The notes under the pieces: generated by a model
Seen by the model: the letters and a program-made list of their open reading frames with translations, nothing else
Databases searched by the model: none
Told to the model about the DNA's origin: nothing
Position numbers and translations under genes: made by a program
Assembly: GCF_037042905.1 (NCBI RefSeq)
Contig: NC_087252.1
Coordinates: 6,822,001 to 6,886,000, forward strand
Length of the DNA: 64,000 nucleotides
Source: Lytechinus pictus
Taxonomy: Eukaryota
Direction: 5' to 3'
Shown here: positions 1 through 64,000 of the stretch, piece by piece
How the letters are laid out: every line of letters starts with the position of its first letter
Position numbering within the stretch: position 1 is the first letter of the stretch

Positions 1-117
1 CAGTCGCTATATATCGCGATTTGTGCCGCTGGTTTGCGCTTGTAGATTTGCAAGCGTTAGGAACTTGTCGCTCGCATTGATTGGCCAGGATATCGAAAAT
101 TTAATCGGAAAGCCTTG

Positions 118-309
118 AGTGTGTGTGTGTGTGTGTGTATTTGAGTTTTGTCAGACGTGTATCAATCAGATATGATTATTTACGTCTGGGACCGACCTTT
201 AACGTCACCATCCGAAAGACGTGACCGGGGCTCGAACCTCGAACCTCTGCATCAATTTGTAACTTCCCCACATAGCTTGGATTACAGGCGCACGCCACAA
301 CGCCCAGTT
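118..309 (-). mobile_element. SINE copy 1: 7SL/Alu-like head, B-box, Deu/Nin-like core, (CA)n tail
   Basis: Minus strand reads AACTGGGCGTTGTGGCGTGCGCCTGTAATCCAAGCTA...GGTTCGAGCCC...GTCTTTCGGATGGTGACGTTAAA...(CA)n; repeated at 324-506. Confidence 0.75.
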
Positions 310-323
310 GTGAAGTGCAAGTA

Positions 324-506
324 GTGTGTGTGTGTATTTGAGTTTTGTCAGACGTGTATCAATCAGATATGATTATTTACGTCTGGGACCGACCTTTAAC
401 GTCACCATCCGAAAGACGTGACCAGGGCTCGAACCTCGAGCCTCTGCATCAATTTGTAACTTCCCCGCATAGCTTGGATTACAGGCGCACGCCACAACGC
501 CCAGTT
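324..506 (-). mobile_element. SINE copy 2 (head-to-tail with copy 1)
   Basis: About 3 substitutions relative to copy 1, shorter CA tail. Confidence 0.75.
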
Positions 507-929
507 GATAAAAGCACAACTCGTTGAACGTAGAGGGCAGCAACACACGGCTGCCATTTTTTCCTCTCCGGCAGAAAATTAAAAAAATAAGGAATAAATC
601 ATCGGTAATGTACATTTTCGATATTTTCTTAGAACTCATATAGTATCAAAAGAAAGATTAGAGTCTAACGAAAATAGTGGGCCTTCGTTCAAGATAATAT
701 AATGTCATTTAGAATTAACAAAAAAAATCTGGACAAAACCCGGTCGCCCGAATTGCTGACCTGATTACACATGCAGGCTCGCACTAACACACTGCCGTCG
801 GTGAATGGGGATTAAAGTAAAATGTCAGAAATTGTTAAATAAATCCTCAGAAACGACGGTTATTCCTGTCCAGTGGCTGTTAAACTAAGTTTCGTTGCAC
901 GTGTTATACACGGCTGGTGCGGCACGGCG

Positions 930-1397
930 GATCGGAGAGAGGGGAAATAATATTTCGTGGGAACGAAATAATATTTCATGGGAACGAAATAGTATTGCGT
1001 GGGAACGAAATCGTATTTCGTGGGAACGAAATAATATTTCGTGGGAACGAAATAATTTTGCGTGGCCACGAAATAATATTGCGTGGGAACGAAATAATAT
1101 TTCGTGGGGAACGAAATAGTATTTCGTGGGAGCGAAATAATATTGCGTGGCCACGAAATAGTATAGATCGGAGAGAGGGGAAATAATATTTCGTGGGAAC
1201 GAAATAATATTGCGTGGGAACGAAATAATATTGCGTGGGAACGAAATGATATTTCGTGGGAACGAAATAGTATTTCGTGGGAACGAAATAATATTGCGTG
1301 GCCACGAAATAGTATATCGAGGGAACGAAATAATATTGCGTGGCCACGAAATAGTATTTCGAGGGAACGAAATAATATTTCGTGGGAACGAAATAAT
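930..1397. repeat. 21-bp minisatellite (CGAAATAATATTTCGTGGGAA)n, ~20 units
   Basis: Directly visible tandem units with internal dyad CGAAAT..ATTTCG; explains the repetitive ORFs at 860-1461. Confidence 0.95.
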
Positions 1398-2479
1398 GTA
1401 CGGAGAATTTTTCCCCTCATGTCACCTGGCGGGCTCCGTACGTTTAAGTGATTTTATTTAAAGGTAAATTGTGACATTGGTTTATTTCAAAACTTTGTTT
1501 AGATTTCACTCTTCGCTTTTCAAAATACTCATAAACAAGTTCTGAGTCCATAAAATGTATTGCATTGGCCAAAAGAACTGTTTTTATTCTCAAAAAAATA
1601 TATAAAGAAGAGAAATTTTGCCAAGTGAGCTTTCTTTTGATGGAGATTTTGAAATTGACATAAAAAATGAAGAGCGCCACCTTGAGACCAAATGACATCA
1701 ATACCTGCTCATGAATATTCATATCCATCGCCTCTGCGCTTGTCTCACGTGCCGATCTGTATACCGGCTATACAGTACAGTATCGGATTGAACGGCGGAG
1801 TCTATTTGCGACTTTTTCATTCATATCCTGTAGGAGCGTGTGCATTCGCCCAGTCCCTCGACGGCAAATTAAATAACTTGGAAACAACCAAGGAACTTTT
1901 TGAAATGACCATCATAATAATTGTGATGTTATGCACGTTGTTTTTCATATCGCGGAGAATAGGTCCTACGTACATCTTGATATCTGGGCAGAGTACCAGG
2001 TACCGAGAGACGGCTTTCTTCCCTTTCCTTGCTTTTCATATTTGCTTCGTTTCTCTAGCTGTATTTTTTTTTCTTTACTTGTCCAGGGTATGAAGGGAGG
2101 GAGAATTATGGTTGCTTGTGAAAGGGCTATTCTTAGTTTTTTTCCCGTTTTTTATTTCTATTTTATAATTATATTTACATACGCATTTTTGTTTCGATTC
2201 CGATTCACTGAATTGTTATCAATTTCTTCAGGTTCTGTATTTTGATTTGTTCATTATTATAACGTGTTGTAACAATTTTTTTAAAGGAAAAGGAAATCAT
2301 TTTGTATTGAACTAGTTTGGCCGCCATTTTTCATTATTTTGCTTTGTGCGTTATATAGGCCTATAAGATGCTCTTTCTCTTCCAGTGATTATTTGTCAAT
2401 ATACTGCCTCAATGTATTTATCACCAAAAAATGACAAATACCGCGTGGCCTATGCCTTTTTTTTTAAACAATATATTCT

Positions 2480-3199
2480 GGGGCGGATCCAGCTTTCACT
2501 AATAACGGGGCCGGGGTAAACAATATTTTCATCCACATTTTTCCCGATCGATCGGCAGCTCAAAGCTAGTTTTTGTTGGAATCTATAGTCGTAACAGTAC
2601 TAAACCCTATAAAAAAATGCGAGCGTGAGGTATTATTTTCGGACTGTGTATTGTGTCCTGAAAATTGATCTGAGCAATATGATCATTAAACAAGATGCAC
2701 ACTGACGGATAAGGTGCTCAAAAATTTGAATAAGTAAAGGCCTATTTAGTTCCCTTGTTCGTTTTACTATAAGCCCTTCAACAATATTTCCGTGTTTTGT
2801 ATTACATTGATCAGTTAATATTTCTTTATGTCTCATACTATTTTGATATGAATTATACCTTGTTATTGTACTTGTTACTATGATTTTATATACTAATAAC
2901 TCTGAACTTGTGAACCTGTTTAACCATGACTGAATGAATAAATCAATAAATGAATTGGTATAGATGAATAGATGTTCCATCGAACAGGCAATGCGAACAC
3001 AAAGCGCGGGCTAAATTGTTTTTATACATGTGTAGTGACATGATTGGCTCCCACCCCTCCCCAAGTCTGAATTCCCCTCACCTTTTTGTATTCATTCTTC
3101 CTCTTATATTTTGTCCCCCCCCCCTCTGCTTTCGTTCATATTACTTTGCGCCGCCAATATCGGGGGGGGGGCGTAACGTCGGCCTCCTGGATCCGCCTA
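2480..3199. mobile_element. MITE-like element with GGCGGATCCAG inverted ends
   Basis: GGGGCGGATCCAG at 2480 and CTGGATCCGCC at ~3187; similar ends recur at ~6378, ~16267, ~50002. Confidence 0.5.
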
Positions 3200-3804
3200 T
3201 GATACCGGTGCGTAGGTCTGTATGTTATAACCATGTAACATCGATCCCCCTCCAAGTTTCTCTTTGTATTTTTCTTTTCAACTTGTTATGGTAGTATATA
3301 CTGAACAAGAACAAGTATGACGTCTCCTAGGTGCCTCTCCCTCCACCCACTCCTCCTCGGTCCGCTGCATGTGCTCGGATAATAAAATTACGTACTTATC
3401 ATGGTGATATATATATAGAATTGCAAAGTTTATTGCAAAAACTGCATTACTCGTGAATTTGTGTTTCGCATTTCTGATGTCTTATTAAATATATATATAT
3501 ATATATTCGAGGACATACAGCTAGGCGGAACTATTTGAGGGAAGGGATCTTCCATCTCTGTGTGATTCCGAAGTTCCGATGATGGTTCAGAGAATGTACT
3601 TCATGCAAAGTCACGTTTTGGCATGACCTCTCAGCGCTGGGCATATCGACGGACAAAAAAATGCAAACATGTGATGGATCGAAATGGTAAAAAATATATA
3701 TTTTAAAGAAAACCATCGTTATAAAATGCAGTCATACCAACATTTTTTTGTTAATACCAGTTTGAACTTAGATAAAAATTATAACCCGAGGCTATATTAG
3801 CAGC

Positions 3805-4790
3805 AGGGGCGGCGGAACCGGGTGGCGGCAGAGGCACTTAACCCCCTACATAAAAAATCCCAGTAGGAAAAAATGCCTTTTTTAAATGGAGAGTGCACTT
3901 ATTTCAAAATGATGTACATGTATGTCCCTTTTCAAAATAAAATACCCTTTTTGAAGTCAAACGATACATTTTAGGTTGGAAATCACAAAATTTTTGGCTC
4001 ACGCTTCGCGCCCACATCATTTATTTTTTAGGAAGGCACTCACTTTGTTTTGGTTACAACTTGTGCTTATAATGTTCAATTTTCAGGTTTAAATGTCACA
4101 AATCTTCAGCTCGCGCTTTCCGCTCGCATCAAAGGTACACATTATGTTCTTGGTTTCAAACTGCTTAGAATATCCAGTTTTCAGGTTGAAATATTACAAA
4201 TTTTCGGCTCGCGCTTCGCATCAATTATTATTTATTAAGACACACAATTAAGTTCTTGGGTTAAAAAAAGTGCTTTGAATGTCCAGTTTTCTGGTTGGAA
4301 TATCGCGCTCGCGTCCATTCTTCAATTAGATGCACATCTTTTTCATAACAAAATTGCTCGGAATGTTTGATTTTCATGTGTTATTAGTCATGTTAGTACA
4401 AGCAATGTCTAGAATTTATAGCTCGCGATTTGCGCTCTTAACACCTCGCAAGAATGCTCTTTTAACAATAATTTGCGCGATTTGACCAAAAAGCTGCGAA
4501 TTTCACAACTTCAGATTTGAAAATGTTCAAACTGCTTGCTTGCTACGCTCGCTCCCGGAAAAATAAAGCCTAAATAGATATTTTATCAATCAGAAAAGAC
4601 TTTAAAAAGGTTTTGCTCAATTTAATTACTACAAAACGCACAACTACTTAACACAGATGATAATCTCATGGTGAAAATATCAATTTGCATAAAAAATGCA
4701 ATTTTTTGCATATAAGTGCCTTTTTTTGCTTTGCCCCCCCCCCCAAAAAAAAAAAAAAAAAAAAAAATTGAAAATACGTTCCGTCGCCTA
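3805..4790. mobile_element. MITE-like element with internal degenerate CTCGCGCTTCGCGCTCG repeats
   Basis: GGCGGCGGAAC ... GTTCCGTCGCC inverted ends. Confidence 0.5.
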
Positions 4791-5129
4791 TATGATTCCG
4801 TCACCAATGGCACTCGCTGGTATTTGAATATATCATCATTTACACCCTCTCAAAGAAAGCAGACTTACTTTTGCCCTTTATTTTGCCCACAATGGAACTT
4901 ACAGGAAAGCATATCAAACAGGATGCAAATGGAGGTCTATTCAGCCGGACGTTATTTATACGCTTTGGAGTTTGGATTCTTGTTTGCCTAGAAAACGTAA
5001 AGTATTTTTATATTTTCATTACATCTTTGTCCTTATTTCTCTATATCCGTAGCTCTACCATGCGCGTATTCGGGGGCGCCAAAATAGGGAGAAAAGGGAA
5101 GGAAGAAAAGGGGTTGACGAATTGCTGTT

Positions 5130-5545
5130 TGACATGGGGGGGGGTGGATGCGCCGAATTGATGTTCAACCTAGAGTATGTATATAGCGGGTGCCGAATTT
5201 ATGTTTTGCTTAGGGGCGCCGAATTGATGTTCGACCTAGGGTGTGCCAAATTGATCTTCATCCTAGGGGGGGGGGGGGGGGCGAATTAATGTTTTACCTC
5301 GGGGCGCCGTATAGATGTTCGACATAGGGGCACCGAAATGATGTTTAACCTTGGGGATGGGGCGCCGAATAATTATTTTTCCTACATACGGTTGTCGAGT
5401 TGCTGTTTGACATATAGGGGCGCCGAATTGATGTTCAACCTAGGGGGTGCCGAATGGATATTCACCACACGCCAATTTGATATTTGTCTCGGTGCATCAA
5501 ATTCAGGTTCAATTTACCTAGGGAGGGGAGGGGGTGCCAAACTCA
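5130..5545. repeat. Degenerate ~27-bp tandem repeat (GGGGCGCCGAATTGATGTTCAACCTAG)
   Basis: About 10 diverged units visible. Confidence 0.75.
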
Positions 5546-5564
5546 TGTTTGCTCCCATCAATTA

Positions 5565-6330
5565 CCAATCCTGTTAAGGATTACCAAAAGTGCCTAGAAA
5601 GTCCTAATTTTAGATCAGAATATAAAAACAAATTCATCCTACTCTTCGCATTAATTGTTTAGTAAGGTGGCGATCCTGTTCATGGTAAGATAAGTGCTTA
5701 GAATGTCTGACTTTGTATCAAAATATATAGATTTTTATTCAGCTCGCGCTTCGCGCTCGCATAAACTGTTTTGTTACTGATCATCCTTTTCATGATAACC
5801 GAAAATGCTTACTCAAATGTCCAAATTTTAGGTAAGAATATTAAAAAAATTTCATCTCGCTCTTTGCGGACGCATCAATGTTTAGTTAGATGACAATCCT
5901 GTTCATGATTACCAAAAGTGCTTAGAATGTCCACATTTTAGGTCAAAATATCAATCACTTTTTAAGCTCGCGCTTCGCACTCGCACAAATTTACGAGGTC
6001 AGAATATAAAAAAATTTGAACTCGCGCTTAGCGTTCGCATTAATTATTTAGCTTTATACCCATCCTGTTCATGGTTATAAAAAGTGCTTATGATGTCCAG
6101 TGTTGGATTGGGAATTCAAAAATTGTCAGTTCGCACTTCGTGATCGCATAAAATGTTGATAGATACCCATCCTGTTCTTGATTGCCAAAAGTGCTCATAG
6201 ATTTTTTTCCCCCAAATTTTAGGTCAGAATATATAAAAAATTCAGCTCACGTTTCGCGCTCGTATCAATAATAATTGTTTAAATAATTCATATACATATC
6301 ATGTTCACGGTTGCAAAAAGCGTAGAATGT
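5565..6330. repeat. Degenerate ~100-bp tandem repeat (ATCCTGTTCATG..AAAAGTGCTTAGAATGTCC..GCTCGCGCTTCGCGCTCGCA)
   Basis: About 7 diverged units; same family as the interior of 3805-4790. Confidence 0.7.
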
Positions 6331-8237
6331 TTGATCGGAAAACAGATGAAAATATCCCCCTCCCCTATTGGCGAAAGCTGGATCTAGCCCCGGTTAAGAA
6401 ATTACAGCTCCCGCACATAATTTTAGTATGGTCTACCACTCTGATGAAAAGTTGAACTAAATTGAAACCCCAAAACGCTTAAAAATTCTATGCTTTCTGG
6501 TCGCATTTATTCTTTTCAAGAAGTGGATACAACTTTGATCTTTTTTTACATGGACACATTAAAAAAAATGGTCTTCGATTGCCTTTTACACGTGGTTGTG
6601 GAATAAGACAATTCAAAATGCATTTAGGCACTTTGATTGCCTGAGTGGTCGGGTCGGGTTGCAATTTTCCGAAAGGTTCACAGGAGCGCAAAAATAGTGA
6701 CCCCCTCGTGGTGCTAAATCCTGGATATGCGCATGTCCGTCGGGCATCGTTTCCACTTTTGTACCTCTTTATCTATACCGGTGTGATACTATATAAGTCC
6801 ATGGATCAGATCAGTTTACTTCCATTTCGTCTGATGCCAAATCGTCAAATTGCCAACTCGCCTACTATCATTAAAGTCTACCATAATTATGTTCATCCAC
6901 TATCGTCTAGTAACCAGTTGGTCCAATAGCCATTCAGTCCATATACCATTTGGTCTAATGGACAACGTGCTATTGTGCAAAATGAATGAAAATGAATTGG
7001 ATACTGGACCAAATAGTTGTTCGACGAAATATTGATGGACGGAATGGATATGGACTAAATTAAATCAGACCATGTGGTGAGTGCAAGTTGGCACTTGGCA
7101 GTCGACGACTTGGCAATTTATCAATGGACCTACTATAGGCCACTAAATTGAACTTGTCCGAGTGTGCCATAACACCTAAACTGCAGGCTTTCTCATATCC
7201 GATACCCCCCCCCCCCATCCCCCGCCGCCTCAAGAAAGGGAAGGGGGGCATGGAGGAGAGAGAAGAAATAAAGAAAGAAGTAGATTGTTGAAAGGGAATC
7301 AAAATAATATGAATCAAAGGGAATGTAAACGCAATTTAATACTCTGTTTGAATCGCTTTTCTTTCATGGAATTTATATTTTGAATACATCGTTTCATTTC
7401 AGCCTTTCTCATTATTTTACTTTCAACCCTGTATTTCATCAGCTTTACTATCAAAAGCCTGCGTAGCGAATTACAAAACGTCCCATCCTTGTTTCACCAC
7501 CCATGACATTACGTAATTATCATTTTATTATTATCATGTAATGAAATTCATACTGTGTTTACACGCTGCATCTGCTGTCAGTTTGACTACCTTGTAAATA
7601 TTTATTTATAAGGTAAAGCTTATTTCCAAGGTAATATTTATTTACAAGGTAAAGCCTATTTCCCCACTGGAAAATAGCTTTAGAGCTTTCGTGGGTCATC
7701 TTGTGTAAGCCTGTTGTTTTTAATGCTACTGTATATATATTATGGTGACTTGCGAAATAAAATCAATCAATCAATATTTTTTGACGATATTCAGTTGAAA
7801 TCAGTGGCGTTCAAAATAATGGGGAAGGATTGGGGCTATATGGATTCCCAAATTTGTCACGGCCAATACAAAAAGAAAGCGAGAAGGGGAACTAATATCT
7901 GAATATTATGTCAAAATCTATCACCGATAAAAAATGATTTGTGCCCGACACATATATCTGGCCCCTTAATTCATATTTTTTACGTTTATTATTTACGCCA
8001 ACGGTTGTATTCATGAATAGTTCAAGCATGGTTCCTAACATACTTCTGTATTTTTCGATGTTTACACAATTCCTAGCCTTGGGTTGGGGGTTGTGTGTAT
8101 TCCTTATGTTCGCATTTTTTAATGTTATTTTTCTATTTATTTCAATATTATCCTCTCCAACTTTATTATGGTATGACTATTCAAGGAATTATAATTACTC
8201 GTTTGCTTGCATGCTCCATGACCGCTTTGCCTTCACT

Positions 8238-8776
8238 CCGGGGGGGGGGGGGGCACTTAAATTGACGAGTGGATACCATGCACGACCCAAAAAACACGTA
8301 AAAAGGATGTCTTTTTGTCAAAAACACAAAAATATTGAAAAAAAGGTATCTATGTTGCTAGGAAAGCTACGTGTTTAGGGTCATATTTTCGGGGATGATG
8401 AAACAAAATTAAAATGTTTTATAAAGGATGTCCTTTTTGCCCCAACACTACGTGTTTAGAGTCCGACTTGCGCGAGTTGTGGAAGGTGGGGCCGTAATAA
8501 AACCAAAATAATGATGTGTAAAGGTAAAACCAACGACCGACGGACCCGACATAACAATAAAATATCGCTGTACTTGTTTAGGGGTTCATTTCGGGAATAC
8601 TTGCCAAGAGTATCGTTTTGTTTCCAATACTTGTTAAGGGTCGGTTTGAGACGCCAATACTTGTTAAGGGGTGCAGTTTCAGAATATGGAAAATACGTGT
8701 TTGGGTGCTTTTCGAGACCCCATGGTCGCGCATGGTATCCACTCGTCAATGGAAGTGCCCCCCCCCCCCCCCCCGG
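8238..8776. mobile_element. Non-autonomous DNA transposon, CCG(G)nCACTT termini, 8-bp TSD
   Basis: TIR CCGGGG..GCACTT..ATTGACGAGTGGATACCATGC mirrored at the right end; TSD CCTTCACT at 8230-8237 and 8777-8784; partial copy at ~29818-29940. Confidence 0.9.
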
Positions 8777-10858
8777 CCTTCACTTCTCTCAGTGCGTATT
8801 CAGAACTATTACTGTATTCTCATTGATCCCCCTGGAGTTGTAAAACACCCATAAAGGCAAAATATTATATTTTCATCGGCAGCACATGTGCATTACATCA
8901 TCATAAATTAAGTACATCAGGGTCCATGATCAGAAAAAGCGTATACCCATTAAACCTCGCCAGACGGGGCTTGCCCCAAAATAACAATTTTATTTTTGTC
9001 TCGTTTCGAAATTTCATTTTTATTTTGGCTGCTATATGCTTCAAGCACATATTTGCTTACTGTATATAGTTTGCCTCTGCATTTTACTCATTATATATAT
9101 ATTTTTTTATATATTGTATTTCTCTAGTCACTACATATAAGATTGTCACTTGTATTATGATCATGTCTCAAGCATTGTAAATTTGTTTTGTATATTATTC
9201 CAATAAATGCAAAAAAATCCTGCAAAAAAAGCCACATCACCACATAGTTGAACCATTCCAACCATTTCTACGATCAATACGATCGCCTCGACTGATCTGA
9301 TACGATTAATTATTCCGCGATTATAATTATGGCCCTTGGAACCGGGGGTGCAAAGCACCCCCAAGATTTTACAATGGGGTGCGGCGTGCATTATTTTCCA
9401 TGTAGGCAGCTCCCCCTGGAATTCTGGTATAGGTGTCGAATTGGATAAATGTAGGAAAATTACCAACATTTTGTATTGGAACCTTTTTTAATGTTTTTCT
9501 TTTGCTTTGTCAAATTTTCCTCAGCACCGCCACCAAAAAAAATCGTGACAGTGTGAACTTGGCACTTTTTTTTCAATCATAAAAAATGATTATATTATTT
9601 TCCCGCATGAGTTTTGAAATATTGACACGTACGCCAGAATCTCTTTGGTCCTAATATGAAGCATAAATTTCCACGTCTATAAAACAACAGTTATCATTCG
9701 TTTTTCCTATAGTTATAGCAGGGAAATGGGAGTTACAATTCCATTGATAAATAAGTCTAAAATGTTATGCCAATCAAGATGCAAGTCCCGGATGCAAGTC
9801 CCGGATGCAAGTAATGTCTTTGTCCTGCTCATGTCGCAGTCATTCACATTTTTTCAACGGTTGAACTGCTCGTGCACACTCTGTATGCGTATAGGCCTTT
9901 CCCGGAGGCCTTTCTTCCTCTCATTTGTTGCTATAAAATTTCATCTTTTTATCAATTCTTTCTACTTGTTTACTGTCTATGAAGGGGTAGCAAGTTAATC
10001 TCCCATGGGGTGCCCCTATCTATTGCTGCATCATTTGTATCCATTTCTCTTTGACCATCCATTTCTTGGGAAAATACATCAATTGGATGATCCATTTATA
10101 TATGCCTATCCATCCATTCTTTCAGTCATCCATCCACCGGTCGTGCTGATGGTTTGATTATAGCATGGACCTAATAGGTCCATGATTGTATAAAGGATAA
10201 AGCGCCCTACTATATCATTATAGGCTACCCCACCCCCTCCCCATACTACATAAAAACTCGGCGACCCATGGACTAAATGTACACATTTCAAAGCAGACGT
10301 AATGTACATGCACAATTCCCTTGTACATGTTGCACCTTGCTGCTTCTCCAGGTTTGCTTAGTCTTCTTTCACATACGTTGTTGCACTTTGCCCCCACGGC
10401 GTGCCTTGTAAAGTTCTGTTGTAAGACTCTACATGCTGGTCGGCCCTGGAAATCACAACTCTGAATACGTAGAGCGTTTCTAGACCATAGCACCGCGCAA
10501 TACTCAACTTCTCATTTTTCCATATCACAAGCTTTCTTGTGTGGATGCAAAAATAAGAGTTTTCCCAGAAATCTTGTCCCTGACGTCATGTCTGCCCCCC
10601 TCATTTTTTGACTCATGACGCCTTTACTCTGCTTGTTCGACCTTAAGCCGTTGGTCCCCTGGTTGCTTGCTCACAGGCATTCGTGCTTTCTTAGCAGTCA
10701 GGTAAAAACCTCGGCAACAGAAATAACAGAAATTTGCAACTTGATGCGTACGTTGGTCACATTCATGCTATCACGGTCTACACAATGTAGACTACACGTA
10801 CGTACTTCGCATCAACAGGTTTCTCAGCTCACCTTTTGACCTCGCGAGTTCAATCTAA

Positions 10859-11660
10859 GGGTGCGTTTATCCGCCACTTTTTCACCCTAGAATCATGATC
10901 TGAATCATGATTCAAATCATGATTCTGCAGAATCACGATTGCGTTTAGTCGAAATTGAATATAATCATGATTAGAATCACAAACATGAAACACCAAAAAA
11001 GGGGCGTTTGGAAAGACGTTTCTGCAGAATCACGTACGAAAATGTTCGAATAAACGATATCGTGATTTGAATCATGATTATATGACCTCACTGTGTCGGG
11101 CTACTTTCGGTTTGACTCTTGCCAAGCTCAGCTCATTGTATGTACATGATTACTCTGCATGCATTTCTTGTCATGTCCAAGTTCTGTGTTGGTCATCGCA
11201 TCGTCCACTACTTTTCATTTTTTGGTCATGTCTTCAACTTCAAGTTCTAGTAAATGAATTAACTGGACAGACAATGATCTCAGTTGTTGTTGAGTATAGA
11301 GTGTCAATATTAAATTGGATCTACGCTGAAATTCACTTCCGAACACCATTTTTGATAAATTGACAAGATGAATAGAAGCACATGGACCCTATATGATAGA
11401 AGTAAATAAAATTAGGTATAGACTGAATTCTGGAAGCAAAATATTTTTCGAGAGCCGAAGCACGTGCGAAAAACTTCCTCTGTCAAACTGCGCACTAGTG
11501 ATGCGCACTGGATTGGCCCGAATCTGAGGAGAAACAGCATTGGAATGAAGGTCGTCTAAACGCTGATTCTGTGATATCGTGATTCATGTTTGTGTTTTGA
11601 ATCATGATTCGAATCATGATTCAAATCATGATTCTGGCTTGAGGTCGCATAAACGCAGCC
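10859..11660. mobile_element. PIF/Harbinger-type MITE
   Basis: TIR GGGTGCGTTTAT / ATAAACGCAGCC, TAA on both flanks, subterminal palindromic GAATCATGATTC repeats. Confidence 0.85.
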
Positions 11661-11687
11661 TAAACAAACGAAGAGTAGTCAAGTGTT

Positions 11688-11932
11688 GCATTGGGATTGT
11701 ATCTTCGTTATGTTTTACTATAGGCCTATATTTAACCCCGCATTGGGGTTGCATCTTCGTTATGTTTTACTATAGGCCTATATTTAACCCCGCATTGGGA
11801 TTGCATCTTCGTTTTACTATAGGCCTATATTTAACCCCGCATTGGGGTTGCATATTCGTTATGTTTTACTATAGGCCTATATGATTGCATCTTCGTTATG
11901 TTTTACTATAGGCCTATATTTAACCCCGTATT
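11688..11932. repeat. ~52-bp tandem repeat, ~5 copies
   Basis: TTGCATCTTCGTTATGTTTTACTATAGGCCTATATTTAACCCCGCATTGGG repeated. Confidence 0.9.
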
Positions 11933-13227
11933 AAACAAACCCTGTTTTATATCGTAGAACCTGCTCTGAAAGTAATCGTTTTTCTCTTCGCCCTTTCCCT
12001 TCATGCTTGGCTGTAGACAGAATGGTGGTGGCCGTCTGTTTAGAGTTTTAAATATTTTTGGTCTAACTTTTTTTTCCAATTTCTCCTCTGTACTTTGCGA
12101 GTGGATCTAAATAATCTTAAACTGACTGAAACATTCAGGAAAGATTAAAAAACACCAAAATATCAAATTAGGGTATGTTGTATTCAGATCCCTTTATGAT
12201 GGCTCTCCTGATTCTCTTTCACCAATCCACTTCTTTCTTTCTTCTCTCTCCTCCCTCCCCCCTTTCCTTTGGGGAGGGCCAAGGAGTCAGTATACAGAGT
12301 ATACAGTAAGCTGCGCTAGCGCCTCGCCCTAGTTTCCGTATGTAGCACGCCAAGCTATACATGAAGGGAAAAGGTGCATAAAAGAGCTACGATCCACATG
12401 AATAAAGATCAAACTCGGAACTCGGCCCTTGCCCATCTCTGGGATTCTCGTATCTCTTTTAGTCTTGGAGTACTTTCAGATTCATGACATAAGATTCCGA
12501 AAGTAAGCCGTATTGGGCAATCCTTTGCTTCGTCATTCACGTCAGATAATCAACGTGTCTGAATCCTTTTCCACGCGTACGATACAATCATGGAACTATA
12601 GGCTCAATATAATATTCTTATCCTGTGTGTGCTATCGCAGATAGTGGATTATATCTGAAACTAAAGCAGAGCGCAAGCATGTCGCTAGCCGGCTAATTGA
12701 GCTTGCACGCACCGTTCGATGTTTGCTTTCTACTCAGCTACACACACAGAGTACTGCACATTGTTGATACGGGGATTTCTTAATACTGCGCATGCGCTAT
12801 GACGTATTTCATCAATATGCATGAGGTCGTAATGAATATGCATGATTCGAACAGTGTTCTAAGATCAATTTATTTTTTAACCCGAGAGGGCGTCAACAAG
12901 AAGGTCCACAGTCAAATAGGTTAACCGAGACGAGTTATAATATATGTTTCACCCCTCAATATCATGAAAATATGAAAGTTATGCAAGTTTCTTTTCCGTG
13001 ATAAAATAGAGCAATAATGTAGGTATTTAATTAATGTAATAATTTCAAAATTGATTCATTGCCCTTGTCTGAGATCAACCAATCATACACTATACCTTTA
13101 ACATTGAGTGAAATTAAACTCATAAATGCGGTATAGAATGTGATGCATGTTGTATACTCATGTTTAGGTGTAAAAATACACCTTGTAGAAGTGCATTTTA
13201 CCCGCCTATATGAGTTTTTTAAGGGTT

Positions 13228-13265
13228 TTACTCGAAACATCGAGTTCTGATTTTTTGTGCGTATG
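13228..13265 (-). CDS. Gene A terminal exon AYAQKIRTRCFE*
   Basis: Acceptor region homologous to the first kinase exon acceptor of gene B (57141); diverges after ~8 nt. Confidence 0.55.
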
Positions 13266-16200
13266 CTGCATTGTTTTAAGACATATAAATTTTCGAAGAA
13301 GTACATTTAATATACTTAAAGGAGAATGAAACTCTTGGAGCAATTTAGCTTTTGTGAAAGCAGAAAAATCAAAGAATAAGATCAACAAAAGTTTGAGTAA
13401 AATAGGACTAGCAATAGAAGAGTTATGAGCATTTGAATGTCGAGATCACTAATGCTATGGAGATCCTCCCATTGGCAATGCGACCAAGATCTATGATGTC
13501 ACAGATGAACAACTCTCCCCTTTTGGACACTGAAAATATACCCCAAAACATATCTTTTTGCTCATTCTAATCATATGACAATCGAGTCATCAATTATATA
13601 ATGTTGTGAAACCTCTGTACTTGTCCTCTCATAAAGAGAACACCTCACCTTGTGATAGACTCTATAAAAGTGAGAATATAAGTGAAATAAGTACTAAAGT
13701 AATGAGGGAGTTGTACGTGTGTGACATCACAGATCTTGGTCGCATTGCCAATGGGAGGATCTACATGGCATTAGTGATCTCAATATTCAAATGCTCATAA
13801 CTTTCTTATTATTCATTCAATCTTCCTCAAACTTTGAACAATATGTTTGTTTGATTTTTCTCTTTGATATGGATTAAGCTGGTTTCAAGGGTTTCATTCT
13901 CATTTAAAACACCTAATCTAAAATCAACATAATAATTAAAAAAGGAGTATTATGTCTGATCTTGTGAGATTTCTAATACGTATCCTGGTCAATTATATAT
14001 TTCCAGAGAATATAAAGTAATTATGAATTTGAGATGAAACAAAATTAAAGGATACTCCGGGCTGAAAATAATTATATCTAAATAAATAGAGAAAAGAAAT
14101 CAGTGAGCAAAGTGCTAACAATGTCATCAGAATTTGATTGCAAATAAAGCAGTCAGTGGAATTTAAAGTTTACTAATATTTTGTGAAAATACTTTATGCA
14201 CATCGTTAGATGGACTAATGATGCCACCCCCTTTCTTTATTTTCTTATAATTATTTAAAAAGATCATGCATGTTGTATTATATGTCTCTCTTATGAGAAA
14301 ACAGCTGCAGAAATTAATGTCCAATACATGAAATCAATTGTCAATCAAAATATAATTGTAAAAGGTTAAAATTTCACTAAACATTATTGCATATAATAAA
14401 ATACTAAGATACAAGTGGGAATAACAAAATCATATTAATTTGCCCACTGCATGTTCATGAAGAGATGCAAAAACTGTTATACCGATATAACGCAAATCTT
14501 TAAAATGTCATAACCCTGTTTTTCCATTGATAAAATTGTTAATGCGTTGATTGTTTGATTTCCCTTTATCTATTCAAATCATATCATTTTCTGCCTGGAG
14601 TACCCGTTTAACGTGTATAAGAGTAGTCATAAAAAGAGTTCTGTTGCACCACCAAGAATAATGATAAGGTAAACACTTGCTTACGCTTAAAATCTAATTT
14701 TCACTTTTTTGTGTACTTTGGGCCTTTATCCCATAGAGACCTGATTATGAATTATCAGAATGATAAAGAGATAATTTGAAAAGAGAGCATTAAATCAAAG
14801 TAGTTGCACGAATGCATAAGAAACAAAAATATTTTTGACAAAATTATACAAGGTTTGTTTGAATGAATATGATCATAAAAATTTAGATTGAGTTTAAAGA
14901 GTAATGTTACACAGCAAATGTATAGAATCAAAAGAAAAGTTGAAAAATATCATTCTTGAGCAATTTCTCACCTCGATCTCTGCTTTGAATTATCTCATTG
15001 GCCACGTTGTTATTCACCCCCTGTGGTATATTCATTTCTTTTCTGTAGAAATGTGTATAAATTGATATGAGTTTATTCAATCTCATGAAAAATAAGAAAT
15101 AATTTGTTTTACATTCACTCAAAGGCATTTCATGGCACATATATAATCAAGAACAATCGCAATGAGGGAAATGTTATAATAATCAGTGATGATTATCACC
15201 AAGAGCGTTTATTCATTATTAAAGTGTTTTAAGAATGGGATTAGGAAAAAAGTCTTAAAGTACGTCTACAATGAAGGGTCTGGGTTTTTTACCTATTGGA
15301 AATAAAATCATATGTATATGTATATCTGTTGGAATGAATTTATCCTTTGTCATTCTATTTCCGTCAGTTAAAGTGTATGTATCTGAGTAAAATGTATGCG
15401 TGAACGTTGGAATTTACTTTAATACTAGCTTGTGTTTTGAGGCGAAGTGTGTATGGTTAGAAATGTGAGTGTGTTCTGTGCTTTTCAGTGGTATAGGATG
15501 TTGTAAAGTTTGGTATAAATATGTGTGGTTATTTAGTATGGGCTGTTACAGTATCGGGTTTGAGGGTGTGCGAGAGTGGATGAATGTGTGGGTGAGTGAG
15601 TGCGAGGTTGTACGCGTGTGTTCGTAAGGTGAGTTAGAAGCAGGCCCCCGAAGCTCCGCCATTTTGTCGGGGACATTTGGGCAAATCCTAAGCAACCATT
15701 TGCATAAACATGAATAATTAATCAGTTCGCTACACATCCCAATAGACTATTAATGCGACGAAGCAGAACGCGGAGATCAGCATCACGCATGCGCATTGAG
15801 CGAGGTCAACTTTGAAACTTTCATGAAAGTTCATGTATTCATCACGCGATTAATTTACTGCTTACTACTTTTGACAAATCAGCGATCTTTAAGAGTCACC
15901 AATAGAGAATCCATGGAATCGGTACACATGAATGCAGTTCTGATCTTCTTTCCTTCCTCGAGATGGGGGGGGGGGGGGGAGGGGTCAATCGGTCTCTTTT
16001 TTTTTAATCTACTCTTTATTTTGCATTGATGCAAATGAAAGGGGCAGAATAACGAACGAGTTTATTTAACGATAACCAATAAGCCATTACAAAGCCGGCC
16101 CGTGCCCCCCCCCCCCTTTGAGAGGCAAAATAAAAAAATTGTAATGTAAATACAAGTGTGCCCCCCCCCCCATTTGAGAGTGAAGGCCCCCCCCCCTTTA

Positions 16201-16923
16201 TTTTTGCTTGTCAAATTTGCCCTCGGGGAAAATTAATGTGCCCCCCCCCCCCCTCTTTCGAAAATCCTGGATCCGCCCCTGTTCTCTAGATTTTCTCTCT
16301 TCGGCTCTCTCTTTTTTTTTTTTTTTTTTTTTTTCTTTGCCTTCTTACAGTCTTATTATTCAATCACACACATAACACACTCTCCCTTCCGCAATTCATT
16401 AAACAAGAAAACAATACTGGGTGATTCCAACTTCGGCGTTGGTGTAGATGCTGGTGTGGATAGCACAATTCAAATTTTTATTCCTCCAAACCTAATATGA
16501 GTTAAAAAAAATAATCAAAATCATGTTATTAAAAGCTCAACATCAAGTGAGGTGAATCAATGAATCAATTTCATTATAATTATGGTGCTGTGCTGATGTA
16601 AAACTTGGTAAGATGCCACACCGAAAGATCAACAGCAAACATGAAATCCCCGTATAACTCTTTATTCTTTTTTACAAATATCTCTATCACATCTACCATG
16701 TCTACATCACAGCCATGGATCAAAAATACTTTTAAGGGGGGGGGGGGGGAGGTGGTGCTTTTGCCCTCTCCCCAAAAGATCATCATTCTCAAAAAGGATT
16801 ACTTTTGTTTTCTTTTCAATGGAACTTATTTTTATTTGTCATACTTCTTTTTTTTATTTCTTTTTATTTTTTATTTTTATCTATACCTTTTTTTCATTAT
16901 TTATTCATTTATTTGAATATTTG

Positions 16924-16954
<31 letters not shown>

Positions 16955-19900
16955 GGGGGGGGGGGAATTTACAGGATATGTAAATACAACCCCCTCTATC
17001 CGGGATCCATGCCTGCGCAATGTAGGTCTCATTACTCTTATCTTTATGCTGCTTGTTCACTACTGCTCGCTCATTCTACAAGTACTTCCTGTCTCTCCTC
17101 AAATGACTTGATTCACCTAAACTCAAAGCTAAAAAGAATCATATAAGACTTGTTAATTCAGTGACAAAATCATGTTTAATTCATTTTATTCCAAATACAT
17201 ACGTCAGGTAACAATTTATTCCTCTTGACTCTAAAGATCAAATTTTGATCAAATCTCGTTCCCATGTGCTAAATATGAAATGATGGAAAGAGGCTACTGC
17301 CCTCTCAAACACAGATGTAGTGTCACATGCCCCCCTTCCCTGAATCCATTCATCATTATTTTTTGTAAAAAAAAAATCTTCATTAACAAAATTATTACAC
17401 AAATGAAGAGTTTGGTTGCCGAAGGAATTAGATCTACTTTGCACCGTTCCGAAAAAAAAAATCATTTTTTTTTAATTATCCCATATTGCCATATTCTTAC
17501 GAGAAACTAAATTTTCATAATCATTATTACCTATATTCACAATATCATTATAAAAACTACTGCTACAATCAGCACTATCATTATCAGTAAAATAACCCTA
17601 TTCCTCCTAGATTGTGCATTTGCTTGCTGGGTGGTGAGGAGGCAAAGGGTTATCAGTACTCTATTCTAAATACATGAATGATAAAGTCATTACGTTTGAT
17701 ATAGGATAATTATTGGTATTTAATTTTTTGCCCTTTTTGAATCATGAGGGTCCTGCAGCTTACATTGTAGTATTCATTTGGTCTTGTAATTCTTGAGTCT
17801 CTATAACAGCGGATGTGAAGCAGAATCATGTTCCACGTCTGTTGAATAAAAAAATACATACAGAAAGGCAGGAATATTAGCAATTCAAGCCGTTGTTGTA
17901 AATAAAAAAACAAAAACAACTTACACTACCGGTATAAAGGTTTATAGAGCATAAGCTGAATGAGTCACCTTTGAAAAATCTGGTGTGGATAGAAGAATTA
18001 ATGTAGGTAGTGAACAAATGAATTGATTTCAAAAGATTTTCCACTTGCTTAGTACACTTTTATATTTACTATTTACAAGCTTGATCTACGGTATTAAAAA
18101 ACAAAATCCTAAAAGGATGATATTAATCGTCCCTTGATATTAAAGTGAAAATGAAAATGGAGCTTGAAGTCTGTCAATACTATTCTAACCTAGTCTCTGA
18201 GCTGATTTTACCGATCATTCAGTCACTATACTAAGTTAAATCTTGGTTTAATAAACACATGATTTTCGAAACTAAATATAGAGGTCTAGTCTTAAGTTAT
18301 TGAGTCTAGATCTAGAATCCTAGATCTATTTAAAAATTTAATGATAGACGGTAACATTAATGTTTAAACAATTAAAGTCAACGACATAACTGTATTTTAA
18401 TTAGGGCCTAGTTTGATTGTTAGGGTAGTGGGTAGTGACCTAGTTCACTGCTAGTTCACTGCTTCAGGGCGTGACGACCCTGCCTTACACGAGTCCCGGG
18501 CTCAGCTGGCTCCGGCTGACAGTACCCGGTATGGGCCCCTGTCCAGGGTGACGGACATCCAGCTATGGGAAAATAGCTAGGGAGTTAACCTCATTGAAAA
18601 CCGGAGTGGAGCCCCGCAGGCGGTCTGGTGTTCGTCTCGACACTCTTCCGGCAGCTTCTGCAGCCAAACTGGTGCCAAATGTATTGTTCTGCTCTCCTTT
18701 GGACTACATCAGTGAGGCCGAGAGGGGGATTCTGACGATTGGGCTACCCAGGATCTCCATAGAAAGAGCCCAGGCTTGCGCTCTGGAGAGGACACTTCAG
18801 TGCCACTGTCAAAAGTGGCAGAAACAACACGGGAAGCAGCAGTCACGATTGGCGTAGGATTCAGGCGCTACGGGTTGCTTCCGTCGGTGGGAGGGATCTT
18901 CGTGTTCCACTGGTCAGCTACCGCCCACCTCAAGCTGGGCAGCCCCCAGTTAGTAAGGTGCTGACCCGCCACAGGCCGCCTGCTCCATCGGGTGCTTGGA
19001 GCTTAGAGAATTGACTCGACAAGCGGACTGAAACTACTGCACCAAGCAATAAACGAAATATAAAGAAAACCCCAGCCTTGCGTTTGGCAAGCTGGAACGT
19101 CAGGACTATGTGTCCTGGCATCTCAGACAATCTTCAAGAGGTCGATGACACCCGCAAGACAGCGATCATCGACCGCGAGCTAAAGAGGCTCAACATTGAC
19201 ATTGCGGCACTTCAAGAGACAAGACTCCCCTCAGAGGGGAGTATCAGAAAAGAGGACTACACCATATTTTGGCAGGGGAGAGAGCCACAGGAACGGCGAC
19301 AGCATGGCGTTGGATTCGCAGTGAGGAACTCCTTACTCTCCTCGATTGAACCACCAAATAGAGAAACAGAACGCATCATTTCACTTTGCCTATCAACTGC
19401 CTCCGGTCTAGTGAACATCCTAAGCTGCTATGCCCCAACGCTCTGCAGTTCTGCAGAGACAAAGGACCAGTTCTATGAGCATCTGGACTCTGTCATTGCT
19501 AACGTCCCTGCCAACGAGCACCTATTCCTACTAGGAGACTTCAATGCACGGGTGGGAGCGGATCATGACTCCTGGCCCAAATGCATCGGACACTTCGGCA
19601 TTGGTAAACTGAATGAAAACGGTCAAAGGTTGTTGGAAGTCTGCTCTTACCACAACCTCTGCATCACCAACACGTTATTTTCCACAAAACCATGCCACAA
19701 GGTATCCTGGAGACATCCCAGATCTCATCACTGGCACCAGCTAGACCTTGTCATCACAAGAAACTCATCCTTGAACAGTGTCCAAGTTACCCGAAGTTAC
19801 CCCATGCGGATTGTGACACAGACCATTCACTGGTTGCTCAAAGCAGAAAGCTCGCCCACGCATCAACACTGCAAACATATCAAGTCGTGACCTGCAGGAT

Positions 19901-22900
19901 CTCTTCGCCGACTCCATCGAACAGGCCCTCCAGGACTATCCTTCTGCTACTGCTGAAGAAAGATGGATTCACATTCGCGATGCAATCCATCACTCAGCCA
20001 TGGAAGTATTCGGCAAGAGAGAAAAGCAGAACCCAGACTGGTTCATAGCTGGAATCACAGAGTTGGAGCCTGTCATTGAAGCAAAACGAGCAGCACTCGC
20101 TAACTACAAGAGTGATCCATCTGTGAAGACGCTCACAGCCCTCAGAAAGGCGAGGACGGATGTCAAACGGGTTGCTAGACGCTGTGCCAATGACTACTGG
20201 TTAGGCCTATGTCAGAGCATCCAGCTTGCAGCAGATAACGGCAACACCCGCGGTATGTACGCATGCATAAAGAAGATCTTTGGGCCAACCATCAAAAAGA
20301 CATCACATCTCAAATCAACTACTGGGGAGATCATTACAGACAAGAAGCTTCAAATGGAGAGATGGGTTGAGCATTATGAAGAGCTTTACTCGCGTGAGGT
20401 GATAGTCAACGAAGCTACAATTGAGAGCATCGAAAGCTTACCTGTCATGGAAGATCTTGATACTGTACCGTCCTTAGAAGAGCTTACAAAAGCTGTGAAC
20501 TCCCTGACCTCCGGCAAGGCTCCAGGAAAAGACGGTATACCCCCAGACCTAATCAAAGCCGGAAAGGACACTGATCTTCTACGCCTCCTCCATGAACTGC
20601 TCTGTCAATGCTGGAAAGAGGGAACAATTCCGCATGATATGCGCGATGCCAACATCATTACTTTGTATAAGAACAAAGGGGATCGCAGTGATTGTAACAA
20701 CTATCGCGGAATCTCCCTCCTAAGCAATGTTGGAAAGACATTCGCCCGAGTGATCCGAACAGACTGCATTTGCTTGCAGCCCGCGTGTACCCAGAATCAC
20801 AGTGTGGATTTCGGGCTGGAAGATCAACCATTGACATGATATTCTCCATTCGCCAACTGCAGGAGAAAAGCCGTGAGCAGAGACAGCCATTGTACATTAC
20901 GTTCATCGACCTTACCAAGGCCTTTGACCTAGTCAGCAGAAAGGTTCTCTTCAATTTGCTTCAGAAGATAGGATGCCCTTCCACACTGCTTCAACTGATT
21001 GTATCATTCCATGATGATATGCAGGGCACCATCCAGAATGACGGCTCTACTTCTGCCCCATTCCCAATCAAGAATGGGGTCAAGCAGGGATGTGTGCTTG
21101 CCCCTACGCTCTTTGGGATCTTCTTTTCTGTGCTGCTTTCACACGCCTTCAGATCATCTAAGGACGGTGTGTACCTACACACAAGAAGCGATGGAAAACT
21201 ACTCAATCTTGCACGACTTCAGGCTAAGACGAAAGTTAGAAAAATCCTGATTAGAGACATGCTGTTTGCTGATGATGTTGATCTGTCATCCCAATCCGAG
21301 GAAGGCCTTCAGAGACTAATTGACTGCTTTTCAGAAGCTTGTGAAGACTTTGGCCTCACCATCAGCCTCAAGAAAACAAACATCATGGGCCAGGATGTAC
21401 GGAGTGTTCCAGATATCACCACTGGAAACTACACCCTTCAAGTGGTTGAAAACTTCACCTACCTCGGCTCCATGATTTCCAGCAAACTCTCTCTTGATCC
21501 CGAGCTCAACGTACGCATTGGCAAAGCAGCAACTATGATGTCTAAACTCTCAAAGCGGGCCTGGGAGAACACTTCACTAACCACCAACACAAAAATGAAG
21601 ATCTATCAGGCCTGTGTGCTCAGCACTCTCCTGTATGGCAGTGAGTCATGGACCTTGTATGCACGCCAGGAGCGTCGTCTAAACGTTTTCCATCTCCGCT
21701 GTCTGAGACGAATCCTGAACATCAAATGGCAGGACTACATCCCAAACAAGGATGTCCTCAAGAAGGGAGGAATGACAACCATCTATGCTCATCTAACACA
21801 ACGACGACTGAGATGGCTTGGGCATGTCACTAGAATGGATGACGGCCGTATTCCAAAAGACATATTGTACGGAGAGCTAGCGACCGAGACCAGGGCTGTT
21901 GGAAGACCTGTCCTTCGCTTCAAGGATGTGTGCAAGAGGGATATGAAGACCAGTGAAATCAAAACTGCAAACTGGGAAGCCCTAGCTGCAAATCGTCCCA
22001 AATGGAGACATGCTGTGAAGATGGGCATCCAAAGGAGCGAACAGAGAAGAGTAGATCAATGGGAGGAGAAAAGACAACTAAGACGACAGATAGCCATGGC
22101 TCCAACAGCTCAGCCACAAGTGACATTTGTATGCAGCAGCTGCAACAAGACCTGCTTCTCAAGGATTGGACTATTTAGTCATCGCAGGAGCTGCACTTTA
22201 TGAATTAGGAACTAAAAGAAACTACCAGCGCAAACTCTATTGTCTCTCGAGACAGACAGATGCCAATATATATATAGTGTGATTGTGAGTGCCATTTCAA
22301 GTGACAGAAAATTCAGGCAAAAAAAAGGGAGTGTCATCTTAAACTGGGTCTGGGCCCTGACTCACTGAAATAATAGACTAGACTAGGTCTAGGCCTACAT
22401 GAGGTCGTTTTGTTGTAGATCTACTTGTAGCCTAACAAATGTAATCGTAGCTTAATTAATGGGATTGTAAATGATTTAGACTCGATATTTGAACAGGGAA
22501 AAGAGAAATGTTTAGCCAAGACATGTAATCGAGTCTACCAATGAATTAAGCCTAACCGATAGGGCCTAGGCATGGTCTAACGTTAGATCGATCTGCGTTT
22601 AGTTAGGCTGTCCGAAGTAGCGACGTCCTCGACCCCTACCGAGGGCCAAGGGATATTTAACAAGTAACGTTACCGCCCGTACGTCTAAGGTAGATATTAA
22701 CTTCAAAGTAAAACATGACAAGACTAAATGAGTTTTGGGAATGAAGCATTTTTACAACAACAAACAATCTAGGACTACGGTCCTATAATGTGAATTCAAA
22801 GAAAGGAACGGGTTGTCATTCATGGAACTGTGAATGTCTTTCTAAAAAAGATGGGTGCGCGAAAGATCACAGACACAGCTAGTCAAGCCTAGTTCCACCT

Positions 22901-25900
22901 GGAGCCGTGATCAGCGCACGCATCGAAATTTCAGAGAAACTCTCGCCCGAAAGTCTGGCGTGATGATATGAGGACTAAAATGGTAGCAGACAGATGTAGA
23001 TCTACAAGTAATCTAGCCACCATCAAGATCACGACGATGGAAATAGTTTTGAGTTTTCGCAAGTCGTTTGCTTCCTGATTTTTCACATTTTATAATAACA
23101 AATTAATTCATGTTGTACCCAGACTGCTTGAGATCCCAACTAACATCAGACCATTAGATTTATTTTTTGTTATTTAATTGAAATTCAGTGTTAATCTGAC
23201 AGTACTCACCGAAAAACTTTCAAGGAAATATTCTTCATCTGTGCGGGTGACGTCATCTTTCAGCCCTTACTTAATTAAGCGGAAGTGACGATAAAGGTCA
23301 AATTATTACGTACAAATTTGAATTCAAAAATACATTATTCATAAGGTAAGGTCCAATCAAATCGCAGTATTTTTTGATTACGCGAAGAAAAAATAAATGA
23401 TTCTTTAGCAATATGCAAATGGTGCTTAGGATTTGGTTCAAATGTCCACAGGGGGGTGTGGCCAAAAGTGGTAAAAAATACGCTTATTACCATTGAGCTT
23501 CTATGGAGTGTCTGTACGTTATATGCAAATGTTATTTAAATGAGGCTTTTCCGCGGGTGCTACCTTTCCGTCTATACGTATTTATTTTTCGATGGTTAGA
23601 AGAGTGTGTGCATGCACGGGATGTGAGTTGTGTGTCAGAGGACGTGAGTGTTAGAGAGGGTGTGATGTGTTCGAGTGTGAGAGGGTGGAGGGGTGTGTAT
23701 GATAGGGTGCAAATGTGAATGTGCAGGCAGTGTCTGTAAAAATGTGTGTACCTTAAAGATAAGTGTGAGTGCGTGGGTGTGCGTGGGATTATCTGAGTGG
23801 GTGTATGGGATTTCCGCCCGTGTAGTAATATAAAATGTGAGCGTAGGTGTTACCTTCTAGGGTTTGTTTGTATGTGTGCTCGACAAAATATAATTCCTTC
23901 TACTTACCTTTTATCATTCTTGTTTGACTCATGGAACTCTAGTAAATAGATATATAAATATACACGATTGCAATAGAGTGATGAAGAATTGAAATGTAGC
24001 AATATGTACACTGAGATTGCAAAATAAATTCAGGATGTCACTCGAGGACAGGATGTTGAAGACTTAATAAACCTTTGCTTTTTAACTTTCAGTTTTTTTA
24101 TCTTTCCATGATAATAAAATTAACGTATCGATGACCATTGAAGATCCCACCTACTTAAGTTGTATTATGATTTAGTATTTCTAACACGATCTTATTAAGG
24201 GGAAATATGGTCAGATCTAGTTCACAGACCTTCTTTAGACAAACCAAAATACACGATATGAGTAGCGGGGAAAATGACAACTTTGCTTTAACTGTATTTG
24301 TATGATCATCATCGTATTCACAATATTATGTATGTTGTCTTTAAACAGTTATTTAACAAGAACCGTAGGGCAGAAAAATATCTTCCCACTCTGCGCCTTT
24401 ACAGTTATATCACGGGGATCACCTTTGAACGTGCTCCTCTTGTAATGATTATCATAATTGTCATGATTATACTCGTTTAAACGGTTGGATGAGTATAACT
24501 TTAGGTCACATGTCCGTTGTCATACCTCGTCTTTGTAGTCAAGTTAAACAAGGTTTAGCGAATTACATTACATTACTTCTTCTTTTACATTCTCATCTAC
24601 GCTATTGTAACAAAACTGCTGAGTAATCACCTGGTTTGGTTTTTCTCCTCAGAGGAATGAACTGTACAAAGTTGATGATAATAGAAGCTACTAGAAGGAT
24701 GGCTAAGATAGCTATTCCAGCAGATGCTCCAGAACTCAGACCAGACGGTGAACAAGGACATGGTGTAGGCTCGGGTGTGGTCTCTGGTTGGAGAGAGAGT
24801 TTTATATCTGTTATTATAGATTGTGGAATTTAATTCGTATACCTGGAAAATCAGATTGATCATAGATGAGACAACCATACAGGTACATGTAGAAGGTCCA
24901 TGCTTCAACTCAGTATTCGAGACCCTATTCTGTAATAAAACCCGCGCAGTTTGTCCATCATACAGGCTATCATTTTTAAATCGAATATGTCCATAATTAT
25001 TCCAAATCTGCCCCGAAACATATCCACAATTTGTTATATACTGTCGTAAACAAAATTTCCTTTAAAAGATAAGACAAAATAGTCTTAATAAACTTATGGG
25101 CCCGGATTCATAGAGGGAAATATCTATTGAGATTTAGACCTAAAATCTGGGCATTCTAGATACATTTTTTTATTATAAAAATCAATACATCGCAAGCGCG
25201 AGCTGAAAAAAAAATTGATGGCGATCTGAAGAGGGTCAATTTAAGCACTGTTTCAAGCATCGTAGGGAAATTGTGAGGTGGATTTAGATTGTACTTCACA
25301 AATGATGCGAGCCCCAAGCGCGAGCCGATTTTTTTATTATCATTTTGACCAAGCACCCGGGAACGTTGTAAGGACAATTTGTCATCACATGAAAAATACT
25401 ATTTTTTTCCATTCCTCTTCCTAAGCGCGAGATGAAACGAGATTAAACGCATTTTTAAATCGAAAACATGTATGTCCATAATTATTTCAAATCTGCCCCA
25501 AAACATATACACAATTTTTGAAATATTGTCGTAAACAGAATTGTCTTTAAAAGATAAGAAAAAAAGTCTTAACAAACTTATGGGCCCGGATTCACAAAGA
25601 GGACTGAGGAAAATCTATTGAGATTTAGACCTAGAATCTGGACATTCTAGATACAATTTTTTATTATGAAAATCAATAAATCGCAAGCGCGATATCGATA
25701 TTCCATTCAGAAAAAAGGGACAATTTCGTTATTAGGAATTCATAGAACTGTACCTTAATTATTGATCAATCTTATATTAATGAGAACTCGAAATCTGTTC
25801 ATATTAAAAGGGAATGAAACCTTTGGAACAAGTAGGCTTGTGTCGAAACAGAAAAATCAAAGAATAAGAACAAAGAAAGTTTTAGAAAAATTGGACAAAT

Positions 25901-28900
25901 AATGAGAAAGTTATGAGCATTTGAATAATGCAATCACTAATGCTATGGAGATCCTCCCATTGGCAATGCGACAAGGATGTGTGATGTCACATGTGAACAG
26001 CTTTCCCTTTGATGGACTATAAAATACCCTCAAAATGTCTCTTTTTGCTTTTTCTTATGGTGATACAAACTGTTTATCCATGATGTTTTCTTTAGAAATC
26101 TGTATTACATGCCCTCCTATAGAAAGAACACATGATCTACTAATAGATGTGATAAAAGAGGCAATTTAAGTGAAATACATACTAAAGTAATGGGGAGAGT
26201 TGTGACATCACACATATTTGTCGCATTGCCAATTTGAGGATCTCCATAGCATTAATGATCTGAAATATTCAAATGCTGATAACTTTCTCATTATTTGTCC
26301 GATTTTTCTCAAACTTTCGTTGATCTGTTTCTTTGATTTTTCTGTTTTCACACAAGCTATCTTGTTCTAAAGGTTTCATTCTCCTTTAAGGCCTGAAAAC
26401 TGGACATTCTAAGCATTTTTCAAATATTGTTTTACGCCTACTGGTGCACATAATTTATGGTAATCCTCCTATGCAGAGCTAATCGGCCGTGGAGTGCAGG
26501 AGACCCATGTGCAGGAGAATGGCTTGATGCGCGCGCAGTTGCGGTAGCGTGGTTTCGGTTTTCCTACACTCTTAGTTTTTATTAGTCAAGCGGGGGCAAA
26601 GATTTGCCAAACTGGCAGTACAAAAAATCGTCACGCCATTATGACGATCACTAATATGACAATTGACAAATCATTTTAGTAATTTGACAAATAAAAAATC
26701 GGGAAATACTAAATTACGTCTCTACGTAACGAATATAAATCCTGTTTTGACAAATTACTTTAACTGACGAATCCAACAAGCACGAATTGACAAATGGAAT
26801 ATTGTCAGTCCGATTGCAGACGACGTATCTTATCAGACTTGAAAAATTGAGGGACAAATTTAGACATACAATATGAATATGGGAATGAAAATTTTGGAAA
26901 AACTTAAAACGGGTTTCCTTATGTTAAAATATTTGTCAAAATTCACATCGTGCGCATGCGCCCTGCCTGCAGAGCAATTTTTTTAAATCTTGGTATCGCC
27001 ATTCGATCGCAAACTCTCGCCTCCCTAACTGTCTCCAGGCCCGGCACTTCAGAGCTATAAGATCTCCATCGAAATAGGAACCTTGTAAATAAAATTTTGA
27101 AGAAATAAATTTACACCTCGTCTGGAGCCCAGCCACAAAAAAAGCATAATAAATGGACTTCGGACCCTATTATGCCTTCAATACCAAAGCAAATTTGCAT
27201 ATTGAAAGCAAATAAACACCAAATCGACATTGATCTTTGCATATCATAATGTAACTTGGTACACCGCACAACATTCATTTGGCCACATTGCTCACTGAGT
27301 TTGGGGAAGGTGTGACATGTTGAATCTTTAAATGGCAATTCCCCATCTTTGTAAGAAAATTAACAAAAAAAATATGGGATAAGGGAATATGATTGCTCTT
27401 TGTACACATTGTGTGTATGTACTAGCTTTCCTACGAAATGAGCATATTGAATGCTTACGTCCAAATTGAATCCATACTGTCCCATTTACTCATTATTCCG
27501 ACATCATGGACATGCATTTTGTGATAAATTACGTTTGTTTCCTTATTTCAACTGTGCAAAGAGAGAAAGTGATTGTTATTATCATCATTTTGTTTATATT
27601 TTTCAATTTATTATTTTTCTCGTAATGATAAATGACTTCAAAACAAATTATTGTATGCATATGTTTGAATATGTTGATGATTTAACTCTGGTGGAATGTC
27701 GTAAATCAAACCAACTTTTAAACATGCAAGAAACAGTAACATGTCTTTATAAATGGGCTGAATCCAATAAAATAAAAATCCAGTGTGACCAAAGTAAGGG
27801 GCCGCTAAAGCGGGGGGGGGGGGGGCTTTAGCCCCTCCCCCCCCCCACTTTTTTCCAAAACCGTGTACAAAAACGTAAAAATGGCCATAGGATTGTGATT
27901 TTTTGCATGGCCGCCCCCCCCCCCCCCCTTTGAAAACATTTGCGCGGCACCTGCAAGTGAAATTACTTGGTATTACAATCCGGGACGACTTTAAGTGGGA
28001 GGCACAAATATTTCTGACATTGAAAACAGAGCGAATGCAAAACTATAATGCTCCGCACTTTAGTAAAATACGGTCTTTTTCAGGAGGATTTAGTTACAAT
28101 TTTCATTGGATATATTCGCCTAATACTTGACAATACCGCTCCAGTTTGGAGCGGAGGTCTCACAATTGCGCAAAGACAATGTTTAAAAAGAATACAAAAA
28201 AAAAACGCACCTTAAGAATTATCTTTAGAAATGATTATGATTGTAACACTGCTACTCTTACTTTGTCAAAATTACAACAAGTAGAAAAAACATCGAAATG
28301 ATCTGAGTTTCGCCTTCTTTAGAAACACATTATTATATACAGTTCAGTAAGAATAATTAATTACTCAACGATTGCAAACAATAAATTGACGAAAGACAAG
28401 AAAGATATACGAAGCAAGATGTACAACTAAGCGTATGTGGAGCAGCCCAATCCCTGATCTGATCCGTTTGTACAACAAAAACCCTTGATGATTATGCTTT
28501 TTGTATTGTATTGTATATTACTGTTAGAAATATTTGTCATGATCATTGCCGTAACTTGCCCTATCTGTTTATGTATTTGTCATATGTTCTTGTCAGGATC
28601 AATCTTACCGTCCCTAATGGTTTTCTTCTTCTTCTTTTTTCTATCTAACTTCTCTAACTCTGAACTCTTTCCTTGCCTTCTCCTTTCCACAAATCTTTCT
28701 TGATCCTGACAATATAAAATTATGCATGAATGTAATTGTAATAGTGTTAATTGTATCATAAGATCAAAGCTATACAGTATAATATCCACTTTGCACACTT
28801 GAACATTGTACTGTAATTAATGAAAAGCACACTTGTATTCTGAATGTGTAATTTACATGCAATTCAGTTTGTTAAAGGGGAATCCAGCCTTGGCCATAAA

Positions 28901-31900
28901 ATGTTGTGTCGGGAAGGAGAAAAATAAATTAAACAGAATGGTGAAAGTTTGAAAGAAATCGGACAAGCAATAAGAAAGTTATAGCTGCTTTAAAATTGAG
29001 ATCACTAATACTATGTAGATTTCAAATTGGCAACTGAGTAAGTAAATTATGACAAGGGGCAAGGACAACTTTCCCATAGGCCATGTACTTTATTATCAGG
29101 GATTTGTGGTTTTCTCCTAAGTACCCATTCCCCTGGGGCAGTAATCTAAATATAACCCAGGTAGTATATCGTTTTATGTCCTCATGAAAGAAAAATATAA
29201 TGTGAAATAAAACTTTTGGGAAAAATGAAATTTTAGCCATAATATGTATTGGAGTACATGGAAGAGTAGTCCTTGCCTTACATCACTATGACATCCCATA
29301 TGCGGCCAATTTGAAGTCTCCATGGGTATAGTGATTACCAATATTTACAACATTTAAAAATTCATAACTTTCTTGTTGTTTGTCCAATATTGTTCAAACT
29401 TTCACCAATCAACTTGTCTGATTTTTCTTTTCCTTATAAAAACAAGTTTTTATTTGGATTGGATTCCCCTTTAACTGCAATATGTGGAGAATTGTAATAA
29501 ATACCATTTATCTATCTATCTTGCGGAAGGGGTCTATACAAAAGCAATTTCCTCTACATACATGTTATCCACGTACAAATCACATAATATATACGAGCAC
29601 ACCCACGCACCCGCCCTCACACACACACGTGCGTTCACACCCTCCCTTACACTGAATGCTGGTTTCGGGATAAAAAATAATCGGCAACAAATTACATCCT
29701 GACAGACAGAAGGAAGGGACTTTGGCGCTATAAGAAAATATAAAATCTGCGGGGTCACAGGAAGAAATTCCTAAACGAGAACAAACTTATCACACGGAAG
29801 GGTTGAAACCCGGAGGCCAGTGGATACCATGCGCGACCACAAAAAAAAAACGTAAAAAGGATGTCTTTTTCCAAATAGGGCACGTTACGTACGTAACGTA
29901 ATAACGGTGTCAAAAACACTAAAATAATGGGAAAAAGGGTAGGGGAAGGCGGGGTAAGTTGAGCCACCACCCCCAGGCCAATAATGAATGAGTCAGAAAT
30001 CGTGGTGGTGTCATGTATTGATGACCCAGTACAAAACCTTTAACTCCATCACATTGTTTTCAACTTTGAAACAAAAAGTACTTTTTTAGAGGGAAAAATA
30101 CAATTTTTTTTTCCAAAAAAAAAAAGAAAAAGGTGTGAAATAGATAAAGTGCTTTTAGTGTATTAGTGTTATTATTTATGGAGAATTAACAAGTGAAAAG
30201 ACGGGAGGGCAGGGGGGGGGGGCAAGCTGCCCCCCCTGGCGGATGCGGGAGAGTAAAAAAAACGGGGAAAAGAGAAAAGAGAGGGAGAAAGAAAGGGAAA
30301 AGGGAATGAAAGGAAAGGGGAAAGGGACAGGAGGAAAACGTAAGGGAAAGGAAAAAGTGAAAAGATAACGAAAAAAATATATTTCATTTTAAATGGAAAT
30401 GGAAGGAAAGCGGGAAAAGGAAAGGAAGAGAACATTTGAGAAAGAACAAATCATTCCGAAATAGGCCTATGTAATGCAATAGCATGATGGAAAATAAATT
30501 AAAAGATGACAAAGTGGCAAACAAAAGCGGGAAACAAAAGGTGGAATGGAATTAATCAAAAGCTAAATTGGAAAACAAAGAAAGGGGACAAGAATAATAA
30601 AAAAACACTTAACACAACCGGGCTGCCGAGGATTGAAAATAAAGAGCGGGAAGAAAGATGGACAGCATACAATATTGTGCGATAAGCGTGCTAAATTTTA
30701 TGCAAATAAGCTACTGGGGCTTTGCCCCAGACCCCACGCAGTAGGGGCTCTCCATCTATAACTTTCAAATGAGTCTATAACCCCCCCCCCCTGTAGTGAC
30801 CCTTCCCACATTAAGCTTTACGTTCAACTACTGGCGCAAAGGCGAGGGGGGGGGGTTCCACACCCAAGAGGAAATAAAATAAATTATAGGAGACAACGCA
30901 TAATGAAATTAATGGAATCAGTGAAATGTGTTATTTGCTGAATATAATGGAAAAATCTGTCACATAATTACAATTTAATTTCAATCGGCAAACTTTTCCT
31001 GGTCGCTTTGCTCGTTGGCAATATTTTTTTACAAAATTTCCTACATTGCTTTGTTTTGCCCCCTCAATTTTTTTGGTTCATTCCGCGAGTGGGTTTGATA
31101 AATGTGTTGTATAAAAGCTATATTCTGTATATACCCGCGATTTGATTAAAAAAAAACCGGCAATCTGCGAGGTTGAAATGGATCTGATATCAAGAAGTTC
31201 CGGGGCTCCTCCCGGACCCCAACCGCATAGCACTGCCGTATATGAGGGGGGGGGGGGGGGGGGCAACAAATATTTGTTTAGGGTAAAGATAAGAATCCGA
31301 ATTTAAAAGGTATATTTTCTTACTTGTTGGGTCATATGTAACTGCTGCACTAATTGATGTATTTCCAAGGTAATTACCAGCCATACACGTGTACTCTGTT
31401 CCAACTTCAGGATTTGAAACAGTGACATCATTCACACTTTCCATTGATTCATGTATCAGGGTACCATTAGAGAATATATAGTAGTTTCTCATTGTTGGAG
31501 TAGGTTCACTCTCTGCAGTACATGTCACTCCGATGCTGTCTGTTCCATCGGTTACATGCTCAGCAGTGACAGTAGTACCAGCACTAGATGGAGAGGCTAG
31601 GTTGGGAAAAAAATATATATATTGAATAGATTAAAATTGGCCATGTTCTTTATTGTTAGATTCAATAGCATAGAGGTGTCAAATGTATTTCCCCTAAAAT
31701 TATGTTTATCCATCCTTATATATGCACAAAGTAATTATTTGAAGAAAACAAAATTTCACTTCAGTTGTATTAAACATTGTACTCACAACGTGGTTTTCTC
31801 TTATAAGAAATAATAATGAGATACTGAACAGTAAGCTGCCTTCCAGTTTATATATCATTTTATATCAGATTCATCAGCTTTTATTTAAATCAGGAAGATC

Positions 31901-34288
31901 TCATCATACAAACAAATAGGCTGCCATGTTGTTCAGAGGGTAATCCAATCCAAATTAAGTAGTTTTAAGGAAAATGAAAAATCAGACGAGTAGATAGTAG
32001 GTGAAAGTTATGGAGACTTCAGATTGGCAGCAATGGTGATGTCATAGTTATAGAAAATGCCATGGCAACTCTTCCATTCACTCCAACACATAAAAAAATT
32101 TTTTAAAGGTTTTACTTCACACTATATTTTTATGTAATTAGTACATAAACGATACGCTACTTATGTTATATCATGGTCACTGCCCTAAGTAGCGTGTACA
32201 GTGTAGGCCTTCTTACTATGAATATCTAAATCTCTTGATTCCTGTCTTTCCAGCTCTGTAAGGTGATATCCAGTAGCCCGACATTCCAAAGTCTGTAAAT
32301 GATTTTCTTGAGTTGCTGGGAATGTGAACACATTATTTGTATTATATAATGGTGGTGTAGCTTTTGGGTATGTTTCAACTATCGTCTTCCCATTGCCATC
32401 AGTCTGTTCAACACCATTCAGATACCATGTGATGTTAACTGGTGGTTTGCTTCCAACAACTTCACATGTTGCTTCATACATATCCTCTCCACTGCTACTT
32501 AAATGACTTCTTACAGTTGGTTCAGTTAAACTTCCTGGAGCTAAAATCAGAATACAAAAAAATATGCAAGTGACAATTTAATGATACACATTACTTAGGT
32601 TTATACGGGACCCTGTAGAAAACAAGTGGCATACTGGTCTTAAAAATAACTAAATAATAGGAATAAAGAAAATTGGGACAAAATTAAAAGGTGACCTGTC
32701 GATTTTGACAGACGACCGGAGTATGATTTTCTGTCAAAAATAAGGAATGGGAAAATTGGGGCATGACATCATGAACAGTATTGCATATTGCTTCATACAT
32801 ATCATCATTGTTGACCAAGTTACTGATCACAGTCAATGTCATAGTTGGTGCAGCTTAATTAAGAAATGAATAATGCAGGTTAACTCATTGACAAATCTAA
32901 GGCTTTGGATATGTTTGGTTTACGGTTTACTTTCAGCCTTCAAGAAAAACCGCACCTCTAATACGTTGGAAGGCGAACTATTCTCTTAAAATCTATTTGT
33001 ACTTCCCTTCATTATATTGTGTTAATCTTTTTAAATCTCAGATGAATTAGAACGCTTCAAACTAAATTGTATTGCATTGGTTGTAAATTATGTTACCTGA
33101 ATTTAAAAGTTAATCATTTCAAACACTGAACACTTCAAAACAAATTTCTTTTACAAGAATGTAACATCCATACAAATTTGATTACTTACTTATATTCATA
33201 AAATGAACATTAACTGCAAGGGTCGGAGAATAACTGATCGCGCTTTCACACCTATAAGTGAACAATGATATATAGCACACCTTTTCCTCATCGACCAAGG
33301 TCCAGCCGCGCAGGTGAGCGGATGGTGAAATACTAGTTTTTCCGGTAGAGAAAACTATCAAAGATGAAAAGGGTAAGATTGATTCTAAAAATTATTGTTT
33401 CATTTCTTAGCATAATAGAATGGATTATGTGATGATTAATAACCATACAATGTTCTCACCTTCTACTACAAAGTCCATACTACCATCAGTACTCGGAATA
33501 TCACATCTATAGACCCCATCATCTGTTACTTCTGCACTAGAAATTGTCATCACTGATTGTGTATTTGTCAGGGAAGTTACATCAAAGTTACTAAACTTTT
33601 CATCATCAGTGATAGGGACTGTTCCAGCAAAGATACTTTCACCTGTACTATCATCTACCCATATAATTGCAGCTGCTGTTCCACCTGTAATATCACATGT
33701 GAGTGTGACATCAGTTCCAGCTGCTGCTGGTGAAGTACCGGTTACAGTTGCTGTTTGCCCATTGGTTCCTGGAATAAATTGGGTGAAAAATAAACAAATT
33801 AATTAAAAATTTCTGGTATTTGTGGTAAAGTTTTAGAAATCGTTTTTGAATACACAACCTGTAGCCTCTCACTGCTTTAAAGCTTTGGTTGCCAAGTATT
33901 TACTTGACCACTCGTAAATCTTGCCCTTGTAAAAACTGACCTCACCAAATAACAATATTGACGTATATGTTTAATGCAACTGTTCTTGTTTTTTTGAATA
34001 ACTGATTTTTATTTATTTCAGGTTATATTTTTCATATGTCAAAGATGATTGTATAGGAGATGCCTAGCTAAAAACTAAAAATTTCTTGTTTCACAGAACT
34101 AATCACAAATATTTTGAACAAAATCCCTCATTTATCCTTTGCTGATGATCAACGACTCAGATATAAAAATGAAATCACTTCCTTCGATCACTCCTAATCC
34201 TGTAAATAATTTCAAGATAATTACCTAAAACAAGCACCAGAACTGAGAGTACACGCCATGAAACCAGGCCAGCCATCGTCTTGGTCAT
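13228..34288 (-). CDS. Gene A: type I membrane IgSF receptor (signal peptide, 3 Ig domains, TM, ~53-aa tail, no kinase), 420 aa
   Basis: Exons 34225-34288, 33460-33768, 32217-32540, 31324-31596, 24631-24783, 23908-23938, 14972-15042, 13228-13265; all GT-AG with compatible phases; sum 1263 nt = 420 codons + stop. Confidence 0.8.
13320..13903. mobile_element. Kolobok-like MITE (TTAA TSD)
   Basis: TTAA|AGGAGAATGAAAC ... GTTTCATTCTCAT|TTAA, long imperfect inverted arms; relative at 25808-26385. Confidence 0.85.
14049..14607. mobile_element. Kolobok-like MITE shared with the paralogous intron (~57316-57885)
   Basis: TTAA|AGGATACTCCGG ... CCTGGAGTACCCGT|TTAA. Confidence 0.7.
14972..15042 (-). CDS. 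Gene A cytoplasmic exon RKEMNIPQGVNNNVANEIIQSRDR
   Basis: 71 nt, phase 2-1, CAG/GTGAG sites; paralog at 58269-58339. Confidence 0.8.
18455..22276 (+). mobile_element. RTE-clade non-LTR retrotransposon, near full length
   Basis: ~600 bp GC-rich 5' UTR, single APE-RT ORF, short 3' UTR ending GATGCCA(AT)n. Confidence 0.93.
19078..22203 (+). pseudogene. RTE polyprotein: AP endonuclease, reverse transcriptase, C-terminal Cys/His zinc knuckle; frameshifted
   Basis: SWNVRT, LQETR, GDFNA, DHSLV (APE); NYRGISLL, QCGFR, DLTKAFD, GVKQGCVLAP, FADD, YLG (RT); CSSC..SHRRSC; breaks near 19803, 19835 and 20756. Confidence 0.93.
23908..23938 (-). CDS. Gene A 31-nt cytoplasmic exon EFHESNKNDK
   Basis: TAG/GTAAG sites, phase 1-2; 28-nt paralog differs by one codon indel, two synonymous changes and one substitution. 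Confidence 0.75.
24631..24783 (-). CDS. Gene A stalk + TM exon TTPEPTPCPCSPSGLSSGASAGIAILAILLVASIIINFVQFIPLRRKTKP
   Basis: 153 nt, phase 1-1, hydrophobic helix followed by basic stop-transfer. Confidence 0.88.
24973..25691. repeat. Local direct duplication of ~230 bp (24973-25201 and 25453-25691)
   Basis: Both run TTTAAATCGAA..ATGTCCATAATTATT..ATGGGCCCGGATTCA..ATCGCAAGCGCGA. Confidence 0.8.
25808..26385. mobile_element. Kolobok-like MITE
   Basis: TTAA flanks, GAATGAAACC / GGTTTCATTC TIR, related to 13320-13903. Confidence 0.85.
27615..28480 (+). mobile_element. Decayed CR1/L2-group LINE RT fragment, interrupted by a small MITE (~27797-27953)
   Basis: INDF..YVDDLTLVE..LYKWAESNKIKI, VKLLGITIRDDFKW, GYIRLIL..APVWSGGLT; frameshifts; probable 3' tail to ~29520. 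Confidence 0.75.
28876..29470. mobile_element. Kolobok-like MITE
   Basis: TTAA|AGGGGAATCCA ... TGGATTCCCCT|TTAA; internally deleted inverted relative at 59176-59414. Confidence 0.88.
31324..31596 (-). CDS. Gene A Ig domain 3 exon
   Basis: VTCTAESEPTP...GTEYTCMAGNYLG; 273 nt, phase 1-1. Confidence 0.88.
32217..32540 (-). CDS. Gene A Ig domain 2 exon (C-type)
   Basis: ATCEVVGSKPPVNITWYLNG...LECRAT; 324 nt, phase 1-1. Confidence 0.9.
33460..33768 (-). CDS. Gene A Ig domain 1 exon (V-like)
   Basis: GTDVTLTCDITGG..IIW..SVMTISSAEVTDDGVYRC; 309 nt, phase 1-1; not in the ORF track. Confidence 0.9.
34225..34288 (-). CDS. Gene A first coding exon, signal peptide MTKTMAGLVSWRVLSVLVLVLG
   Basis: ATG, hydrophobic core, phase-1 GTAA donor. 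Confidence 0.8.
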
Positions 34289-35264
34289 GTCTATGTTAAA
34301 CAGCATGTGGTATTATAAATTTATTCTTTCCCGTGGAATGTTTTTTGCTTGTTACGATTGTTTGCGTTCGCGGAGCGGGGATGGCCGCACCCTTTCAAGA
34401 AAACCGGGGGAACTTTTCTCAAAAGGGTGGGTTGACTGGTATCTTGTAACAGTTTTTATTTGTGTGTCTGTGTAAGTTTGTTTGATGATATGGATGTTTA
34501 TATAGGTTGAATGAGGGTGTGTGTAGGTGCGTATGTGTAGCTGAGAAAGGAAAGAATTAAAAAGAAAACACTTATTTCTGTGCATTTTTATTTTGACTGA
34601 TCTATTTTGAATAGTCTCGGCGATGTGCGGCGACCGGGTTGCGGTACATGGAATACTCCTACTAGCAACTTGCGATAGAAAGCCAATTCTAAAGTAATGT
34701 GCTTTAGTGGCGTACATATGACGCTCATGACAAAGAAAAGTAAATACAAAAGGGAAGAGAGAAGTGTGAAATATATTATTTGCTAAATATTATGTAATAC
34801 TAGTAATTGGATTGTTTGTAATAAGAATATCAAATTTTTTGCTCGCTCATAACTTTTTAAAAAATTTTGCCCGATACGCCATATGCGGCAGGGTTCACCC
34901 CTCAAATTTTGTTTTACTCAATATTCCACCGTTTTAATTCGTCACACAATATACAATACGCTGTAATGAAAAATAATATGCCGTATGTATATAGCGCTTA
35001 AAGGTAAAATACAGTAGTTGCAGCAAACAATGGTACATTAATGAAAACTTATATTTGTAAAATCATGAAATCTTAGCTCAAAATAGATAATTCTAATGAT
35101 CACTAATACAGAAAAGCATATATAGAACAGTGTATTAATATTGCTTCGAAAAATACATTTGATGGAATTCCCTGTTTTTTTGCTAATTTCTCAGCAATTA
35201 CGCATTTTATTCCAGAGGTATTTGGCACATTTTTTTTATTTACACATACAAAACACTTTAGTGG

Positions 35265-38200
35265 TAATTTAGGTTTAAACTTATTTTGAGATCGTTACCA
35301 CAACTGGTATTTATCTTTAATACAATGTTGCCATTTCTCTTTATGGTATTGTTGGGGGTTCCTGAATTACTTTATTATGCAATTTTATCTAAAATAACAA
35401 CAAAAAACTGGAAGCTCTCTTCTTTTTTCTCTCTTAATAATCAGTGGCGTAATGAGCCCAAAAATTGAGGGAGTCGAATATGTAATATACGGCAAAATTT
35501 AATGAAAGTTGTGAGCGGGCTAGCAAAAATTCTGACATTTTTATCTCAAAAATCAAATTTTGTATCAGATTTTGAGCTTAAGAATATTTAGAAAATTATT
35601 TCAATTTTCTCCCTTCTCTTTCTTTTCTTTCCTTACCTTTTCATTCTTTTTCTATTTTTGTCCCCCCCCCCCCCCCCCCCCATCTGTACGCCACCGGCCA
35701 CTGATATTAATCTTTAAAAAATCGTTTATTGTTATTATTGGATGAATTACTTTCATTAAATCGATTGGTTCAGAAAACTTCTAAACACAGCCTTTCGTGA
35801 AAATCTACCACCGGTTGTCCCGAAGAGGTGCGTTAATTTGAATCCCCTCCCTCAACCCACACAAGTTCCCTAGCTTTTCTCGAAAGGGTACGGCCATCCC
35901 AGCTCCGCGGACGAAGACAATCGTAACAAGGCGAATGTTTTGACTTCATATGGTTACCAAGTCAAGTTCATCTCCAAGATCTAGTTTTTCAAAGTAAAGA
36001 TACATGTATATAGTGTATTAAAATCATTTATGATAGATAACCAATTATAATTGATTGATTCGTTTTAAATTGCATTGAAATCATTGAATATCAATAAATA
36101 CATTTTCAAAACGAATTAATCAAATGGAACATACGCTTATAAATGGCTTATACTAATTGGGCTCTACCTTTCTTCAAGATTGTCTTGCACTCTCATCATT
36201 ATGGGCCCTCAACTTTTCTACTCCCGATTCGTTAATCCTAATCAACCAGAAATAGAAAGTTGCTAAGTACAAGTTTGTATATTCTGATTCGACTTCTATA
36301 AGAGAGTACTTGAAAGTAATCACCTTATCAGCAACCTTGGGAAACTTTTCTGATTAACGTAATTGGCACTTAATAGCATGGTGATACTATCGATAACTCT
36401 GTCACTCTTGACTGAAAAAATTAAATTAAAGCAAAATATCATGTCATTCGGCATATATGGCATGGGGGTACACGATATTGTACGTCGGTCTTTGCGATTT
36501 TTTGTTCTTAGAACGGGCCCTTTGCGCACTAAATAAATTGAGAGATTGGATATAAGTAGGTGATATAGGTCCCTTAGTACAGATATAGATCATAACCTGA
36601 CATTGGTATCCCATTACTTTGGAAGAGGATTTATATCCAACAGAAAAAATATATATAAAGTCAGGGCATAACTTCACAAAATTCGTCCAGAACAGTATGT
36701 GTGATATCATCCACATCATATCTGTTTAAGCATGGCCCGGAGAAGCGGTGCCGCACCATATAGGCAACAACACATGGAAATCAGGTTGGTATACTAAAAT
36801 GTATACATTTTACCAAAATCACCTAAATGTTGTTAATTTTGGAGCCTTACACCCCCTTTTTCGCTTGTCAATTTTTTCTGGGCCCAATCACAATAAACAA
36901 TAAGTTCATATCACATTTTACCACACTGTACACAATAGTACATATAAAAAACTCACCTTATCCAGTTACCAACGATACATTTTGTTTGTATTCGTCTTTA
37001 CCTTTTTGGTATGTTTGGCGAGTACAGTGCAGCTCTGCGAGCTCTGAATTCATTTTGTCAATGTAAACAAATTTTTCTCGTGTTCCTGCTTTCAAAGTTG
37101 AATCTCCAGTCAGTATATCATATATGTATATCCGTTTGTCATGTTATAAAGAGGGCGTTACAACAAATATAGTCGGGGTTATAATTGAGGACGATGCAGC
37201 CTGGAAGGTAAAGAAAATTTCACTTGGTTTTTCTAGACAAGTTTTTCATGCTTCACCATGTTCACAAGAATGTATCAGTGAACAGTAAATATTAATTAGT
37301 AATTAAGGTTTAAACTTATTTTGAGATCGTTACCACAACTGGTATTTATCTTTAATACAATGTTGCCATTTCTCTTTATGGTATTGTTGGGGGTTCCTGA
37401 ATTACTTTATTATGCAATTTTATCTAAAATAACAACAAAAAACTGGAAGCTCTCTTCTTTTTTCTCTCTTAATAATCAGTGGCGTAATGAGCCCAAAAAT
37501 TGAGGGAGTCGAATATGTAATATACGGCAAAATTTAATGAAAGTTGTGAGCGGGCTAGCAAAAATTCTGACATTTTTATCTCAAAAATCAAATTTTGTAT
37601 CAGATTTTGAGCTTAAGAATATTTAGAAAATTATTTCAATTTTCTCCCTTCTCTTTCTTTTCTTTCCTTACCTTTTCATTCTTTTTCTATTGTTGTCCCC
37701 CCCCCCCATCTGTACGCCACCGGCCACTGATATTAATCTTTAAAAAATCGTTTATTGTTATTATTGGATGAATTACTTTCATTAAATCGATTGGTTCAGA
37801 AAACTTCTAAACACAGCCTTTCGTGAAAATCTACCACCGGTTGTCCCGAAGAGGTGCGTTAATTTGAATCCCCTCCCTCAACCCACACAAGTTCCCTAGC
37901 TTTTCTCGAAAGGGTACGGCCATCCCAGCTCCGCGGACGAAGACAATCGTAACAAGGCGAATGTTTTGACTTCATATGGTTACCAAGTCAAGTTCATCTC
38001 CAAGATCTAGTTTTTCAAAGTAAAGATACATGTATATAGTGTATTAAAATCATTTATGATAGATAACCAATTATAATTGATTGATTCGTTTTAAATTGCA
38101 TTGAAATCATTGAATATCAATAAATACATTTTCAAAACGAATTAATCAAATGGAACACACGCTTATAAATGGCTTATACTAATTGGGCTCTACCTTTCTT

Positions 38201-39321
38201 CAAGATTGTCTTGCACTCTCATCATTATGGGCCCTCAACTTTTCTACTCCCGATTCGTTAATCCTAATCAACCAGAAATAGAAAGTTGCTAAGTACAAGT
38301 TTGTATATTCTGATTCGACTTCTAAGAGAGTACTTGAACGTAATCACCTTATCAGCAACCTTGGGAAACTTTTCTGATTAACGTAATTGGCACTTAATAG
38401 CATGGTGATACTATCGATAACTCTGTCACTCTTGACTGAAAAAATTAAATTAAAGCAAAATATCATGTCATTCGGCATATATGGCATGGGGGTACACGAT
38501 ATTGTACGTCAGTCTTTGCGATTTTTTGTTCTTAGAACGGGCCCTTTGCGCACTAAATAAATTGAGAGATTGGATATAAGTAGGTGATATAGGTCCCTTA
38601 GTACAGATATAGATCATAACCTGACATTGGTATCCCATTACTTTGGAAGAGGATTTATATCCAACAGAAAAAATATATATAAAGTCAGGGCATAACTTCA
38701 CAAAATTTGTCCAGAACAGTATGTGTGATATCATCCACATCATATCTGTTTAAGCATGGCCCGGAGAAGCGGTGCCGCACCATATAGGCAACAACACATG
38801 GAAATCAGGTTGGTATACTAAAATGTATACATTTTACCAAAATCACCTAAATGTTGTTAATTTTGGAGCCTTACACCCCCTTTTTCGCTTGTCAATTTTT
38901 TCTGGGCCCAATCACAATAAACAATAAGTTCATATCACATTTTACCACACTGTACACAATAGTACATATAAAAAACTCACCTTATCCAGTTACCAACGAT
39001 ACATTTTGTTTGTATTCGTCTTTACCTTTTTGGTATGTTTGGCGAGTACAGTGCAGCTCTGCGAGCTCTGAATTCATTTTGTCAATGTAAACAAATTTTT
39101 CTCGTGTTCCTGCTTTCAAAGTTGAATCTCCAGTCAGTATATCATATATGTATATCCGTTTGTCATGTTATAAAGAGGGCGTTACAACAAATATAGTCGG
39201 GGTTATAATTGAGGACGATGCAGCCTGGAAGGTAAAGAAAATTTCACTTAGTTTTTCTAGACAAGTTTTTCATGCTTCACCATGTTCACAAGAATGTATC
39301 AGTGAACAGTAAATATTAATT
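35265..39321. repeat. Recent ~2.03 kb tandem duplication (35265-37297 and 37299-39321)
   Basis: Near-identical copies; identical spurious ORFs at 35286/37321 and 36827/38851. Confidence 0.95.
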
Positions 39322-40467
39322 TTCTTGTAAGGGATCTTAATAGTCGCCTAAGCTCTAAGGTAATAACGAAGGGAGTACCGATTCAGGCTGAAATTTTGTG
39401 CTTTCAATAGATATATTAACATCAGACAAACAGTGAAGGACTAACAAAGTTTTGACATTTCAAAGGTTTGCATTATCTCGGTGTAACAATGTTCTACGTC
39501 CTCATGAATATGAAATGAGGATGGCATTTCCCCTCTAAAATTTATCATTATCCGAAAATTTTCTCTTTTTTGTCATCAAAGAACGTAAAATATAGGATTG
39601 ATCTCTAATTTACTGTGTAAGATCATCATGACTGAAACTTGTTTCATTCCAAGGAAGACATGCTAATACACATTATGAAAACATGGATTAGTTGTGATTT
39701 TTTTATGCAGTAACAAAAGGGAAAGTGGGAATGTAACGTCACCAGCCAATCTATATTACCTTTTTTAAATTAAAATTTGATGAAACTGTCGGGGTATTGC
39801 TTTCAGAATTTGACTTTATTTATTTAGACATGATTATTTTAAGCTTTGGGTGTCCCTTTAAATGTGGAATTCTACCCGTTACAAAAATTTGTGTTGATTA
39901 AAATGAGTAAATTGAACGATTATCGCGTTAAAAAATAATAAGCAGTGCCTATGTACATGATCATAAAAATAATAAGAATCAAATGATCAATTGACTCAAT
40001 TGATTTATAAGTAAGCCATCTATTGCTTGATATCAGTGAGTCTTTACTTCTGACAATACAACATAAAACAAACAGAGACAAAACACCCCCCCCCCCCTCC
40101 ATGGCATAATTATGTAGACCTTTGACTTTTGCCATAAATAAATCTGTTTCACAGAGCGAAGATTTTAGTTTAAATTCATGTGATATAAAAAATTGATGAA
40201 CATTTGCTTTAACCTTTACTTTGAGACACCATAACGGACATGGGCAGTCAGTGAAAGTTTTGTTTATCGTTTTCGCTTTTCGCCATGTTTAGTCGTTGAG
40301 AACGTTACTCGAGCAGGCTACGGAAGATTGCGGAGCTGACATATGGACGCTAATTCGTATGTTTTGCTACAAACAAGAATGTCTGAATGAAGACTTTTAG
40401 TTCTGCCACAGAAGTAAGTGATGAAGAAAGAAAGACATTAGAACTCATAATTTAAATTGAGCATATA

Positions 40468-41435
40468 CAGTGCGTATCAAAAAAAAGTTTACACTTAGAA
40501 ACAATCCTGTCAATTTATACATTTGTAATATCCTGAAGATTTTTCCACATTTTAACATTGGTACAGATCCATTTAAGCAAATGACGATATAACTGTCAAA
40601 AAATATTTCCGCTTGAGTGATCACCACTTATATTAAGTTAGTGAAAAAAAGGATTTGCGCAGAACTTTGAAATAGTTATGTAAATAAAAGTAGACCTTAA
40701 TCATGAAGAACACATGGGATTTAGCTAGTAAAATTGATTTTACCTTTTTTAACTTGTTTCCTTGCCCAAAACACTTCGAAGAAGTGCATTGCGCCCCACC
40801 CTACTCCCCCACACACCGAGGCCATCATGCCGATATTTGCTTTACACTGAGCTGTGATTTACATGAAATGGCTTAGGCTTGATTTTCATTTTGTTAATCA
40901 TTGTCAAGCTTGGGAAAAGTGTGGAGAAACAAGCATGAAATGAAACATAAAATGTAAACCTACTTTAAATGATACAAACTTGAAAAAATGCTGGAGATAT
41001 AAACTTCTGTTCAGATTCAGTTATGTCCTCAGATCCAGCTGGCACAAAAAGTTAAAGGTTGTGCTTACTTAGTGTTGAAATTTCAATTTGGGTGGGTGGC
41101 AAAAGTGTTACCAAATGCTTAAATGTATCCGTTTTTATTTAAATTGACTAAAAGTGCGAGGGAAATGTTTGAGAAATGTTTCGCGGGGTAAGTTTGATTT
41201 TGCCCTTTCCCCTTGACACAGCGTAAAAACGAGCATTTCTGCGCAAACAGATTTCTGCGAGCATTACAAAAATGGACAGTGGTCACTCAAGTGTAACATT
41301 CTGTCAAAATTTTTATTTTCATTGGATAGATGAGACCCAAACCCAAAATCATATGTGAAAACATTACCCACATGTTGTATATTTTTTAATTCCCAGGGCT
41401 TTTTCAAAGTGTAAACCTTTTTTTGATACGCACTG
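40468..41435. mobile_element. Tc1/mariner-type MITE
   Basis: TA|CAGTGCGTATCAAAAAAAAGTTTACACTT ... AAGTGTAAACCTTTTTTTGATACGCACTG|TA. Confidence 0.9.
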
Positions 41436-44400
41436 TATAGGCCCAAGTCAGGAAACCCGAATGAACTCAGTTAACCTCATTTGCATAATATTGTAAATCA
41501 TTTAAGCGTGTGCTAGTACTGCCACGCCCAGTCATGTTCAAGTGGAAAAGTTATGGACAAATGAGTAGTTACCAAATCAGTGTTGCATATGAAAATTATG
41601 ATTGTTTGGTTCATATTCCAACAGTTGTTTTGGAGATGAAATTCATGTGGAAAAAAGGTACCAAATTTTGAAAGACATTTTGGAATGGTAAAGACGAGGG
41701 TTTGTTGCTCATGATACATCTAAATGTTGATGCTATGTTAACAACTTTGACAGAATTTCCAAGTCAGTAACTAAGTTTGGCAGATATTAATATCATTAAA
41801 ATTGAAATGCACTAGAGTGTGCACTAGGTTGTTTTGAAATGCAACCGCTTTCATTTATGTCCAAAGAAAAGTTTGGTTTGAGATAAACAAGAAAATATGT
41901 TTGTCTTGCAAAATTCATGGCAGGGACCAGATTAATTTAGAAATTCTATTCACTCTGCAGATCATTTATCATGTTTATGATCTAGTGGTTTGCATTGAGA
42001 TTTTACTTGGCAGTTCTGGAGTAGATATTAATTAAGGAGGTATCAATTTCTCAAGTGTAGAAGTTGAAAATTGTTTATTCAGTGCTCTAATTTACATATA
42101 ATTTTAGGTTAAAATGAAAGTCAATTTTGCACTGCAAAAGGAGTATAGTTGACATGGTCACATGAAATTTATCTCAACGAATCTGTGATGAGAAACATAA
42201 TTTATAATTGCTACAAATCAAGCAATTTTGATAGTTATTTGATAGTTATTTTGAGATATGAATTAACACAAGAACAGAACAAGCTGGAGCTTATCTAAAT
42301 ATTCTAGCACTCGAGCCTCCGTTGCTCATTTATTTTTATTTAGTGTCAATATCAGCTGAAGTTTAGAGAGTAAAATAATTGAAGTAAATTCAACTTTGAA
42401 GTGAAGTTATGTACATGCAAATTTATTTTTAAAGCACATGCAATTTCAATTTGCTGAGTCATATTGAGATTAAATCATTTAGAATTTATTTTGGCCTTAT
42501 ACAATTGAATGGTTAATATTTAGAGGTGCAAGTGAAAGTATAGGACTGTTTCTTCTTATATTCACCAGTCCATTTGATTGAAAACTCAACAGTATTAAAG
42601 CCTGATTGAGTTAATTTGGTATTTGTAAGTCGATGCCACTTTCTTATTTTGGATATTTGAGATATTTAGTCAAAGGAGATTATGCAAATTGGAATAAAAA
42701 ATATTAAGGCTTAGATTGAGGTTAAGTACATGAAGAGGTTAAAGGCAATATAAATATGTTTTGTCAAGAAGTATTCGATTCAAGCATTCCAGTTTATATA
42801 AATACATGGAGATTTATGATTCATTCTTTTCTGTTTTGCAGATCGAATAATAAAGCTCTACGGCTTTGAATATCAATTACGGTGGAACTAAATTTCTTGA
42901 ATCGATGTCACTTTTGTCAACAAATCTAAATCTATTCACGAGAAAGTGCTTCAGAAAGAAGTGATGACATTTATTTTAACATGTTGACCCTCCTCATGAA
43001 GTGTGCCAGGTACAAAAATTTACATTTCCACGCTCCCATCCATTTATTGACGATCAGCACAGGGTCGTCGAGCGTGTGTCAACTACGTTTCGTCACTGAT
43101 TTCACGAAGCGTTATAAACCCAAAACTTTATTTCAAACGGACCACTTCAAGTTTATCAAAAGATACGATGGGAGCCCCACAAGGACCCATTCTTGGGCCA
43201 TTCCTTTTTTTTTATCTTATTTTTTTCAATACAATAGATTAACGAAATGTATTCATGACGGTCATCAACGACACAATTCTTAAAGGGATGGTCCGGGCTG
43301 AAAATATTTATATCGAAATAAATATAATAAAATTAAGAGAGCAAAATGCTAAAAAAATCATCAAAATCGGATAACAAATAACGAAGTTATTGAATTTCAA
43401 AGTTTATCAATATTTTTTTTTAAACAGTGATGGTGTCACATCCCCACTTTACTTTTTTTTATTTGTCATTACATGAAATCATAAATTGTTTCATTTTTGT
43501 CATACATGTGCAAACGATGTGTTTCCATTTCGATGTAATAAGTTCCTGCAATAAATAATTAATGCACACACACAATCAGTCGTCTATCAAATTGTTTTGG
43601 TTCTTGCTAGAAAAAATTTGAATATACCTAATTTCATAAAATAAAATGCAAAATAACAAGTGGGGATATGACATCATAAGCCCACCTAATGAATATTCAT
43701 AAAGACATGCCTAGAACTTTTTCACCGGAAAAAATGCAAATCTTTAATATCAATAACTTCGTTAGCTGTGATCCTATTTTGATCAAATTTTCAGCATTTT
43801 GCTCGAATAAACACTGTGTTTGAGAACTATTGATGGTTAGGTTTGGGGGTATGAATGTTGATGTAAAATGAAAATGCGTAGAATTATTGATAATGTAGTC
43901 ATAAAAAATCAATACTGTATTTTCATTCATTGAATTTCGATATTTTCAGACAGTTCTCAATTATCGTTTAATTTTGATGCCCCCTCCTTTCAATCCAATA
44001 ATTATTCACCTCCTCGCTATTTCAATCATGAAAATGTTTAGTTTATGTTTGCCAGTGGTTAATTTGAGCAGGACAAAATTGTCTCTTTCACTTCTTCACA
44101 TGGTAAAACAATAACATCATTCGATATGAAACGATATTTGACTAAATGCCGCAATTTTATTTTGTCGTTACATTGAAATCATGTTCAACTATCATCACAA
44201 TAACACTATTTTCTCGTACACTACAAACGCTTTAAGCGACATTTATTTTTTTTCCCATCCGTTTATTGCATATATAACACGATATTTAAAATACAGCACG
44301 TAACACATGTTTTTCTCATGATTTTCTCTGTAAACGATCAGCATTTACAAAAAACAATTCAAATCAATTGCAGTTAATCACACTACCTCTATATTTTAAT

Positions 44401-46075
44401 TTATCATCTATATATGTTGGGCCACAGCTATATATCATAACCAAATAATATATTAGCATGATTAGAGAATCGTTGCAGATTTTTACCAGACTATAAAGCG
44501 GTGTTTTATAATGGTAGTCTTGATCCTCGAGTAGTTCACTGCATTGAGAAAGGTAAACACCAATAACTTGATTACCAACATTAAATTTGGTCAATTTACG
44601 ATGAAAATAGTAGTAACGTATACATTCAACATAATATCATTCCTATTAAAAAAAGGTAAGAAAAGTGTGAGCAAAATTAAATTAATAAAGAGCACATTTC
44701 ACATTCGAAATGTTCGATAAGTCACGTAAAGATGTAGGCCTACATGTATAAGGGAGGACCTTTAAATGGATAGGCCTATGTACTCTCCCTCCCCTTTTCA
44801 CTTAAAAAGCACAACTGTATACGCTGCATAATCAATGGCAAATCAAAGGAAAACATTAACGATCCAAGGCACATTTTTTTTGAGAAATTCAGGTAAAAAT
44901 ATAGTTGAAAAAAATAATATGTTTCATGCATCTTGTTCTGTCTGTTTCACTGTTTAATTGGTACATCTTCAGCTCAGCTATTACACAGTACTTCATCACC
45001 TTATATACATGTACACATGCATCTTCATCAACAGCACCAACACTAATTTCGCCCCCCCCCCCACAAAAAACACCGCACATACACCATCACTCACCGCATT
45101 CCTCAATGCAATGAGAATCTGATTTGTTAACAATCTGATCTATTTTATTATGTTCTGGACCCCTAGGCAGAACAGAGTGGTAAAAATTACCACTCTGAAT
45201 GGGCAATCCAGCCATTCATATGTATTTATTTTTATTTTGTAATTATATCTGATGTATTTTGTTTGTATTTTGCATGTTTTTATGAATGGAAAATAAATAC
45301 AATACAATACAATACAACTCCGCTTTCATTTGATTTGGTATAGCACTTACCGTTCTTACATTCTTTCGAAACAATAATTTACATGAATGATATGTTTCAT
45401 ATAGTCAGACTAACCTGTTCAGCTTTAATATTTGCTTTAAATAGGTGTCCAACATACGTTTCACATAAAGATATATCATACATAGCAATAAGGTTACATA
45501 ACAAACTGCCAACGCGACGTATTTAATGTGGATAAACTAAATATTATGTAGACATCAACCCTGGCATGAAGATATAAGGCTTTTTACAGTTTTCTTAATC
45601 TGATGCCATAGTAACACCAACGAAACCTACACAACCGATTGTACGTACATTGAAATAAAGTCAATCAGGGTCCCGTAACACGAAGCCTAGTTATCATCGT
45701 AGAATTTTTTTAAACGATTGATTGCATTGACTACAATGTACAATCATGCGTAAAATCAAGAGTAAATTTATTGTTTACCTTTTTGTTACGGGACCTTAAA
45801 TTTGGTTTCGGTGAGGATTAAAATAAAACGAAACAAAAGCATATTACTACTAGGAAAATTAAATCATATTTTTATATGCCTTCTGATACTAAATATACCA
45901 CTACATAGCATAATATATTCTAAAAGAAATCAAACTACAAATTTAATCTAATCAATGGACCAATGGTATCCAGAGAAAATGGAATGCGTGAGTTAATTAC
46001 GCTTAAATCTAACAAGTATGCATTGAGCTTCCGTATAAAACACATATTGTGAGGCATTGTTTTATGCTCTTGGCA

Positions 46076-46135
46076 TCACATCTCCAGAGTAGAGGCATAC
46101 AACCCATCATCCAAGTCATTAAGAGACAAGTAACT
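46076..46135 (-). CDS. Gene B last exon SYLSLNDLDDGLYASTLEM*
   Basis: TTTCACAG acceptor, phase 0, TGA. Confidence 0.75.
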   Translation of the reverse strand, partial: SYLSLNDLDDGLYASTLEM

Positions 46136-49100
46136 CTGTGAAATAAGACAAAATAGTTACAATTTTAATGTCATCAAAATTAGATTTCAAACCAATAATG
46201 ATAACTTCAAATTTACTTATATAATGACGGTACTTCACGGATTAAATTTATTTAGTTAGTCATTCATTTTCACAAAAACAATGTATAATACATGTTTTAA
46301 CAATCAATATAATATCAACTGCATGTCAATATAGACTCCTGTTAAAATAAGAAAAAAAATAGACTCCTTGTAATATCAAAGGTACACATAGAAATCATAC
46401 AAATTATATAATAAAAATGATAATGACAATATTAAAAATAACAGTGCAGTTCTTAATACGCATAACACCTACATGTCTCTATGCGCGAGGTTAGGATGTG
46501 GTTAGAATTGTAAATTTAATAATTAGATATCAAATGATTATACATAACATCAAAGAATATTAAACAGGGATTGAACCTACATGTGACTAAGTTAAACATT
46601 CTGAAAGAGATGGGTTTTAAATTGTAATGGAAATAAGTGAAGATATCATATTTTGTTTTTATTGCATCTTGCATATATATTTTTTTCATTGATATTATAT
46701 CATGGCATTAAAAATTAATTGTATAATGAATCATAAATAATATTAAATGATAAAGAAAAGCGTAGTTTTGTGTAAGAGAGACAGAATTGTTTTAATCTTA
46801 CGTGTGTCTTTTCTAAAATCATTTCCATACTCTTCAGGATGTGATCAAAGTTACTCCGATTTTGGGGTTCCTTGTCCCAGCAACCAGTCATAACTACATA
46901 CCTTTGAAATAAATAAAAGATGATGTTTATAAAAAATATTACAAGTGTTTAAGGAAGTATAAATGGAACTGATTTAAAACGTGGAATTATTAGAGGGGTA
47001 GGCCTATTTACTACATGCTGAACATTTTATGATTTAAACAGACAGGGTTAATTCACACTAAAAAAAGACTAGGAATTCCTTCAAATTCATATAATAACAA
47101 AGGTATAATATGTTAAAGTTTTGCGCTATTTTTTGGTGAAATAGTTGTACGCATGTCCACTCGAGTATACAATGAGAAAGCTGATTCTATTTTCTTTTTT
47201 CAGTATATATGAACTAAGATTTTTTTAATATTTTGTCCGCCTAAAATGAAAAGTAAAATGATTGATAAGTGATTTAATCTGTGAGATATTTTTTGCTGTA
47301 TTTTTTTTGGTTAAGAAGAAGACATATTGTATGCACATAAGAATGAAAATATGAAATAATAATAATTTCATGAAATTACTTGAGAAAAAAATAAAATGGG
47401 ACAAAACATCATCGGCTCTCTTATTAAATATTTATGACGGCGTACATGTAGCTGTTTTCACAAAAAAATCAAAATTCAATAACTTTGACATTTGTCAAAT
47501 CTTGATACAATCATCAGCATTTTGCCAAATTATTTCTGTTATACTTTAGATGAAAATTATTTTCAACCCGGAGTACCCCTTTAGTATAGGTCATTCAAAT
47601 CATGTTTCCCTATGATTGTGCGAAAAATCTCTATCTGTGAAGAGTGATTTTGTTTTTCTTTGTTGTGAATTTGGAACATATACGATAAATGAATTCACGA
47701 GAGTAAACAACAAGTGAAATTCTCTATAGGTCATTTTACAATCCTAGTAATCCTTGACAAGCAAGTTCTAGATTTTCTTATAAAAACTTAAGTATTACAC
47801 TTCTTGTGCACAGTGACGAGGGTGTGGCATCTGGTAACCATTAGCAACCTCCGTCTGAACCGAGCTGAATGTCATATTTGGGTATGGCCTTGCACCTATC
47901 AGAATGTGAAAGCAAAAATCATATTGTTAAGAATCTGAATATTGAATATCTAGAAGTTGCCCAAAATAATTATATATTATTAGAAATAGAAGTATGAAAA
48001 TTCTCATTTACCCTAAAGCCAGGGTAATAATATCCAAGTCCTTTGGAAGCGCATAGAGACGTTATTTATAATGTGTTATGCGCTTACAAGAACTGTCTAT
48101 TATTATTATTATTATGAACATGGTATCAAAGTTTGATTTCTTTTAATATCTCGACTCCGATAACCCCCTCCTCCATGTTTGCATATGTGCCCCCAAAAGG
48201 GGTAAATCACACGTTTTTTGTTCCGTTCAGCTAAAATTACTGGGTCTAATTTTAAACAGTATATCATTCATCTGATTATCAGTCACAGATTTAACCATAC
48301 CTAAGCCAAATAACTTTATTTGTAGCAATTATCAATAACTTTTTTAAATGTTCAACATCGCCCGGCGTTTTATTTATCATTAGAATGTTCGATATCATTA
48401 TCTTTCGAGCCGAATAAAGTTATCATGTACAATGTTATTTCAATATTTCCGTCATTATTGTTGGTGTTGTAGTAGCAGTTGTAGTCATGGTAGTAAGATA
48501 ATTGTTTTTGTTGTATTTTTCCTTTTATCATAATCATTTACCATTTTATCATCGACAACTGGTAGAGAATTATCATCATCGCCACCATCGTCAAACCTAT
48601 CATTGTTATTTAGTGATATATGACTAATGGGGCGTTGCAAGAAAGTTATGTTGCAATTGATTGCAAATCGACTGCAACTTTGCAGCCGATTCCGATCGAC
48701 TGCAACTAGCAATCAATCGCCAATTTGCGTTGCAAGAAAAAGGCTTGCGATTGAACGCAAGTTGCAGCTGATTTGCAGACGATTTGCAGCTGTAAACAGG
48801 GTCTGCAGCACAAGACTAGCTGATGAAGCAAAATAACTCTTGCGATAATCGTGACTGTGGAAGAGAGTAAGTAGAAATATTCATTTTTCACAGCTTTCTT
48901 TCTCCATTATGTATGTTTTCAGAGAATTTATATGTTTTAGACCTATGCCAGGGAAAAAAATATTTTGTAAAAAGTGAAAATGTATCTTTATCGCCAGTCG
49001 AAATTTCACCTTCAACAATTTTTTAAGCACACAATTTGAACCCAGTCCCGCTCTTGACTTTTTGTGTTGGTAATGCACGGTTGTACCAACACGACAGGAC

Positions 49101-52100
49101 ATTGCCGGTGCAGTGCTGTTAAAAATCACCCTGAAGCAAGTAAATTTGTAGGCTCTAATTATGTATGAAATATCGAGAATGACCTTAAAAGATTATTATT
49201 GTTCATATTTGAAATGATTTTTAAGTTATATCAGTTTCTTTCAACGGCGAATAACCATCCAGTAAATGGATTCAATGCAGTCGAATGGCCACAACTTTTG
49301 AGAAACACTCGACAGAAAGCAATTTTTTGTTTTTAACTAAAGGATTTTTAATTTAACGTTAGGCTTTAAATCAAAGACTTCCATTATTAGATCCTCTCCA
49401 TTAGTCTCTCTTTGTTAAGAGTCTGTCTAACCTCCCTTTTTATGACTTTCCTTGGCCTGGCCTGGGATAGAGTGAAAATTTGGCTCTTTTGACTTTGGAG
49501 GAATTTTTTTATTTATTTATTTAATTTTTTTTTTTTTTTTTTTTTTTTTTTTGGGGGGGTTCTCCACATATTTCGCCAGGCAAAAAACAACAACAACAAA
49601 GGTATAGGGGGTCTACATTATTAATTATTTATAAAGATGTTATTGGGCTAACCTATTGGCCACATCTGCCACATTCTTGGGGAAGTTTTTAACATTGAAA
49701 AGGGAGTTGCCAGCCCAGGGCTCAAAAAAAAAAAATACGGGCAGATTGCACAAAAGGTTCTTTGCAAGGACAGTCTATTTGTGTCATTGATTTGTAATGA
49801 TGTGCTGTACGCATTTTCAATATCCATCACATATAAGATATACATGTAAATACATTTTTTTAGATTTAATATGTAGATCTTCTATGCCTGGGAGGGGGTA
49901 CTTACATTTGGTTTGGACTTTGCGGCTGAAGGTTCAAAATCCATACCCATATTTACATGTCATTTTGGCTAAAAAGGTACCCATTATTAGGGATTCATTA
50001 CAGGGGCAGATCCAGGATTTTCAAAGGGGGGGGGGGCACATTTTCCCCTGGAAAATTCGACAAGCAAAAAAAAGAAAAGGTTATCACCCAAAATGTACGG
50101 TCATTTCGTATTTGCACCTAAGACAATGGAGTAGAATATGGACCCATGTTTAAAGCCAGTATCTAAACATTGGGCCATGTTTAGGGATTTTCCAGCATAA
50201 AACCATACCCATGTTTAGGGATTTCTTCCAAAAAAGCAACCCATTCCAGGCACATCCCTGTATGCCTTATTTCGTGAGTACCCCCCCCCCCCCCGGCTAC
50301 TATGTAGCTGACTCTTAAATTGATTTATATACAAGCACATGAATGGATTTAATGGATGATTACAATGCTTTTTCAAGTGCTTTCAGTAAATGGGTGTCTC
50401 ATATGGTGCATCATTATTAATATTGAGTGCATAATCATGATTTTTTTTTCTTTTTTTTACATCAAGCATAATGCTCGTAGGGGGCATATGGTCCCCCTTG
50501 ACATTTTTCAGAATAAATCTGCCACTCAAAATTTGATTACGGCACCGCTGACTGACGTTTTACTTTCAAGTCTCACACAACATTTGAGACCAAATTTCCA
50601 ATGCCAAAGGTGCAGGGTCAGGATATTGTGCAACATTGTGTTTGTTTAAGTACATGTCAGACAAAAACATGATTACATGTAAAAAGTCAATATTCATAAT
50701 TGGGTAATTACTTATTGACAATAGTAATTTGATGTCATTGATGATCTTTGGAAAAAAAATTGAAAAATACTTTTAAGAAAAAAAAAAAAAAAAAAAACAT
50801 GAAAGGAATTTATTTTGATACCAGATTTTTAAAGTAAAGTTGTTAGGAATGCTCTAAAAAGGAATATGTACACCAAAGTTTACCATTCTATTACAAGCTT
50901 TTTTTTGTAAATTAAAGCAAAAGGTATGATTTCATAGATTATTTAATTGTGCCACCCATGGCTGAGGAACCACAATGCCCCTCCCCAGGCCAGAAGTGAC
51001 CATAATCAAAACACCCTGGGACTACTATAATGATTAACACACTGGCAACTGAGCTTGACTTGTATATTAATTTCATGAACATGTTTTTATCTCTTTTTTT
51101 CATTGCTTACTACAGTTTAATGGATACGATGACAAAGAAGTCTGGAATAAACAAGAAACCTCAGAACCTCCATAACTGTGTCTGTTACAATGTATGTTCT
51201 TGCAACCAGCTGATTGATTCATTTTATCAAATGGTAGGCTAAATGTAAACTATTAATATGAATAATTTACCATGATCGAAATGGGGATGGGGGTGAAATC
51301 TGTACCAAGGATAATGCAAAATGAAAAAAACAAAAACAAATCCCTATCTTGACTGGACATTTCTCAGCAATGAAGACACCTCATTGATGGGGGGGGGTGT
51401 GGTTGTGCTCATCGTCCAAGGTGTACTGTATGGAAGTGTATATTTTGCTTTCATTGATTTAATTTATTGCGTATTTTAATTTCATAATTCATTGATTTGG
51501 GGAAAAACAGTAAGTTCACACTTTTTTTAGATTACATCATGGCAACTTGCAAATTATAATGGTCTCAGAAGTAAGCCACTATCCCTCTATCATATCATCA
51601 TGTCGGTGCAAACGCCCTTAGCAGCAGGCATAAGGGCATTTCTGCACCGATGGGGTGCACAAAAATGTTTTGCTAAGGGTGTTCTTGCACTGAAAGGACA
51701 AAATTTGAACTAACCCAAGCTATGTATTAGTTATGGGCTTGCATTATTTCCTATATTATTATTTTTTTATGAACAGGTTGATTATCAGAACTGAATTCAG
51801 AGCTGCTCCTGTCTGAAGTAACATCATTATTAGAGTGGACTTCAGAATAGGGGTTTTACTGGTTTAAAAACTTCACTCCATGGAGCTCTCCAAATTTATC
51901 TCAAATTAGACTGCTTCTGGAAACCAGATTTGTTCCTTCAAGCAGAGACACTTGCGGCTTTCCTGACTCAGGGGTGTGAGAGTTCAGATTTTTATATGAT
52001 TTCCGATTTTTTTTTTCAGCTTAATTTCAGCTTATTTTTGGCCTTCCTCTGTACAAAAAGTATGGGAGCTCTTTCTATTTCAGACTTTGTCAACACTCTT

Positions 52101-55100
52101 CAGCTTTTTTCAGATCTTTTTATTTGTGACCACTCACACCCCTGCTGACTGGACTTCTATGGATTCTTCATGCCAACCTTAAGAACTGTGGTCTTCTGCA
52201 TGATACACGTCAATTTCAAACAAGACATTCTGTGGTGAAACACTTGATGTAGATGAAATGAAATTTTATTACTGAATCTCAGAAGTAATTCCTCGGAAGC
52301 AAGAAACAATGAAAAATAAAAATGAAATGTCCATCAATAATGAATTTCTTGAGCAGTGTTCTTTTTTTGTGCACAGATCAATGAAGCATTTCAATTCCAA
52401 GCAGGTATGTAGTCAATGCTGACCTCGAGGCAACACTTTGCTGGCCTTGGTCTGAGACACTGTACATAATCTATGGGAAGTTCTCTCAAGCTGCCTCATG
52501 ACTCGGAAGGATCAGCCTCGACCTCATCCCTGTATCAGTGTAGTAAAATCACGCGAAATCGTCATTACGCAAACATGTAATAAAATGAGGTCACCACAGT
52601 GAATCGATAACAGCGAGAGCGCTGCACATTGCCAACGGTTCACAGAGATTTGCACGCAAACCTATGAGAAACAAGCGAGAGCGAACGATTCCACGAGCTC
52701 TTCCCCCCTCTTTCCCTTCCCGGCGATTTGTCCCAAAACAAAAGGATTTCCGCAAACTACGATACTTTGTTTTTCAACTTTATTAACATCCGATCTATCC
52801 ATGCCAATTAGATTTTTACCGTGCCATTTTGTTATAAATTAGCAAAAGAACATGTACATCAGTTTTGCCAAGCTGAATAAAACGACTGGTAGGCGTTTAT
52901 GACAGCCGTCATTCATGTAAACTTTTGTATCCGATATGTGAACTTTCATTCCACATGTAGTGTACTGGTATGTACACAACGTCGTACTATATACTACAGT
53001 GATATCGAAGGTTTTTGCGTTAGTATTAATATTCAGAGGTGAAAGCAACGGGAGCATATAAGATTGACATGTTCAATAAAATCCAGTAAAACTATATAAA
53101 AATAATGAGTCCTTGATGCATTTCACTGACACAGTGAAGGAATTATCAGGATCATCACATCATCACTTATTACAAAACAGTTGAACATGATGAAATTATA
53201 AAACTTACATGACTTGTCCAATATCACATGAATCATAATATCCCTTATTTTTCCTTTGGCTTTATAATGACTGTTGAGTGCAGAAAAGGGGGAAACGTTG
53301 ACTATTTTAACTGGTACTGGCTGGTTGTTCCCGTAGTCAGTTAGCGTGCATGTTTTAGGCCTACATTCACTATGATCACGATGGTCAGAGAACAATTTCC
53401 CTCAATTCTCTCTTATCATGCTTATCATTACATGTATCATGTGTATACCTGGGAGATGGGGTTTGGTGTGTGCATGGAGCTACTAACTGGTGTGGGCATG
53501 CAAGGAAATATACCTGAGGTATAGGCCTTAGTTTGTGTGTAAGTTCATTGGGCATGTTGGGTCGGCTCTTCGGTCAAGAGCGCCGGTGCTGTGTGCATCA
53601 TCGCACGGTGCAAGCTTCTGTGTCAAATACGCGCGAAACGACTAATAACAGGCTACAAAAATCACTCGACCATGCTGCCGCTATGCGAATTCGGTGTGCG
53701 AAGATTACGTAACTTTCACCAAAATTAACGCTACACCGTAATGACGATTTCGTGTTATTTTACTACACTGTGTATGCAAATGTGATATATATCTACGATG
53801 CAATCTCATGATTAAAGAGAGAGAAACGAGAGCTTCAGATTTTGAAGTGTAGCAATCTCCTGAAATTTATGTTTTATTTGAAAATCAAACTAAAATAACT
53901 TAATTAGGCATGTTATTCATTATGATATTTATGAATGAAAGCATTGAAGCAAATTGGTGCTCTTGCAAAACAAATTCTGAATTGTATTTACTGCAAACCC
54001 TCAGAAATACATATAACAATTTGCCAGTGCATGAAGTTTTTTGATAAAGAGTGGCTTTTGTGCCTGTGGAGAGTTATTATTTCTTTAACATTTCTTCATA
54101 CAAATTATTTCAGAAATCACAATTTGAATATTCCATGACCTCTGTTAATAAGAACAAAATATTTTTGGTGATTGACACACTTCAAAATGATATTAGGAGA
54201 GAATGTAGTGAAGTTGTGTGAAAATAATGGCATAATTGCTGTATGAAGATTGAAAATAAAAGTATTTTAAGTTTTTCTTGAAAAAACCTATGGAAAATTG
54301 AAAATGGCATAATTTACACAAGTTTTCAAAACAAATCACCCCCCCAATTTTTTTTTGGAAAAAATAGTACACAAGCGTATGGACAATCAATTGAACGTAA
54401 ATTGAGCGCAAATTTTGCGCGTCCTCCAAAATATTACATAAGTTACGTTCGATTTGCAACTAATTGCAAAGCTTGCGCTTGATCTACGTTCAATTGATCA
54501 AACGCAACTTGTTCTTGCAACAGGATTGAACGTAACTTGCGTTCAATTGCAGATTTGCGTTTAATCGGAGGACTTACGCTCAATTTTGGGAGTTGCGTTC
54601 GATTTGCGTTCAATCGCAAGTTTCTTGCAACACCCCATAAGATATTAGACTTTTACACGTAAAACTTCGTGCACCTCCTTTCTTACCCAGTGTCACGATT
54701 TCCCACAAGACGATACCAAAAGACCAGATGTCTCCTTTTATTGTTTGGTCACCCGTTGCCATGGTTTCTGGTGAACTCCATCTGGATGGTTTCTACATAT
54801 GACGGTGTGCAGATAACAAATAATCTTGCTATAACAATAATTCAAGCGATTGGTAATTATAATATGCAGTGAACCTATAAAATATCAAATATGTCTTAAT
54901 ACTGGCCGAAATAAGCAATAATAGACTGGTATGGTTGCAGGCTGATGATCAAAGTCAAGGGTCACGTGAGTTAGGGTTCCAGCCTCGCTTCATTTAGAAT
55001 AATATATTTTCATTTACATTATCAAGTTATCAAATAGGAGATTAATCTCTATGACAAGCCTACACCATAAACATTCATTATTGTAAGGCATAACGAGTCA

Positions 55101-58100
55101 CACTTACAGCTACGTCACCAAAGAGCGATGAAGAAAGTCCATAGTCTGATATCTTACATTGCTTTCTTTCTCCTAGCAAAACATTGTGAGCGCAGAGAGC
55201 CCCGTGGATGATCTGAAGAAAAGAGAAATACACTTGCAACTCTATATAGTCTTTAGGGTATTCATATACATTTATTTTGATCTCTGTGAAAGTCGACAAA
55301 TTTCCCGTCTTACATCTGTGTTAAAAAAAGGAGCGATAAACCATTCATATTCCAATTGTATGATTGATAATACCTGTAATGTTTCCAAAATAATTTAGGT
55401 TTAAGGAGAGTATGGCTGCCGAAAATATTTCTGATGACATGGTTGTACAGAGTTGCAACCCTAATTGCGAAAACGATTTTCTACTGTATCTTGGACCGGT
55501 CAAGTTTTCAAGTCTGACTTAAAGGGTCCATTTCAGCTTAAAGGGCGATTTTTATTTAAAAACCCAACTGCCTCCCTTTCTCCTCTTATACCCCTTTTTT
55601 GTTAAGGAATCTCATAAAAAATACCTTCTTAGATGCAAGGAACTGCATCCCTTTAGCAACCTGCCAAGCCAAGTTAAGTAGGGTACCCTCCTCAATACGA
55701 ACACCGTTTGGTTTGAGATTGCTGTACGTGGGTTGAGATTGCACCCCTGAAGTCTGTAGATGGGTAAGGAGTGTACCCCCTGAGATGAACTCATACAGAA
55801 TACTACCTGCATGCATAAATACACATCAAAAACTGTGGTGTTGACCGGTGTACATAGAGGACCACACCAGTTATTTTACACCGGTGTTAGTTTTACACCT
55901 AGAGGTGTCATTACAACACCTTTGGTAGTTACAATTACACGCTTTGTCTCGAGGGTGTAATTTTAGCACCTCGGGGTGTGGTCCTCTATTAACACCAACT
56001 GGTGTCAGTTCTAACACCGCAGTTTTTACAGTGTAATAGATTGTAATAGAAAGGAACACTCTGTGACGTCATGTTTAATAATTGTATCTTCTTCATTGTA
56101 ATTTAGGATAAGTATCCTTGCATTATCAAATGGAATGGATTGTTGTGTCTTCTCCTTTTGTTTTGGTGTAAGAACCCCCACCCCCTCCCCCTCTCTCTGT
56201 CTCTCACACACACACTCTCAATCTCTTCTAGGGGTTTTCACTCATCAGAAGGTGCAATGTGCCATCTTTTAATTGGTAACTACCTCTCTCTTGTGTCTCG
56301 TCGAGATGCCTTGGATGAGGGAAAGGGGCCAACGAACTCTTTAGCGATTATAACAAATATTGATATATTGTTGTTGTTTCCATCAGAGCCAATTATATTC
56401 CATATTGTCCAATTAAAAGGGCTTTACGTACCTTGTTCTTTACAATATCCTAGGCATTTGACAATATTTGGTTGATCCGATAGCTCGTAAAGTACCTTGA
56501 TGGCTTGAAGAACTTGTAATGATTTTGTCACGTGATCTAAGAGAGTGTATAGTATATAATGATATAATGGTATGACCTTTCATTTTAATATTCCCCTTCC
56601 GGAGTGTTTACCCTTGACCAATTTCTGGACAAGCAAAGAAAATATTAAAAAAATATATAAATATTACTATTATTCAAAATGGGGGCATGTTCCCCCCCCC
56701 TTCACGTTACCCCTGCCCCCCCCCCCCTCCTTCTTTGATCCCGGTGAAACTGAATTCAAGTGAAAGGGAAGCCTTTGGCATTAAAACTATTTAATTATTT
56801 ACTTTGGTTTCCAATCTGCTTGTTCAGAATGACATCCTATAACGATGTGGTAATAGCATAAATAATGAAATTAAAATTTAATTGAGGTGACAAATTAAGC
56901 ATGGCCTTCAAATATGAACTTCTCTCATTGTCATTAATCATTGTTAACTTTACAAGCTACAAACCATCACCTGGTATTTGCCTAATAGCAACGTCGAGAT
57001 GGTTTTGTTTTGATCGAAGGTCTCCCTTCCATACCTCGCCGAAGTCACCCCGCCCAATCGAGCCAAGTCTGGTGAAGAACGTCACGTTTTCACGGGCAAT
57101 GACGAAGGAGTGGGTAGAACCCAGTTTTAACGCTGTGTATGCTGTATTGTTTTAAAACATATATATTTTCCACTAAGTACAATTAAAATACTGTACATGT
57201 ACTTAGAACACCTAGTCCATTATGTCTGATCTTGTGAGATTTCTAATAAGTGTCTTGGTCAGTAATATCTTTGCAGTGAATATAAAGTAACTATGGATGT
57301 GAGATTAAGAAATAGAGGGATACTCCGAGCTGAAAATAATCATATCTAAAAAAATTCACTGAGCAAAGTGCTGAAAATGTTATAAAAATATGATCGCGAA
57401 AATAACTCAGTTAGTGAAATTTAAGATTTAGTAATATTTTGTGAAGTCATGTATATGCACATCGTCAGATGGACCGATGATGCCATACCCCCACTTTTTG
57501 TTCTTATGTTATTACATGAAAACATAATTGTCTAAAATGTTCATGCATGTTGTAAGATATGTCTCCCTTCTGACAAAATAATTGCAGTAATGAATATCCA
57601 ATACATGAAACCAGTTGTCAATTGAAATATTCTTTATTGTAGGAGGTGAAAATTTCAATAAACATTATTGCATATAATAAAATACTGAGTTACAAGTGGG
57701 AATAACAAGATCATCAATTAACTCACTGCATATTCATGAAGAAATGCAAAAAAACCTGTTATAGCGATAAAATAAAAATCTTTAAAATGTCATTACCTTG
57801 TTTTCCCCTTGATAAAATTTGTAATGCTTTGTTTGATTTTCCTTTATCTATTGAAATAATATTATTTTCAACCAGGGGTACCCGTTTAATAGTAGTGGTA
57901 TACATCATATAAAGAGTTCCCTCACACCACTAAGAATAAAGATAAGGTAAACACTTGCTGACGCTTAAAATATAATTTTCACTTATCCTTTTTATGTACC
58001 TTTGGCCTATATGCCATAGAGACCTTATTGTGAATTATCAGGGTGATAAAGATATAATATGGATGATGTTATTTTTTTTAAACAGAGCGCCCAAATCAAA

Positions 58101-60320
58101 GTAGTTGTACGAATGCATACTGTTTAATAGAAGGAAAAAAAATGACAACATAATACACGTTTATTTGAATAAGTAATATTTATATGGAGTTTATGGTTTA
58201 ATGTTACACAGCTTATATGCAGAATCAATAGAAAAGTTACAAAATCTCATTCTTGAGTAATTTCTCACCTCGATTTCCACTTTGAATCATCTCATAAGCC
58301 ACGTTGTCATTCATCTCCTGTGGTATATTTATTTCATTGCTGTAAAAAATATATAAATTGATTAGAGTTTATTTCATCTCATGAGAAATGATATTTTTGT
58401 TACATCCACTCAAAGGCATTTCATGGTACATATATATTAGCAACAATCGCAATGAGGGAAATGTTATATCAGTCAATGATTATTACCCATTATCAAAGTG
58501 TTCCTAAGAACGGGATTAGGAAAAACGTCTCAAAGAACGCCTTCATTATTTGAAGGATCTTGGTTTTTTCCCTATTGGAAATAAATCAAATATATATCTG
58601 TTCACATGAATTCATCCTTTGTCTTCCTATTTCCGTCAGTAAATGTGTATGTATCTCAGTAAAATTTATGCGTGAACGTTGTAATTTACTTTAATACTAA
58701 CCTGTGTGTTGAGGCGAAGTGTGTGTGGTTAGAAATGTGAGTGTGTTCCGTTCTTTTCAATGGTATAGGATGTTGTAAAGTTTGGTATAAATATGTGTGG
58801 TTATTTAGTATGGGCTGTTACAGTATCGGGTTTGAGGGTGTGCGCGAGTGGATGAATGTGTGGTGAGTGAGTGCAAGGTTGTACGGGCGTATTCGTAAGG
58901 TGAGTTAGAAGAGTGTGTGCATGCACGGGATGCGAGTTGTGTGTCAGAGGACGGGAGTGTTAGAGAGGGAGTGATGTGTTCGAGTGTGAGAGAGTTGTGT
59001 GTGTATGATAGGGAGCAAATGTGAAAGTGCAGGCAGTGTCTATAAAAGTGTGTGTATCTCTAATGATAAGTGTGAGTGCGTGGGTGTGTTTGAGATTATC
59101 TGAGTGAGTGTCTGTGCGTGTTTTTTTCATGTGGGGGAGAAAAAATGGTGTGCAAAATTGGTGGGTTTGGTTTAAAGGGGAATCCAACCCAAATAAAAAC
59201 TTGTTTTTATAAGGAAAAGAAAAATCAGACAAGTTGATAGGAGAAAGTTTGAACAATATTTGACAAACAACAAGAAAGTATCAGTGATCTCAATTTTATA
59301 AGCAGCTATAACTTTTCTATTGCTTGTCTGATTTCTTTCAAGCTTCCACCATTCTGTTTAATTTATTTTTCTCCTTCCCAACACAACATTTTATGGCCAA
59401 GGTTGGATTCCCCTTTAATAGAGATCTGTACATATTATAGATTCATTGTAGTCATATAAAATGTGAGCGTGGGTGTTGCCTTCTAGGGTGTGCGTGTATG
59501 TGTGTCCGACAAAATATTTTTCCTTCTACTTACCTCTTATTATTCTTTGACTCATGGAATTCTAGTGGATAAAGATATAAATATACACGTTTTTAATAGA
59601 GTGATGAAGAAAAAAAATGTAGCCATATGTAAACCGAGATGGCAAAATAAATTCAAGAGAGCACTCGAAGTCAAGATGCTCAAGATTTTGTATACCTTTG
59701 CTATCAACTTTCAGTTTTACCTCCCCTTGATAAAACATTAACGTATCAATGATCACTTAATATCCCACCTACTTGAATTATGGTATAGTAATTCTAACAC
59801 GATCTTACTAAGCGGAAATATGCTCAGATCTAGTTAACAAACATTCTTTAGATAAACGACAAGACACGATATGAGTAGCGGGCGGAAAATAATGTTGCTT
59901 TTATTTTCATGATCATCAGAATAAATACATTCCAACTTTGCACCTTTACAAATATTAGACGAGGAACACCTTTGAAGTTGCACCTTTGAACATGTTCCTC
60001 TTTTGTTGGAGTTATACTCTTTTAAATTGGTATGACTTTAGGTAACATGTCCATTGTTTTACCTCGTCTATGTAGTCAAGTTAAACAAGGGTTAACTTAT
60101 TACATTACATTACTTCTTCTTTTACATTCACATTTACTCTATGTGAATATAACTACTCAGTAATTACCTGGTTTGGTTTTTCTCCTAAGAAGAATGAACT
60201 GAATAATGTTGATGATGATAGAAGCTACTAAGAGGATGGCTAGGATAGCTATTCCAGCAGATGCTCCAGAACTCAAACCAGACGGTGCACAAGGACATGG
60301 TGTAGGCTCGGGTGTAGTCT
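46076..60320 (-). CDS. Gene B (5'-partial): receptor tyrosine pseudokinase with TM, juxtamembrane ITAM and Tyr-bearing tail
   Basis: Exons 60168-60320, 59534-59561, 58269-58339, 56971-57141, 56432-56536, 55625-55806, 55108-55212, 54687-54792, 47799-47895, 46802-46901, 46076-46135; all GT-AG, one open frame (1178 nt from a phase-1 start). Confidence 0.88.
46802..46901 (-). CDS. Gene B kinase subdomain XI exon
   Basis: YVVMTGCWDKEPQNRSNFDHILKSM. Confidence 0.88.
47799..47895 (-). CDS. Gene B kinase subdomain X exon
   Basis: GARPYPNMTFSSVQTEVANGYQMPHPRHCAQEV. Confidence 0.88.
49887..50296. mobile_element. Nested poly-G-ended MITE with 8-bp TSD
   Basis: CCTGGGAGGGGGTACT ... AGTACCCCC..CCGG; flanks CTTCTATG / CTACTATG. 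Confidence 0.7.
51969..52144. mobile_element. Nested MITE with 6-bp TSD (hAT6-like)
   Basis: CAGGGGTGTGAG / CTCACACCCCTG; CTGACT on both flanks. Confidence 0.8.
52536..53770. mobile_element. Nested TIR element with 5-bp TSD (hAT5-like)
   Basis: 34-bp TIR CAGTGTAGTAAAATCACGCGAAATCGTCATTACG (2 mismatches); TGTAT on both flanks. Confidence 0.85.
54687..54792 (-). CDS. Gene B kinase subdomains VIII-IX exon
   Basis: KPSRWSSPE...GDIWSFGIVLWEIVTLG, tyrosine-kinase-type signature. Confidence 0.92.
55108..55212 (-). CDS. Gene B kinase subdomains VIb-VII exon
   Basis: IIHGALCAHNVLLGERKQCKISDYGLSSSLFGDVA. Confidence 0.92.
55625..55806 (-). CDS. Gene B kinase subdomains V-VIa exon with short insert
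   Basis: ILYEFISGGTLLTHLQ..PTYSNL..LLNLAWQVAKGMQFLASKK. Confidence 0.92.
55822..56033. mobile_element. CAC-ended (EnSpm/CACTA-like) MITE
   Basis: TA|CACATCAAAAACTGTGGTGTT ... AACACCGCAGTTTTTACAGTG|TA. Confidence 0.7.
56432..56536 (-). CDS. Gene B kinase subdomains III-IV exon
   Basis: DHVTKSLQVLQAIKVLYELSDQPNIVKCLGYCKEQ. Confidence 0.88.
56971..57141 (-). CDS. Gene B kinase subdomains I-II exon
   Basis: AYTALKLG..IGRGDFGEVWKG..DVAIRQIP. Confidence 0.9.
58269..58339 (-). CDS. Gene B juxtamembrane exon NEINIPQEMNDNVAYEMIQSGNR
   Basis: 71 nt, phase 2-1. Confidence 0.82.
59176..59414. mobile_element. Internally deleted Kolobok-like MITE
   Basis: TTAA|AGGGGAATCCAACC ... GGTTGGATTCCCCT|TTAA. 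Confidence 0.85.
59534..59561 (-). CDS. Gene B 28-nt exon EFHESKNNK
   Basis: TAG/GTAAG sites, phase 1-2. Confidence 0.75.
60168..60320 (-). CDS. Gene B stalk + TM exon TTPEPTPCPCAPSGLSSGASAGIAILAILLVASIIINIIQFILLRRKTKP
   Basis: 153 nt, phase 1-1; 4 amino-acid differences from gene A. Confidence 0.88.
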
Positions 60321-61279
60321 CTGGTTAGTGAGAGAGTTTTATATCAGATGTTAATATAGATTGTGGAATTTAATTCATATGAATTAATTCGTAAACCTGT
60401 AAAATCGGATTTATCATAGATTATATTTCAACCATAATCATAGATTATAGTACAAACATACAGCAAGAGGTAGAAGGTCCATGCTGCAACCCAGTTTTTG
60501 GGACGACATTCTATAATAAAACCCGTGCAGTATGTCAGTCATCTATGGTCTCATTTCTAAATCTAATTATATGTCCATAATTATTTTCAATCTTCAAATT
60601 TGCCGCAAAACATATCACAAAATAGTAAAATAAATCACTGTCCTAAACTGAATTTCCTTTAAAAGACAAGAAAAAAAAAACGTCTGGGCCCGGATTCACA
60701 AGGAGAAATGACTAAGTTCTATAGAGCTATAATAACTTAGGGCTGAGCTAACTTATAGGGGGTTAGAATTTATATTTCACAAAGAAGGATAAGGTTAACC
60801 CAATAGTTAAAATGGTAGTTTTCTAGTCAATTTAATGTAATAATACTACAACTCATTAGTTGCGTAAGTAGTCGACAACTGTTAGAAGGCACAACATACG
60901 GGTAATGTGCAATTTTTTTATTTTACAAAGTTTTAAAGTCGCGAAGATGAAAGTCTATTTTTTGAAAATGTAATATGATATCTAGACAATAATTTCATAT
61001 AAATCTGCATCTCTCCCACTTGGGTTTGGCGCCACCCCCATTATTACATATACACGTATTTTATTGTATTTTACCTCATTAATTGTTCATGTTCAAACAT
61101 TAAATGAATGTGTTTGTGCTGGTGATGTGGTGTACTTAAGAGGTGCCTCGGCCTTTTGTCAGTATGTTTGAAGAATAGTGTGTTTGAAGATATTCCTTTT
61201 AACGAAAAAGTATTTCACTAACTGATGGCAGGTATGATGGGTATTATAATCCTGCAGTATAATGCCTTACTGAAAACAT

Positions 61280-61524
61280 TTATGATAAATATAAATGAAA
61301 ATTATAATGATAATGATAACAATGAAAATGATAATAGAGATAGCATTAATAATAATTGTTATAATACGAACAATAGTAATAATGATCATAAATAATAATT
61401 ACGATAATAATAATAATGTTCACAATGATAATAATGATGATAATAATAACATTAAATAATGACAATAAAACTAACAATGATCAGAATAATAATGCTGATA
61501 ATGACATATACTACTACTAATAAT
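61280..61524. repeat. Degenerate (AAT)n microsatellite
   Basis: AAT/GAT/AAC triplet run. Confidence 0.85.
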
Positions 61525-62737
61525 AGGTGTTTTGTAGCACCATCAACCTAAAAATATTCTTTTTGGCGGCGCACTGATATTTTTGTCATTGCAAAATGGA
61601 AAAGGGACTTCCCGAATAAATCCACCATCGAAAGAGGAACCTTGTAAATAAAATTTTGAAAGAAATTAATTTACACCTCTTCTTGAGCCCAGGAAAACAA
61701 CAACAAACGGACTTTGGACCCTATTATATCTTGAATACCAAAGCGAATTCCCATAACGTGTGCAAATAAATATCATATTGACATTGATCCTTACATATAT
61801 ACTGCCATGGACAATATATCTATAGATAAATGTGAGATTCGGTTACAAGTTTGAACCTGAATTTGACTCATTTTTAAGCATTAAGTTTTGTGCAGATTTG
61901 CATGTCGATTAATGTTTTCATTCTATCGTCGTTAAGAGATAGTATATAGCAATATTGAAGAGTGCACAGGCACAGTGACTACTTCCTAATATAATCTCCT
62001 CAAAAAAAGTTTGGAAATCTGACTTTCATCGATAATCCCTCCTCGGTTTTAGTGAATATTAATGGATAATTGATACTAATGGATAGATCATTCAATTATC
62101 TTTAAAATGATACCTTAAATTATATTATTATGGTTCACACGGAGGTGCAGTTTCTTTTGTTTTCATGCACCTTAACATCAACATTAACATGGAATCAAAC
62201 ACACCTCTGCAAAAGCAAACACATAAACAAAAAAACATGCATGGGTATTTTAAAACACGACTCAAACAATGCTATCTCACAGAACCATGACTACATAAGC
62301 CACAACAAAACATCGAAAATTAAGAAACAGGGGCTTGATTTGAATGGATTTTAATCGCTATTGACACAGACAAAAGAATCATGTTCTGTATTGACCATTC
62401 ATGACCATATCTGCTCGTTTTGCAGCCTTTTAATTCAGACCTCATCCAACACTTTTGAATCCTGCTCTTTTCATGATGTCATGATCATAACAAGCATGGT
62501 ATCAATTTAAATACATAATGATCTTTTGAATGATATCAAATATAAATTGTGTAAAATTGGGATAAATTAATGGCCAAACTCAAATGTCCAAACTTTTGTG
62601 ACGGGTATATTTAGAAATGTAATCCTGCTTACAATATATCAATCACTATGGCTTTTGTAGTGCACAATCTATCCGCCAAATATCTATGCTCCAGGCTTGA
62701 TGACAATCCCCTCGTTTGATTTGCCCCATGCAGTGAG

Positions 62738-63478
62738 CATGGACCTATGAAGAGATGGACATTCATCGCTTACTTAATGAATTCACTAACAGGTGACTGT
62801 AATTGTCCTCTGAATAACATTCTCTTCATACTAGTCTTCTTTGGTTCCATGATCGTCACCGTGAGAAGGGACGGAAGCAGTTCGTGACTGGACATTTATA
62901 TTTCACAAATTATATGCGCAATAGACAACAAATCACTTAAATCATGGCAAATCGATGTGCAGTTCTTTTTTACCTTTGGTACTCTTAGTTCCATATGTTT
63001 TATTTGGGAGAAATGTCTGCATATTTTAATATAGAGGCAATTTTGTGATTGATTGTTTACCATTTAAACTTTAATTTTCCCAAGTTTCTCCATAATATTC
63101 CAGATATACGTGGTACATAACATATATAGATCGTGTATCTCTCAATGTTATTGAGGTCCTTATGTGTGAGCGGTAGTTAGCGGATCGAATGATATCATAT
63201 TTTATATCATAAAGATCGTCTGCTTCTCAAGTTTGCCGCTCCAAATATGAAGCATGTTGACTGAAAGGCTCATGCTAAAACAGGGTATCATCCAACAAAA
63301 ATCAAGACCGGGTAACTGTTCCGTCTTTAGGTAATCAGATACGCCTTGGTAGTCATGGTAATTGCTATTGTTACAACACCTGTATGTTCTCATTAAGATG
63401 TGCATAACCAAGCGACGGTGACTATCATTGGACCAAAGAAATGCTCGCGTTGATAGTCCATCTCTTCATAGGTCCATG
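62738..63478. mobile_element. P-element-like MITE (CATG ends, 7-bp TSD)
   Basis: Perfect 23-bp TIR CATGGACCTATGAAGAGATGGAC; CAGTGAG on both flanks. Confidence 0.85.
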
Positions 63479-64000
63479 CAGTGAGTAACTTGCCTGCCTT
63501 CACACAAACCATATGTATAATATGAAATTTTAACAAAAGGCGTAACCTTAACTTTCTTTGATTGTATATACAAAGACAGGGGAGAAGTAAGTAATTCTAA
63601 GTAATAGGAGCATGTTGGAGGGATCACCCGCCCTCCCCCTCTAAATCTAAAATTTGATATATTCCATTCTCTCTTAAGGTAATGAACCAAATTTAGACAA
63701 CTAACGTATGGTGTACATTCTGATGGTATCATTATTTTTCATTATTTGTTGATAAATTTTCAGCTCGTGCACTTTGCTTTCTCAAATAACATCGAGTTGG
63801 AAAGTGACTTTTGATGCTCAATAGCCCACACTTATTCAATTCAGCATTTATTTCTAATTCATTAAAAATACAAGTTGATATCATGATCATGTACACGCAA
63901 AATCAGTGCCACTTCTTTTTGGACATACTGGACCACAGTCCCTTTTACTTGTTCTAATGTATTATTTGACCCTTCAAACCATAGTTTAAATACCACAATC

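Follow-up and report, generated by a model that had tools for sequence, protein, structure and literature searches.

A transposon-interrupted gene in a tandem cluster of candidate ITAM-like tyrosine pseudokinase receptors of the sea urchin Lytechinus pictus

The window analyzed here is a 64,000-nucleotide stretch of Lytechinus pictus contig NC_087252.1 (positions 6,822,001 to 6,886,000, assembly GCF_037042905.1), and exons beyond its ends are given in window-extended coordinates. Two receptor genes, A and B, lie on its minus strand with their transmembrane (TM) exons 35 kb apart. The signal, Ig1-3, and stalk exons of gene B fall beyond the window (window-extended 81754-65251) and are followed within it by mapped exons for the TM segment (60168-60320) and for two juxtamembrane stretches, JM0 (59534-59561) and JM1 (58269-58339), the latter carrying YEMI. 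By alignment, exon K1 (56971-57141) contributes YTAL, the glycine loop, and VAIR replacing VAIK. The K2-K5 block (54687-56536) comprises K2 (56432-56536), K3 (55625-55806), K4 (55108-55212; HGA for HRD and DYG for DFG), and K5 (54687-54792), and the K6-K8 block (46076-47895) comprises K6 (47799-47895), K7 (46802-46901), and K8 (46076-46135), which adds a C-terminal YLSL-x7-YAST. The public model of gene B, P0043, is 732 amino acids long.

A sequence-only reading of this window had described B as an ITAM-like/pseudokinase copy, and its three Ig domains, TM segment, and dead kinase bear this out. The kinase fold of B scored 223 bits against a cut-off of 23.1 for PF07714 in Pfam, and its best PDB sequence matches were Tie2, RET, and ABL. 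All 16 echinoid rows replace the VAIK Lys with Arg and HRD with HG[ASTNL] while retaining the DFG Asp as DYG; in the outgroup rows the Lys is kept in 14/14 and the Asp in 13/14. Under the sequence definition in PMC13519141, at least one of the VAIK Lys, HRD Asp, and DFG Asp is missing from a pseudokinase, which by sequence places gene B and its family in this class, among whose members the same paper counts catalytically active atypical cases. We rejected the FGFR label carried by the public models of copies B, D, and E, as the catalytic residues are absent and the kinases form a separate clade (100/100) in a tree whose rows do not include a bona fide sea urchin FGFR. An ITAM conforms to YxxL/I-x6-8-YxxL/I, with position -3 relative to the first Tyr being acidic. 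The YEMI-x6-YTAL of gene B has this spacing but departs from the consensus at -3, where it has Asn, with Asp at -4. The tyrosine pair was present in 28 of 81 fetched proteins, several being isoforms; five Diadema rows have x9 between the motifs, outside the usual ITAM spacing. When the 60-residue juxtamembrane stretch was shuffled 100,000 times, YxxI-x6-YxxL appeared by chance in 77 of the shuffled sequences.

The same reading had presented A and B as a two-gene pair within a possibly larger diversifying cluster. Only the larger cluster held: it contains eight TM exons (8/8 candidates) and nine K3 exons (9 of 12 matches), so that A and B sit among eight TM-bearing copies. Copies B, D, E, and X look intact. 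The other four (A, C, Y, and Z) are each broken by different damage: copy C has an Ig3 stop and a -1 frameshift in K7, copy Y is frameshifted in its TM exon and carries a stop in K3, and copy Z has a ruined Ig1, its Ig2 and Ig3 not being found; copy C K7 and copy Y were omitted from several codon counts because of their frameshifts. Orphan cluster fragments lie at 7.05, 7.07, 7.13, and 7.24 Mb. As judged from sequence, the family is a tandem cluster of three-Ig, single-pass tyrosine pseudokinase receptors whose domains run from a signal peptide through a V/I-type Ig, a C2-type Ig, a third Ig, a stalk, and a TM segment to YEMI-x6-YTAL and a kinase fold. Its signature is VAIR, HGA, and DYG together with the conserved YEMI-x6-YTAL; the fold is without catalytic Lys, catalytic Asp, and helix-C Glu, and a second tyrosine pair lies C-terminal to it. 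In a midpoint-rooted tree the family kinase forms a sea urchin clade with 100/100 support on a long branch, and database labels on its members are FGFR-, Tie-, or Cad96Ca-like. Among intact copies the tails are 94-98% identical and the ectodomains 78-87%. Five tail-side introns of B and D are 91-98% alike, yet their Ig1 domains are only 78% identical, which makes gene conversion or recent duplication likelier than an assembly artefact, without proving either.

The signal-peptide exon of gene A (34225-34306), mapped from reference copy D, has a GT donor and precedes a V/I-set-like Ig1 exon with AG/GT ends (33460-33768; in P0040, Pfam V-set 27.6 bits against a cut-off of 26, also I-set and Ig_3), an exon for a CD80-like C2-set Ig2 (32217-32540; PF08205) with a 6-base in-frame deletion relative to copy D, and exons for Ig3 (31324-31596) and the TM segment (24631-24783). 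A stalk exon was looked for in gene A and not found; phase is preserved without it. JM0 (23908-23938) has 31 bases, like copies Z, Y, and X, and JM1 (14972-15042) carries an eroded first ITAM-like half (D>N, Y>N, M>I, and G>R), the exon reading ...NNVANEIIQSRDR in A and ...DNVAYEMIQSGNR in B. We confirmed the letters reported earlier for YEMI to NEII (TAT at 58294-58296 in B, AAT at 14997-14999 in A), as well as the open frames, AG/GT ends, and phase of all seven A exons from signal peptide to JM1. Gene A is alone among the eight copies in lacking the first ITAM tyrosine. A frame at 32687-32854 ("Ig2a") was rejected as an exon: it is a degenerate duplicate of an Ig2 exon start, has stops in B, C, and E, and appears in no public model. 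A and B are 86% identical over Ig1 and 79% over Ig2-3, and the intron sequence they were said to share is 79.5% identical over 1,758 bases and 75-90% elsewhere. Because five alignable introns are only 78-89% identical, the two are unlikely to be mis-assembled haplotypes.

Gene A had also been read as kinase-less, its ITAM second half reading YAQK and followed by a stop. The kinase exons are in fact present and open beyond the window, beginning about 1 kb to its left and extending to about 11 kb (K1-K8 at window-extended -1061 to -11204; C8 6,820,939-6,810,796). All eight are of reference length and stop-free, with canonical acceptors at K2-K8 and canonical donors at K1-K7, and we found no TM or Ig exon between JM1 and K1-K8. 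K1 is interrupted four bases past its acceptor by a 14,324-base insert (13261 to -1062), of which 1-13261 (minus strand) lies in the window. Spliced from JM1 onto the native acceptor (13265), the frame reads AYAQKIRTRCFE-stop, with the stop codon at 13230-13228; the letters of YAQK stand, but since the insert splits K1, this end (13228-13265, minus strand) is a four-base K1 stub plus read-through, and AQK... is transposon sequence rather than a mutated half-ITAM. That K1-K8 form an independent gene encoding a kinase alone, to the left of the window, was ruled out, because the stub and the distal part of K1 belong to a single exon, split at a TA duplication.

The insert is layered, with an outer element, a nested 11.6-kb element, a further insertion inside the latter, and a SINE pair. 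The outer element is about 1 kb long with short terminal inverted repeats (10-base inverted ends in A) and a TA duplication, and both of its ends occur together in two further copies, of 1.1 kb on C9 and 2.9 kb on C19, at 88-94% identity; TA flanks both sides in A, both C9 ends, and the right C2 end, and is absent on C19. By its repeats, duplication, and dispersed copies it classifies as a TA-targeting non-autonomous DNA transposon, which we take to be Tc1/mariner-like; no transposase was seen in it. The nested element (1458-13101, minus strand) is young and TTAA-flanked, and the ends of three other copies fall on the same point or no more than 15 bases from it. Private changes in the copy in A amount to 1.3%, and the family has dozens of copies at 93-98%. 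A second insert, of 7.9 kb, lies in A's JM0-JM1 intron (15641-23594) with an 8-base target duplication, is absent from B, and contains a broken plus-strand LINE (19015-22200; endonuclease PF03372 and reverse transcriptase PF00078). Rfam gave no match at gathering score in the window.

All three public models of gene A are truncated after the membrane, none reaching the kinase exons, and they end in mutually different stretches of three-prime intron or insert sequence; the YAQK end is in none of them. Models X2 and X3 (P0036, P0041) share an insert-derived exon that starts at 17826-17838 (minus strand) and ends RRGT-stop. Its acceptor, the sole match found between JM0 and -12000, scored 8.7 in a simple matrix, close to the median of 9.5. 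These gene models suggest that A transcripts probably end in the inserts or the JM1 intron and that the product is probably a membrane-anchored ectodomain with a tail of 20 to 50 residues. A's candidate tails hold at most one tyrosine, in YAQK, or none. No ITIM was found in any gene A tail and no charged residue in its TM segment. A run search with A's Ig region listed two runs (shares 0.05-0.06) and no RNA run containing it, which is not evidence on expression either way.

Changes private to gene A are unevenly distributed. JM1 has seven nonsynonymous and one synonymous singletons in 23 codons, and loss is concentrated in this ITAM exon (Fisher P=9e-4, one of nine exons compared). Among copies A-E, the A TM exon has seven synonymous and two nonsynonymous singletons and looks constrained. 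Ig1 has one of each and Ig2 plus Ig3 have 14 nonsynonymous and none synonymous; at 15 nonsynonymous to one synonymous over Ig1-3, purifying selection on the ectodomain is not seen. The kinase exons carry 19 synonymous and 19 nonsynonymous changes on their own branch (dN/dS 0.30, P=3e-4 against neutrality), no different from other branches (Fisher P=0.85), with eight changes in 192 near-invariant columns against two to eight in five other copies. The outer element has diverged privately by 3.9% (21/532 sites), an upper bound only on insertion age; had the kinase exons been neutral since then, about 37 nonsynonymous changes would be expected against the 19 observed (hand estimate, P ~0.002). The probability of no nonsense or splice hit after the cut is 0.47 at 1% and 0.22 at 2%. 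Because the ITAM exon decayed whereas the kinase exons did not, A may already have been a receptor without an ITAM when the transposon cut it.

We favor, at somewhat better than even confidence, gene A as a transposon-truncated copy in a birth-and-death cluster. Its ITAM exon would have eroded before the two transposon insertions, which hit the JM0-JM1 intron and, four bases from its start, K1, and the truncation would be a recent accident of turnover, with any ligand trapping incidental rather than a selected role. Supporting this are the complete, open kinase exons beyond an insert that has a TA duplication and further copies elsewhere, the 4/8 TM-bearing copies each broken in its own way, the public models that stop short of the kinase exons, the Ig1-3 singletons with no sign of purifying selection, and the nested element's 1.3% private divergence, which allows a cut too recent for expected stops. 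Against it stand kinase exons without decay, a constrained-looking TM exon, and a loss focused on the ITAM exon that plain decay does not predict. In the family, the variable Ig part would bind varied ligands, a Src-family kinase could phosphorylate the YEMI/YTAL tyrosines, a Syk-type tandem-SH2 kinase may dock on the phosphorylated pair, and the dead kinase would presumably serve as a scaffold.

That the tail-less receptor made by the transposon was retained as a decoy, binding ligand or intact paralogs and damping their signal, is possible but unlikely. The ectodomain and TM exons are all open, the latter at seven synonymous to two nonsynonymous and Ig1 at one to one, and the first ITAM tyrosine is lost only in A among the eight copies. 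Two of the three truncated public isoforms are spliced into non-homologous sequence, which suggests transcript support. However, a recent cut is expected to leave exons open, the ectodomain probably included; undecayed kinase exons make the truncated state young; Ig2 and Ig3 together show 14 nonsynonymous to no synonymous singletons; and the three public ends, none with an ITIM, differ from one another and from YAQK. Of the membrane-anchored decoy proposed earlier, the truncation is supported by the public models; a purpose-built kinase-less copy is not supported.

We consider it rather improbable that splicing skips the 14.3-kb insert through an AG nine bases into distal K1. The frame would hold through an in-frame join to the native stop (719 residues, or 685 if joined from the TM exon), the second tyrosine would also be lost, leaving the juxtamembrane stretch with no tyrosine, and the pseudokinase and C-terminal tyrosine pair would remain intact, making A a rewired family member rather than a null. 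Kinase exons that look constrained alongside a JM1 that does not are consistent with this, as are Strongylocentrotus gene models P0025 and P0033, which miss the same three junction residues. However, the simple matrix gives the distal acceptor a score of 1.1, lower than any of the 53 mapped acceptors (1.5-16.0) and lower than the native (5.8) and insert (8.7) acceptors, and public A models never reach the kinase exons. Quite improbable is a haplotype-specific null, with A full-length with half an ITAM (NEII...YTAL) on chromosomes free of the K1 insert: undecayed kinase exons and a nested-element family that continues to spread (private changes of 0.06-0.19% in three copies) fit it, but a layered insert takes time, and the 19 database kinase rows (a count leaving out P0014, P0050, P0051, and P0053), some from Lytechinus pictus, include no other allele of A, the closest being no nearer than 89%.

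PTK7 has an Ig ectodomain, HER3 relies on phosphotyrosine docking, and PTK7/CCK4, HER3, ROR1/2, and RYK are old, low-copy genes, single-pass like the sea urchin family and with a kinase fold likewise without catalytic residues; in contrast, the family has multiplied in tandem and has an ITAM-like pair and fast-changing ectodomains. The likeness is by the sequence definition in PMC13519141. FGFRL1/FGFR5 has three Ig domains, a TM segment, a short non-kinase tail, and a proposed decoy role, and the gene is old, occurs in many phyla, and has a sea urchin orthologue (PMC2754479). The FGFRL1-like design earlier suggested for A is not supported, as A retains its own open K1-K8 and was cut by transposon insertions. 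A search with A's Ig2 for an FGFR/FGFRL1-related ectodomain across phyla returned six Lytechinus proteins only (67 candidates), a weak negative, being word-based.

Vertebrate paired receptor clusters include KIR, LILR, and Siglec, whose paired members give opposite signals, one bearing an ITIM and its partner an ITAM or a charged TM residue. The sea urchin cluster resembles them in tandem copies, related ectodomains, mosaic history, and many broken members, and A and B are linked genes with similar ectodomains. Unlike those clusters, it showed no ITIM member or charged TM residue, which leaves A outside the paired-receptor scheme once proposed for it, and its odd copy came from transposon insertion. 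Among invertebrates, an oyster Ig receptor with CgSYK and an amphioxus TCR-like ITAM-R are ITAM-bearing receptors that signal through Syk and combine Ig, TM, and an ITAM-spaced tyrosine pair (PMC13344425), and sea star eggs reportedly contain transcripts of Syk and HTK16 (PMC11593052); the sea urchin motif differs in preceding a retained pseudokinase, and its phosphorylation and Syk binding are putative. Active deuterostome Ig/Cad96Ca-like RTKs, amphioxus P0058 and P0075 among them, resemble the family in having paired tyrosines in the juxtamembrane region (YQSL-x7-YQGL in P0058) and again at the C-terminus (YxxL-x7-Y) but retain VAVK, HRD, and DFG; the midpoint-rooted tree, with its long branch, does not place them as sister group.

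A more far-reaching reading, which we hold to be doubtful, is that a sea urchin RTK became an ITAM-type immune receptor family and that A is its natural ITAM-less, silent counterweight to B, D, and E. The kinase would have died before the Diadema-Lytechinus split and been kept by purifying selection while the tyrosine pair signals and the Ig ectodomains diversify; A would have lost the motif under continued kinase constraint and would work either full-length, by splicing round the transposon, or truncated. If true, this would be an RTK-derived paired-receptor system outside vertebrates.

Gene A by itself carries little weight, since tandem families often contain copies cut by transposons. The family is of greater interest: behind its FGFR-, Tie-, and Cad96Ca-like labels stands a clade that is catalytically dead and bears an ITAM-like motif. 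Near-identical tails with variable ectodomains are, at the sequence level, what variable receptors of immunity or self/non-self recognition look like, and sea urchins are without adaptive immunity. A literature search, largely at abstract level and with three key 2006 catalogues outside its scope, found no paper describing the family, which seems to be a scarcely documented group of candidate immune receptors. Because Lytechinus pictus is breedable and editable, its ligand, cell type, and Syk coupling can be tested directly. If borne out, the family would show how an RTK can become an ITAM receptor by having its kinase silenced, not deleted.

A template of 16 exons was taken from copy D of the tandem receptor cluster, which matches public model P0006 exactly, and was then mapped across the region around the window (G000:C8:6,822,001-6,886,000; genome total, 812 Mb). 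This mapping located kinase exons K1 to K8 of receptor gene A at window-extended positions -1061 to -11204, all of reference length and stop-free. The sequence-only reading had described A as a kinase-less gene, which is incorrect given that open K1-K8 exons sit outside the window. Other parts of that reading were verified: the signal, three Ig, TM, JM0, and JM1 exons of A are all open and in phase, the codon for the first ITAM tyrosine is TAT in the companion gene B (58294-58296) and AAT in A (14997-14999), and splicing of JM1 of A to 13265 yields AYAQKIRTRCFE with a stop at 13228. B is complete, with its Ig exons found, as anticipated, beyond 64000 (window-extended 81754-65251) and a public model of 732 residues.

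Exon K1 of B begins with CATACACAG. The corresponding exon of A keeps its first four bases at 13265-13262; after them come 14,324 foreign bases, a repeated TA, and the exon remainder. Because K1 is split by this insert, the YAQK end of A, previously regarded as a mutated second ITAM half, is a tyrosine codon followed by a transposon end. Both ends of the insert occur together in elements of 1.1 kb on contig C9 and 2.9 kb on C19, and this outer element has 10-base inverted ends, with TA flanks in some copies. A single young element of 11.6 kb (window 1458-13101, with TTAA at both ends; other copies at loci L072-L077) makes up most of the added sequence; it is presumably piggyBac-like, and we detected no long credible ORF in it. 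Among its dozens of near-full-length copies, three have only 0.06 to 0.19% private changes, indicating very recent spread of this element family. Between JM0 and JM1 of A lies another insert (7.9 kb); it shows an 8-base duplication and contains a broken LINE.

A 185-base dispersed repeat is also present in the window, as two tandem copies on the minus strand (127-310 and 324-507). Its first ~36 bases match the 5' end of the 7SL RNA genes of the same genome almost exactly, and an unrelated body with a CA tail comes after them. The repeat occurs in at least 40 places at 98 to 99% identity (40 scored of 1,638 first-look candidates) and looks like a young 7SL-headed SINE, with a 7SL part shorter than the 60-base criterion in the available portion of the SINEBase description (PMC3531059). 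The sections consulted of Kojima 2020 (PMC7245038) place such SINEs only in Euarchontoglires and hagfish. A literature search turned up no sea urchin case, and the repeat is possibly a third independent origin.

All three public models of A carry the label "kin of IRRE-like 3"; the YAQK end appears in none of them (0/3), and none extends to the kinase exons (0/3). Model X1 terminates by read-through into the intron 3' of JM1, and models X2 and X3 join JM0 to an acceptor at 17838 that belongs to the 7.9-kb insert, with a stop codon following RRGT. Judging from these public models, splicing into nonhomologous sequence in X2 and X3 suggests transcript support for A. Immediately upstream of A, a 2.03-kb tandem duplication (35264-39321; 99.1% identity) contains the alternative first coding exon of X2 twice (37053 and 39077).

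On the A branch, the kinase exons have accumulated 19 synonymous and 19 nonsynonymous changes (dN/dS, 0.30; other branches, 0.27 to 0.42; Fisher P=0.85), counts in which neutral decay lasting for ~1% divergence would be undetectable and decay lasting for 4% detectable. Changes at 192 near-invariant kinase columns numbered 8 in A, 5 in B, 7 in D, 7 in E, 2 in Z, and 8 in X. Singletons in JM1 of A were 7 nonsynonymous and 1 synonymous; four of these fall in the final 14 codons, a conserved part in which the other seven copies have one nonsynonymous singleton between them. JM1 of Z also has 4 singletons, but within the variable first half. The ectodomain of A has 15 nonsynonymous and 1 synonymous singletons, and its TM exon has 2 and 7, respectively. 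Private changes amount to 1.3% in the nested element (137/10,548 sites) and 3.9% in the outer element, each an upper bound for the insertion of that element. In the simplest order, the ITAM half of A would have eroded with the kinase still in use, and a transposon would then have cut the gene recently. A may for a time have been an ITAM-impaired pseudokinase receptor, as suggested by one small exon chosen after the fact. Of the signalling loss originally proposed for A, such a past phase survives on this one exon, and a built-in absence of the kinase does not.

We favor, with moderate confidence, the view that A belongs to a cluster evolving by birth and death and was truncated by transposons. 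That A is a selected decoy seems unlikely. We give somewhat less credence to A as a spliced-around, ITAM-less receptor: an AG nine bases into distal K1 would permit an in-frame product of 719 residues that loses both juxtamembrane tyrosines, but this acceptor scores below all 53 mapped acceptors. A haplotype-specific null at A is the least probable explanation. The suggested likeness to FGFRL1 failed at two features that define FGFRL1 (PMC2754479) and are absent in A, and A and B are not paired receptors as defined by ITIM/ITAM opposition.

The proposal of a larger diversifying cluster is supported. All eight candidate TM exons (8/8) lie within 6.67-7.03 Mb, and nine of 12 K3 matches lie within 6.67-7.14 Mb at 92 to 100%, the remaining three being distant (51 to 70%). 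Every exon is open in B, D, and E, which have full public models, and X is open across Ig1-3, TM, JM, and K1-K8, with its signal exon outside the mapped set. Broken copies are C (Ig3 stop and K7 frameshift), Y (TM frameshift and K3 stop), and Z (ruined Ig1; kinase-only public model). Farther to the right come orphan kinase exons and one Ig-only copy in inverted orientation. The fragment K3-K7 (C8:7,133,798-7,136,699, minus strand) and the inverted Ig1-3 copy (C8:7,237,148-7,253,946, plus strand; public model "mucin-2-like"), for which DNA up to 7,286,000 gave no TM match, are possibly secreted or broken members. Identity among B, D, and E is 94 to 98% in kinase parts, 78 to 85% in Ig1, and 82 to 87% in Ig2-3. 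Pairwise dN/dS is 0.37 to 1.71 in Ig exons and 0.18 to 0.33 in kinase exons with C excluded, ratios that are rough where copies exchange sequence, as the B-D pattern implies: dS between B and D is 0.02 in the kinase and 0.07 to 0.16 in the ectodomain, a contrast suggestive of a mosaic history. A degenerate extra Ig2 exon start (32687-32854) lies upstream of the true Ig2 exon of A; it is similar to that of Strongylocentrotus model P0034 and has counterparts in B, C, and E. Between B and A, positions 43281-43750 match the JM1-K1 intron of B at 65%; this stretch is a repeat or else what is left of an older copy.

In our tree, every one of the 16 echinoid rows (Lytechinus, Strongylocentrotus, and Diadema) shows Arg in place of the beta-3 Lys, lacks the catalytic-loop Asp, and carries DYG; they form one clade (support, 100/100) on a long branch and fall under the sequence definition of a pseudokinase given in PMC13519141. 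A YEMI...YxxL pair occurs in 28 of 81 fetched proteins (isoforms counted), with a spacing of 6 in both Lytechinus and Strongylocentrotus and of 9 in Diadema, and a second pair, YLSL-x7-Y, at the protein end is intact in K8 of A. The motif fits the ITAM consensus in spacing but not in the acidic residue at -3. These pairs may act as ITAMs, and the family would then function like an ITAM-type receptor built on the frame of a pseudo-RTK. Ig receptors that couple to Syk are reported from oyster and from amphioxus (PMC13344425), as are Syk transcripts from the eggs of sea stars (PMC11593052). The same pseudokinase lies behind other ectodomains in relatives P0014, P0030 (C2-set with FN3-like), P0053 (sushi), and P0056 (sema-associated Pfam entries), which suggests ectodomain swapping or else faulty gene models. 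Amphioxus P0058 and P0075 are active receptor kinases with an ITAM-spaced tyrosine pair ahead of the kinase and, in P0058, also after it.

Our literature searches turned up no published description of the family; the catalogues of the sea urchin kinome, RTKs, and immune genes published in 2006, or their supplements, may list its genes. The family goes unmentioned in the accessible sections of PMC8662651 and PMC8180256, the latter listing there no echinoderm genes of the FGFR group other than FGFR1, FGFR2, and Tk9. The A/B pair as proposed is of low interest, and more lies in the family itself and in the decay of the ITAM of A against conservation of its kinase.

Follow-up and report, generated by a model that had tools for sequence, protein, structure and literature searches.

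An echinoid family of receptor tyrosine pseudokinases that joins a conserved, putatively dead kinase domain to diversified ectodomains

Results

A sixteen-exon receptor gene that extends beyond the window

The stretch of Lytechinus pictus DNA analyzed here (the window) is 64,000 nucleotides long. We found that eleven GT-AG exons on its minus strand, all with AG/GT ends and matching phases, join into a single frame of 391 aa ending in TGA, as the initial annotation had claimed. This frame is letter for letter part of the RefSeq protein XP_063959537.1 (P0150, 732 aa), which is named "FGFR3-like" and has the layout of a V-C2-Ig receptor; the frame covers its transmembrane and cytoplasmic portions. 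The eleven exons were therefore right, but the gene does not end with them. The RefSeq-matched model has 16 coding exons, all open, and continues past the window with a leader, three Ig exons and a stalk exon; the V exon lies at G000:C8:6902830-6902522, the C2-set Ig exon at C8:6898322-6897993 and the third Ig exon at C8:6889459-6889187. The product is predicted to be a single-pass receptor with a leader, V-set, C2-set and Ig domains, a Thr/Pro stalk, a transmembrane helix, a pseudokinase domain and a tail.

Within the window the gene begins with the end of the stalk and the transmembrane exon (60168..60320, minus strand, as are all exons below), whose helix covers residues 360-387 in an AF2 model and whose following intron is joined in the public contigs of runs X10 and X1. 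A juxtamembrane micro-exon of 28 nt (59534..59561) was placed by frame and contig joints. The next juxtamembrane exon (58269..58339) carries YEMI (Tyr416 of P0150), the first half of an ITAM-type YxxI-x6-YxxL, placed by frame and family motif counts; the second half, YTAL (Tyr426), shares an exon with the G-loop GRGDFG and the beta-3 motif VAIR, where Arg stands for Lys (56971..57141; frame, alignment and motif counts). The alphaC helix, with Ala for Glu, through beta-4 is encoded at 56432..56536, as seen from the frame and alignments to active kinases. The frame and motif counts place beta-5, a Tyr gatekeeper, the hinge, a kinase insert with YSNL (YxN) and alphaE at 55625..55806, and at 55108..55212 the catalytic loop HGALCAHN, which has neither Arg nor Asp and keeps Asn, together with DYG and a short, Tyr-free activation segment. 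The P+1 loop, SPE and alphaF follow by frame (54687..54792). PYP and alphaG, ending at a phase-2 intron in alphaH (47799..47895), and alphaH-alphaI (46802..46901) rest on frame and contig joints, and the last exon (46076..46135; frame and motif counts) holds the C-terminal tail with twin tyrosines, YLSL-x7-YAST, and the stop codon.

Transcript support came from one of two sources. Among the matches listed from the contigs of X10 and X1, at least 8 of the 10 introns are present as CT..AC joints at the predicted sites; since copies 95-99% alike are not distinguishable, these joints belong to the focal copy or to near-identical paralogs. Thus the focal copy or a near-identical paralog is spliced. 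In the raw RNA runs X13 and X14 (6% read; tissue unspecified) junction reads were absent and several exons had zero depth, an outcome of little weight at this coverage. The initial annotation did not mention the Ig domains of the ectodomain, the arrangement in a tandem array, the ITAM-type motif or the exchange of ectodomains described here.

Catalytic residues are replaced throughout the family

We aligned Tie2 with the family member P0017, and a sea-star receptor tyrosine kinase (RTK) with P0150. Compared with the active kinases, the beta-3 Lys is Arg, the alphaC Glu is Ala, HRD is HGA and DFG is DYG. The activation segment, which lacks Tyr, falls short of theirs by about 8 residues. All of the kinase motifs quoted in the initial annotation are present. 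Its reading that the catalytic residues are replaced stood for the Lys, the Glu, the catalytic Asp and the short, Tyr-free activation loop, but not for DYG, which is not in itself an inactivating change because the Mg-binding Asp is kept.

The replacements were counted by record, with isoforms and older gene models included. Beta-3 Arg occurs in 77/77 family records and the catalytic Asp in 0/86, while the catalytic-loop Asn is found in 85/86 and both the Asp and the Tyr of DYG in 85/86. The activation segment is 12-13 aa long and Tyr-free in 95/95 family records, compared with 18-23 aa including a Tyr in 66/66 active ones. By sequence a pseudokinase lacks at least one of the beta-3 Lys, HRD Asp and DFG Asp in an otherwise intact kinase fold; here the Lys, the HRD Asp and the alphaC Glu are all missing, and the fold appears intact in the model. 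The AF2 model (pLDDT 75.6, pTM 0.46) and the fold search point to a generic tyrosine-kinase fold and bear in no way on the ATP pocket. We rejected a recent inactivation of the focal copy, since the same replacements are fixed in five sea-urchin species, from Diadema to Lytechinus. As judged from these alignments, the replacements are ancient traits of the family and not changes of this copy.

Could the protein be an atypical kinase whose weak activity depends on the DYG Asp, the Asn of the catalytic loop, the G-loop and the invariant Arg? Across the family there is almost no variation in the G-loop, the hinge Glu, the Asn, the DYG Asp or the alphaF Asp, and two JAK pseudokinase domains (P0288, P0257) read HGN... 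at the same place; JAK2 JH2 and HER3 have weak kinase activity. However, Lys, Glu and catalytic Asp are all lost here, while P0288 and P0257 still have the beta-3 Lys, and the oldest subfamily has a degenerate G-loop. We consider weak activity very improbable. The likeness to JAK JH2, which consists of a catalytic loop starting with HG and an altered residue after the DFG Asp, is most likely convergent: the JAK domains are cytoplasmic, are followed or preceded in tandem by an active kinase, retain the beta-3 Lys and are ~22% identical.

The focal gene belongs to a tandem echinoid family

The focal gene is one of nine tandem copies, of which four are broken and one is doubtful; the array is subject to birth-and-death. 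The next copy, c6, also lies on the minus strand of the window, with V-set (33460..33768), C2-set (32217..32540) and third Ig (31324..31596) exons, a transmembrane exon (24631..24783), a juxtamembrane micro-exon (23908..23938) and a juxtamembrane exon in which the first ITAM Tyr is replaced by Asn (14972..15042); the exons for its kinase domain are outside the window, 1-11 kb ahead of its first position. Ectodomains in the family are of Ig, sushi, WSC-sushi and C2-FN3-like types. When one 59-aa exon was used as query, a word-based search gave no matches and an exhaustive search with the same exon recovered the family.

A quick tree of 89 rows was followed by a careful tree of 47 rows, which was built without vertebrate FGFR and Tie, PTK7, ROR and RYK. 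In the latter the family forms one echinoid clade (Lytechinus, Strongylocentrotus, Diadema) with support of 100/100, which, with the replacements common to five species, bears out the suggestion of a lineage-specific family. The clade falls outside RET, cnidarian FGFR-named proteins and Cad96Ca (100/100), on a long branch and with no settled sister group. The RefSeq names FGFR, RET and Cad96Ca given to members were rejected, since the protein lacks the residues of an active kinase and the family is not nested in those groups of the tree.

We found an ectodomain, a transmembrane helix, a PF07714 domain, a long alphaD-alphaE insert and a phase-2 alphaH intron, the last and the accompanying criteria being those described for longDE receptor tyrosine kinases (PMC8662651). 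The best single-domain PDB matches of P0017 are Tie2, RET, KIT and FGFR, and kinase identity to active invertebrate longDE RTKs is 33-37%. Such active relatives, the multi-Ig-FN3 kinases of sea stars and brittle stars and the Ig-SEA kinases of amphioxus (automatically named Cad96Ca-like, Tie-1-like or FGFR-like), share the insert YxNL, the tail YxxL-x7-Y, Ig ectodomains and the phase-2 alphaH intron with the urchin family. Unlike the urchin family, they all keep VAxK, the Glu, HRD, DFG and an activation-loop Tyr. The genes are best read as a multigene family of echinoids whose ancestor was an active longDE receptor kinase of invertebrates. We found no published description of the family in a search that covered literature other than the 2006 sea-urchin kinase surveys, and no match in two supplements of PMC11688612.

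The pattern of losses differs from that of known receptor pseudokinases

The initial annotation did not recognize the protein as PTK7, ROR or RYK, and by published description the motif pattern and ectodomain are indeed different. Its use of PTK7 as a model failed, since in PTK7 the Lys, the Glu and the catalytic Asp are all present and it is the DFG Asp that is lost, the reverse of the focal protein (PMC13259870 Table 2). More generally, PTK7, ROR, RYK and STYK1 keep the beta-3 Lys and the catalytic Asp; the DFG Asp is lost in PTK7, which has ALG, and in STYK1, while ROR and RYK alter the rest of DFG to DLG or DNA (PMC13259870). STYK1 reads VILK and GLG with the catalytic Asp kept (PMC13259870).

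Each candidate was ruled out by motif. PTK7/CCK4 is excluded by three Ig domains instead of seven and by VAIR, Ala, HGA and DYG; no PTK7 chain was among the best 60 of 505 PDB matches, and no PTK7-like gene was recognized among twenty other kinase loci of the genome. ROR1/2 have an Ig, cysteine-rich and Kringle ectodomain and keep Lys and Asp, RYK keeps both residues and has a RYK-type ectodomain, which is a WIF domain, and STYK1/NOK has a very short ectodomain, VILK, the Asp and GLG. Human PTK7, ROR1/2, RYK, STYK1, HER3, EphB6 and EphA10 are likewise single-pass proteins with a folded, impaired tyrosine-kinase domain and phosphotyrosine docking sites, and PTK7 also has an Ig ectodomain. The urchin family differs in losing Lys, Glu and Asp while keeping the DFG Asp and the Asn, a pattern found in none of the eight human receptor pseudokinases, and in being multicopy with exchangeable ectodomains.

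Pseudokinase domains are constrained while ectodomains diversify

Using our own M0, M1a and M2a code, we obtained a kinase omega of 0.29 for four intact copies (p=3e-11 vs 1) and of 0.27 for eight, with 80% of kinase sites at omega 0.12. The dN/dS check therefore came out in favor of a selected receptor kinase, predicted from its replacements to be catalytically dead. The ectodomain omega is 0.71, which differs from that of the kinase with p=0.003 in the four copies and p=0.06 once the broken copy c4 is added. M2a was preferred over M1a for six ectodomains (p=0.0016, ~10% of sites at omega 3.7, a kind of site test that recombination inflates) but not for eight kinases (p=1). Two of the three top positively selected sites lie around the V-domain F-G loop.

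The two parts of the gene also have different histories. In the ectodomain tree L. pictus c9 groups with S. purpuratus (100/99), in conflict with the kinase tree, where all Lytechinus sequences group together (99/100; AU p=9e-5). Fourfold-site differences between the focal copy and c3 are 1/137 in the kinase and 17/132 in the ectodomain, and between the focal copy and c9 28/122 and 29/48; the contrast is absent for c2 and c6. A fast ectodomain rate as the only source of the tree conflict was rejected, because fourfold sites and introns differ too. We conclude that the putatively dead kinase domain is under purifying selection and that the ectodomains evolve faster, partly under positive selection, and have been recombined onto a homogenized transmembrane-pseudokinase module.

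These results bear on the proposal that the gene is a decaying duplicate without function. Four of nine copies broken and one doubtful, a 6-kb transposon-like insert in one intron of the focal copy and transcripts not assignable to that copy would fit decay, which runs against 16 open coding exons matching the RefSeq protein, omega far below 1 and replacements kept from Diadema to Lytechinus. Decay could at most apply to single copies, not to the family, and we give it hardly any credence.

A HER3- or PTK7-like co-receptor would pair with an active receptor kinase as allosteric activator or substrate and would serve adhesion or morphogenesis, not immunity. Receptor pseudokinases usually work in this way (PMC13259870), and the kinase fold intact in the model, its strongly constrained sites, an active RTK on the same contig (C8:19.78 Mb), PTK7 clusters among language-model neighbors and SYG-2 as the only PDB matches of the C2 domain are consistent with it. 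We nevertheless regard it as unlikely, if the most serious of the competing roles. Tandem birth-and-death with positive selection and swapping of ectodomains is not what single-copy co-receptors of development show, most subfamilies of RTKs in invertebrate deuterostomes consist of one gene (PMC4898815), and a search of the array found no active partner with the same ectodomain.

Tyrosine motifs and marker names suggest a possible link to Syk and coelomocytes

The juxtamembrane YEMI-x6-YTAL matches the ITAM consensus Yxx[I/L]-x6-9-Yxx[L/I] as given in bioRxiv 10.1101/2022.03.04.482883. When the 58-aa juxtamembrane stretch was shuffled, the pattern arose in 0.11% of cases, and Diadema retains it with a 9-residue spacer. 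The oldest subfamily (P0009, P0060, P0063) lacks it, the sushi type has half of it, and in c6 it is broken. The insert Tyr (YxN) is present in 85/85 family records and the tail Tyr pair in 68/70 and 63/63. Because its second half is YxxT, the focal tail pair departs from a strict ITAM. Active kinases of sea stars, brittle stars and amphioxus also have the insert and tail tyrosines, and arthropod Cad96Ca-like kinases have the tail pair as well. Thus these tyrosines are inherited and not immune-specific, and the tail pair was rejected as a novelty of the family.

Under a decoy or inhibitory role, the receptor would bind ligand or an active relative and dampen signaling, with tyrosines that recruit phosphatases or are vestigial. 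A normal ectodomain on a dead kinase would suit such a role, as would the orphan ectodomains at C8:7.24 Mb and C8:4.11 Mb, which have no kinase exons close by, and an oldest subfamily that lacks the juxtamembrane ITAM. A pure decoy would have no need for a kinase domain held at omega 0.27-0.29 or for invariant insert and tail tyrosines, however, and we saw no ITIM consensus in the focal tail. We consider this role improbable.

The same genome contains a Syk/ZAP70-like kinase exon. Among the markers listed in the supplement of PMC13043383, S. purpuratus genes that share RefSeq names with family members, together with SYK, mark coelomocyte clusters 2, 6, 9 and 10. These genes were matched to the family by name only, and clusters 2, 6 and 9 consist of UV-treated cells, for which very many genes serve as markers (PMC13043383).

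Discussion

Our data argue strongly that the protein is a phosphotyrosine scaffold built on a dead kinase. A kinase that is dead but carries immune-type tyrosine docking motifs would probably signal through other kinases. Upon clustering by ligand or cell contact, the juxtamembrane YxxI-x6-YxxL, the insert YxN and the tail tyrosines may be phosphorylated by a separate kinase, either of the Src family or an active receptor kinase, and the phosphotyrosines could then recruit Syk through its tandem SH2 domains, Grb2 and other SH2 proteins. The folded pseudokinase would act as a docking or conformational scaffold, probably locked in one state by the invariant Arg and Tyr. The likely setting would be self/non-self or damage recognition by coelomocytes. 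For this fuller reading, a diversified recognition receptor phosphorylated in trans and coupled to Syk through its ITAM, we hold the case to be evenly balanced; the immune role is read from motifs and marker names.

More tentatively, and with clear doubt, an active RTK may have been turned into an ITAM/Syk-coupled recognition family, its kinase killed once and kept as a standard signaling cassette while ectodomains old and new (V-C2-Ig, sushi, WSC) were recombined and diversified. In that case the family would represent a deuterostome receptor system, so far undescribed, for immunity or allorecognition, and a living link between autonomous RTKs and kinase-less immunoreceptors. By analogy only, it resembles the Hydractinia Alr proteins, which are clustered Ig-superfamily V-set receptors with exon shuffling, pseudogenes and ITAMs in an animal that has Syk (bioRxiv 10.1101/2022.03.04.482883). 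Alr tails, which lack a kinase fold, diverge more than the ectodomains do, whereas in the urchin family the tail consists of a conserved pseudokinase.

Most of the receptor pseudokinases known so far are co-receptors in development and exist as single copies, while here a putatively dead kinase forms the conserved end in a multicopy, ectodomain-swapping family that databases hide under FGFR3-like, Tie-1-like and Cad96Ca-like names. If the ITAM reading is true, its members are candidates for the receptors that act upstream of Syk in the immune cells of echinoderms, and they illustrate how an RTK can hand phosphorylation to cytoplasmic kinases. L. pictus knockout and transgenic lines are reported (PMC9245184, PMC11361634), and therefore the idea should be directly testable.

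Gene structure and inactivation of the kinase domain

The initial annotation described 11 exons in a single open frame. We found that these exons run from 60320 to 46076 on the minus strand with AG/GT ends and compatible phases, and that all 391 encoded residues are contained unaltered in the 732-aa RefSeq protein XP_063959537.1 (P0150; Lytechinus pictus, 'FGFR3-like'). The gene extends past the window, where its leader, the three Ig exons and its stalk are found; in c6, the next copy of the array, the counterparts of these Ig exons are V-set, CD80-like C2-set and Ig by Pfam. The structure predicted by AlphaFold comprises three Ig domains, a TM helix and a complete kinase fold. Junction support was obtained in part. 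Of the 10 introns, 8 were joined where predicted (at least 15 joint rows) in contigs from two public runs (X10 and X1), neither recorded as RNA. Joints were absent from two raw RNA runs, read to about 6%. Since copies 95–99% alike are inseparable, splicing is established for the family and the focal copy is not singled out. One focal intron measures 6791 bp, compared to 533–1105 bp in other copies, and carries a 6.0-kb insertion (48628–54637). Its ends are inverted over 17 bp and it has duplicated a TAA, as in PIF/Harbinger DNA transposons.

Alignments with active kinases (Tie2 with the family member P0017, and an active sea-star kinase with P0150) bore out the annotated loss of catalytic residues: Arg stands in place of the beta-3 Lys and Ala in place of the alphaC Glu, HRD reads HGA and DFG reads DYG. 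The His, Asn, DFG Asp, alphaF Asp and G-loop are retained. The activation loop, described as short and Tyr-free, has about 8 residues fewer than in active kinases, its tyrosines among them. In a motif census of 86 non-redundant family records, isoforms and older gene models included, the catalytic Asp was present in none, the catalytic-loop Asn, DYG Asp and DYG Tyr were each present in 85, and the beta-3 residue was Arg in all 77 records covering that site. The activation segment is 12–13 residues without Tyr in 95/95 family records, whereas it is 18–23 residues with Tyr in 66/66 active matches. Judged from sequence, the invariant Arg and the DYG Tyr suggest a fixed pocket. We regard weak kinase activity as quite improbable.

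A sea-urchin family of dead-kinase receptors

Within the best 120 of 389 matches, and again within the best 120 of 1190, all family members belonged to urchins (L. pictus, L. variegatus, S. purpuratus, Diadema antillarum and D. setosum) and other animals supplied no member. Kinase inactivation is older than the Diadema–camarodont split, about 200 million years ago. In a kinase tree of 47 rows hand-picked from about 320 proteins, without PTK7, ROR, RYK, STYK1, Tie or vertebrate FGFR, 11 family representatives formed a single clade (100/100) on a long branch, and no single sister group was recovered among sea-star, brittle-star, hemichordate, amphioxus, Cad96Ca, RET and cnidarian FGFR-named kinases. 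Ectodomains within the family are V-C2-Ig, V-C2, single V, sushi, WSC plus sushi, or C2 plus FN3-like; the WSC and FN3 labels were read from sequence by eye, and some gene models are possibly fused. The gene belongs to an apparently undescribed sea-urchin family of dead-kinase receptors evolving like immune receptors. No description of the family was among the listed results of full-text literature searches; an earlier mention is possible, likeliest in Bradham 2006, Lapraz 2006 or Kwon 2019, and RefSeq already lists the proteins under misleading names.

The gene had not been recognised as PTK7, ROR or RYK, and this agrees with Table 2 of PMC13259870, where none of the eight human receptor pseudokinases has the urchin inactivation pattern. 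PTK7 keeps the Lys, Glu and Asp and lacks the DFG Asp (PMC13259870), whereas the urchin family lacks the first three and keeps the DFG Asp. Language-model neighbours include PTK7, KIT and FLT3 clusters, a neighbourhood we read as common Ig-plus-kinase architecture. A HER3/PTK7-like co-receptor is unlikely, though it carries some weight. The focal gene's phase-2 alphaH intron and long insert agree with the longDE receptor-kinase clade, which bears a long alphaD–alphaE insert (PMC8662651).

Other kinases were observed in these searches. An Ig receptor kinase of Ptychodera flava (P0118) with HGELAAKT and NIG is placed outside the urchin clade and is probably an independently arisen pseudokinase. 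Three L. pictus tyrosine-kinase exons (L099, L100 and L101; G000:C5) read HGDLAARN, keeping the Asp and losing the Arg, and are a separate non-RD kinase group. In sea stars, active receptor kinases of the multi-Ig-FN3 type have expanded greatly (P0205–P0231), and a gene model of the brittle star Amphiura (P0200) has two kinase domains.

The tandem array and related loci

Nine head-to-tail copies (c1–c9, the focal gene being c5) have kinase exons within 584 kb around the window. HG(A/S)LCAHN and (D/E)YG are present in 9/9, and VAIR in all 8 having that exon. Frames are open across all located exons in c2, c3, c5 and c9, and c1, c4, c7 and c8 are truncated or bear stops or a frameshift. Copy c6, part of which is inside the window, is of doubtful integrity: it has lost one acceptor, its first ITAM Tyr has been replaced, and an intron holds a LINE (19015–22203, plus strand) with endonuclease and reverse-transcriptase frames in three frame-shifted pieces. 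Two stranded fragments of final kinase exons lie between c1 and c2 (G000:C8:7051266-7069046). Upstream of the c6 V exon, about 2.03 kb is duplicated in tandem with 99% identity (35264–39321), which is either real or an assembly artefact; the window also has a minisatellite with about 21 copies of a 21-bp unit (944–1397) and a 197-bp tandem repeat (127–507).

Elsewhere in the genome we found at least four further pseudokinase loci and two orphan ectodomains. The orphan V-C2-Ig ectodomain L066 (G000:C8:7237148-7241697, plus strand) is inverted and 75–80% identical to the array type, and no TM or kinase exon was found in the next 64 kb; it is either a secreted decoy or a 5' half displaced from truncated c1. 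A divergent V-C2-Ig ectodomain, L081, lies at G000:C8:4110596-4113332 (minus strand), with no kinase exon found over the 55 kb downstream. L086 (G000:C8:4225717-4231250, plus strand), a divergent pseudokinase with VAAR, HGSLCAHN and DFG, is possibly an early branch of the urchin family. The member L077–L079 (G000:C17:11163169-11184402, minus strand) has an ectodomain resembling WSC plus two sushi domains, not Ig. In S. purpuratus, consecutive family accessions occur in runs along one scaffold.

Selection and exchange between copies

The proposal of a selected pseudokinase was upheld. Among L. pictus paralogs, kinase omega was 0.29 when computed on the four intact copies, differing from 1 at p=3e-11, and 0.27 on eight. 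Although broken copies exist in the array, decay is, with this constraint, the reading we find hardest to credit. Ectodomain omega was 0.71 for c2, c3, c5 and c6 (p=0.06 against 1); its difference from the kinase value reached significance for these copies (p=0.003) and lost it once broken c4 was added (p=0.06). Site models, a test that recombination can inflate, favoured positive selection in the ectodomain, at about 10% of its sites (p=0.0016; top-ranked residues 118, 120 and 262), and no positively selected kinase sites.

Over the kinase the focal copy shares 85% identity with c9, against 33% over the ectodomain. The c9 ectodomain clusters with S. purpuratus proteins (100/99), whereas the Lytechinus kinases all group together (99/100); forcing the Lytechinus ectodomains together was rejected (AU p=9e-5, long branches flagged). 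Fourfold sites differ between the focal copy and c3 at 1/137 in the kinase and 17/132 in the ectodomain, and between the focal copy and c9 at 28/122 and 29/48; this contrast is weaker for c4 and absent for c2 and c6. Genomic identity between the focal copy and c3 is about 94–97% across the kinase and mostly 80–86% across the ectodomain. The tree conflict, the neutral-site contrast and the genomic identity together show that the TM-pseudokinase module is exchanged or homogenised while ectodomains retain older histories. Hydractinia Alr genes offer an analogy in clustering, exon shuffling and ITAMs (bioRxiv 10.1101/2022.03.04.482883).

Tyrosine motifs and a putative signalling role

The juxtamembrane YEMI-x6-YTAL fits the ITAM consensus, a pattern found in 0.11% of shuffles. 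Diadema keeps a juxtamembrane ITAM-type motif with a 9-residue spacer; the oldest subfamily (P0009, P0060 and P0063) lacks it, and its tail fits the consensus instead. The insert Tyr is present in 85/85 family records and the tail tyrosines in 68/70 and 63/63; YxN is a Grb2 site. Active relatives also carry the insert and tail tyrosines, which are therefore inherited docking sites. That the receptor acts as a decoy seems doubtful beside tyrosines so widely kept, even with orphan ectodomains in the genome. We consider it probable that the receptor is a dead phosphotyrosine scaffold. In the mechanism we find likeliest, a surface ligand would cluster the receptor, a Src-family or receptor kinase would phosphorylate it in trans, and the phosphorylated receptor could then recruit SH2 proteins, Syk among them; the pseudokinase would serve as scaffold. 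For an ITAM-based role in recognition, whose signalling mechanism is inferred, we put the chances at about even.

In S. purpuratus coelomocyte single-cell data, 'egl-15-like' and 'Cad96Ca(-like)' genes mark clusters 1, 2, 6, 9 and 10 and SYK marks clusters 2, 6, 9 and 10, among the rows listed in PMC13043383; several of the marker clusters were UV-treated. Within the family, P0160 and P0060 are so named, a tie by name alone, and coelomocyte expression of the family is a lead only. In L. pictus, an exon at G000:C11:2.02 Mb has ZAP-70 and SYK as its best matches among single kinase domains.

Follow-up and report, generated by a model that had tools for sequence, protein, structure and literature searches.

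A tandem family of sea urchin Ig receptors with a predicted dead tyrosine kinase and a conserved ITAM-like tyrosine pair

The window, i.e., the whole stretch of 64,000 nucleotides analysed here (Lytechinus pictus contig NC_087252.1, positions 6,822,001 to 6,886,000; G000:C8:6822001-6886000), lies within a cluster at C8:6.664-7.042 Mb that holds eight tandem copies of a receptor gene with a full set of cytoplasmic exons. Three partial relics are present up to C8 7.137 Mb, and one further copy is found on C17. The window contains the transmembrane and cytoplasmic exons of one copy, hereafter the motif gene, and the first half of the next copy, p5. The RefSeq protein XP_063959537.1 (P0233) is a model of the motif gene with identical junctions, and its residues 342-732 are matched exactly by eleven exons in the window. 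The features are as follows:

G000:C8:6889188-6903754, past the window end: signal and three Ig exons of the motif gene
60168..60320, minus strand: exon for the stalk and transmembrane helix (helix 359-387 in the AF2 model)
59534..59561, minus strand: 28-nt micro-exon, present in 8/8 cluster copies (28 or 31 nt)
58269..58339, minus strand: exon with the first tyrosine motif, YEMI (Y416); the joint 57141/58269 is seen in run X1
56971..57141, minus strand: exon with the second motif, YTAL (Y426), and an intact Gly loop
56992-56978, minus strand, within exon 56971..57141: β3 Lys replaced by Arg (VAIRQ)
56432..56536, minus strand: kinase exon 2, αC Glu replaced by Ala493
55625..55806, minus strand: kinase exon 3, with the insert YSNL (Y544, a YxN motif)
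55108..55212, minus strand: kinase exon 4, HRD replaced by HGA (55206-55198) and DFG by DYG (55146-55138)
54687..54792, minus strand: kinase exon 5
47799..47895, minus strand: kinase exon 6
46802..46901, minus strand: kinase exon 7
46076..46135, minus strand: last coding exon, with the tail tyrosine pair Y715/Y726 and the stop at 46078-46076
31193..33802, minus strand: three Ig exons of copy p5 (outer bounds of open frames)
24631..24783, minus strand: transmembrane exon of copy p5, with the p5 micro-exon at 23908-23938
14972..15042, minus strand: first-motif exon of copy p5, Tyr replaced by Asn; the next exon, outside the window, has TG for the AG acceptor

Ahead of the kinase domain, the exons at 58269-58339 (71 nt) and 56971-57141 (171 nt), both with AG/GT ends, join in frame on the minus strand, as spliced from the sequence, to give YEMI-QSGNRA-YTAL. 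The codon of the first tyrosine (Y1) is 58296-58294 and that of the second (Y2) 57139-57137, the Leu at +3 of Y2 ends at 57128, and the two tyrosines correspond to Y416 and Y426 of P0233. This join had been proposed in an earlier, sequence-only reading of the locus, and both the RefSeq model and run X1 agree with it. In X1, which is RNA by guess only, one contig skips precisely 57141-58269 with CT..AC ends, at a depth of 36 and with 37 letters on the shorter side; the contig possibly derives from copy p2, with one nucleotide different in the 71-nt exon. Five more introns of the motif gene are also spliced in the same run. The micro-exon is required for the frame between the motif exons and the transmembrane exon, and the junction with the latter (59561/60168) is seen in X1, while the one between the micro-exon and the 71-nt exon does not appear in the X1 listing. 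The raw-read RNA runs X3-X5, of which ~6% each was read (tissue unstated), gave no reads on the exons and depth on intronic repeats only, a blank that says nothing about expression elsewhere. An extra exon that would break the spacing is argued against by these junctions and by a simple scan of the 1127-nt intron between the motif exons, which returned no in-frame candidate; a stretch around 58541-58571, considered as an exon, was discarded on visual inspection, having neither a GT donor nor a compatible phase. The YEMI-x6-YTAL motif across the exon joint is thereby confirmed as real. When the 61-residue juxtamembrane segment was shuffled 200,000 times, 0.07% of the shuffled sequences contained a strict YxxL/I-x6-8-YxxL/I pattern, and because this figure ignores genome-wide searching, conservation provides the stronger argument against chance.

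The protein P0233 comprises a signal peptide, three Ig domains, one transmembrane helix, a juxtamembrane segment of ~60 residues, a tyrosine-kinase fold and a short tail. Pfam matches to the Ig region are weak (V-set, C2-set, Ig_2), and the best solved-structure match of one family ectodomain (P0096) is nectin-1 (E 1.8e-5), with PD-L2 and B7-H6 as weaker matches. When the whole model is used as a Foldseek query, only kinase domains appear among the 42 matches listed. The motif is located ~28 residues past the transmembrane helix, in a segment (residues 387-434) with pLDDT <50 that is predicted to be cytoplasmic and disordered; the AF2 model as a whole has a mean pLDDT of 66 and a pTM of 0.41. 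A homodimer prediction for the ectodomain, in which the alignment was unused, scored 0.00 and yielded no verdict. Compared with active starfish relatives, the kinase domain has Arg478 for the β3 Lys, Ala493 for the αC Glu, HGA for HRD and DYG for DFG, and its activation loop lacks tyrosine and falls 8 residues short of that in one active starfish relative. The same three losses, of the β3 Lys, the αC Glu and the catalytic Asp, are shared by the dead-kinase rows aligned. Judged by these replacements, the kinase appears catalytically dead. The Gly loop, the Asn and Asp600 (the DFG Asp, here in DYG) are retained, so that ATP binding is possible. The earlier proposal of an RTK-derived Ig receptor with a dead kinase is supported by the three Ig domains, the transmembrane helix and the loss of the β3 Lys, the αC Glu and the catalytic Asp in the sequence.

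The dead-kinase homologues named are from Lytechinus, Strongylocentrotus and Diadema only. They form one clade against the active RTKs in a 22-row tree (100/99), and a quick 75-row tree unites 17 dead-kinase rows with an SH value of 99, the deep nodes of both trees being unresolved. The subfamily set comprises 67 proteins, with redundancy from isoforms and several assemblies; 45 of these reach both motif positions, and the 22 that are not callable are mostly truncated models. Both tyrosines with a spacer of 6-9 residues are present in 41/45 models, and the two tyrosines and their +3 residues are conserved. The spacer is x6 in 37 models, x9 in 6 (Diadema) and x5 in 2, i.e., 6 in 37/39 camarodont models and 5-9 in 45/45. 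Among the 22 not callable, P0024, P0027 and P0265 lack Y2 as modelled; single-tyrosine losses are seen in P0012 and P0250. Both motifs are retained in the C17 paralog and in its L. variegatus match, but there the x5 spacer is shorter than the consensus allows, as would suit two single-SH2 sites that act independently. When 5 Diadema proteins are compared with 11 camarodont ones, the identity is 1.0 at YEMI, 0.91 at Y2 and 1.0 at the Leu at Y2+3; it is 0.0 at both Y2+1 and Y2+2, and does not exceed 0.2 at 21/22 positions from Y1-28 to Y1-7. What is kept between Diadema and Lytechinus or Strongylocentrotus in the juxtamembrane segment is thus N-x-N-x-x-YEMI, the second tyrosine and its +3 Leu, whereas the rest is almost entirely divergent. 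From this pattern, which is the one expected for a YxxL docking site, the motif appears to be under selection.

In the classical ITAM consensus, an acidic residue occupies the third position before the first tyrosine; here, the -3 residue is Asn, and Asp or Glu is found at -4. The intron within vertebrate ITAMs would be in phase 0 directly after the first tyrosine, a position for which a literature search gave no match, whereas that of the urchin motif is in phase 1 at Y1+9; such a difference in position would make common descent with vertebrate ITAMs doubtful. With the consensus that passages of bioRxiv 10.1101/2022.03.04.482883 apply to the tails of Hydractinia Alr, i.e., with a 6-9 residue spacer, YEMI-x6-YTAL satisfies Yxx[I/L]-x6-9-Yxx[L/I]. 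Of the earlier description as a canonical ITAM, the consensus fit in the motif gene therefore stands, but the adjective does not extend to the family, where the spacing is not fixed. By its sequence the pair is of a kind that should work like an ITAM, and we do not claim for it the status of a proven one.

In the cluster, the strict x6 motif is found in 6/8 copies. The two that deviate both bear other disabling lesions: in copy p5, Asn replaces the first tyrosine and the TG acceptor is present, and in p7, Val occupies the first +3 position and there are stop codons. Copy p3 keeps the motif and has an apparent early stop in kinase exon 7. The copies are mosaic: for p2 and p4, dS is 0.015 when the kinase is compared and 0.116 when the Ig exons are. 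Pairwise dN/dS pooled over p1-p4, from pairs that are not independent, is lowest in the tail (0.06) and the Y1 exon (0.09) and higher in the kinase (0.51) and the IgV domain (0.87); with six copies, from pairs likewise not independent, the kinase value is 0.26, and that for IgV is 1.07, which includes a 51-codon partial match of p6. The dead kinase domain is under purifying selection. IgV sites with at least three states are concentrated in loops (8/29 vs 2/70 elsewhere, p=0.0007, with a threshold picked afterwards), and a plain variable-site test of loops against the remainder is not significant (12/29 vs 22/70, p=0.36). This suggests that the ligand-binding loops of the V domain are relaxed or diversifying, short of proving positive selection. 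In S. purpuratus, at least 15 RefSeq proteins of the family are listed, on one 53.1-Mb scaffold, and Diadema has several. Varied V-domain loops on a near-uniform tail, multiplied in tandem, fit a role in recognition, possibly immune.

Based on these features, we propose that the outer V-type domain would bind a surface ligand and cluster the receptor, upon which Y416 and Y426 could be phosphorylated by a separate kinase, most probably a Src-family member, a reaction that the receptor's own kinase should be unable to perform, judging from its sequence. The doubly phosphorylated pair, with tyrosines ten residues apart, might then be read by Syk/ZAP70 or Shark in the manner of an ITAM, and the insert YxN and the tail tyrosines would offer additional SH2 sites. 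Candidate readers are encoded in the genome. A Syk/ZAP70 gene is located at C11:2.02-2.05 Mb, with an SH2 exon that matches ZAP-70 and SYK best (E 8e-36) and a second SH2 match and kinase exons nearby, and a Shark gene at C16:2.41-2.45 Mb has, in its exons, SH2, ankyrin, SH2 and kinase domains. Passages of PMC13344425 list Syk of S. purpuratus and L. variegatus, and describe phosphorylation of an ITAM receptor by amphioxus SYK, which gives an invertebrate precedent. The parts of this proposal differ in strength. That the two tyrosines form a functional SH2-docking pair is likely, while tandem binding by Syk or Shark is a tentative assignment that we would not yet favour, and an immune role for the receptor is held with similar reserve. 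ITAM-type signalling is plausible from the sequence, at a level of belief that stays below an even chance. The composite reading, a catalytically dead nectin-like receptor acting as a phosphotyrosine scaffold for a Src-Syk/Shark route, comes close to an even chance, and it is the one that we prefer.

A less probable reading, and still a serious contender, is that of a co-receptor of the ErbB3 type, in which an active RTK relative would phosphorylate the tail in trans, and Y416, Y426, Y544 and the tail tyrosines would serve as separate single-SH2 sites for docking of Src, Grb2, Shc or PLC-γ types. The ITAM spacing would then be incidental, and the receptor might signal in growth, wounding or adhesion. 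The same genome has active RTK relatives that retain Lys, HRD and DFG, with genes at C8:8.91 Mb, C8:19.78 Mb and C1:42.08 Mb, and these could replace Src as the tail kinase. We compared 84 active relatives, defined by the presence of HRD and a callable juxtamembrane segment of 35-130 residues. At least two juxtamembrane Yxx-hydrophobic motifs are found in 21/84, vs 5.0 expected by shuffling, and 33/84 have one such motif just before the kinase (8.9 expected); the insert YxN is present in 55/84 and the tail tyrosine pair in 43/84. The occurrence of spacers 5, 6 or 9 inside the dead subfamily, and the purifying selection on the dead domain, by which an allosteric role may persist, are also in line with a co-receptor. 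Spacers in the active relatives are mostly 7-20; only 3/84 fit x6-9 with Leu/Ile and 1/84 fits x6-8. Strict motifs also occur in P0124 (HSD) and P0179 (220-residue segment), both outside the filter for the 84 relatives. Against a co-receptor, the spacer of the dead subfamily is tighter than in the active relatives, and its two +3 positions are invariably Ile and Leu, whereas Val is frequent in active echinoderm relatives.

An inhibitory receptor, in which the first tyrosine would act as an ITIM or ITSM and recruit SHP2 or SHIP, is unlikely. The genome has an SHP2-like gene, identified by eye, at C14:28.35 Mb, no other element of the segment is as well conserved as YEMI, and VAYEMI conforms to [ILVS]xYxx[IVL], the definition given in passages of bioRxiv 10.1101/2022.03.04.482883. 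The fit to an ITIM, noted in the sequence-only reading, thus holds for the motif gene, but not for the family at large, in which the -2 residue is of the ITIM class in 16/45 models and otherwise Thr (7), Met (18) or another residue (4). In addition, Arg precedes the second tyrosine at -2 in the motif gene. Still less probable is an adhesion or decoy receptor that would use the tyrosine motifs for trafficking, with no SH2 docking. Motifs of the Yxx-hydrophobic type do double as endocytic signals, and the closeness of the ectodomain to nectin-1 would agree with adhesion, but a sorting signal would require neither a second motif nor the N-x-N and Glu that are conserved next to Y1, and the YxN insert is kept as well. 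A functionless chance pattern in a decaying gene cluster, to which the broken or partial copies (p5, p7, probably p3, and the three relics) and the three RNA runs blank on exons might point, is highly improbable in view of the spliced X1 contigs, the intact frame and dN/dS <1, and is largely refuted by the position-specific conservation out to Diadema.

Returning to the preferred scaffold reading, the origin of the pair deserves comment. The sequence-only reading had the receptor signal through cytoplasmic kinases in place of its own domain; since paired motifs occur in active relatives, the pair need not substitute for the lost kinase, and it was probably inherited rather than invented for that purpose. 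As judged from the sequences, it is probably part of an RTK docking array that was kept after kinase death and whose spacer, in this subfamily, falls in the ITAM range. The pair is missing in four dead-kinase relatives (P0036, P0089, P0249 and P0103), from which it follows that kinase loss did not require the pair. A scheme in which the kinase died first and the ITAM was gained later, suggested by three basal dead rows without the pair, was set aside as the main reading, since such pairs occur in active relatives, the Diadema-camarodont node is weak (80/78) and P0036 is nested yet lacks Y1. The model P0246, although marked as a bearer of both tyrosines, begins after Y1.

A broader reading, that an RTK lineage turned into a clustered, diversifying immunoreceptor family with variable V loops, a dead kinase kept as scaffold and a true ITAM of the Src-Syk/Shark type that goes back to the juxtamembrane pair of the old RTK, is rather unlikely as a whole. 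If true, the family would represent a living intermediate, showing that RTK autophosphorylation sites can become ITAMs through adjustment of the spacer after kinase loss. ITAM signalling is older than vertebrate adaptive immunity. Here, an ITAM-spaced pair still resides on the receptor together with its RTK domain, and active relatives show looser spacing, which makes one route from RTK docking site to ITAM directly testable. The family is also a candidate for diversifying recognition receptors in a laboratory sea urchin, hidden by misleading database names. Should the tyrosines be independent single-SH2 sites, a lineage-specific and unstudied pseudokinase family of moderate interest remains.

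As for the database names, the label of XP_063959537.1, 'fibroblast growth factor receptor 3-like' [Lytechinus pictus], is silent on the dead kinase and the motif, and other members of the family are labelled Tie-1-like, Cad96Ca-like or Fer-like. A close likeness is to the invertebrate Cad96Ca/Tie/Ret-like RTK expansions, which share with the dead family a kinase that is ~33-35% identical, the insert YxN, the tail pair, juxtamembrane tyrosine pairs, varied ectodomains and lineage-wise duplication. In most of the relatives sampled from outside the echinoids, Lys, HRD and DFG are intact; in the dead clade they are lost. Ret (P0059) and Tie (P0060), with one row each in the 22-row tree, group together and apart from the dead clade, so the sequences do not place the dead family as Ret or Tie orthologues. 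Receptors with a dead kinase domain are known in ErbB3/HER3, PTK7/Off-track, ROR, RYK, EphA10/EphB6 and STYK1, among which ErbB3 signals via tyrosines phosphorylated in trans; we know of no ITAM in any of these. The known receptor pseudokinases are single or few conserved genes, whereas the urchin family is tandem and duplicating, with a nectin-like ectodomain. The weak similarity to the V-C ectodomains of nectin-1 and B7-type proteins reflects topology, not orthology, and nectins have no kinase domain.

The studies of Bradham 2006, Lapraz 2006, Hibino 2006 and D'Aniello 2008 may mention the dead-kinase family. The Cad96Ca/Tie/Ret-like expansions probably correspond to the EXTK family (D'Aniello et al. 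2008), and the dead family may belong to the EXTK expansion, which is mentioned in a passage of PMC3342872. A literature search by title or abstract start, with the sea urchin kinome and amphioxus kinase papers outside its coverage, gave nothing on the dead-kinase family, the passages seen of PMC8662651, PMC4898815, PMC8211107 and PMC11999971 do not describe it, and none of three S. purpuratus LOC ids occurs in the supplements of PMC10396339. Nor was a description of an ITAM receptor in sea urchins found in the literature searched. The genes represent a real and apparently undescribed family of pseudokinase scaffold receptors.

Similarities are also noted with ITAM-bearing receptors of other invertebrates. 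Hydractinia Alr, oyster CgIgIT2, amphioxus ITAM-R and Drosophila Draper are single-pass proteins, mostly of Ig type, with Yxx[I/L]-x6-9-Yxx[L/I] or a similar motif; their hosts have Syk or Shark, and the Alr genes are clustered like those of the urchin family. The urchin motif, in contrast, precedes a whole dead kinase, and the passages seen describe no kinase or pseudokinase domain in such receptors. Receptor pseudokinases are known, and so are ITAM receptors of invertebrates; it is their union in a duplicating Ig receptor cluster that is new.

Among the tandem copies of the receptor gene on L. pictus contig C8, p2 and p4 (6.866-7.017 Mb) have near-identical cytoplasmic exons whereas their Ig exons are divergent, a mosaic similarity that points to gene conversion or recombination within the cluster. 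Further predicted dead-kinase genes and partial copies lie elsewhere in the genome:

C8:7051266-7069046 and 7128721-7136712, three partial relic copies (L026-L028, L118-L119)
C8:4228861, 28792506 and 37969525, other dead-kinase genes (L108-L110)
C17:11163586-11175293, a more distant dead-kinase paralogue (L051-L053)

The relics retain late kinase and tail exons only. The three other genes on C8, the same chromosome as the cluster, have catalytic loops reading HGS or HGN, and the C17 paralogue has a spacer of five residues between its tyrosine motifs. Ectodomains have been swapped within the dead-kinase clade, because the L. variegatus match of the C17 paralogue (P0273) has a non-Ig ectodomain, and that of S. 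purpuratus P0036 contains sushi domains.

Within the window, repeated and mobile DNA comprises:

36827-37063 and 38851-39087, a pair of identical open frames
59172-59418, 55764-56151 and ~57500-57530, dispersed intronic repeats
19015-22200, + strand, a broken retroelement, intronic in copy p5, whose frames resemble those of an endonuclease and a reverse transcriptase
~860-1460, a minisatellite

The identical frames, spaced 2,024 bases apart, indicate a recent ~2-kb tandem duplication or an assembly repeat. Nearly all mapped RNA reads fall on the dispersed intronic repeats, and further copies of that at 59172-59418 occur at 28872-29474. The retroelement, presumably LINE-type judging by its motifs, has its coding split over three reading frames, and the ~21-nt minisatellite unit leaves several frames open.

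The strict ITAM pattern is also matched in other homologous proteins. Branchiostoma P0179 (XP_078571953.1), a receptor tyrosine kinase predicted to be active, carries four such matches within its juxtamembrane segment of 220 aa, and P0045 has strict matches N-terminal to the kinase as well as in the tail.
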